Shown: positions 1-32,000, numbered from the stretch's first letter. The stretch is DNA of 32,000 bases from Vitreoscilla massiliensis (GCF_001457815.1 NZ_LN898221.1:463788-495787), one strand, 5' to 3'. Translations and numbers: made by a program. Notes: generated from the sequence alone by a model not told the origin.

Positions 1-210
1 CACTAATACAAACCAACAAAGCCTTGATATATCAAGCAACATAACCCAACGTACATTTATGTACTTCAATATGGTTTAATATCAAGTCGCCCTCCATCCG
101 CACCAAACCAGCCATAAAATTCAATGACTTACATCTATTTGGGTCAATTTTGGGTCTTTGGCTTGGGTTATCCACAGAAATTAGTGCGATAACTACTAGA
201 AGTAATAAAG

Positions 211-249
211 AAAATAGCGCAAACTTTTGTAAAGGTTTTGCGCTATTTT
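211..249. terminator. Stem-loop terminator below the phage lysis cassette; it could act in either direction
   Basis: AAAATAGCGCAAA (211-223), a 13-nt loop, then TTTGCGCTATTTT (237-249) form a perfect 13-bp stem with A/T runs on both sides. It lies 36 nt downstream of the endolysin stop at 285. Confidence 0.5.
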
Positions 250-284
250 CTCATTTAAAGCCTGCAATATCAATCTATCGGAAA

Positions 285-803
285 TCAAGCCTCGTTTGTG
301 CTCACATTGCCATTGCTACTCAATATTGGCAAATCATAACGCTTCGGGTCCGGTATTGATGGCACGCCATTTCCAAACGATGGCCATACATACGCAACCA
401 CCCGATCAGTAGAAAACGGCGCAATCGATACTTTATTGCTCTGATTGCCGCCCAATACCATCAAATTGCCCCGAGCATCTTTACCTACAACAAATCCCAC
501 ATGGCCACCACCAGAACGGTTAAAAATCACCAAGCAGCCATATGCTGGCTTACTCAATTTCGTGCCAGCATTTGCCCAGTCCTTTGCGCGATACCAATGT
601 TTTACAACAAAGCGGCCTGTAAACTGCAGACAGTAGCCCACAAACGTGCCACACCAAGGCGTTTCATCCTCTGCCCACCATGCCCCTAGTTTTTTTAGCC
701 AGCCCAGAATGGTTGTGTTGTGCCCCTTGGTACCAACGATTTCTGATAAACCTATGTGTTTACGTGCTTCGGCAATCCATGCCAGTTCAGTTTGCTTACT
801 CAT
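285..803 (-). CDS. Phage-type peptidoglycan hydrolase (endolysin) of the CHAP / NlpC-P60 type, resembling the TIGR02594 family
   Basis: 172-aa ORF. A catalytic-Cys context (ETPWCGTFVGYC) and a His context (GGGHVGFVVG) are typical of CHAP amidase/peptidases. The start overlaps the upstream holin stop (ATGA at 800-803). Confidence 0.8.
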   Translation of the reverse strand: MSKQTELAWIAEARKHIGLSEIVGTKGHNTTILGWLKKLGAWWAEDETPWCGTFVGYCLQFTGRFVVKHWYRAKDWANAGTKLSKPAYGCLVIFNRSGGGHVGFVVGKDARGNLMVLGGNQSNKVSIAPFSTDRVVAYVWPSFGNGVPSIPDPKRYDLPILSSNGNVSTNEA

Positions 804-1147
804 TGCATGCCCCCAGTTTTGGTTTTAATAGCAGCTTCCCAAATGGAAGCAAAAATGTTGATTGCGTTACCGCCCAAATAGCCTGATAACGAGATGGCGA
901 TACATGCGCCAGCGGTTAACTCATAACTATTTGTGAAGTGCCACACACCGAAAAACGCCAACACTCCGGCGAAAGCCGCAATAAACAAATCACAAAAAAT
1001 CTTCAACAAAAAATACTGTAATGGCATACGCACCCCCTCTCGGCGATAGCGCATAATTGCATCAGCCAAGCCGCCAAATACAGACAGCGCAATGACCATT
1101 GCCCATGTTGCTATTAACTGCTTGTATTCTTGTAAGCCATCAAACAT
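800..1147 (-). CDS. Phage holin with three predicted transmembrane segments
   Basis: 115-aa ORF with three hydrophobic stretches (LIATWAMVIALSVFGGLADAI, LKIFCDLFIAAFAGVLAFFGVW, AGACIAISLSGYLGGNAINIFA). It sits immediately upstream of the endolysin and is overlap-coupled to it. The call rests on position and topology. Confidence 0.6.
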   Translation of the reverse strand: MFDGLQEYKQLIATWAMVIALSVFGGLADAIMRYRREGVRMPLQYFLLKIFCDLFIAAFAGVLAFFGVWHFTNSYELTAGACIAISLSGYLGGNAINIFASIWEAAIKTKTGGMQ

Positions 1148-1222
1148 AAAGCCCCCTTAAAAAAACAAATCCCCACGATTTCTCATGAGGACAGTTTCTT
1201 TTAAAACAAAGGAGTTACTAAG

Positions 1223-1957
1223 TTATTTATTCATAATACCAGTCACCCAAATATTGCCACTTGGAACTTTAACCAATGAGTCGACCGGCAAATAACAAAG
1301 CCCGATGTACACTGAGAATTCGTCTGTATTTTGTATTTCTGCATACTTAGAATCTGTTGATGATAAAGGTGTTATTGCAAAGAAGAAGCTAAATTCAGAT
1401 GTTAAAGCTTTAACAATCGAGCCGTTATTATCACGCATGACAATATCTGTGTATGTGGCGCCAATTGCATCAATTGAAAAACGCCCGCTTGATTTATATG
1501 GCGTGATTCTCGGAGCTACATACTTACTTGACGTAGGAATTTCTGGATGAGTGATTCGCAACACGCCAGTTGTTGTGTTGAAACTGAAACTGTATTGAGC
1601 AGAAAGCGCAGATTGAGATGCAATAAGTTTGCTGTTTGTTGCATCATAGGTAATTAATGGGCAATCACTTCCTGCCGAGCCTTTGCTTTCATAGCATCGC
1701 ATCTGCGTAAGCGTTCCTTGAGTATTATTTGTTGAAGTTATATGCATAGGCTTCGCAAATACACCTGCAGTGGTGGGCACTTGTGCAGTAACAATTGAGC
1801 GAGCATTTGCGTCAGATTTAACGGGATGATTAAAGCGCATCAAACCCGTTGCTGGATTACTGTTTGCTGCATCATATGTTACTAATCCCTCGAATAACTT
1901 TGAAACTGATGTAATTGTGCCATCACCTTTAAACGTAAAAGTTAATGGTGCAAACAT
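1223..1957 (-). CDS. Hypothetical protein, possibly a phage structural or tail-fibre-like C-terminal part. Its 5' side abuts an IS end.
   Basis: 244-aa ORF rich in Ser/Thr/Asn and predicted beta-strand, with no motif I recognise. It lies upstream of the holin-endolysin pair. The reading frame stays open upstream of the ATG into the IS1016-like end at 1967, so it may be 5'-truncated. Confidence 0.35.
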   Translation of the reverse strand: MFAPLTFTFKGDGTITSVSKLFEGLVTYDAANSNPATGLMRFNHPVKSDANARSIVTAQVPTTAGVFAKPMHITSTNNTQGTLTQMRCYESKGSAGSDCPLITYDATNSKLIASQSALSAQYSFSFNTTTGVLRITHPEIPTSSKYVAPRITPYKSSGRFSIDAIGATYTDIVMRDNNGSIVKALTSEFSFFFAITPLSSTDSKYAEIQNTDEFSVYIGLCYLPVDSLVKVPSGNIWVTGIMNK

Positions 1958-1966
1958 ATTAATAAT

Positions 1967-2686
1967 GGGGCTGTCCTAGATAACTAGGTTAAATTTACTC
2001 TTACTAATTGTTTTAAAATGAAAATTTGCACTTTAATTTCACTGTGGTTAAAGCGCCATTCGCATTCCTTCAAATACAGCTCAAAATGCTCTTTTGGGAT
2101 GCCATTGAACTTACGTAAATGCCGTTTTGCTTGGTTCCAAAAATTTTCAATTCCGTTAATGTGGTTATGCTTTTCTGCAAAATGTGTGCTGTGATTGATG
2201 CGAAAATGGCTGAATTCACTCACATCCAATACATCGTAGCTTCTGTAACTGTCTGTATAAACGATGCTGTCTGGTTTAACCTGCTCACGGATTATGGGCA
2301 ATAAAGTGGTGGTTTGAGTATTAGGTACAGCGACGGTATAAACTTGGCCATTGCGCTTTAAAAGCCCGAATACAGCTACTTTCCCAGCAGCACCGCGTCC
2401 ACGCTTACCTTTTCGATGCCCACCAAAATAACTTTCATCTACTTCAATTTCACCATCAAACATTTCCAAATGAGGGCTGTTTTGAAAAATGAGTAGCCGT
2501 AAACGGTGGAAATAATACGCAGCCGTACTTTATATTTACGCCAACCAATTCTGCTGCCGTTCGGGCAGTAACTCCCGCAACAAACAGCTCAATCAATTTA
2601 TATTGTTTGTACTGACTAAGACGGCTTTTTCTCATAGGACTATTCTAACCTGAAGTTGAATATTCCTAGTTATCTAGGACAGCCCC
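1967..2686 (-). mobile_element. IS1016-like element (IS1595 family), about 720 bp
   Basis: Perfect 22-bp terminal inverted repeats: GGGGCTGTCCTAGATAACTAGG at 1967-1988 and its reverse complement at 2665-2686. The internal transposase resembles IS1016/ISXO2-type DDE transposases (EVDESYFGGxRKGKRGRGAAGKVAVFGLLKRNG...INHSTHFAE...INGIENFWNQAKRHLRKFNGI). Confidence 0.85.
1984..2635 (-). pseudogene. IS1016-like transposase split by a frameshift near 2525-2540
   Basis: ATG at 2635 gives MRKSRLSQYKQYKLIELFVAGVTARTAAELVGVN, which then runs out of frame. The expected continuation (..STAAYYFHRLRLLIFQNSPHLEMFDGE..) is in the frame of the 161-aa ORF 1984..2469, just after an in-frame TAA. The simplest reading is a 1-nt indel around GTAAATATAAAGTACGG. 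Confidence 0.75.
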
Positions 2687-2753
2687 TGTAGTGGTCTAAT
2701 ACAACAGGACACATTTCTGAGAGAATATTAATTCCCTTTGAAAGGTCAAAATC

Positions 2754-3032
2754 ATGGCAAAAAAGAGCCCACGCCGTCATTCAGATGAATTCAAACAAGA
2801 AACGGTTGATTTGGTGTTGAAACAAGGTTATTCAGTGGCTGATGCTGCTAGAGCAGTCGGTATCACTCCAGCTTTGCTCTATAAATGGAAAGCCAAACTG
2901 ACTGAACAGCCAATATTGAATGATGATGAGAAGGCCGAATTATTGCGATTGCGCAAAGAAATAAAACAGCTTCGAATGGAGCAAGAAATATTAAAAAAGG
3001 CCAGCGCTTACTTTGCGAAGCACGTGAAGTAA
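2754..3032 (+). CDS. IS3-family transposase OrfA (HTH plus leucine zipper)
   Basis: 92-aa ORF: RRHSDEFKQETVDLV...GYSVADAARAVGITPALLYKWKAK, followed by a coiled-coil (LLRLRKEIKQLRMEQEILKKA). Confidence 0.85.
   Translation: MAKKSPRRHSDEFKQETVDLVLKQGYSVADAARAVGITPALLYKWKAKLTEQPILNDDEKAELLRLRKEIKQLRMEQEILKKASAYFAKHVK
2993..2999 (+). promoter_or_regulatory. Programmed -1 ribosomal frameshift heptamer A AAA AAG for the OrfAB fusion
   Basis: A6G lies in the X XXY YYZ register of orfA (codons TTA AAA AAG, giving L K K). The -1 frame is open from 2993 through the orfB ATG at 3092 and reads KKGQRLLCEAREVRYNFIQQNQRHYPIKTLCKVMKVS. Confidence 0.7.
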
Positions 3033-3091
3033 GATACAATTTTATTCAACAAAATCAACGCCATTACCCAATTAAGACTCTGTGCAAAGTA

Positions 3092-3892
3092 ATGAAAGTA
3101 AGTGTTTCAGCCTACTATGCCTTGGAACCTAAACGGACAAATCTGGTTGAAGTTGGTTTACAAATCCAAATCAGAGCTCTGTTTAACCAACACAAACAAC
3201 GTATAGGTTCTCGCACAATTAAAGCGTTATTACAACAAATTGGATTCCAAGTCGGAAGGTACAAAGTTCGCAGTGTGATGAGAAAGTTGGGTTTGGTATG
3301 TCAGCAGCGTCAAGCATTTAAGGTGACAACCAAACGCAATGAGAGGCACCAAGTTCAATTCAACTTATTGAATCAAAACTTCCAACCGTTGTTTGCCAAT
3401 GAAGTTTGGGCCGGCGACATTACTTACATCAAAACCAGCCAAGGTTGGCGCTACCTGGCTGTGGTGATGGACTTGTTCTCTCGCCGCATTGTGGGTTGGA
3501 GTATGGCTGAACGCATGAAAGCTGACTTGGTGATTCAAGCGTTACAACAGGCACATGTCTTACGCCAACCGCAGTATGGCTGTGTATTTCACAGCGACCG
3601 AGGTTCACAGTACACCAGTCGAGCCTTCGCTAAGAAAGCCAGTCAATTAAAGATGCGTTTGAGTATGTCTGATATGGGATGTTGCTACGATAATGCGGTA
3701 GTAGAGCGATTCTTTGGCAGTTTGAAATATGAAGGTTTAGGCCATACCACGAGCATGAATGAAAGTGTAGTCAAACAAGAAATCACGCAATTTATTCATT
3801 ATTACAATTTTAAACGGCCACATACAGCCAACAATGGAATGAGCCCATTGGAGTATGAAAATTCTCAGATAAAAGTGTCCTGCGCGGCTTGA
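3092..3892 (+). CDS. IS3-family transposase OrfB (DDE integrase core), probably made as an OrfAB fusion from 2754
   Basis: 266-aa ORF with rve-type motifs: WAGDITYI, VVMDLFSRRIVGW, HSDRGSQYTS, DNAVVERFFGSLKYE, YYNFKRPH. Confidence 0.85.
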   Translation: MKVSVSAYYALEPKRTNLVEVGLQIQIRALFNQHKQRIGSRTIKALLQQIGFQVGRYKVRSVMRKLGLVCQQRQAFKVTTKRNERHQVQFNLLNQNFQPLFANEVWAGDITYIKTSQGWRYLAVVMDLFSRRIVGWSMAERMKADLVIQALQQAHVLRQPQYGCVFHSDRGSQYTSRAFAKKASQLKMRLSMSDMGCCYDNAVVERFFGSLKYEGLGHTTSMNESVVKQEITQFIHYYNFKRPHTANNGMSPLEYENSQIKVSCAA

Positions 3893-3942
3893 CCACTACA
3901 CCCAAAATCATTTATTTAATTACTGCACATTTACAGATATTG

Positions 3943-4239
3943 TCATTTATCACCATGTACTACTTTTGCACCACGTTTCACTTTATGATGTTTTACATGG
4001 TGTTTTGCAGTTTTATTTGAATGGTTCGCTGCATGTTTTTTTGAAATTTTATGTTTTTTCGCATGTACCTTTTTGCCATTTACTTTATGGTGTTTCACCA
4101 TTTGGTGTTTGGCAGTAGAAACAGTTTGAACTGGGGTCATATTTTTTGCTGGAGGTGCTGTAGGTGTTGTTGCTGCCAAACTTAAAGCTGTCAATGAACC
4201 TAAAGTAGTTGCGAGCAAGGTAGCAATAATTTTTTTCAT
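3943..4239 (-). CDS. Small secreted His/Lys-rich protein with Asr (acid-shock protein)-like composition
   Basis: 98-aa ORF. It has a signal peptide (MKKIIATLLATTLGSLTALSLA), a Thr/Pro-rich linker and a tail of KHH/KKH repeats (KHHKVNGKKVHAKKHKISKKHAANHSNKTAKHHVKHHKVKR). An SD-like GGGAGATG lies upstream. Confidence 0.55.
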   Translation of the reverse strand: MKKIIATLLATTLGSLTALSLAATTPTAPPAKNMTPVQTVSTAKHQMVKHHKVNGKKVHAKKHKISKKHAANHSNKTAKHHVKHHKVKRGAKVVHGDK

Positions 4240-4501
4240 GGTACATCTCCCAAGTGAGGTTGTTCTGTTTGTGTGAGGTCATATTGCACTTCGACACTTA
4301 GGGGAAACTTAGAAAGAAATAAAGTTAAGTAATCCATGAAAAACGAAGATTTACCTGAAATTTAAGGTTAAATTAATTCTAATAAAACTCTAAAAATCAC
4401 CAGTACTTGAAATTGGAATTAAAATAAAGCCATGGGGTAATCCCCCTTTAAGTAAGTGCAGCATTAAGTAGAATTTTCTCGTAACCTATACGCAGGAGAT
4501 T

Positions 4502-4771
4502 TTGCATGAAACAGTCACGATTTACCGATACCAAATCATTGCTATCTTAAAGCAGGCAGAAGCTGGAACACCTATACCAGAAGTATGTAGAGAACATGGC
4601 ATCAGTTCTGCCACTTTCTACAAATGGTGTTCCAAATACGCGGGTATGGATGCATCTCTGATGGCAAGAATGCGTGAGTTAGAAGCCGAGAATGCCCGTT
4701 TGAAGAAGATGTATGCTGAAGAGCGGCTCAAAGCGGAAATCATTCAGGAGGCCATGGCAAAAAAGTGGTGA
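4502..4771 (+). pseudogene. IS3-family OrfA that has lost its natural start through a 1-nt deletion
   Basis: ATG at 4506, 7 nt after AGGAG, reads MKQSRFTDT and then hits TAA at 4548-4550. The expected continuation QIIAILKQAEAGTPIPEVCREHGISSATFYKW is in the -1 frame, where the only upstream start candidate is a poorly spaced TTG at 4502. GATACCAAATC looks like GATACC-C-AAATC with one C missing. Confidence 0.65.
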
Positions 4772-5601
4772 AGCCATCTTTGCGCAAGAAGATGGCGTAT
4801 GAGGCGGTCCAACATAAGGCTGTCAGCATACGTTTTGCCTGTGCCACATTCCAAATCAGCGAAACTTGCTACCGTTACCAACACCAATTATCAGATGGCA
4901 ATGCCTTAATCATTCATTGGTTATTGTTGCTAACACAAGAACACCGCGATTGGGGATTCGGTTTGTGCTTTGCCTACATCCGTAACGTTCAAGGTTTGCG
5001 CTTCAATCACAAACGGGTGTATCGGATTTACTGTGAATTGGCTTTAAACCTGAGAATCAAGCCCAAACGCCGTATTAAGCGGCCTGTACCGGATGTATTG
5101 AAACAGCCCACTCACATCAATGACATTTGGTCTTTGGATTTCATGCATGATCAAATGAGCGATGGTCAAAGCTATCGTTTGTTGAACATTATTGATGATT
5201 ACAGACGTGAAGGTTTGGCAATGGAGGTAGGCTTATCACTGCCAGCCAGTCGGGTGATACGCACGCTGAATCAGCTGTTGGAATACCGCACCAGACCCAA
5301 AGCCATACGTTGTGATAATGGCCCAGAATTTACCAGTCATGAATTTCAATCTTGGGCCATACAAAAAGGCATTCGAATTGAATACATCCAACCAGGCAAG
5401 CCACAGCAAAACGCTTCTATTGAGCGCTATAACCGCACCGTCAGGTATGGATTGTTAAATCAGTATTTGTTTAAGAGTTTGGAAGACATTCAGGATTGTG
5501 CCACCCGTTGGTTATGGTTTTACAATCATAAAAGACCTCATCAGGCCAATGGCTGTAGGCCACCGCTGATGGATTTTGATTCTACTGAAACCTGCCATTA
5601 A
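4765..5601 (+). CDS. IS3-family transposase OrfB (DDE integrase core)
   Basis: 278-aa ORF with WSLDFMHD, NIIDDYRREGL, RCDNGPEFTS, PQQNASIERYNRTVR and FYNHKRPHQA. It is reached by -1 frameshifting at A AAA AAG (4759-4765). Confidence 0.8.
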   Translation: MVKPSLRKKMAYEAVQHKAVSIRFACATFQISETCYRYQHQLSDGNALIIHWLLLLTQEHRDWGFGLCFAYIRNVQGLRFNHKRVYRIYCELALNLRIKPKRRIKRPVPDVLKQPTHINDIWSLDFMHDQMSDGQSYRLLNIIDDYRREGLAMEVGLSLPASRVIRTLNQLLEYRTRPKAIRCDNGPEFTSHEFQSWAIQKGIRIEYIQPGKPQQNASIERYNRTVRYGLLNQYLFKSLEDIQDCATRWLWFYNHKRPHQANGCRPPLMDFDSTETCH

Positions 5602-5706
5602 ATATGGGAGGATTACTATGGGAACTTATACAAATCAGCAGTGGCACAACGGACGAAACACACCGACACCTTCAAGTATGACTTTTATCATTGCTGCAAA
5701 CTCAGC

Positions 5707-5997
5707 TTATGCGGATATGTTCTGATCAAACCAATTTAGGGCATAAGCCACCCTGTCTTCTATGGAGCATCCTTGCGCGTAAGTGTTGTAACCTGTGCCA
5801 TAATTGTAGCTGTCAAAATTGACCTTTAAATCCTTGTATAAGGCCATGTTATGCCAATAGCCGAGTGGGTAAACCCTGATGAACAAGGTATTCAAATGGC
5901 CATAGAATTGCAGTGTGACCGTAGCCTTGGCTCGGCCACAGCGACCATGTTGTGCCGCTTTTTTGAAGATTCTTTGCATGGAAGACCCTTTAAACAT
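5707..5997 (-). CDS. Small hypothetical protein (90-96 aa) translationally coupled to the Sel1-repeat gene
   Basis: The start overlaps the Sel1 gene stop (ATGTTTAA, 5990-5997). An alternative ATG at 5979 is preceded by AAGGG. It has no signal peptide and no motif I recognise. Confidence 0.4.
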   Translation of the reverse strand: MFKGSSMQRIFKKAAQHGRCGRAKATVTLQFYGHLNTLFIRVYPLGYWHNMALYKDLKVNFDSYNYGTGYNTYAQGCSIEDRVAYALNWFDQNISA

Positions 5998-7696
5998 TGT
6001 ACGATGGAATGCGCAATTGTCTTAGTTGCTCGATTGCTTCTGCGTGGCCATTCATTTCAGCACGGAATAGCCATCCGGCCCCTGAGGTCAAATCCTGCTC
6101 AACACCATATCCCTTGATGTACTTGCTGCCTAATTTGTATTGGGCCTCAGCGTGGCCATTGTCAGCTGCTTTTTGCAGCCAATCCATAGCCAGTATTTGA
6201 TCGGCTACCACACCACGGCCTTGCTCATACATTTCAGCCAACTTTAATTGGGCATCAGCATGATCCTGATAAGCGGCTTTTTTGAAATTTTCAAAAGCCA
6301 GTGCATAGTCTTTGTGTATGCGCATTTCGGAACTGTATATCAAGCCAAGACGGTATTGAGCAGGGGCCTGACCCAAGGCGGCATTGTGCTCAAGCCAGCG
6401 GTAAAAAATATCCGCATATTGAGAATTTGGGGTGATGTCGCACAGCACAAACTCGAAGCCCAAATTGTATTGGGCCAATACATGACCTTGCTCAGCCGCT
6501 TTTAGGTGCAAATCAACGGCCTTGTATTTGTCTTCAGCGACCCCGTGGCCATCAAAATACAAGTTACCCAAGGCATACAGAGCTTCCGGGTGCAGCTTAC
6601 TGGCAGCCATGTGATACCACTCAGCAGCATTTTCAACGTCGGCTCCAGTGGCATCATTGAAGTAAAACATTTTGGCCAAAAAATACTGGCTTTCTGTATG
6701 GCCTTGATCCGCAGCCATGTGCAGCCATTCACGGGCCGCCAGTTCATCAAGAGGCGTGCCTATGCCCTGTAAATACATTTGCGCGACCTGATGCTGCGCA
6801 TCAGCGTCACCAATCTTGGCAGCGCTTAGGAACCAATGAAATGACTGTGCATAATCAGGGTTTGGCTTCAGGTTAAAGTAGTGATGGCCAAGATTGATCT
6901 GCGCTTTCAAATGATCAAGCTCCGCAATCTTGGTGTACAACTCGATGGCCAAATCTAAGTCTTTGGGCAAAACAATGCCCAATTCATGCATGGTGGCAAT
7001 GTTGAATATGGCTTCTTTATCGTTAATCTTTGAAGCCATATCCAACCAATTCAAGGCCATGAACACCTTGTCTTTGCTGAAATTGCTTGAAAGATACAGC
7101 TGGCACAATTTCACCATCGCCTTAGTGCTGCCCTCAGCTGCGGCCAATGACAACCATTTTTCCGCTTCTTTTTCGTTGCGAAACAGAAAATTGTTTTCAA
7201 GGTGTAGCTCACCCAAACGTACTTGCGCATCGCTGTGATTCAGCTCAGCTGCTTGGCAATACCAATGTATTGCTAGTAACACGTCTTTGGAGACGTAAAT
7301 ACCGTTTTCATACATCAAACCCAAATTGTATTGTGCTGAAGCTTGCTTGTTCAATGAAGCCAGCTTCAACCAATAGAAAGCCTGTTTGTGATCGTTGGCC
7401 ACGTATTGATTGAACAAAAAGATGTGGCCCAACAAAGACTGTGCAGGAGGGTGATTGCGTTTGGCCAATTTGACCAAGGTGCTGATGGCATCTAAGTGGC
7501 TGCCATCAGGTTTGTGCGTATTAAACTGTTTTTCTGCCTTTAAAAATTCTCTGTTCATAGCTTGGCCATGATTGCGTTTGCACTCGTCAGCGTTATAAAC
7601 CACTTCCAAGGACTTCATTGAATACTTTAATGAAAAATTTTCATAGTGTGGACTCAGTTTGAATCCATGCAAATTGACATTTTTGGCTTGGTACAT
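5990..7696 (-). CDS. Cytoplasmic Sel1-like repeat (SLR/TPR-family) protein with about 13 repeats
   Basis: 568-aa ORF with repeated 36-aa units carrying the SLR signature (AQYNLGLMYENG.GV.KD...A..WY.KAAEQGH..AQ). No N-terminal signal peptide. Confidence 0.85.
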   Translation of the reverse strand: MYQAKNVNLHGFKLSPHYENFSLKYSMKSLEVVYNADECKRNHGQAMNREFLKAEKQFNTHKPDGSHLDAISTLVKLAKRNHPPAQSLLGHIFLFNQYVANDHKQAFYWLKLASLNKQASAQYNLGLMYENGIYVSKDVLLAIHWYCQAAELNHSDAQVRLGELHLENNFLFRNEKEAEKWLSLAAAEGSTKAMVKLCQLYLSSNFSKDKVFMALNWLDMASKINDKEAIFNIATMHELGIVLPKDLDLAIELYTKIAELDHLKAQINLGHHYFNLKPNPDYAQSFHWFLSAAKIGDADAQHQVAQMYLQGIGTPLDELAAREWLHMAADQGHTESQYFLAKMFYFNDATGADVENAAEWYHMAASKLHPEALYALGNLYFDGHGVAEDKYKAVDLHLKAAEQGHVLAQYNLGFEFVLCDITPNSQYADIFYRWLEHNAALGQAPAQYRLGLIYSSEMRIHKDYALAFENFKKAAYQDHADAQLKLAEMYEQGRGVVADQILAMDWLQKAADNGHAEAQYKLGSKYIKGYGVEQDLTSGAGWLFRAEMNGHAEAIEQLRQLRIPSYNV

Positions 7697-7911
7697 AATG
7701 AATTACTTTAATAGTTACTAAAGTCTATATTTTAAATAGAGTATCTAATGTTAAATTGATATATATCAAAAACAATTGAATATAATATCTAATAATTAGA
7801 TTTTTATTAATACTCTATTGTTAGTTTTATGTTAGGTAGCAATACAAAAATGTGTGACTGCTATCAAATAATTAGCATGACACAACAATAATACAATTGA
7901 CATAGCCCATT

Positions 7912-8526
7912 ATGAACACACCGAATAAAGACAATAGTAATAACTTAGATGTTAATGAATCCAATGGATTTAGCTTGCGTTTGAGTCAATTGGTGGCGGA
8001 ATTGCAAATATCTCAGAATGAATTTGCCCGCCTGATTGGATCAACGTCAGCCAATGTCAGCAACATGTTGCGCGGAAAAACAAAACCAGGTTTGGAGTTC
8101 TTGCAGAACATTGCCAACACTTTTGGTATCAGTCTTGATTGGCTGATGATGGGTAAAGGCAATATGTATGGTCATTTTTATATTGATGCAGGATGGCTGG
8201 AATCGGTGTATCTGCGCATCAGCTTGGCCCATGCAGCTGCACGCGGAGATGATGAAGCCATTACATTAATCAGCGACCTATCAAACAAGAATCACAATGT
8301 CTGCCGGATTGATACCGACAAATTGATGTCGGCGATGGAAAAAGAAATGTCAAAATGCGAGCTTTTGACACGGGTATACAACCAATATTTGGATATTGAA
8401 GATGAAGATGTGCGCAATAATTGCGCAATGGAGGCAGCCATCAACTTTTATCAGGTTAAAAGCAAAGATCCATTGCGTAACTTGATGCACACCCATATCA
8501 AATTACGGCCACCTAAACAAAGCTAA
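7912..8526 (+). CDS. HTH transcriptional regulator (XRE / phage CI-repressor-type N-terminus) with an uncharacterised ~120-aa C-terminal domain
   Basis: 204-aa ORF. LRLSQLVAELQISQNEFARLIGSTSANVSNMLRGKTKPGLEFLQNIANTFGISLDWLMMGKGNMY matches the CI-repressor HTH pattern. It is divergent from the Sel1 operon. Confidence 0.75.
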   Translation: MNTPNKDNSNNLDVNESNGFSLRLSQLVAELQISQNEFARLIGSTSANVSNMLRGKTKPGLEFLQNIANTFGISLDWLMMGKGNMYGHFYIDAGWLESVYLRISLAHAAARGDDEAITLISDLSNKNHNVCRIDTDKLMSAMEKEMSKCELLTRVYNQYLDIEDEDVRNNCAMEAAINFYQVKSKDPLRNLMHTHIKLRPPKQS

Positions 8527-8639
8527 AATAACAAAAATTCTAGTGGCTAAAATTTTGATGTTCTGATGTTTTGATGGGTGGCGGCCTGTGCTTGATGCTC
8601 TATTCAAGAACTATTACTAATTGAGCACTACTGATTTTA

Positions 8640-9080
8640 CTATTCTGATTTCGCGGGAAATTGACATAAAAATGGATTAATCAATGTAACTCCTGTTTTT
8701 TCAAAATCTTTCGTATTGCGAGTTACTATGGTTAATCCATTCACCAATGCAGTTGCTGCAATTAAAGCATCACGCTCGAAGCGTGGATTTGGAATATGTA
8801 ATCTCGCACAGGCTAGAGCAACTTTTGTATCAATCGATAATATTCGGCCTGCAAAGGTAGGAATTACTTGAGTCTCAAACCAATTTCTTAAAATTGCACC
8901 TTGAATGGAATCTTTTCTTTCCTTTTGCAAAATCCCCATTTCCAACTCCATGATGCTAATTGCCGAAATATAGAGACTGTCAACATCTAAGTACTCAGCC
9001 CATTGTTTAAAATTCTCATCAGCCTTATTGGTTCTGACTTTACGTAATTCTGAAATTACATTCGTATCAAGAAGAAGCAT
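8640..9080 (-). CDS. vapC: Type II toxin, PIN-domain VapC family
   Basis: 146-aa ORF starting MLLLDTNVISELRK, with further acidic PIN residues (MELEMG, RDALIAATA, TRNTKDF). It is overlap-coupled (TGATG) to the upstream antitoxin. Confidence 0.85.
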   Translation of the reverse strand: MLLLDTNVISELRKVRTNKADENFKQWAEYLDVDSLYISAISIMELEMGILQKERKDSIQGAILRNWFETQVIPTFAGRILSIDTKVALACARLHIPNPRFERDALIAATALVNGLTIVTRNTKDFEKTGVTLINPFLCQFPAKSE

Positions 9081-9319
9081 CAGTCAAAATCCACTTGCTT
9101 TGGTGAAATACTGAGTTTTTCAGGCTCAAAATCAATATCATCATTTAAACTTAATAAATCAATTATTTTGGGCTGAAAACCTTTCAATTTCATATACTCA
9201 TCATAGTTAATTAAGACGTGAGATGGCTTTCCTCGCTCAGTGATGATAACAGGACTAGCTAAACTTTCTCGTTTAGCTCGACCAACATCTTGATTGAATT
9301 CTCTACTACTCATTTTCAT
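9080..9319 (-). CDS. Type II antitoxin, Phd/YefM family, partner of VapC
   Basis: 79-aa ORF. MKMSSREFNQDVGRAKRESLASPVIITERGKPSHVLINYDEYMKL is the Phd/YefM N-terminal fold signature. It sits immediately 5' of vapC. Confidence 0.8.
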   Translation of the reverse strand: MKMSSREFNQDVGRAKRESLASPVIITERGKPSHVLINYDEYMKLKGFQPKIIDLLSLNDDIDFEPEKLSISPKQVDFD

Positions 9320-9401
9320 GTCAAATACTCCAACAAATGAATATTTGTAGATATGTAACTACATTTCAATGGTGTTAATCAATACAGAAACATATCACCA
9401 T

Positions 9402-9788
9402 TCAAACAGCTAGAATTGTATGCCCATACTTGATTATTTTCTCATCCGTACTCAGTAAGGTAATTCCTTCAACCCTTGATTGTGCAATCAAAATTCGATC
9501 AAAAGGATTTTTGTGAATATCAGGTAGATATTGAGTTTCTGCTGCATGCTTGCCTGAAATGATTAACTCACTGTATCCGTTATCTAATAGTGAGCGTCTT
9601 AATAAGGATGAATCAATTTGAAAATTTGGACGCCCTAAGACCGACTTAATAGCAATTTCCCAAATACTGGCAGCGCTAAACAATAATTCATTATTCAAAT
9701 CTTCTATTACACGTCTTGCTTTTTGACTAAGTTTTGCATCATCTGTAACAGCCCATAGTAAGATATGGGTATCTAATAACTATTTCAT
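9402..9788 (-). pseudogene. Second PIN-domain toxin, inactivated by a TAG at codon 3
   Basis: The minus strand from 9788 reads ATG AAA TAG TTA TTA GAT ACC CAT..., giving MK*LLDTHILLWAVTDDAKLSQKARRVIEDLNNELLFSAASIWEIAIK... The catalytic N-terminal LLDTH motif lies after the stop (9780-9782). The annotated 98-aa ORF is the remainder, which lacks the first PIN aspartate. Confidence 0.7.
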
Positions 9789-10016
9789 TCGTCAGCACCA
9801 TTAAACAGTGATGCAATCTCATCCTCACCCAGCGTATCAAAATCATCAGGGACATTTAGTTGCATAAAACCAATTCTTTTGGGGGGTTTGAATTTGTTTT
9901 TGATAAGGGATAACTTGCATCAAAGGTTTTCCAGATTTGGCGATTACAAATGGTTCATTTTCATTAACCAGCTTCGATAAATTAGTTTTCACCTCATGAA
10001 TATTAATAGTCCGCAT
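9785..10016 (-). pseudogene. Phd/YefM-type antitoxin of the second TA locus, frameshifted
   Basis: ATG at 10016 gives MRTINIHEVKTNLSKLVNENEPFVIAKSGKPLMQVIPYQKQ. The natural C-terminus (KPPKRIGFMQLNVPDDFDTLGEDEIASLFNGADE*, whose stop overlaps the toxin ATG as ATGA at 9785-9788) is in another frame. The switch lies between about 9880 and 9905 and includes a G6 run at 9881-9886. Confidence 0.65.
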
Positions 10017-10103
10017 AATTCAATTCTCCTATTAAATAAACTTAGTCTATCAAACTTAGTTTACTTAAAAAAAGCATTATCATACAACTCATCCAGGCAA
10101 AAG

Positions 10104-10172
10104 ATGGCCCACATCACACTATGTGGGCCATCTTCTTTACTGCACCAACCTAAGACCACTTACTCACATTCA
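10104..10172. repeat. Copy A of a 69-bp direct repeat, matching the 3' end of tpsB plus its terminator hairpin
   Basis: 64/69 identical to 10735-10803. It contains a perfect hairpin, ATGGCCCACAT-cacact-ATGTGGGCCAT. Confidence 0.85.
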
Positions 10173-10279
10173 GGATGAAACGTGAGTATGTTTTTACCGC
10201 CCGCATAGTGGGTAAGAACACCAACGTCGATTCCATATATTGTTAAGCGTAATGCATCAACCTTTTCCAATGCTTTCAT
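10160..10279 (-). pseudogene. hipA: hipA 5' stub of 39 codons, truncated where repeat copy A begins
   Basis: MKALEKVDALRLTIYGIDVGVLTHYAGGKNILTFHPECE* resembles the HipA N-terminal coupling region (L.V...G..VG.L.....G...F.Y). The start overlaps the hipB stop (TAATG at 10277-10281). The last codons and the stop lie inside repeat copy A. Confidence 0.5.
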
Positions 10280-10566
10280 TAATCATCACCCGAATTAAAC
10301 CAAAAGCTGACATTATCATCACTGTCTGATAGATTTGATTGTGGGTCTTCGCGGCTTGTTCTTTGACTCAATGGCTGCAATACCAACTCCAATTCCAAAC
10401 CTTCAAGAATCCTAAGAAAAGAAGACAATCGTATATCATTACCAGCCTCTGCTCTTTGATATTGCTGTTGTTTCATTCCAATGCGCATGTACATATCACC
10501 TTGTTCTAAATCCAAAGCTTTACGCCGATCAGAAAGAAATTCTGAAATTTCAGTGAGTGTTTTCAT
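10279..10566 (-). CDS. hipB: XRE-family HTH antitoxin, HipB-like
   Basis: 95-aa ORF with an HTH (MKQQQYQRAEAGNDIRLSSFLRILEGLELELVL) and an acidic tail. It is coupled to the hipA stub. Confidence 0.6.
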   Translation of the reverse strand: MKTLTEISEFLSDRRKALDLEQGDMYMRIGMKQQQYQRAEAGNDIRLSSFLRILEGLELELVLQPLSQRTSREDPQSNLSDSDDNVSFWFNSGDD

Positions 10567-10721
10567 TATTTAGCAACCATAAAATAAAACAATACATTAG
10601 TTGTTTACTAATCAGATAACAACTAAGTGTATTGTTTTATTCAGTAGCTATTCACCACTTCTGGCTTAACCTTCAATCAACGCAGTTCTATCTATTCCAC
10701 AATAAGCAATATTGTAACAAC

Positions 10722-10762
10722 GTAAAAACTAAAAATGGCCCACATCACACTATGCGGGCCAT
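10722..10762 (-). terminator. Rho-independent terminator of tpsB
   Basis: On the minus strand, AUGGCCCGCAU-agugug-AUGUGGGCCAU forms an 11-bp stem with one G-U pair, followed by UUUUUAGUUUUU. It starts 19 nt after the tpsB stop. Confidence 0.65.
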
Positions 10763-10803
10763 CTTCTTTACTGCACCTACCTAAAACCGTTTACTCACAT
10801 TCA
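10735..10803. repeat. Copy B of the 69-bp direct repeat: the authentic tpsB 3' end plus terminator
   Basis: See copy A. This copy covers the last 8 tpsB codons including the stop (..LNVSKRF*) and the terminator hairpin. Confidence 0.85.
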
Positions 10804-12457
10804 ACCACGCCTGTACATCATTGCGGTCATCCACGGTGCTGGGTTGGTGGCCAAACGGGAAACCAATGCGGGCTTGCGCCTGCCATAGTCTGCTGTTTTG
10901 CCAATCCAAGCCTAAACCAACACTGTTAATGCGGGCTTTGTTGCTGCCGCTAAAGCCTTTCCATTTGTCGGCCACAAATTGTGCTTGGGCGGTGTCCACA
11001 TACACTTTGCCCAACAATTGGTTTTTATTGGAATTGAGTAAATTTTGACGCAATTCGGTAATAGCATAATAGCCACTGCTGCCACCCAAGACGCTGGATT
11101 TGTAGCCACTGACGGTATATGGCCCACCTGCACTGAAGCCATCAGCTTCTAAATTGTCAGGGCTGTATTGACCTTGTAAGCTCGCATACAACTGCGTACC
11201 GTGTTTGCCCAAGTTCTGCAAACGGGCGATGTTGGCACTGAACAGTTTAAACGTGCCTTGATTGCGGTTGGTCAATTCGTCCAATGCTCGGGCTTTATCA
11301 TTGGTGAAGTCGACACGTCCCACTGCAGCAGCGATGCCAAACTGATTCAAACCGCCCCCACCCACATCATCAAAGCGAAAGGCATCGAGACGGATGCGGC
11401 CTGTATCGACATTGCGATGGCGGTAAGTCTTGGCCAAACCCACATCGTCTTTGATGCGTTTGTGGTCATAGGAAGTGGTGGCCACCACTTCGGTTTGATT
11501 GTTCAACACCAAGGGATGGCTTAACCATACGGTGGCTTGATCGGCACTGCCTTCTGCATCCAATACTTTCAACGCCTTACCCAGTTCATATTCCAAACGT
11601 GAGTAGCTGACACCAGCTTTGGTACCGGCACCATTCAAGGTCAACTCATACGCCAATTTACCGTAGTTGAAGCGTTTACCAGCACTGGTGCCTTCAAAGC
11701 TCAGTTGGTCCCCTAAACCCAATAGATTATTGGCCATCACTCCGGCATTGAGACGCACTTCGCCAGTGTACTCATTGCCATAATTGTCTAAACCCACATA
11801 ACCGCTGAGGGTTTTGGTGGGGATGACATCGATGTTCACATTGCTGCTGCCGGTGGTACTGCCAGCGCTGATGCTGCTGCGGGTGGTGACGCCATTCAAA
11901 CGGTTGAGCAATTTGATCTGCCGTTCCAAATCTTGGCGTTTGATTACTTTGCCGTTTTGCAATGGCGCAACAGTGGCCTGTAACAAACTGTCTTTGGTGC
12001 GGGTTTGGTTATTGAGGATGATTTGGTCGTATTTGGCTTCCAGAATCCGTATCACCACCACACCGGTGTTGAGGTTTTGTGGAGGCAAATAGGCGCGGTG
12101 GTAAGGATAGCCTTGCTGTTGGTAATAATGGCTGACCTTATCGGCCAATTGTTGTAATTGGCCAATATTGAGGGTTTTGCCCTCGGCATCGGCCACCACA
12201 ACATGTACAGCTTCGCTACTGAGGCTGCCACTGCCTTCGATGTGTATGCGCTCTACCCGCACCGTCTGTTGTCCCTCCAGCGCTTGGGCGATGGGGCTGC
12301 TGTCTTCCCAAGTTGCGGCCTGTTGCGGCTGTGTCGGCAAACGCTGTTCTTGTTGCTGTTGTAACAATTGGCTGGCATTGGGCACCATATCTGCCAGTGC
12401 TGGCAATGCCCACAATGCCAATACGGCCATACTGAGTTGGTTTAACTTGGCCTTCAT
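10781..12457 (-). CDS. tpsB: Two-partner-secretion outer-membrane transporter TpsB (ShlB/FhaC/HecB family)
   Basis: 558-aa ORF. It has a signal peptide (MKAKLNQLSMAVLALWALPALA), a POTRA-like region (VRVERIHIEGSG...LNIGQLQQLADKVSHYYQQQGYPYHRAYLPPQNL..GVVVIRILEAKYDQI), a beta-barrel and a C-terminal aromatic residue (KRF). The start overlaps the tpsA stop (TAATG). Confidence 0.9.
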   Translation of the reverse strand: MKAKLNQLSMAVLALWALPALADMVPNASQLLQQQQEQRLPTQPQQAATWEDSSPIAQALEGQQTVRVERIHIEGSGSLSSEAVHVVVADAEGKTLNIGQLQQLADKVSHYYQQQGYPYHRAYLPPQNLNTGVVVIRILEAKYDQIILNNQTRTKDSLLQATVAPLQNGKVIKRQDLERQIKLLNRLNGVTTRSSISAGSTTGSSNVNIDVIPTKTLSGYVGLDNYGNEYTGEVRLNAGVMANNLLGLGDQLSFEGTSAGKRFNYGKLAYELTLNGAGTKAGVSYSRLEYELGKALKVLDAEGSADQATVWLSHPLVLNNQTEVVATTSYDHKRIKDDVGLAKTYRHRNVDTGRIRLDAFRFDDVGGGGLNQFGIAAAVGRVDFTNDKARALDELTNRNQGTFKLFSANIARLQNLGKHGTQLYASLQGQYSPDNLEADGFSAGGPYTVSGYKSSVLGGSSGYYAITELRQNLLNSNKNQLLGKVYVDTAQAQFVADKWKGFSGSNKARINSVGLGLDWQNSRLWQAQARIGFPFGHQPSTVDDRNDVQAWLNVSKRF

Positions 12458-15400
12458 TAGCGCAATCCCCCTGAAAGTGTTTGGATGCCATTGGTGTTGA
12501 CACCATTGCCGATGATTTCGATGTGGACGGGATTGCCGTTCAATGGATTTTTGAGTTTGTCTTCATCATCGAAGTCTATGGCACGTCGGTAAGGATTGCC
12601 TGTTGGTGCTTGCATTTGTGGTCTGGCGGTTGGGGCCACAGTTGGTGGCACTGTCGGCACTGCCGCAATGTTCACCGTGGTGGTGGTCGGCGCACCATCC
12701 CACTCGTAATTGCTGGCATCGGCACCGGCCAAATCGATATCGGTTATGGACACCTGTTGTGTACCCACTTGGTTGTTGGCCAAACTGCCTTGGGCAGCAC
12801 TGATGAATACCTGATCGCCTGCCACCACATTGCTTAAGTGTGCACCAGACACATCAATGCCGACATCGGTACTGGCATTGATTTGACGGTCTATGCCTTT
12901 CAAACCGGTGACTTTGCCTATAGAAGCCTTATCTATGTCAACGGTGGTTTGGCCACTGCTGTTGTCCAATTCATAATTACCAGCATCGGCACCACTCAAA
13001 CTCAAACCACTGATGCTGACCAACTTGCTGGAACCGGCATTTTTATTCGCCATCGTGCCGGTGCCTGTTTGCGCCACCGTCACATCATCCGAGCCAAAAA
13101 TGGTGCCAACAATGTGGGCCTTGCTGTAATCCAATGCCACATCGAGCAAACCGTTGTAATCGCGATTGAGCGCAGCAATGTCGGCAATTGAGCTTAATTT
13201 GGCTTTATCAATCTGCCCACTGGCATTTTGACTGACCACCACATAGTTATTGCCGCCATTGCCATCGTCGACCACATAACCAGTGTCCACCAGCAAATCA
13301 CGGCTACCAGCATTACGACTGTCGAAGGATTGCGACAGACCAGTGACACTGTCACCAGCGACCAAACCAGAATACGTTACTGCACCTTTGGAATTCGTCG
13401 TGCCATCGTAAGTACGGCTGTCGGATGCGGCCTGTAACACAAGATTAGCCTTGTTAATCGTGCCGCTGGCTTTGTTTTCAATAACATTGTAATTACCGCC
13501 ACCATTGCCATCGTTGACCACATAACCTGCATTTACCGATAAGTCACGGCTGCCAGCGTTGCGGCTATCGAAGGATTGCGACAGACCCGTGACACTGTCA
13601 CCGGCGACCAAACCAGCATACGTCACTGCGCCTTTGGAGTTTGTTGTGCCATCATAAGTACGGCTGTCAGTAGCGGCCTGTAACACAAGATTAGCCTTGT
13701 TAATCGTGCCACTGGCTTTATTCTCCACCACATTGTAGTTGCCACCGCCATTGCCATCGTTAACCACATAGCCAGCGTCCACCAACAAATCACGACTGCC
13801 GGCATTGCGGCTGTCGAAGGATTGCGACAGACCGGTCACGCTGTCACCGGCTACTAAGCCAGCCACAGTTACAGCGACGTTGGAATTCGTCGTGCCATCA
13901 TAAGTGCGGGTGTCAGTAGCGGCCTGTAAGGTTAAATTGGCTTTGTTAATGGTGCCACTGGCTTTGTTTACTACCACATTGTAATTGCCACCGGCATTGC
14001 CATCGTTAACCACATAACCTGCGTTCACCAACAAATCGCGGCTGCCGGCGTTGCGGCTGTCGAAGGATTGGCTGAGATTGGTCAGGGCATCATTGCCCAT
14101 CAAACCAGTCACAATGACTTGTTTGGCAGAATTCGTGGTGCCATCGTAAGTACGGTTGTCTGTAGCGGCCTGTAAGGTCAGATTGGCTTTATTAATCGTG
14201 CCACTGGCTTTGTTCTCCACCACATTGTAGTTGCCACCGCCATTGCCATCGTTAACCACATAACCTGCATTTACCGATAGGTCACGGCTGCCAGCATTGC
14301 GGCTGTCGAAGGATTGCGATAGACCAGATACGCTGTCACCAGCTACCAAACCAGAATACGTCACTGCGCCTTTGGAATTCGTGGTGCCATCGTAAGTGCG
14401 GCTGTCTGTAGCGGCCTGTAAGGTTAAATTGGCCTTGTTAATCGTACCGCTGGCTTTGTTTTCAATAACATTGTAGTTGCCGCCGCCATTACCATCGTTA
14501 ACCACATAGCCAGCGTCCACCAACAAATCACGGCTACCGGCATTGCGGTTGTCGAAGGATTGCGACAGACCGGTCACACTGTCACCGGCGACCAAACCAG
14601 CATACGTTACTGCACCTTTGGAATTCGTGGTGCCATCGTAAGTACGGTTGTCTGTAGCGGCCTGTAAGGTTAAATTGGCTTTATTAATCGTGCCACTGGC
14701 TTTGTTCTCCACTACATTGTAATTACCGCCGCCATTGCCATCGTTAACCACATAGCCAACATCCACCGACAAATCACGGCTACCGGCATTGCGGTTGTCG
14801 AAAGATTGGCTGAGATTGGTCAGGGCATCATTGCCCATTAAACCAGTCACAATGACTTGTTGGGCAGAATTCGTCGTGCCATCGTAAGTACGAGTATCTG
14901 TAGCGGCCTGTAAGGTCAGATTGGCTTTACCAATGGTCAAATCACCTTTTTGGTAGGTAATGTCGTAATTGCCTGAGCTTAAGCCACCCGCATCAATCAC
15001 ATATGTGCCGGCATTCTTCGCACCTTGTGAAGTACCGCTGTATGTCACCGCTCCACCCAACACACTGGCGGTTTCGCCACCGACAAAGCCTGAGTAGCTG
15101 ACGCCATTGCCACCGGCATAGGCTGTGGCATCGTAAACTTTGTTGGCATTATTGGCAGTCACCGTTAAGGCGGCTTTATTGATAGTGAGGCGGGAATCAC
15201 GGTCGCCGACCAAATCGTAGCCTTGTTGGTGTGAGTAATAAACCAAGTCATAGACATTGACATTGGTGCCTGTACCCGTGCCTTGTTGCAAAACATTCGC
15301 GTCCACACCTGTGGTCGCACCGAAGCTGTGTTGTTGTGCATCGTAGGTAATGGTGTTGTCTGCACCGGCATTGATGGTTTTTTGCGTTAAGAAGTTGCGC

Positions 15401-18400
15401 AATAAAGGCGCGGTTTGGCCGGAATAAATGCGCCATACCTTGCCTGTGCCACCGACATCGTCTATGTCCCAACCGGCGTTGATAAAGGTATTCACATCCA
15501 TGATTTGCGCTGTGCTCACGCCATTGGCACCGGCGCCGCCAGCACTGCTGTTTTGAGCGCTGGATTGCGTGTCCCAGAAACTGCTGGCAACCTGTGTTGT
15601 GGCATCGGTGCTGCCGATTAAGCCACCGACATTACTCGTACCTGTCACCAAACCGCGGGCATAGGTTTGGGCAATACTGCTGCTGCCCACACTGTTACCC
15701 ACCAAACCACCGACTTGGTTGCGGCCTGTCACCGCGCCCACCGCATAAGCATTGCTGATGCTGCTGTTTTCATTCAAACCCACCAAACCACCAACCGCAT
15801 CACCATTGCTGCTCACCGTTCCGCTGGCATAGGCAATGTTGACACTCCCCTTTTGATGGTAACCGATTAAACCACCGACTTTGTCGCCCGTACCGGTAAC
15901 CCCTCCTGTTGCATACACATTGCTGATGAAACCTCCGATGCCTTTAGCTGGATCAGTAGTGCCATTACTGCCTATCAACCCACCCACATGGTTAGCTCCA
16001 ACCACTTTACCCGTGGCAAAACTGTCATCAATGCGATACATTTCACCGTAATAACCGATAAAGCTGCCCACCAAACCACCTACATGATCGCGACCTGTTA
16101 CCGCACCAGTAGCCTGAACATTTTTCAATATGCTGTACTGGTTGTAGCCGATCAAACCACCAATATGATCCAGCCCAGTGACATTTCCAGTAGCGTAACT
16201 GTTGCTGATGTACCCTCCCTGAGCAAACGTCACTTCTTCATCCCCATTGAGCCCAATCAAACCACCCACATTGTTAGGGCCGGTAACATTACCAGTAGCA
16301 TGGCTATTGCGTACGGGTGCTTGGCTATTTTGTCCAATCAGCCCGCCGGCAAAAGTATTGGCATTACCGGCTGTCGCCACCATACTGACATTGCCTGTAG
16401 CATGGCTGTTCGCAATGGCACTCAAATAAGAGGACGCAATCCCCACCAAACCACCCGCCGAGGCGCTATTTACAGTCGCTTCAACCGTCACATCACCGCT
16501 AGCATGGCTATTGTGAATAAAGTTTGGGGCTCCTAACATACCGGCATTAGGTGCATAGCCCGCACCCAGTAAGCCACCGGCAAACACTTTCTCAGCCAGT
16601 CCAGACGTCACCACATGAACAGCGCCCTTAGCATAACTGTCATAGACATCTCCATAGCTGGCACCTGCTAAACCTCCGGCCAAAACCCTGCCTAAATTGC
16701 TGCGAGCACTGACTGCACCCGTTGCATGGCTATTGCTGATGCTCCCCATTTTGGCTTGTCCATGCAAGCCAACCAAGCCTCCTGCCAAGGCATAAACCAT
16801 AGTAGGATTGCCATTCCCAACAACATCGATGGATACATCTCCTGTCGCATGGCTATTGCTGATAAAGCTGCCTGCAGCATCATTACGTCCTAGCAAGCCA
16901 CCGGCACTGACATCAATATTCTTCATTCCTGCCGCTGCAGGCGTCACTGTAAGCGCGACTTTGACATTGCCATGAGCATAACTATTGTCAATACTGCCGT
17001 AGGCGTTATAACCCACCAAACCGCCAGCATGTACAGATGCATCGGTATTCTTTGCCTCAACATCACCTTGCGCATAGGAATTTTTAACAGTCACCAATGC
17101 TGTCGCAGGGCTACCAGCATTCCGACCAATTAATCCACCCACTTCATTAGCGCCACTCACATCAGCAGTGGTGTGCGCATTGCTGACTTGACTGTTCTCA
17201 TTCCAACCCACCAGACCACCGACTTGATTGCGGCCTGTAACCTTACCTGCGGCATAGACATTGCTCAGATTACCTATTTTGTTGTAACCAATCAGACCAC
17301 CGACTTGGTCGTCTGTGCCGCTGACATCACCCGTAGCATAAGCGTTACTGACATTGCCACCATTGCTTTGAGCATCACCATTGGCACCGATTAAGCCGCC
17401 GACATGGTTGTTGCCACTGACATCACCGCTGGCAAAACTGTTGGTAACTTGCCCATTTCGATTCAAACCAATCAAACCACCGGCAAACGTCTTGGCAGCT
17501 TGTGCCACCACAATACCTGTGGCATGGCTGTCATCTATCTGCCCCGATTCATGCCATCCCACCAAACCACCTACATAGGCTTGGCTGGTATTGATATTGG
17601 CATGGGCACTGACATTACCTGTCGCGTGCACGCCACTCAAGGCCTGCGAATTATACGCCACGGCCCCACCGGCATAGGCATTGGACAAATTGGACTCAGC
17701 CCTCACATCGCCATCGGCTTGTGCTTGCTCAATGACTGAGCGGTTAAAACCCACCAAGCCTGCTGCATAAGCTTCACCAGTATTGGCACGGGCAGTGACA
17801 CTGCCACGGACATGGGCATTATGGATGCGGCCATTTTCATGGTAAGCCACCAAGCCAGCTGCCTCAGTCCAGCCGAGATTGGAACTGGCGCTCACATCGC
17901 CGCTGCTTGTGGCATTAAGAATGTTGCCATTGGTGTTGTAAGCCACCAAGCCAGCTGCATAAGAGTACTGCTGTTCAGAATGCGCCGTCACCGTGCCCGT
18001 GGCCTGAGTGTCGGTCATATCGCCCTGAGTGTTGTAAGCCACCAAGCCACCCGCGTAGGCCACACCCCCTTCAGCATTGGCAGTGACATTACCCGAAGCA
18101 TGGCTGTTGCTGATGTTGCCACTGCTTTTGCCCACCAAGCCACCAGCATAAGCATAAGCAGCGCTGGCATTGGCCGTCACCGCACCTGTGGCATGGCTGT
18201 TACTGATGGTGCTGTTGTCGTTAAAACCCACCAAACCGCCAGCATAAGCATTAGCAGAGCTGGAATTGGCCGTCACCGTACCTGTGGCATGGCTGTTGCT
18301 GATGTTGCCCCAGTTTAGCCCTACCAAACCACCCGCAATGGCTTCTCCATTGGCACTTTTGGCTTCCACTCGTCCTTGGGCATACACACCTTCAATCAGG

Positions 18401-21400
18401 CCAAGTGTGGCGACATTGCTGCTGTAATTGTTGCCCACCAAGCCGCCGACCCGATTCATGCCGCTAACAACAGAAGTGCTTTCCGTATGGGCCATGCTGA
18501 TGTTGCCATCTTGGTTGTAACCGATTAAGCCACCGACTTGATTGCGGCCTGTAACCGCTCCTACGGCGTAGGCATTGCTGATGCCAGCGTTTTGATTGCG
18601 GCCTATGAGGCCGCCGATGTTGTCGCCTGTTCTACCGCCTTGGACTTCGCCTAAGGCATAGCTGTTGCTGACAGTGTGGCCGCCGTTGCTGTAATTGGCG
18701 CCAATTAAGCCACCAACCTCGCCCGTGCCTGTGCCTGTGCCTGTGACCACAGAAGTGTTCGCTGTACTGGCATTGCTGATGTTGGCATTTTCATTCAGGC
18801 CGAGGAGGCCACCGACTTGATTGCGGCCTGTAACGGCTCCTGCGGCGTAGACATTGCTGATGCTGGCGTTTTGATTGTGGCCGATGAAGCCGCCGATATT
18901 GTCACCCGAGCTGCCGCCTTTGACTTCGCCTAAGGCGTAGCTGTTGCTGACCGTGTGACCACCGCCGCTGTAATTGTAACCGATTAAGCCACCGACTTGA
19001 TTGCGGCCTGTAACGGCTCCAGTAGCATAGACATTGCTGATGCTGGCGTTTTGATTGCGACCGATGAGGCCGCCGATGTTGTCACCCGAGCTGCCGCCTT
19101 TCACTTCGCCTAAGGCGTAGCTGTTGCTGACCGTGTGACCACCGCTGCTGTAATTATTACCGATTAAGCCGCCCACAGCACCTGTGCCTGTGACCACCGA
19201 TGTGTTTGCTGTGCTCGCATTGCTGATATTGGCGTTTTCATTCAGGCCGATTAAGCCACCGACATTACTCTTGCCTGTCACCGTTCCACTGGCCGAAACT
19301 TGGCTAACGCTGCCACCTTGGTTGTAAGCAATCAAACCACCCATAGTGGATGTACCAAAAGCCGCACTGACCGACCCAGATGCAGAAGCATTGCTGATTG
19401 TGCCACTGTTGCGTCCCACTAAACCGCCAAAATAATCCTTACCCAGTAAAGCACCAGACCCCGCACTGGTATTGCTGCTGGCGCTAGAAGCCGTAATGCT
19501 GCCTTGGTTGTCGCCAACCAAGCCGCCCCCTATAGCCATCGCGTTTGAGTCAAATATAGCCAGTCTGACTTCATAATCCCCACTGGCGCGGCTGCTTGCA
19601 ATTTGTCCACGGTTGACCCCAACCAAGCCGCCGACCAACGCTGTCTTAGAAGCCGTCGCATTCGTCCGCGTGATGCCTGTCGCCACACTGTTGGCGATGC
19701 TGCCCAAATTCTCACCGACCAAACCACCGAGTCTGATTTCATTGCTGGCCTCACTGGTGGTCACCAAGCCTTCAGCGCGGCTATTGGCAATCATGCTGTG
19801 ATTAATGCCGACCAAGCCACCCGCAATGGCGTTGGCAGTATTTGCACCGGTAACACCCCACAATGCGCCACGAGCGGTGGCTTGCTTAATCAAACCCGTG
19901 CTGCTGCCATTGCCCATGTTTTCACCCACCAAGCCACCGGCAATGCTGTGCGCACGCACTTCCGTATCAGCCTTGGTTTCGGCATTGCTGATGTTGCCAT
20001 TTTCATTCAACCCGACCAAACCACCGACTTGATAGCGGCCTGTAACATTGCCTGCGGCGTAGACATTGCTCAGATTGCCTGTCTTGTTGTAACCAATCAG
20101 GCCACCGACTTGGTCGCCTTTACCTGTGACATTACCAGTGGCATATGCGTTGCTGATGCTCCCTCCGATATAGCCAGCTCCCCCATTGCTGCCAATCAGA
20201 CCACCCACATGGTTGTTGCCACTCACATCGCCTGTAGCATGACTGCCATTGACTTGAGCTTGCCCATTCAGTCCTATCAAGCCTCCCGCAGACGTATCAT
20301 TTGCTTGTGCGGTGACCTTTCCTGAGGCATGGCTGTTGCTGATACTCCCATAATAACTAAAGCCCACCAAGCCACCTGCATAAGCAATATCATTAGTAGC
20401 ATTGGACGTCACCGCACCTGTAGCATGGCTATTATTGATGCTGCCTTGGTCATTAGTTCCCACTAAACCACCAGCAATAGCAAGAAGATTGCTAGAGTTT
20501 GCCGTCACCGCACCTGTAGCATAGCTGTTGCTGATGCTACCTCTATTCACGCCTACCAATCCACCGGCAAGAGCAGAGTGAGAAGTGCCGATAGCGCTCA
20601 CAACTCCAGAGGCATGGCTGTTACTGATACTGCCCTTGTTCTCTCCTACCAAGCCGCCTGCATTAGCAAAATAAGAAAAAGAATCAGCACTTACATCCCC
20701 AGAGGCATGGCTGTTGCTGATACTGCCATAATAATTAAAGCCCACAAAGCCGCCTACACGAACTTCACCAGAGGCAGCTTTGGCCGTCACCGCACCTGTA
20801 GCATAGCTATTACTGATATTGGCTTCATTTCGCCCTACCAAGCCGCCTGCATTGGCATTGAATGCAGCAGAATTGGCCGTTACTGTTCCAGTGGCATGGC
20901 TGTTGCTGATGTTACCGCTGCTGTGCCCTACTAAACCGCCGACATAAATACTATCTCGAATACTGCCATTGTAGGTATGGTTAATCACCATATCGCCAGT
21001 GGCTTGGCTGTCGCTGATGTTGCCGCTGCTGTATCCTACTAAGCCACCTAAATAGACACTTTTATTGGTCGCCATGTTTACAACAGCCTGTAGCTGTCCA
21101 GACGCATCTGAAATCGTCCCAGTGTTATACCCAACCACCCCGCCCACATAAGCCTCAACATTATTAACAGAAAGCATAGATTGCCAACTGACATTAGCAT
21201 GGGCGGCGCTGATACTCCCCTTGTAATTACTACCGACCACACCTCCTGATCTGATAAATCCATTATTACCTAATAAATACAAATTGCCACTGGTGTTGAC
21301 ATTGCTGATGCTGCCACCATCATTAACGCCGGCCACAATACCGATATCATTTCTTGCGCCTATACTGGCATCGTACACATTCACATTGCGAATGCTGCCG

Positions 21401-23145
21401 TTTTTCACATAGCGGAACAAACCCACCTCATTGTACAGAGGCAGATTGATATACAACTTGTTAATGTCATGGCCCAAACCATCAAAGCGGCCTGTAAACA
21501 CCGAACCACTTAAGGTATTGCCTAAAGGATCAAACCCACTTCCGCCAAAAGCAGCTTGCCATGTTGTTGTGCTGCTGGCATCAATGTCAGTACCCAATAC
21601 ATAGTTGCCATCCAGTTTGCCATTGATGCCTTGCAAATCCGTGGCTGTGAGCGAATTCTGCGCGCCCAAAGCGGTAATCACAGTGTAACTCACCGTGTTG
21701 CCGTTGCTGCCTTGTTTGGTGCTGAAGTTTTGACCGGCCTGTAAATTGACTTTGGCACCATTATTCAGATAATAATCTGAGGTATTGCCTGCCTCGACAT
21801 TGGCCAGCCCGTATTCCAAGTTCAGGCCGGCATTGGCACCGGAGGCGGTAATGGATTTGTTGATGTTGATGTTGTTTTGTGCCGACAAGGTCAAGTCGTT
21901 GTCACTGCTCCAAGTAATGGTGTCATTAACATGGATGTCACCTGCGCCTGTTGTGGTGCCAGTGATGCTTTCAATTTTGAAATTGGTGGTGGCCAAATTG
22001 GTGGCCACAGTCGCACCCGTTATGTCGCCACCACTGGCAGCGATGGTGAAATCGGTCGGGTCTATCAACCACAAACCGGTTTTGCCGCCTTGCTCGGCAC
22101 TGGTATTGACCCGTGTCGCATCACCAATTTTCACCGCGGCGGCACTGGTTTCAATAAAGCCGCCATCTTGCCCATTCATGCCTTGTACCGATAAGCGGCC
22201 TGTAACGTTGGTAATGCCTGTGCCCATATCTGCCAATAAGATGATTTCACCTTTGGCGTTTTGAGTCAGGCGGTTGGCTTCAATGATGCCACTGTGGTTC
22301 ACCACGGCACGGCTCAGCGCATCTTTGCCTTTGGCAGTCAAATACACCGCGCCATTGTCGGCAATAATCGCGCCTTGGTTGTCGACCAAACCTTGCACCA
22401 CGCCTTGGTCTACTTGGTATTGGGTGAGCGAGCCGTCTTGTAAAGCCAGTGTGACCTGATTGGCGGCAGTCAAGTGGGTGATGCCATTGGGGGTTTTAAT
22501 CGTACCGGTATTGACAATATTCGGGGCAATCAAAGCCACAGTGCCGCCGTTGGCGATGATGCTGCCGTGATTCTCCACTCTGCCTGTGCCATTGGCATCG
22601 CCTGAGAGTTTAAAGCGGCCTGTAAGCGCATCTTGCTCAGACAGTTTCAAGGTAGATGCGACCAAACCGCCGACATTCACTTGTGCAGTTTTGGAGAAAA
22701 TCACCCCATTGGGATTGAGCAAGAATACCTGCCCATTGGCATTGAGCCTGCCCATGATTTGGCTGGCATTGTTGTCCAACACTTGGTTGACGGCGATGGC
22801 AGATGAATTCGGTTGATTGAAGTTAACCGTGGCATCTTTGCCGATGTTAAAGCTGTTCCACTGGGTATTAAGATGTTGGCTGTGTTGGTTCACATTGAGC
22901 ACATTGCCTTGCTGCTGAATCTGCCCTTGCCCTTGGGTGATGTTGCCGCCTTGCGGCAAGGCATTCGGGTCTATCGCCGCCAACACTACAATTGGCAACA
23001 AGGCCAGATTGAACACGGCAAAACGCTGTAATAAACCACTTAAACCCACACTGCTGCCACCACCGCCATGTGCACTGGCCAATTCCGACACCACTTGCAC
23101 ACAGGCCAAGCTGGCATTCCAAACGGTTTTGTAAATCTTATTCAT
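12457..23145 (-). CDS. tpsA: Giant TpsA exoprotein (filamentous-haemagglutinin-like adhesin), 3562 aa counted from MNKIYK
   Basis: Domains, N- to C-terminus:
- ESPR-type extended signal (MNKIYKTVWNASLACVQVVSELA).
- TPS/haemagglutination-activity domain (NSFNIGKDATVNFNQP...AVNQVLDNNASQIMGRLNANGQVFLLNPNGVIFS).
- GGFIETSAAAV motif.
- Long run of ~20-aa GLUG-type repeats (GGLVG.N.G.I.NS.A.G.V).
- SSFWDTQSS...GWDIDD...WRIY segment.
- MBG/YDG-type repeats (NKANLTLQAATD.RTYDGTTNS...GGNYNV).
- Pro-rich tail.
The ORF track starts 20 codons earlier (23205). ATG at 23145 has better AGGGG spacing and gives the canonical ESPR start. Confidence 0.9.
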   Translation of the reverse strand: MNKIYKTVWNASLACVQVVSELASAHGGGGSSVGLSGLLQRFAVFNLALLPIVVLAAIDPNALPQGGNITQGQGQIQQQGNVLNVNQHSQHLNTQWNSFNIGKDATVNFNQPNSSAIAVNQVLDNNASQIMGRLNANGQVFLLNPNGVIFSKTAQVNVGGLVASTLKLSEQDALTGRFKLSGDANGTGRVENHGSIIANGGTVALIAPNIVNTGTIKTPNGITHLTAANQVTLALQDGSLTQYQVDQGVVQGLVDNQGAIIADNGAVYLTAKGKDALSRAVVNHSGIIEANRLTQNAKGEIILLADMGTGITNVTGRLSVQGMNGQDGGFIETSAAAVKIGDATRVNTSAEQGGKTGLWLIDPTDFTIAASGGDITGATVATNLATTNFKIESITGTTTGAGDIHVNDTITWSSDNDLTLSAQNNININKSITASGANAGLNLEYGLANVEAGNTSDYYLNNGAKVNLQAGQNFSTKQGSNGNTVSYTVITALGAQNSLTATDLQGINGKLDGNYVLGTDIDASSTTTWQAAFGGSGFDPLGNTLSGSVFTGRFDGLGHDINKLYINLPLYNEVGLFRYVKNGSIRNVNVYDASIGARNDIGIVAGVNDGGSISNVNTSGNLYLLGNNGFIRSGGVVGSNYKGSISAAHANVSWQSMLSVNNVEAYVGGVVGYNTGTISDASGQLQAVVNMATNKSVYLGGLVGYSSGNISDSQATGDMVINHTYNGSIRDSIYVGGLVGHSSGNISNSHATGTVTANSAAFNANAGGLVGRNEANISNSYATGAVTAKAASGEVRVGGFVGFNYYGSISNSHASGDVSADSFSYFANAGGLVGENKGSISNSHASGVVSAIGTSHSALAGGLVGVNRGSISNSYATGAVTANSSNLLAIAGGLVGTNDQGSINNSHATGAVTSNATNDIAYAGGLVGFSYYGSISNSHASGKVTAQANDTSAGGLIGLNGQAQVNGSHATGDVSGNNHVGGLIGSNGGAGYIGGSISNAYATGNVTGKGDQVGGLIGYNKTGNLSNVYAAGNVTGRYQVGGLVGLNENGNISNAETKADTEVRAHSIAGGLVGENMGNGSSTGLIKQATARGALWGVTGANTANAIAGGLVGINHSMIANSRAEGLVTTSEASNEIRLGGLVGENLGSIANSVATGITRTNATASKTALVGGLVGVNRGQIASSRASGDYEVRLAIFDSNAMAIGGGLVGDNQGSITASSASSNTSAGSGALLGKDYFGGLVGRNSGTISNASASGSVSAAFGTSTMGGLIAYNQGGSVSQVSASGTVTGKSNVGGLIGLNENANISNASTANTSVVTGTGAVGGLIGNNYSSGGHTVSNSYALGEVKGGSSGDNIGGLIGRNQNASISNVYATGAVTGRNQVGGLIGYNYSGGGHTVSNSYALGEVKGGSSGDNIGGFIGHNQNASISNVYAAGAVTGRNQVGGLLGLNENANISNASTANTSVVTGTGTGTGEVGGLIGANYSNGGHTVSNSYALGEVQGGRTGDNIGGLIGRNQNAGISNAYAVGAVTGRNQVGGLIGYNQDGNISMAHTESTSVVSGMNRVGGLVGNNYSSNVATLGLIEGVYAQGRVEAKSANGEAIAGGLVGLNWGNISNSHATGTVTANSSSANAYAGGLVGFNDNSTISNSHATGAVTANASAAYAYAGGLVGKSSGNISNSHASGNVTANAEGGVAYAGGLVAYNTQGDMTDTQATGTVTAHSEQQYSYAAGLVAYNTNGNILNATSSGDVSASSNLGWTEAAGLVAYHENGRIHNAHVRGSVTARANTGEAYAAGLVGFNRSVIEQAQADGDVRAESNLSNAYAGGAVAYNSQALSGVHATGNVSAHANINTSQAYVGGLVGWHESGQIDDSHATGIVVAQAAKTFAGGLIGLNRNGQVTNSFASGDVSGNNHVGGLIGANGDAQSNGGNVSNAYATGDVSGTDDQVGGLIGYNKIGNLSNVYAAGKVTGRNQVGGLVGWNENSQVSNAHTTADVSGANEVGGLIGRNAGSPATALVTVKNSYAQGDVEAKNTDASVHAGGLVGYNAYGSIDNSYAHGNVKVALTVTPAAAGMKNIDVSAGGLLGRNDAAGSFISNSHATGDVSIDVVGNGNPTMVYALAGGLVGLHGQAKMGSISNSHATGAVSARSNLGRVLAGGLAGASYGDVYDSYAKGAVHVVTSGLAEKVFAGGLLGAGYAPNAGMLGAPNFIHNSHASGDVTVEATVNSASAGGLVGIASSYLSAIANSHATGNVSMVATAGNANTFAGGLIGQNSQAPVRNSHATGNVTGPNNVGGLIGLNGDEEVTFAQGGYISNSYATGNVTGLDHIGGLIGYNQYSILKNVQATGAVTGRDHVGGLVGSFIGYYGEMYRIDDSFATGKVVGANHVGGLIGSNGTTDPAKGIGGFISNVYATGGVTGTGDKVGGLIGYHQKGSVNIAYASGTVSSNGDAVGGLVGLNENSSISNAYAVGAVTGRNQVGGLVGNSVGSSSIAQTYARGLVTGTSNVGGLIGSTDATTQVASSFWDTQSSAQNSSAGGAGANGVSTAQIMDVNTFINAGWDIDDVGGTGKVWRIYSGQTAPLLRNFLTQKTINAGADNTITYDAQQHSFGATTGVDANVLQQGTGTGTNVNVYDLVYYSHQQGYDLVGDRDSRLTINKAALTVTANNANKVYDATAYAGGNGVSYSGFVGGETASVLGGAVTYSGTSQGAKNAGTYVIDAGGLSSGNYDITYQKGDLTIGKANLTLQAATDTRTYDGTTNSAQQVIVTGLMGNDALTNLSQSFDNRNAGSRDLSVDVGYVVNDGNGGGNYNVVENKASGTINKANLTLQAATDNRTYDGTTNSKGAVTYAGLVAGDSVTGLSQSFDNRNAGSRDLLVDAGYVVNDGNGGGNYNVIENKASGTINKANLTLQAATDSRTYDGTTNSKGAVTYSGLVAGDSVSGLSQSFDSRNAGSRDLSVNAGYVVNDGNGGGNYNVVENKASGTINKANLTLQAATDNRTYDGTTNSAKQVIVTGLMGNDALTNLSQSFDSRNAGSRDLLVNAGYVVNDGNAGGNYNVVVNKASGTINKANLTLQAATDTRTYDGTTNSNVAVTVAGLVAGDSVTGLSQSFDSRNAGSRDLLVDAGYVVNDGNGGGNYNVVENKASGTINKANLVLQAATDSRTYDGTTNSKGAVTYAGLVAGDSVTGLSQSFDSRNAGSRDLSVNAGYVVNDGNGGGNYNVIENKASGTINKANLVLQAASDSRTYDGTTNSKGAVTYSGLVAGDSVTGLSQSFDSRNAGSRDLLVDTGYVVDDGNGGNNYVVVSQNASGQIDKAKLSSIADIAALNRDYNGLLDVALDYSKAHIVGTIFGSDDVTVAQTGTGTMANKNAGSSKLVSISGLSLSGADAGNYELDNSSGQTTVDIDKASIGKVTGLKGIDRQINASTDVGIDVSGAHLSNVVAGDQVFISAAQGSLANNQVGTQQVSITDIDLAGADASNYEWDGAPTTTTVNIAAVPTVPPTVAPTARPQMQAPTGNPYRRAIDFDDEDKLKNPLNGNPVHIEIIGNGVNTNGIQTLSGGLR
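13213..14934 (-). repeat. Seven in-frame tandem copies of a 246-bp (82-aa) MBG/YDG-type unit within tpsA
   Basis: The landmark GCGGCCTGTAA recurs at 13427, 13673, 13919, 14165, 14411, 14657 and 14903, exactly 246 bp apart. The protein units begin INKANL(T/V)LQAA(T/S)D.RTYDGTTNS. More divergent units flank the array on both sides. Confidence 0.9.
15600..21430 (-). repeat. GLUG-type repeat region of tpsA, about 1900 aa of degenerate ~20-aa units
   Basis: GGL(V/I)G.N motifs recur roughly every 18-22 aa. Boundaries were estimated by eye from the translation. Confidence 0.7.
18520..19270 (-). repeat. Near-identical 180-bp (60-aa) super-repeats inside the GLUG region
   Basis: 18841-19020 and 19021-19200 are almost identical, and 18556-18720 is a more divergent copy. 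The protein unit is GHTVSNSYALGEVKGGSSGDNIGGLIGRNQNASISNVYATGAVTGRNQVGGLIGYNYS. Confidence 0.8.
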
Positions 23146-23905
23146 GGACATTTCCCCTAAGTGCCAATGATCAATTCGGTGCGCCATTGGTTTGATTGCA
23201 GACAAACCAAACCCAAAATCCCACTCTTAAGATTGTAAGAATGGGCAAAGACAACGAATCACTTCTACGGCATTATTCTTGTGATGCAGCAAGCAATGAG
23301 AGTTTGAAAGTATTTAAATTTGCATTTTGACCCAGAGAAATCATTACTACTTTCCCAACAATAAAACTGCAAATATTTCAGTAAACTCTCTATAAATCAG
23401 ATGTTTCATCAATCTATTAGAACACTATTTATCCATATTTCATATACCAAAAATTGAGTATATAAAATACAAATCACTCTAAAATAGTGCATTGGGTGGA
23501 GGCGAGATGTGAATTCAATGTTGATGTTTATTCGTTAAATTAAGTTAGCAGAAAGAAAGTAGCGTACTGAAGAAAATGACTGTTTTTGTTGGTAAACATC
23601 TATCTGTCATTTTGAGGTCTTACCTGATGAATGCATCGGTATCACTCTTACCTGCGACCATTTTTAAAGAACAACACAGTCTCTTGATAAGTTTGGTACA
23701 CAGTTAAAACCAATGTCGACAACCTATGGATGCAGTATCTGGGTTCAAGCTGCTCCAGTCGCATCACCACATACAGAAACACACCCACTTTGATGGCTGT
23801 ATTTTTCATTCTTTGCGCTAAATCAGACCTCAAACAAACTGGCGTTGCCAATCGAGTCAAAACTCTGTACACATGCTTAAGCTGTTTATTTCACTGGAGC
23901 TTAGC

Positions 23906-24520
23906 ATGGTCAGTCTGCAATTTCTTATGACGTCCCTCATCGTGGTTTTAATCCCTGGTACGGGGGTGATTTACACGGTTTCTACCGGTTTAAGCCAAGG
24001 CAAAAAAGCCAGTTTGTATGTGGCTTTAGGCTGTACTTTGGGTATCGTGCCACATTTAATGGCCACCATTTTGGGCTTGGCAGCCATTTTGCACACCAGT
24101 GCGATGGCATTCCAACTGCTCAAATGGGCGGGCGTGATTTATTTGTTTTACGTGGCTTGGGGTACTTGGCGTGACAAATCTGCGTTTCAATGGGATGAAA
24201 CCCCCAATAAAGTCCATGCATTGAGCCTCATCAGTAAAGCCATTTTGATGAATGTGTTGAACCCGAAATTGACCTTATTCTTTTTGGCATTTTTACCGCA
24301 GTTCATTCCTGCCAACAGCAGCAATGCTTTGGCTCACATGCTGTTATTGAGCGCCATTTTTATGTTGATGACTTTGGCGGTGTTTGTGCTGTATGGTTTA
24401 CTCGCCCACACGTTTCGCCACTATGTGCTTGATTCGACGCGGGTACAAGCGGTTTTGCGCTATGGCTTTAGCGCCGCCTTCTTCGGTTTGGCCAGCAAGT
24501 TAGCGCTCACCGAGAAATAA
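23906..24520 (+). CDS. LysE/RhtB-family amino-acid exporter
   Basis: MVSLQFLMTSLIVVLIPGTGVIYTVSTGLSQGKKASL... has six hydrophobic segments and the LysE N-terminal PG.G motif. I prefer the ATG at 23906 (GGAG 8 nt upstream) over the track start at 23873. Confidence 0.85.
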   Translation: MVSLQFLMTSLIVVLIPGTGVIYTVSTGLSQGKKASLYVALGCTLGIVPHLMATILGLAAILHTSAMAFQLLKWAGVIYLFYVAWGTWRDKSAFQWDETPNKVHALSLISKAILMNVLNPKLTLFFLAFLPQFIPANSSNALAHMLLLSAIFMLMTLAVFVLYGLLAHTFRHYVLDSTRVQAVLRYGFSAAFFGLASKLALTEK

Positions 24521-24530
24521 TCTTCTAAGA

Positions 24531-24568
24531 TAACTAAGCGGCCTGTAAAGTTACAGGCCGCTTAGTTA
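24531..24568 (+). terminator. Terminator formed by an inverted pair of the GCGGCCTGTAA motif
   Basis: 38-bp perfect palindrome TAACTAAGCGGCCTGTAA|AG|TTACAGGCCGCTTAGTTA, starting 11 nt after the LysE-family gene stop. Confidence 0.7.
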
Positions 24569-24930
24569 TACTTTGCCAAGTGCTGCTGTGCTTATTCCAG
24601 TTGTACATCATGTTTGACGTCACGTCTGCTTAATTTGACGGTTCAATTTAAAGCGGTAACACAATATAGCGGCCTGTAAATCCCCATAAGATTAAATTAA
24701 TTGATGGAAATCCAATTAGCTTAGAAGAATTGCATTTGAAAGGTGGTGATTTGAGCACCATAAGAAAAGGCATAAAAGCCGCTTGTATCAACTCAAGTGG
24801 CTTCAATTTGGCGGCATGACAAATCCCATCCTCGGCAATGGGTTTTCATGCTTGATCATTTCACACGCTTCAATAGGTTTATGGCCCATCTAAAAAAGGA
24901 TTTTGGATAGATTTGCATGAGCTCCATGGA

Positions 24931-24972
24931 TTTCACCAGTCCTTTAATACAACAAATAAAGGACTGGTGAAA
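24931..24972. terminator. Perfect 16-bp stem-loop just downstream of the fimbrial adhesin gene
   Basis: TTTCACCAGTCCTTTA (24931-24946), a 10-nt loop, then TAAAGGACTGGTGAAA (24957-24972). It is 3 nt from the adhesin stop. There is no clear U-run on the minus strand, so its function as an intrinsic terminator is uncertain. Confidence 0.4.
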
Positions 24973-24974
24973 TG

Positions 24975-26423
24975 TTATTGCACTTGAATAATGGCTTGAA
25001 CCTTGGCATTGAATTTGCCCGGCGTCACGGTTTTACCAGGCAAAGCTTCAAGTGATGCATTGAATGGGCGGGAGTATTGGGTGAGACCATTGTTCTCATT
25101 AAGCTTCACCGCCTCATCCAAGACAGGATACCAACCACCTGAGGCGCCTGTACCCGGACTGGTTAAGGTGGATAAGAAATTCAACGCCGTCCCATCCATT
25201 TTGTACATTCTGACTCCCACACCAGAGGTCACTTGGGTTTGACCATAGTTGTCAGACAACAAATGGGTAATGCCGACACCACCCGTCCCCAATCCTGCAG
25301 CCTTGGCAGCAGCAATATTGCCACTGTCGGGTAAAAAACCAATGGCGGTTTGATTGGTCGCTGTGCCACTGACCAAACCCGATGATAAACCTGAGTTAGC
25401 AGGACTGCCTGTTTGGCAACTGAAATCCACTTGCACCGGTACGGTCACTTTTGCACCACTCTGTAAGCGCTGCATGGCGACCGTTGGAAAAATCACATTG
25501 GGGGTGGCATTGTTAACTTTGCATGTTGCTGACCTTCTAACCGTTAAGCGGTTGTACAGACTAATGCCGCCGGGCCAATCTAAATAAAATCCATTGTAGT
25601 AATAGGCCGAATCACGGCCCTCTTCCAAATTGGGAGAAAATGTGGAGCTTTTAAATGCAATATAGGCGGCAGGCTGAGAATGGTTATAATTCCCAATGTA
25701 GTTTGGATTGTTAGGGTTGCCAAGATTATTGGATGTATAGCTAATCTTGAACAATTCTATGCCCGCATCTGAAAAATTCTTGGCTTTGACCAATAAATAA
25801 CCTTTGCTGTCGGTATCAACATTGGTCAACGGACGGCTTTTCCAGTAACGTGAATAATACTCACCTGTTGTCAAATTTTTGACTCGAATGCCTAAACCAA
25901 ATATGTAGGTTGTATACACCTCACTTAAGCCCAATGCCGGATTGGCTTGATACATTCCCCCATATGCTGAGTCACCATTGGTCGCATAAAATTCACGGAT
26001 TTGATTCTTTTCATCAGCCGTACACCGATACAATACCTGTTCAGGGTCATAATTTTTGGTGTCTGCGTGAGATTTCATGGTCAGAAAACTGACTGTTCCT
26101 GAGGCAATCAAACTGCCCAAAGGTTGAAAATCATTGTTATTCATATTAATGATGCTGGGTATATTTCCGGCAGAACCTCCCGCATCGGTCGAACCATACC
26201 AATACCCTACTGTGCCTTTCCCTGGCTCTATATAGTAACCAGAATTGGGGTTGGTATCCGCAGTGGCTGCATGGATACGGTAGCAAGCCGCGGTGGCTGT
26301 GGTAGCGGAAGACAGCAATAGCACCATCAAACTGAATTTCAATAATACATGTTGCTTAGACTGCCACTGTGGCTTGCTCAAACACATGCGCATTCTATTC
26401 TTACTGATACTTGATTCATTCAT
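24975..26423 (-). CDS. Putative two-domain fimbrial tip adhesin: a novel N-terminal domain plus a C-terminal pilin domain
   Basis: 482-aa ORF. It has a signal-like segment (LLKFSLMVLLLSSATTATAA). The C-terminal ~170 aa has the fimbrial-subunit pattern (SATCKVNNATPNVIFPTV...VPVQVDFSC...GVGVRMYK...FNAKVQAIIQVQ). It is the last gene after usher and chaperone, and its start overlaps the chaperone stop. The true start may be an internal Met (MRMCLSK). Confidence 0.55.
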   Translation of the reverse strand: MNESSISKNRMRMCLSKPQWQSKQHVLLKFSLMVLLLSSATTATAACYRIHAATADTNPNSGYYIEPGKGTVGYWYGSTDAGGSAGNIPSIINMNNNDFQPLGSLIASGTVSFLTMKSHADTKNYDPEQVLYRCTADEKNQIREFYATNGDSAYGGMYQANPALGLSEVYTTYIFGLGIRVKNLTTGEYYSRYWKSRPLTNVDTDSKGYLLVKAKNFSDAGIELFKISYTSNNLGNPNNPNYIGNYNHSQPAAYIAFKSSTFSPNLEEGRDSAYYYNGFYLDWPGGISLYNRLTVRRSATCKVNNATPNVIFPTVAMQRLQSGAKVTVPVQVDFSCQTGSPANSGLSSGLVSGTATNQTAIGFLPDSGNIAAAKAAGLGTGGVGITHLLSDNYGQTQVTSGVGVRMYKMDGTALNFLSTLTSPGTGASGGWYPVLDEAVKLNENNGLTQYSRPFNASLEALPGKTVTPGKFNAKVQAIIQVQ

Positions 26424-27180
26424 CTTCTGGCATCACTTTCGATTGAATTTGTATTTGGGTGTTGAACACCTGCACATTGCCATCATCGTCAATCAAACTG
26501 AATTGCAATGGCGTTTTGTTTACAGGCCGCTTATACAAGGGCACGCTGACACTGCTGGAAGGGGCAATGGTCAGTGTGGTTTGCAATTGCGGCTCTTTCG
26601 CCACCATGATTTCTCCAAACGAGGCATAAAACGGGGAAGGATTGTCTATGCGCAAACGTTGCTCGGCTTCATCACAGTGAAAACGCAATTGCCGTGACAG
26701 TTTCGCCGTGTCTAGTTGCCATTTATCAGGTCGGTAAAACAGCTTCATTTGCAATCTGACATTGACTTTCAACACATCGCCAGCTTGCGCTTGGGGGTTA
26801 CTTGGCACCAGCTCATACAAATTGAGCCAATACAAAGACTCGGCCTGTTGATTGTGTTCTTGGCTGAATTTATTGATCAAGCGTATTGGCTTGATTTGTT
26901 GTGGCTCCAAATGCAGTAATGGAGGCAATGTCATCAGTGGCGCTGCTACCGCTTGTTGTGGCACATTGCTGACAACTCCATCATCAACCCAATTTTGGAT
27001 GATGATGGGATAGTCACCGGTATTTTTTAAAAACACCGTGGCCTCACGTTCAGAGTGGTGCACCACATAGCGCGATTGCTGTATGGAAAACTCGGCCGCC
27101 GCTGGAGCTGAGTACAGTGCTGCGGTGCAGCCCAACATCAGGCTGGCACAGGCTGAAAATATTGGCCTAGGCTTCCTCAT
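26416..27180 (-). CDS. Periplasmic fimbrial chaperone, PapD-like
   Basis: 254-aa ORF. It has a signal peptide ending in AAA, then SRYVVHHSEREATVFLKNTGDYPIIIQNWVDD, LPPLLHLEPQQIKPIRL, ESLYWLNLYELVP and VRLQMKLFYRP, which are classic PapD-family motifs. It overlaps the usher 3' end by 14 nt. Confidence 0.85.
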   Translation of the reverse strand: MRKPRPIFSACASLMLGCTAALYSAPAAAEFSIQQSRYVVHHSEREATVFLKNTGDYPIIIQNWVDDGVVSNVPQQAVAAPLMTLPPLLHLEPQQIKPIRLINKFSQEHNQQAESLYWLNLYELVPSNPQAQAGDVLKVNVRLQMKLFYRPDKWQLDTAKLSRQLRFHCDEAEQRLRIDNPSPFYASFGEIMVAKEPQLQTTLTIAPSSSVSVPLYKRPVNKTPLQFSLIDDDGNVQVFNTQIQIQSKVMPEDE

Positions 27181-29677
27181 TGCGACACACTCCCCTCAAG
27201 CGGATTAATTGGTCTTGTTCTGACACATCGCTGATGTCGTAGACTATCTTGCAAGCGGCATTGGCAATGCGCAACACACCTTGTACCTTACTCACACGCA
27301 CATACAATTGGTTGCCTTGCCCTACCATGCCCACCACCTCATTGTTTTCATCCAAAACTTCCGCACCCAAAGGCAAAGACACTTCTGGCGCGAGGCTGAT
27401 GAGCACTGGATAGCCGCGTTTGGTCTCAAATTTGACTTTCACAGCCGCGCCGGAATACGGAGCCACTTGGGTATTGCTTTGCTGCAATTCGACGTGGTTG
27501 TTCTCAATGTATTTGCTGTCCAAGCCCACTTGATTGTATTGGTAAGGCACCAAGGACGGCATCACGGCATAGCCAAAGCGGTCTACTTTAGAACCCGTAC
27601 CATTCATGACTTTGGCGCCTTTCGCACCTTTCGCTTCGATCAAAGCATAGGTTTCACTGAGCCTTGGTGCCAAAGTCACACCACCGGAATGGACAATGAC
27701 CGAGCCTTGCACATTGGCACCATATTGTTTGTAATCCTTGCCTTTATTGACGTTGGCCGAAACCGTTGCCAAGGCAGCCTGTTTGGTCACACTCGCACCC
27801 ATGCTGGTCAAATCGTCTTGGTTATTGTAATTGGCATTTAAGGCATAACTTAAGGTGCCGCTTTCTCCAACCACACCCGACAAGGTGGTGTTATAGGTAT
27901 TCACATCATCATTGCTGTGCGTTGAATTCAACTGCAAGGTTGGGCTGTTGCGACCACGGCCCAAAGGCACAGACAAGGTAAACATCAACGATTTTTGCGT
28001 GTCTTGTTGGTTCAGATTGCTGTTGCCCAAGCTGTCCAAGCCTAAGAAATCACCGGTTTTTTGTTGGCTGTATGAAACGCCGTAACTGATGCCTTTGTAG
28101 GAATTTGAATAACCGGCCTGTAACTGCTTGTCGTCTTTCTTATTGCCATAATACTGATTCAAAGAACCAGACACATACACTTGCCCATACTTGCCCAAAT
28201 TTTGGTTGATTTGCAAGATGGATTGGTTTTTTTGCTTATAGGTGGTGGAATCCTAGCTGTCACCGTTTAATAAGGCTTCACGGCTGCCCAGCACGTCGGT
28301 TAATTCCCTAAAGCCTTCGGTAGTGTAACGGTAGTTGGCCAAGGTCAACACGGTATTGGTGGGCTCAAAAGTCTTGCTGTAGTTCACACCCCAGCGCGAA
28401 CCGGTATGGTCTTTTTTATCTATTGTGGTATTGGAAAAGGACGCCAGCACACTGAACGCACCCACTGGTGAGGAGAACGCCGTTCCCACCGTCGCAGCTT
28501 GGTAATCATCGGCAATGCGCAGGCCACCGTGCGCGGTCAATTTATTGGTCAAACCGCGTCGATACGATGCGTCAATAAATTGATTGTCCACTTTTTTAAA
28601 GTCGCGGGTTTCACCCAGCGCAATGTGGTATTCAGAGTGTCCAGGGCGTACCGACTCGGGTACGGCCGAAAACGGTACACGAAACGTGCTTACCGAACCA
28701 TCGGACTCGATGATTTGCACATCCAAGTCCCCAGAATATCCGGTCGAGTACAAGTCTTTGATTTCAAAGCGACCTGGAGCCACTGTAGTTTGGTAAATTT
28801 CACGCTTGTCTTGGAATATCTTCACCACTGCCGTGGTTTTGGCAATGCCACGCACCACCGGCGCATAGCCTTTTTCAGAGCTGGCCAACATTTTGTTGTC
28901 GGATTCCAGCTGTATCCCTTTAAACGCGAGACTGCCCAACGATGTTGCTGGTGTGTACAACTCTCCTATGGTCAACTCAGATTTCAATTTGAACAGCGGT
29001 CGTTTGGCATAAACCCGGTTGGTGGTGAATTTTGACTTGGATTCGTGTTGGTAGGTTTGGCGTGAATAATTGGATTGCTGACGCAATTGCCACAAGCCCA
29101 AGTTGACCGCACTGTCAAAATACACATAAGTGCTGCTGCTGTCGCTGAAATCAGTATCGTTTTTGTAATAGTTGATGCTGTAATTGTTAGACAGCATGGT
29201 ATCGCCACTGCTTAAATTGTCTTCAGTGACACTACCGCGTGCCATGCGCTTCAACTGAACTTGCGGAATCAACAAATTCAAGCGCAGGGCTTGGCTTTCC
29301 AACTGAGAACTGGAGCCGGTGACGTAATGCTCTATGAACACGCATTCATTAGCAAAATGCAGTTCTGATTCAGCAAACGTGCTGATGATGCCCATTTTAT
29401 TGAGCAAGCTCACATCAAAACACGCCTTAATTTGTCCCCGTTCATTGCGTTTGAATTGGATGTTTTCACGGCTCATGAAAGTGGTGTTGACATAGACATC
29501 CACCAATAAGCTCGTTTCATCCAACACTTGTTCTTGGTTGATGCTGTTTAAGTCAACCTGCTCATTGCCCCCGAGCAAAGTGCTACTGTCAAAGTAGAAC
29601 TGCTTGGAATTGCTTGCGATGTCTTCGGCATAAGCAAAACCGGGGAAAGCACATAATATAACCACTGCTTTCAACAG
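27167..29677 (-). pseudogene. Fimbrial outer-membrane usher interrupted by one in-frame amber codon, with no ATG start
   Basis: ORFs 28253..29788 and 27167..28216 are in the same frame, separated only by TAG at 28253-28255 (..REALLNGDS*DSTTYKQKNQSILQINQNLGKYG..). Together they total about 835 aa, the size of a typical usher. The N-terminal region has the usher pattern (FDSSTLLGG..VDLNSIN...LLVDVYVN). The signal-like KAVVILCAFPGFAYA is preceded only by CTG/TTG (29677/29674). The upstream part of the track ORF is antisense to the neighbouring gene and is not credible. Confidence 0.8.
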
Positions 29678-29688
29678 GCAGTGGTTAT
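29658..29688. other. Perfect 11-bp-stem hairpin at the junction between the fimbrial cluster and the oxidoreductase operon
   Basis: ATAACCACTGC (29658-29668), a 9-nt loop, then GCAGTGGTTAT (29678-29688). Confidence 0.6.
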
Positions 29689-29689
29689 A

Positions 29690-30952
29690 GACAATGTCAT
29701 CGCCTACGATGCCGCGCCACAAGGCCAAGAAGGACCGTGGGTGACGTTCGCGCGCATGGAGACCTTGCGTTCGCCCAAAACCTTGCACGGCCCGGCTTTG
29801 GGCTTGCCGCTATTAACATTCCGAGCTTGGTATACCGCCCAATGGGGCGATGAAGCTTGGGCGCAATTGGACAAGATTCCCAAAGACCAATGGATGGATT
29901 ATTTGGTGTGGTTCCGCCAAGTGCTGAATTTGCCGATACAAAACGGCGTGCGCATGACTCGCATTTCTGCAGCGGGTGAATTGATTGCCATCGATGTCGA
30001 AGGTGCGGTCAACACCACCGTCTACACGCGCAAATTGGTGTTGGCTACAGGCCGCTCAGGTTTGGGCGGCACCAGTGTGCCAGACTTCTTACAACACGTA
30101 GACCGCCAATACTGGGCACACTCCGCCGATGACATTGATTTTGCGGCCTTAAAAGGCAAAAACGTCGCCGTCATCGGTGCCGGCGCTTCGGCCATGGACA
30201 ATGCTGCCACCGCCTTGGAAGCCGGTGCAGCATCGTTAGACATGCTCATCCGCCGTCCCGAGATGCCACGCATCAATAAAATGACCGGCATAGGCAGCCA
30301 AGGTGTGGTGCAAGGCATGCACCTTTTGCCTGACGAATGGAAATGGAAAATCTTTGACTATGTCGCCGCGGCACAAACGCCACCGCCTCATGCGTCTACC
30401 TTGCGCGTATCGCACCATGAAAATGCCCATTTTTACTTGAATTGCGGCATCAAAGCGGTAACAGAACAAGCCGGACAATTGCTCATCTCCACCTCCCAAA
30501 GGCAAAAAGCCTACGATTACCTCATCGCTGCCACTGGCTTTAAAAACGATTTCAGTGGCCGCGCCGAATTTGCCAACATCGCTCCCCACATCCGCAGCTG
30601 GGCCGATGCGCGCTACCAAACCGCTATGGGCAGTGCGCGTACCCACATGTTGGAAGCGCCTGACTTGGGCCCTGCGTTTGAATTTCAAGAGCGTGTGGCC
30701 GGTGCTTGCCCAATGTTGCAACACATTCATTGCTTTAACGACGCCGCCATGCTCAGTCACGGCAAGGTATCTGGCGACATTCCTGCGGTCAGCGCCGGTG
30801 CTGAGCGCTTGGTGCGCGGCATCACCGCGGCCTTATTTCAAGAAGACATCCAACAACACTATGCCAGCTTGGAAGCCTTTGCCCATCCAGAACTCTTGGG
30901 CGACGAGTGGACTGACTCATCGCCGCTGATTAAACACGAGGTATTGCTGTGA
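29690..30952 (+). pseudogene. FAD/NAD(P)-dependent oxidoreductase (flavin monooxygenase-like), 5'-truncated
   Basis: The second dinucleotide-binding motif is present (KNVAVIGAGASAMDNA), as is the conserved FARMETLRSPK...LVLATGRSG region. No N-terminal GxGxxG FAD-binding motif is left. Similarity starts abruptly at the junction hairpin. The only start in the track is a GTG inside that hairpin. Confidence 0.6.
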
Positions 30953-31425
30953 AAGACACCATAGACGTATGCGCAGGCATTACAGAAGCCAGCGCCTTAT
31001 ACCAAACCCGCCGTTTTCGACCCGAATTTGTCGACGGCGCGGTGCAATGCGAAGCATCGGTATTGCGGCCTGTAAACGATTTGGGCTTAAGTGCCGAGCT
31101 GCGTTTGGCCATTGCCTTGCGCATCGCCAAACACAATGGCGTGGCCAGCTTAATCGCCGAATACAAACAGCGTTTTGCCGAAGTGGCAGCAACACCAGCC
31201 TTACAAGCCTTGGCACATGGCCAAGAAATGGGGGCGGAATGGGAAGCATTGGCGCGCCACATCGACATGGTGACGCAAGAGCCCAGCCTCGCCAATGCCG
31301 AGCACATCGCCTTATTGCGTCAAGCAGGCTACAGCGACAGCCAAATCGTGGCCTTGTCGGAATTGATTGCATTTGTGAATTTTCAAACCCGCGTCGTCAG
31401 CGGTTTGCAATTGTTGGGGGCTTAA
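30949..31425 (+). CDS. CMD (carboxymuconolactone decarboxylase/AhpD-like) domain protein, resembling the Avi_7170 family
   Basis: 158-aa ORF whose GTG start overlaps the upstream stop (GTGA). The all-helical AhpD-like sequence includes ...LSAELRLAIALRIAKHN...HIALLRQAGYSDSQIVALSELIAFVNFQTRVV. The family assignment is from memory of the motif pattern. Confidence 0.6.
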   Translation: MKDTIDVCAGITEASALYQTRRFRPEFVDGAVQCEASVLRPVNDLGLSAELRLAIALRIAKHNGVASLIAEYKQRFAEVAATPALQALAHGQEMGAEWEALARHIDMVTQEPSLANAEHIALLRQAGYSDSQIVALSELIAFVNFQTRVVSGLQLLGA

Positions 31426-31427
31426 TC

Positions 31428-31559
31428 ATGTTGGCTAAAGTGAGTTTAAAAAGTTTGGATTGGCATCCTTACATCACGCCAGTCGATGTCGCCACGGCGA
31501 CACCCGAACAATTGGCGGCGATGCAGGTCACGCCATCGAATAAGAAGATTTCCGATTGA
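31428..31559 (+). pseudogene. Peroxidase-related (AhpD-like, resembling the Avi_7169 family) gene truncated after 43 codons
   Basis: MLAKVSLKSLDWHPYITPVDVATATPEQLAAMQVTPSNKKISD* matches only the N-terminal ~40 aa of ~200-aa partners of CMD proteins. No frame continues after 31559. Confidence 0.45.
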
Positions 31560-31638
31560 GTGTCAGTAAATAATTGAACAAGCTCCGATGGCGTACTTCA
31601 CCTACTCGGTTTCTAAAGATGCAATGACGCATACACAA

Positions 31639-31672
31639 AACACCCACCCAATTGCCAAGGTGGGTGTTTTAA
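31639..31672 (+). terminator. Rho-independent terminator
   Basis: AACACCCACC (31639-31648), a 10-nt loop, then GGTGGGTGTT (31659-31668), followed by TTAAATT. Confidence 0.6.
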
Positions 31673-31704
31673 ATTGCCACGCTTAATCGTAGGAAATGAT
31701 TTCC

Positions 31705-32000
31705 ATGCTTGAAATAAACGACTTACACCTCGCCTATGGCGACACCCAAATCCTCAAAGGGGTGAACCTGCAAGTGAACCGCGGCGATGTGGTTTCCATC
31801 ATCGGCCCCAGCGGCACCGGTAAAACCACCTTATTGCGCTGTATCAATTACTTGGCCAAACCCACTTCCGGCACGATTCAATTTGACCAAGTGACTATGG
31901 ACTACCGCAAGCCCGACAAAGCCGCCATCCGCAACATCCGTTTGCACACCGCCATGGTGTTCCAGCAATTCAATGTGTTTAAAAACATGACGGTATTGCA
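31705..32000 (+). CDS. ABC transporter ATP-binding protein (polar amino-acid importer type). The 5' part runs off the window.
   Basis: MLEINDLHLAYGDTQILKGVNLQVNRGDVVSIIGPSGTGKTTLLRCINYLAKPTSGTIQFD...MVFQQFNVFKNMTVL, with Walker A (GPSGTGKT) and the Q-loop (FQQFN). It is not in the ORF track because it is open at the window edge. Confidence 0.85.
   Translation, partial: MLEINDLHLAYGDTQILKGVNLQVNRGDVVSIIGPSGTGKTTLLRCINYLAKPTSGTIQFDQVTMDYRKPDKAAIRNIRLHTAMVFQQFNVFKNMTVL

What the first reader, a model, noticed from the sequence alone, without database searches (positions are those of the whole stretch)
612..31076. Hyper-abundant 11-mer GCGGCCTGTAA: candidate DNA uptake sequence with a non-canonical sequence
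I count 21 perfect copies by eye.

Plus-strand starts: 612, 13427, 13673, 13919, 14165, 14411, 14657, 14903, 17230, 18544, 18823, 19003, 20035, 21487, 22195, 22615, 24538, 24669, 31066. Minus-strand copies: 24551-24561 and 26520-26530. At least 6 one-mismatch variants start at 5079, 11396, 15721, 21734, 28113 and 30045.

A random 11-mer is expected about 2x32000/4^11 = 0.015 times. Fifteen copies lie in tpsA, and 7 of those belong to one tandem repeat, so they are not independent.

Six copies lie in unrelated places: the phage endolysin gene, the fimbrial chaperone gene, the CMD gene, an intergenic site, and an inverted pair forming a terminator. The motif is read in at least three different ways: TGR (ACA GGC CGC, antisense copies), LQAAT, and KRPV/LRPV (sense copies). 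It is therefore not driven by a protein motif.

The two bases 5' of the motif are nearly always A/T.

Three properties match Neisseriaceae DUS and Pasteurellaceae USS: density of about 0.7 per kb, tolerance inside genes, and terminator-forming inverted pairs. The sequence shares the ..CTG.. core and 7/10 positions with GCCGTCTGAA. It is not the canonical Neisseria DUS or the Haemophilus USS, and it does not match any DUS variant I can recall.
Basis: partly seen in the sequence, partly recalled or inferred. Interest (0 to 1): 0.85.

Follow-up and report, generated by a model that had tools for sequence, protein, structure and literature searches.

The report
Vitreoscilla DNA uptake sequence, already described

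Summary
There are 21 perfect GCGGCCTGTAA copies and 24 copies of the 10-mer GCGGCCTGTA, against 0 expected.

The window is Vitreoscilla massiliensis (Neisseriaceae). Six window proteins are exact matches to UOO89061-89075, and the DNA is 99.995% identical to CP091511.1.

bioRxiv 10.1101/2025.10.24.684340 (Oct 2025) names AGCGGCCTGTAA as a new DUS dialect of this same genome. It reports about 3,070-3,105 copies, or 0.82 per kb. The window has 0.75 per kb, so it sits at the genome average.

My own tests agree with a DNA-level uptake signal:
- Copies lie in unrelated genes and are read in three ways.
- 12 of 14 Thr-Gly-Arg tripeptides are encoded by ACAGGCCGC, where codon usage predicts about 5%.
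- CTG sits at +6 to +8 and A at +10, as in all known dialects.
- One inverted pair forms a 19-bp hairpin 10 nt after the LysE stop codon.
- The low-GC prophage/IS block is depleted.
- At least 120 unrelated metagenome contigs carry 184 further copies.

About 12 of the 21 copies are inflated by repeats inside one giant adhesin gene. I could not retrieve a ComP receptor gene, and uptake has never been tested experimentally.

Verdict: a real DUS dialect, already known.

The parts
612..622 (+). DUS copy (aaGCGGCCTGTAAa) inside the prophage CHAP/TIGR02594 endolysin gene (285-803, -). Antisense to the gene; read as Thr-Gly-Arg.
5079..5088 (+). Perfect 10-mer GCGGCCTGTA (C at +11) in the IS3-type transposase ORF 4765-5601 (+). 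Sense; read as KRPV.
11396..11405 (+). Perfect 10-mer (T at +11) in the TpsB/ShlB-family gene 10781-12457 (-). Antisense; read as TGR.
13427..14913 (+). Seven DUS copies at 13427, 13673, 13919, 14165, 14411, 14657 and 14903, one per 246-bp tandem unit (YDG-domain repeats) of the giant TpsA-like gene (12457-23205, -). Antisense; read as LQAA. The 11-mer is the longest invariant run among units that are 85% identical overall.
17230..17240 (+). DUS copy in a GLUG repeat of the TpsA-like gene. Antisense; read as V-TGR-N. Shares the flank ACCGACTTGATT with 18544, 18823 and 19003.
18544..18554 (+). DUS copy in a GLUG repeat (same family).
18823..18833 (+). DUS copy in a GLUG repeat (same family; part of a 180-bp duplication).
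19003..19013 (+). DUS copy in a GLUG repeat (same family; part of a 180-bp duplication).
20035..20045 (+). DUS copy in a GLUG repeat (same family; flank ...GATA).
21487..21497 (+). DUS copy in a unique context of the TpsA-like gene. Antisense; read as TGR.
22195..22205 (+). DUS copy in a unique context of the TpsA-like gene. Antisense; read as TGR.
22615..22625 (+). DUS copy in a unique context of the TpsA-like gene. Antisense; read as TGR.
24530..24569 (.). Inverted DUS pair: + copy at 24538-24548, - copy at 24551-24561. It lies inside a perfect 19-bp inverted repeat, ATAACTAAGCGGCCTGTAA-AG-TTACAGGCCGCTTAGTTAT, which begins 10 nt after the LysE stop codon (24518-24520) between convergent genes. 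RNA hairpin of -31.9 kcal/mol (z -5.95) on the + strand; the longer segment folded on the - strand gave -38.5 kcal/mol (z -6.9). No clear U-tract.
24669..24679 (+). Single intergenic DUS copy (taGCGGCCTGTAAa) between LysE and the fimbrial subunit gene.
26520..26530 (-). DUS copy in the PapD-type fimbrial chaperone gene (26416-27180, -). Sense; read as KRPV.
30046..30055 (-). Perfect 10-mer (G at +11) in the flavin/pyridine-nucleotide oxidoreductase ORF (29681-30952, +). Antisense; read as TGR.
31065..31075 (+). DUS copy in the CMD-domain gene (30949-31425, +). Sense; read as LRPV.
11973..11983 (+). Degenerate copy GTGGCCTGTAA (mismatch at +2) in TpsB. Other degenerate copies: 15721 (GCGGCCTGTCA, +10), 21734 and 28113 (CCGGCCTGTAA, +1).

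Best explanation
GCGGCCTGTA is the species-specific DNA uptake sequence (DUS) dialect of Vitreoscilla massiliensis.

The mechanism below is inferred by analogy with Neisseria, Kingella and Eikenella:
- A ComP-type minor pilin on type IV pili binds double-stranded DNA that carries the motif.
- Pilus retraction brings that DNA through the PilQ secretin.
- One strand enters the cytoplasm and recombines with the chromosome through RecA.

Because motif-bearing fragments are taken up and recombined preferentially, the motif accumulates all over the resident genome. It reaches about 0.8 copies per kb. It sits inside genes wherever a reading frame tolerates it (TGR, LQAA, K/LRPV). Between genes it occurs as inverted pairs that double as transcript-end hairpins.

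It stays rare in recently acquired DNA.

In this window the count is further raised because an ancestral copy was multiplied along with two repeat families of a giant adhesin gene.

Shown here: identity of the organism, over-representation, DNA-level rather than protein-level constraint, the CTG-core layout, the hairpin pair, and dispersal in unrelated DNA.

Inferred: ComP binding, uptake enhancement and terminator activity.
For: 1. Abundance. 21 perfect 11-mers and 24 10-mers against 0 expected. It is the top 8- to 12-mer of the window.

2. Organism. Six window proteins are exact matches to V. massiliensis proteins UOO89061-89075. The DNA is 99.995% identical to CP091511.1. The species belongs to Neisseriaceae.

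3. Literature. The preprint 10.1101/2025.10.24.684340 reports the following for V. massiliensis SN6:
- AGCGGCCTGTAA as a new DUS dialect
- CGGCCTGTAA 3,105 times, observed/expected 65
- 3,069 dominant-dialect copies
- 1,575 copies in predicted terminators
- 914 copies in inverted repeats
- ComP encoded in the genome

4. Motif layout. CTG at +6 to +8 and A at +10 are the positions conserved in all dialects, and the CTG core is required for transformation (Frye 2013, PMC3630211). The motif is 7/10 identical to GCCGTCTGAA and 8/10 to king3DUS GCAGCCTGCA.

5. DNA-level constraint.
- 12 of 14 TGR tripeptides are encoded by ACAGGCCGC, against 4.8% expected from codon usage.
- 8 of 13 QAA tripeptides use CAGGCCGC.
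- Both RPV tripeptides use the rare CGG codon.
- The motif is read in three different ways in five unrelated genes.
- The 11-mer is the longest invariant run in 85%-identical tandem units.

6. Hairpin. The inverted pair forms a 19-bp hairpin 10 nt after the LysE stop codon.

7. Depletion in mobile DNA. There are 2 copies in the low-GC prophage/IS/TA block (1-10.7 kb) and 22 in 10.8-32 kb.

8. Dispersal elsewhere.
- At least 120 metagenome contigs (429 kb) were found through one extended inverted pair each.
- They hold 184 further copies (0.43 per kb, about 0.8 copies expected in total).
- They hold almost no other dialect.
- The flank consensus is AA-...-AA.
- Forward-reverse pairs outnumber reverse-forward pairs 159 to 6.
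- One such contig carries a type IV minor-pilin operon.

9. Sister species. The V. stercoraria argS locus holds 7 G-type and 10 T-type copies in 21.7 kb.

10. Variant spectrum. One-mismatch variants show that +3, +5 to +8 and +10 are the most constrained positions.
Against: No experiment exists. Nobody has shown that V. massiliensis is transformable or that the motif enhances uptake.

I could not retrieve a V. massiliensis ComP or other competence genes with the tools available. ComP presence therefore rests on one sentence of a non-peer-reviewed preprint.

I did not recompute the genome-wide count.

Twelve of the 21 local copies owe their number to repeat amplification.

The hairpin has no clear U-tract, and the simple terminator scan did not pick it up.

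The metagenome contigs could not be placed taxonomically.
Confidence: 0.87

Rival explanations
1. Fossil DUS. The motif was accumulated by an uptake system in the past. V. massiliensis may no longer be competent, or its ComP may no longer be specific, so the copies are decaying relics that survive mainly where they serve as hairpins or codons.
For: Transformation has not been demonstrated in this species. I could not find ComP with my tools. Degenerate copies exist.
Against: Perfect copies outnumber one-mismatch copies 21 to 7 in the window. In 461 kb of pooled DNA the ratio is 390 perfect to about 130 across all 13 positions. The genome holds about 3,100 perfect copies and is said to encode ComP. 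A decaying motif would show a much larger halo of mismatched copies.
Confidence: 0.07
2. A local repeat or protein-motif artefact. The motif is frequent here only because it encodes conserved peptides (TGR in GLUG repeats, LQAA in YDG repeats) of one giant repetitive adhesin gene.
For: 15 of 21 copies are in that gene. Twelve belong to two repeat families.
Against: Nine perfect 11-mers lie outside those repeat families: three in unique contexts of the same gene and six outside it. They sit in the endolysin, PapD and CMD genes and in intergenic DNA, and they are read in different ways.

Codon choice is extreme: 12 of 14 TGR use one of 96 possible codon combinations.

The same motif is dispersed in at least 120 unrelated metagenome contigs and in V. 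stercoraria. It occurs about 3,100 times in the genome.
Confidence: 0.01
3. A REP-like or terminator hairpin element, or a small mobile repeat, unrelated to DNA uptake.
For: An inverted pair forms a strong hairpin after a gene. Forward-reverse pairs are very common in the metagenome contigs. The preprint places about half of the copies in predicted terminators.
Against: Most copies in the window are single and lie inside genes. Conservation stops at about 14 nt (-2 to +12), with no shared flanks or terminal repeats. A hairpin element does not explain single copies that are read in several ways. The CTG/A layout matches the DUS family.
Confidence: 0.03
4. A strand-polar chromosome motif such as Chi or a FtsK-orienting (KOPS) sequence. 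The hint is that 19 of 21 copies lie on one strand.
For: Strand bias of 19 to 2 in the window.
Against: The bias comes from 15 copies inside one gene. Outside that gene the split is 4 to 2.

V. stercoraria shows 7 + and 11 - copies (counting all GCGNCCTGTA matches) in 21.7 kb.

Inverted pairs are the rule elsewhere.

A density of 0.8 per kb and a 12- to 14-nt length are atypical for Chi or KOPS.
Confidence: 0.02

Closest known systems
The Vitreoscilla massiliensis DUS dialect GCGGCCTGTA / AGCGGCCTGTAA. It is called 'vitDUS' in the Discussion and 'vit3DUS' in the Results and Suppl. Table 1 of bioRxiv 10.1101/2025.10.24.684340.
   Same: Identical sequence, identical species and identical genome. 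The density is the same (0.75 per kb here against 0.82 per kb genome-wide). The dominant reading QAA is seen here in the seven tandem copies. Inverted pairs occur at gene ends.
   Different: Nothing of substance.

This window adds local detail:
- amplification inside adhesin repeats
- the codon-choice test
- depletion in the prophage/IS block
- the extended consensus AA-...-AA
- presence in many metagenome contigs

The dialect is defined by computation only; no uptake experiment exists.
AA-king3DUS (AAGCAGCCTGCA) of Kingella kingae, K. negevensis and K. denitrificans (Frye 2013, PMC3630211; PMC10715097).
   Same: 8 of 10 core positions. The same AA prefix at -2/-1. CTG at +6 to +8 and A at +10. 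Thousands of copies per genome. king3DUS was shown to favour transformation in K. denitrificans.
   Different: G instead of A at +3 and T instead of C at +9. The T at +9 and the G at +3 are unique to the Vitreoscilla dialects. No transformation data exist for Vitreoscilla.
Canonical AT-DUS/AG-DUS (GCCGTCTGAA) of Neisseria with its ComP receptor (PDB 2M3K, 5HZ7).
   Same: 7 of 10 positions. The CTG core, the family and the genomic behaviour are the same: copies inside genes in tolerated frames, and inverted pairs at transcript ends.
   Different: Differs at +3, +5 and +9. Dialects differing at this many positions act as barriers to cross-species transformation in tested species.
The V. stercoraria dialect GCGTCCTGTA.
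   Same: Differs only at +4 (T for G). The flanks are the same (AA-...-AA).
   Different: V. stercoraria uses both variants. In its argS locus there are 10 T-type copies, mostly in intergenic pairs, and 7 G-type copies, mostly inside genes. The V. massiliensis window has 24 G-type and 0 T-type copies.
Pasteurellaceae uptake signal sequences: Hin-USS AAGTGCGGT and Apl-USS ACAAGCGGT.
   Same: The same kind of genomic behaviour. The left half of the Vitreoscilla motif, AAGCGG, equals positions 3-8 of the Apl-USS and contains the USS inner core GCGG.
   Different: No AT-rich downstream segments. It has the DUS CTG core and occurs in a different family. The six-base match could be chance (roughly a few per cent by my estimate).

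Membership tests
Neisseriaceae DNA uptake sequence (DUS) dialects | A 10-mer with CTG at +6 to +8 and A at +10; these positions are conserved in all described dialects, and the CTG core is required for transformation. | tested here: met
   In GCGGCCTGTA, positions +6 to +8 are CTG and +10 is A. The rule is from Frye 2013. One-mismatch copies are rarest at +3, +5 to +8 and +10.
Neisseriaceae DNA uptake sequence (DUS) dialects | The host belongs to Neisseriaceae. | tested here: met
   Exact protein matches to V. massiliensis. DNA identity to CP091511.1. Lineage Neisseriales; Neisseriaceae.
Neisseriaceae DNA uptake sequence (DUS) dialects | By far the most over-represented 10- to 12-mer locally, dispersed in unrelated sequence. 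| tested here: met
   Top k-mer of the window for k = 8 to 12, with 0 expected. Present in five unrelated genes and in intergenic DNA. 184 extra copies in 429 kb of unrelated metagenome contigs.
Neisseriaceae DNA uptake sequence (DUS) dialects | Hundreds to thousands of copies in the whole genome. | not testable with these tools
   The whole genome could not be fetched. The preprint reports 3,069-3,105 copies in the 3.73-Mb genome. The window density of 0.75 per kb agrees with that.
Neisseriaceae DNA uptake sequence (DUS) dialects | Tolerated inside genes in several frames, with DNA-level rather than peptide-level conservation. | tested here: met
   Read as TGR, LQAA and K/LRPV. 12 of 14 TGR are encoded by ACAGGCCGC against 4.8% expected.
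Neisseriaceae DNA uptake sequence (DUS) dialects | Inverted pairs 3' of genes that form stem-loops (terminator association). | tested here: met
   The pair at 24538/24551 lies in a 19-bp stem 10 nt after the LysE stop codon, dG -31.9 kcal/mol, z -5.95. Terminator activity itself was not shown, and there is no U-tract. There are 159 forward-reverse pairs in the metagenome contigs.
Neisseriaceae DNA uptake sequence (DUS) dialects | Under-represented in recently acquired or mobile DNA. | tested here: met
   2 copies in the 10.7-kb low-GC prophage/IS/TA block against 22 in the remaining 21.3 kb, or about 12 after collapsing the repeat families. This is a single locus, so the evidence is weak.
Neisseriaceae DNA uptake sequence (DUS) dialects | A cognate ComP minor pilin (PF16732) and type IV pilus/competence genes in the same genome. 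| tested here: inconclusive
   ComP-profile searches did not bring up a V. massiliensis protein. The tools cannot query one genome. The preprint states that the genome encodes ComP. A metagenome contig bearing this DUS carries a type IV minor-pilin operon, but its PilE-like protein scores below the PF16732 cut-off.
Neisseriaceae DNA uptake sequence (DUS) dialects | The motif enhances DNA binding, uptake and transformation. | not testable with these tools
   This needs a wet-lab assay. None is reported for any Vitreoscilla in the library searched.
Pasteurellaceae uptake signal sequence (USS) | A 9-mer core AAGTGCGGT or ACAAGCGGT followed by AT-rich segments, in a Pasteurellaceae host. | tested here: not met
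   Only AAGCGG is shared. Base composition downstream of +12 is mixed. The host is a member of Neisseriaceae.

The most novel reading that the evidence does not exclude
The Vitreoscilla G-type motif AAGCGGCCTGTAA places the Pasteurellaceae USS inner core next to the Neisseriaceae DUS inner core. The USS core GCGG appears in its Apl-USS context AAGCGG, and the DUS core CTG follows directly. Vitreoscilla would then preserve a bipartite, ancestral-like uptake signal, which would support a common (divergent) origin of DUS and USS and of their minor-pilin receptors. The preprint that defined the dialect does not mention this. My evidence does not exclude it, but the six-base match may be coincidence.
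Probability: 0.06. Interest if true: 0.7.

Novelty: already known. Interest (0 to 1): 0.22.

Why it matters
DUS dialects show which bacteria can exchange chromosomal DNA by natural transformation, and they act as barriers between species.

Recognising this motif marks V. massiliensis, a human-stool isolate, and many uncultured relatives seen in metagenomes as probably competent with a private uptake code.

The motif is also a practical marker. Low DUS density flags foreign DNA, here the prophage/IS block. Its presence flags mis-binned contigs in metagenome-assembled genomes.

For this scan the main value is calibration: a reader without tools correctly rediscovered a real, recently described genome-wide signal from 32 kb of raw sequence.

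Tried and rejected
Most were chance hairpins in unrelated phyla.

2. The hunt for ComP of V. massiliensis failed.
- I confirmed my recalled N. meningitidis ComP sequence against PDB 2M3K.
- I searched with it.
- I built a profile and scanned 1.84 billion representatives.
- I searched again with a 27-sequence alignment.
- I looked up the 20 best representatives.
- These turned out to be Kingella, N. weaveri, Snodgrassella, Crenobacter, Stenoxybacter and unnamed MAGs. None was Vitreoscilla.
- Contigs of two unnamed ComP proteins carry no Vitreoscilla-type DUS.

3. Sampling unlinked V. massiliensis DNA failed.
- IS transposases were not on record or were found only on short contigs.
- The second endolysin copy returned only a short Logan contig.
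- A search with V. stercoraria ArgS did not list the V. massiliensis orthologue.
- I used V. stercoraria loci and metagenome contigs instead.

4. Pfam did not recognise the CMD gene; NCBIfam did.

5. The strand-polar motif, REP/mobile element and protein-motif explanations were considered and rejected (see the rival explanations).

Full report
**Observation**

A search for GCGGCCTGTAA finds 21 perfect copies, 19 on the + strand and 2 on the - strand. None of 100 dinucleotide-preserving shuffles contained a single match. With one mismatch allowed there are 28 matches, against a mean of 0.44 in shuffles.

- The last copy starts at 31065, not 31066.
- The copy at 30045 is on the - strand.
- A further one-mismatch copy at 11973 was missed.

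Three of the 'mismatch' copies differ only at the eleventh base. The 10-mer GCGGCCTGTA therefore occurs 24 times and is the most frequent 10-mer of the window. Related words lead at every k from 8 to 12.

Both bases 5' of the motif are A or T in all 21 copies, and -1 is A in 15 of them.

**Independence of the copies**

The copies are not all independent.
- Seven sit one per unit in a 246-bp tandem array.
- Five more share the left flank ACCGACTTGAT[T/A] and belong to a second repeat family, the GLUG repeats of the same gene.
- After collapsing both families, about 11 independent occurrences remain in 32 kb. That is still hundreds of times the expectation.

**Surroundings**

Positions 1-10.7 kb are a low-GC (37-42%) mosaic. 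It contains:
- a prophage lysis cassette (CHAP/TIGR02594 endolysin and holin)
- an IS1595 fragment
- two IS3-type transposase ORFs
- a Sel1-repeat protein
- an HTH regulator
- PIN/Phd toxin-antitoxin pairs

From 10.8 kb the G+C content is about 50%. The genes there are:
- a ShlB/FhaC-type TpsB
- a 3,582-aa TpsA-like exoprotein with ESPR, GLUG, MBG and YDG repeats
- LysE
- a chaperone-usher fimbrial operon
- a flavin oxidoreductase
- a CMD-domain gene
- the start of an ABC ATPase

The low-GC block holds 2 of the 24 10-mers. The rest holds 22.

**Source of the window**

Six window proteins are exact matches to Vitreoscilla massiliensis proteins UOO89061-UOO89075. Window positions 780-22457 align to CP091511.1:3371133-3392809 at 99.995% identity. 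The species belongs to Neisseriaceae. It was isolated from human stool and has a 3.72-Mb genome with 49.4% G+C.

**What is already published**

A full-text search for the motif retrieves bioRxiv 10.1101/2025.10.24.684340 (October 2025). It scans 177 genomes and reports three new DUS dialects.

For V. massiliensis SN6 it gives the 12-mer AGCGGCCTGTAA. CGGCCTGTAA occurs 3,105 times (observed/expected 65) and AGCGGCCTGT 2,129 times.

Its Supplementary Table 1 lists 3,069 copies of the dominant dialect. Of these, 1,575 are in predicted terminators and 914 are in inverted repeats.

The authors state that the genome encodes ComP.

The genome-wide density of 0.82 per kb equals that of this window (0.75 per kb). 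The 'hyper-abundance' is therefore the normal background of this genome and not a property of the locus.

The preprint is inconsistent in its naming. The Discussion calls the motif 'vitDUS', while the Results and the table call it 'vit3DUS'.

**Tests made here**

1. Layout. CTG lies at +6 to +8 and A at +10. These are the positions conserved in all eight classical dialects, and the CTG core is required for transformation in N. meningitidis (Frye 2013). Identity is 7/10 to GCCGTCTGAA and 8/10 to king3DUS GCAGCCTGCA.

2. DNA rather than peptide.
- The motif is read as TGR 12 times, counting all perfect 10-mers.
- It is read as LQAA 7 times.
- It is read as KRPV or LRPV 3 times.
- Of the 14 Thr-Gly-Arg tripeptides in the window's genes, 12 are encoded by ACAGGCCGC, where codon usage predicts 4.8%.
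- 8 of 13 Gln-Ala-Ala tripeptides use CAGGCCGC.
- Both Arg-Pro-Val tripeptides use the rare CGG codon.
- In the seven tandem units, which are 85% identical on average, the 11-mer is the longest invariant run: 11 columns, with the next longest at 8.
- The repeat copies are not independent events, which weakens these counts somewhat.

3. Inverted pair.
- The copies at 24538 (+) and 24551 (-) lie in a perfect 19-bp inverted repeat at 24530-24569.
- It starts 10 nt after the LysE stop codon, between convergent genes.
- It folds at -31.9 kcal/mol (z -5.95) on the + strand.
- The longer segment folded on the - strand gave -38.5 kcal/mol (z -6.9).
- No U-tract follows, and the simple terminator scan did not list it. 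Terminator function is therefore inferred.

4. Dispersal elsewhere.
- Outside the seeding pairs these contigs hold 184 further G-type 10-mers. That is 0.43 per kb, where about 0.8 copies would be expected in total.
- They hold only 10 T-type copies and 0-3 copies of any classical dialect.
- Only one of these contigs resembles the window, and only at an IS element.
- The unbiased flanks give AA-GCGGCCTGTA-AA: -2 is A in 84%, -1 is A in 70% or T in 25%, +11 is A in 87%, and +12 is A in 57%.
- Pairs are forward-then-reverse 159 times and reverse-then-forward 6 times.
- One-mismatch copies are most frequent at -1, -2, +9, +11 and +4. They are rarest at +3, +5 to +8 and +10.
- One contig (L078) carries a type IV minor-pilin operon with GspH/FimT-like, PilX and PilE-like genes.

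5. Sister species.
- The 21.7-kb argS locus of V. stercoraria holds 10 GCGTCCTGTA and 7 GCGGCCTGTA.
- The T-type copies are mostly in intergenic inverted pairs.
- The G-type copies are mostly inside genes.
- The V. massiliensis window has no T-type copy.

**What could not be shown**

I could not obtain the V. massiliensis ComP or any of its competence genes. ComP-based sequence and profile searches returned Kingella, Neisseria, Snodgrassella, Crenobacter, Stenoxybacter and unnamed MAG proteins, but no Vitreoscilla protein.

I could not fetch unlinked parts of the genome.

ComP presence and the genome-wide count therefore rest on the preprint. No transformation experiment with any Vitreoscilla was found in the library.

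**Interpretation**

The best explanation is that this is the DUS dialect of V. massiliensis. By analogy with Neisseria, Kingella and Eikenella, a ComP-type minor pilin would bind it on incoming double-stranded DNA. Biased uptake followed by recombination would spread it through the resident genome. Inverted pairs would also serve as transcript-end hairpins.

Rival explanations fare poorly:
- A pure repeat or protein-motif artefact is refuted by the copies outside the repeats, by the codon test and by the metagenome data.
- A REP-like or mobile element is unlikely, because conservation ends at about 14 nt and most copies are single and inside genes.
- A strand-polar motif is unlikely, because the 19:2 bias comes from one gene and is absent elsewhere.
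- A fossil DUS in a species that is no longer competent cannot be excluded without experiments. The low ratio of degenerate to perfect copies argues against it.

**Novelty and score**

The motif was described as a DUS dialect for this very genome in 2025, so the finding is already known.

The additions made here are small:
- amplification within adhesin repeats
- the codon-choice test
- the AA-...-AA extension
- abundance in uncultured relatives
- the split use of G-type and T-type copies in V. stercoraria

One speculative point remains open. The left half AAGCGG equals positions 3-8 of the Apl-type USS and contains the USS inner core GCGG. It is directly followed by the DUS core CTG. The preprint does not mention this. 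It could be chance.

Noticed in passing
window 27167-29788 (- strand): The fimbrial usher gene is interrupted by an in-frame stop at 28253-28255. The N-terminal ORF is 28253-29788 and the C-terminal ORF is 27167-28216, both in the same frame. This is a probable pseudogene or a sequencing error.
   Followed up: partly
window 1-10700: A low-GC (37-42%) mosaic: prophage lysis cassette, IS1595 fragment, two IS3-type transposase ORFs, a Sel1-repeat protein, an HTH regulator and PIN/Phd toxin-antitoxin pairs. It holds only 2 DUS 10-mers, which fits recently acquired DNA. A second, 81%-identical holin-endolysin cassette exists elsewhere (L017; UOO89146).
   Followed up: partly
L020 (V. stercoraria CP019644.2:939887-961614): V. 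stercoraria uses two DUS variants side by side. GCGTCCTGTA (10 copies) forms four intergenic inverted pairs. GCGGCCTGTA (7 copies) accounts for 4 of 5 copies inside genes. All pairs combine two copies of the same variant. This may be division of labour or an ongoing dialect shift at +4. The sample is small and was selected through one G-type pair.
   Followed up: partly
L002 (JBATSI010000073.1, 'Ca. Saccharimonas' MAG) and L007 (CALJUC010000218.1, 'uncultured Moraxella' MAG): Each contig carries three copies of AAGCGGCCTGTAA within 3-5.5 kb. This suggests Vitreoscilla-like DNA mis-binned into unrelated MAGs. DUS content could serve as a binning check.
   Followed up: no
L028-L147 (metagenome contigs RRZU01..., RRZT01..., ERZ6503xx, ERZ1023652, Ga0116175): Organisms with the G-type dialect are abundant in a few metagenome assemblies. 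They are not V. massiliensis itself: there is no match to the window except at an IS element. Their taxonomy and habitat were not determined.
   Followed up: partly
extended motif AAGCGGCCTGTAA (all copies): The left half AAGCGG equals positions 3-8 of the Pasteurellaceae Apl-USS (ACAAGCGGT) and contains the USS inner core GCGG. The right half carries the DUS core CTG. The preprint that defined the dialect does not mention this. It may be coincidence.
   Followed up: partly
bioRxiv 10.1101/2025.10.24.684340: The naming is inconsistent. GCGGCCTGTA of V. massiliensis is 'vitDUS' in the Discussion but 'vit3DUS' in the frame analysis and Suppl. Table 1. The panels of Figure 1 are also swapped between the legend and the text.
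   Followed up: yes
window 12457-23205 (- strand): The giant exoprotein next to TpsB has ESPR, GLUG, MBG_2 and YDG repeats, but no TPS (Haemagg_act) domain was reported by Pfam. The label 'tpsA' therefore rests on context rather than on a domain match. All 15 DUS copies in it are antisense to the gene.
   Followed up: no
window 780-22457 vs CP091511.1: One single-base indel in 21.7 kb separates the window from the complete genome. The window probably comes from the other V. massiliensis assembly, the one with a 1,442,721-bp contig.
   Followed up: no
L025-L027 (low-GC Neisseriaceae MAGs): In these MAGs comP (PF16732) lies directly upstream of DUF493-lipB-lipA. In L026 and L027 a second ComP-like pilin gene precedes it; in L025 an upstream ORF also matches my ComP profile. 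The contigs show no enriched DUS dialect.
   Followed up: no
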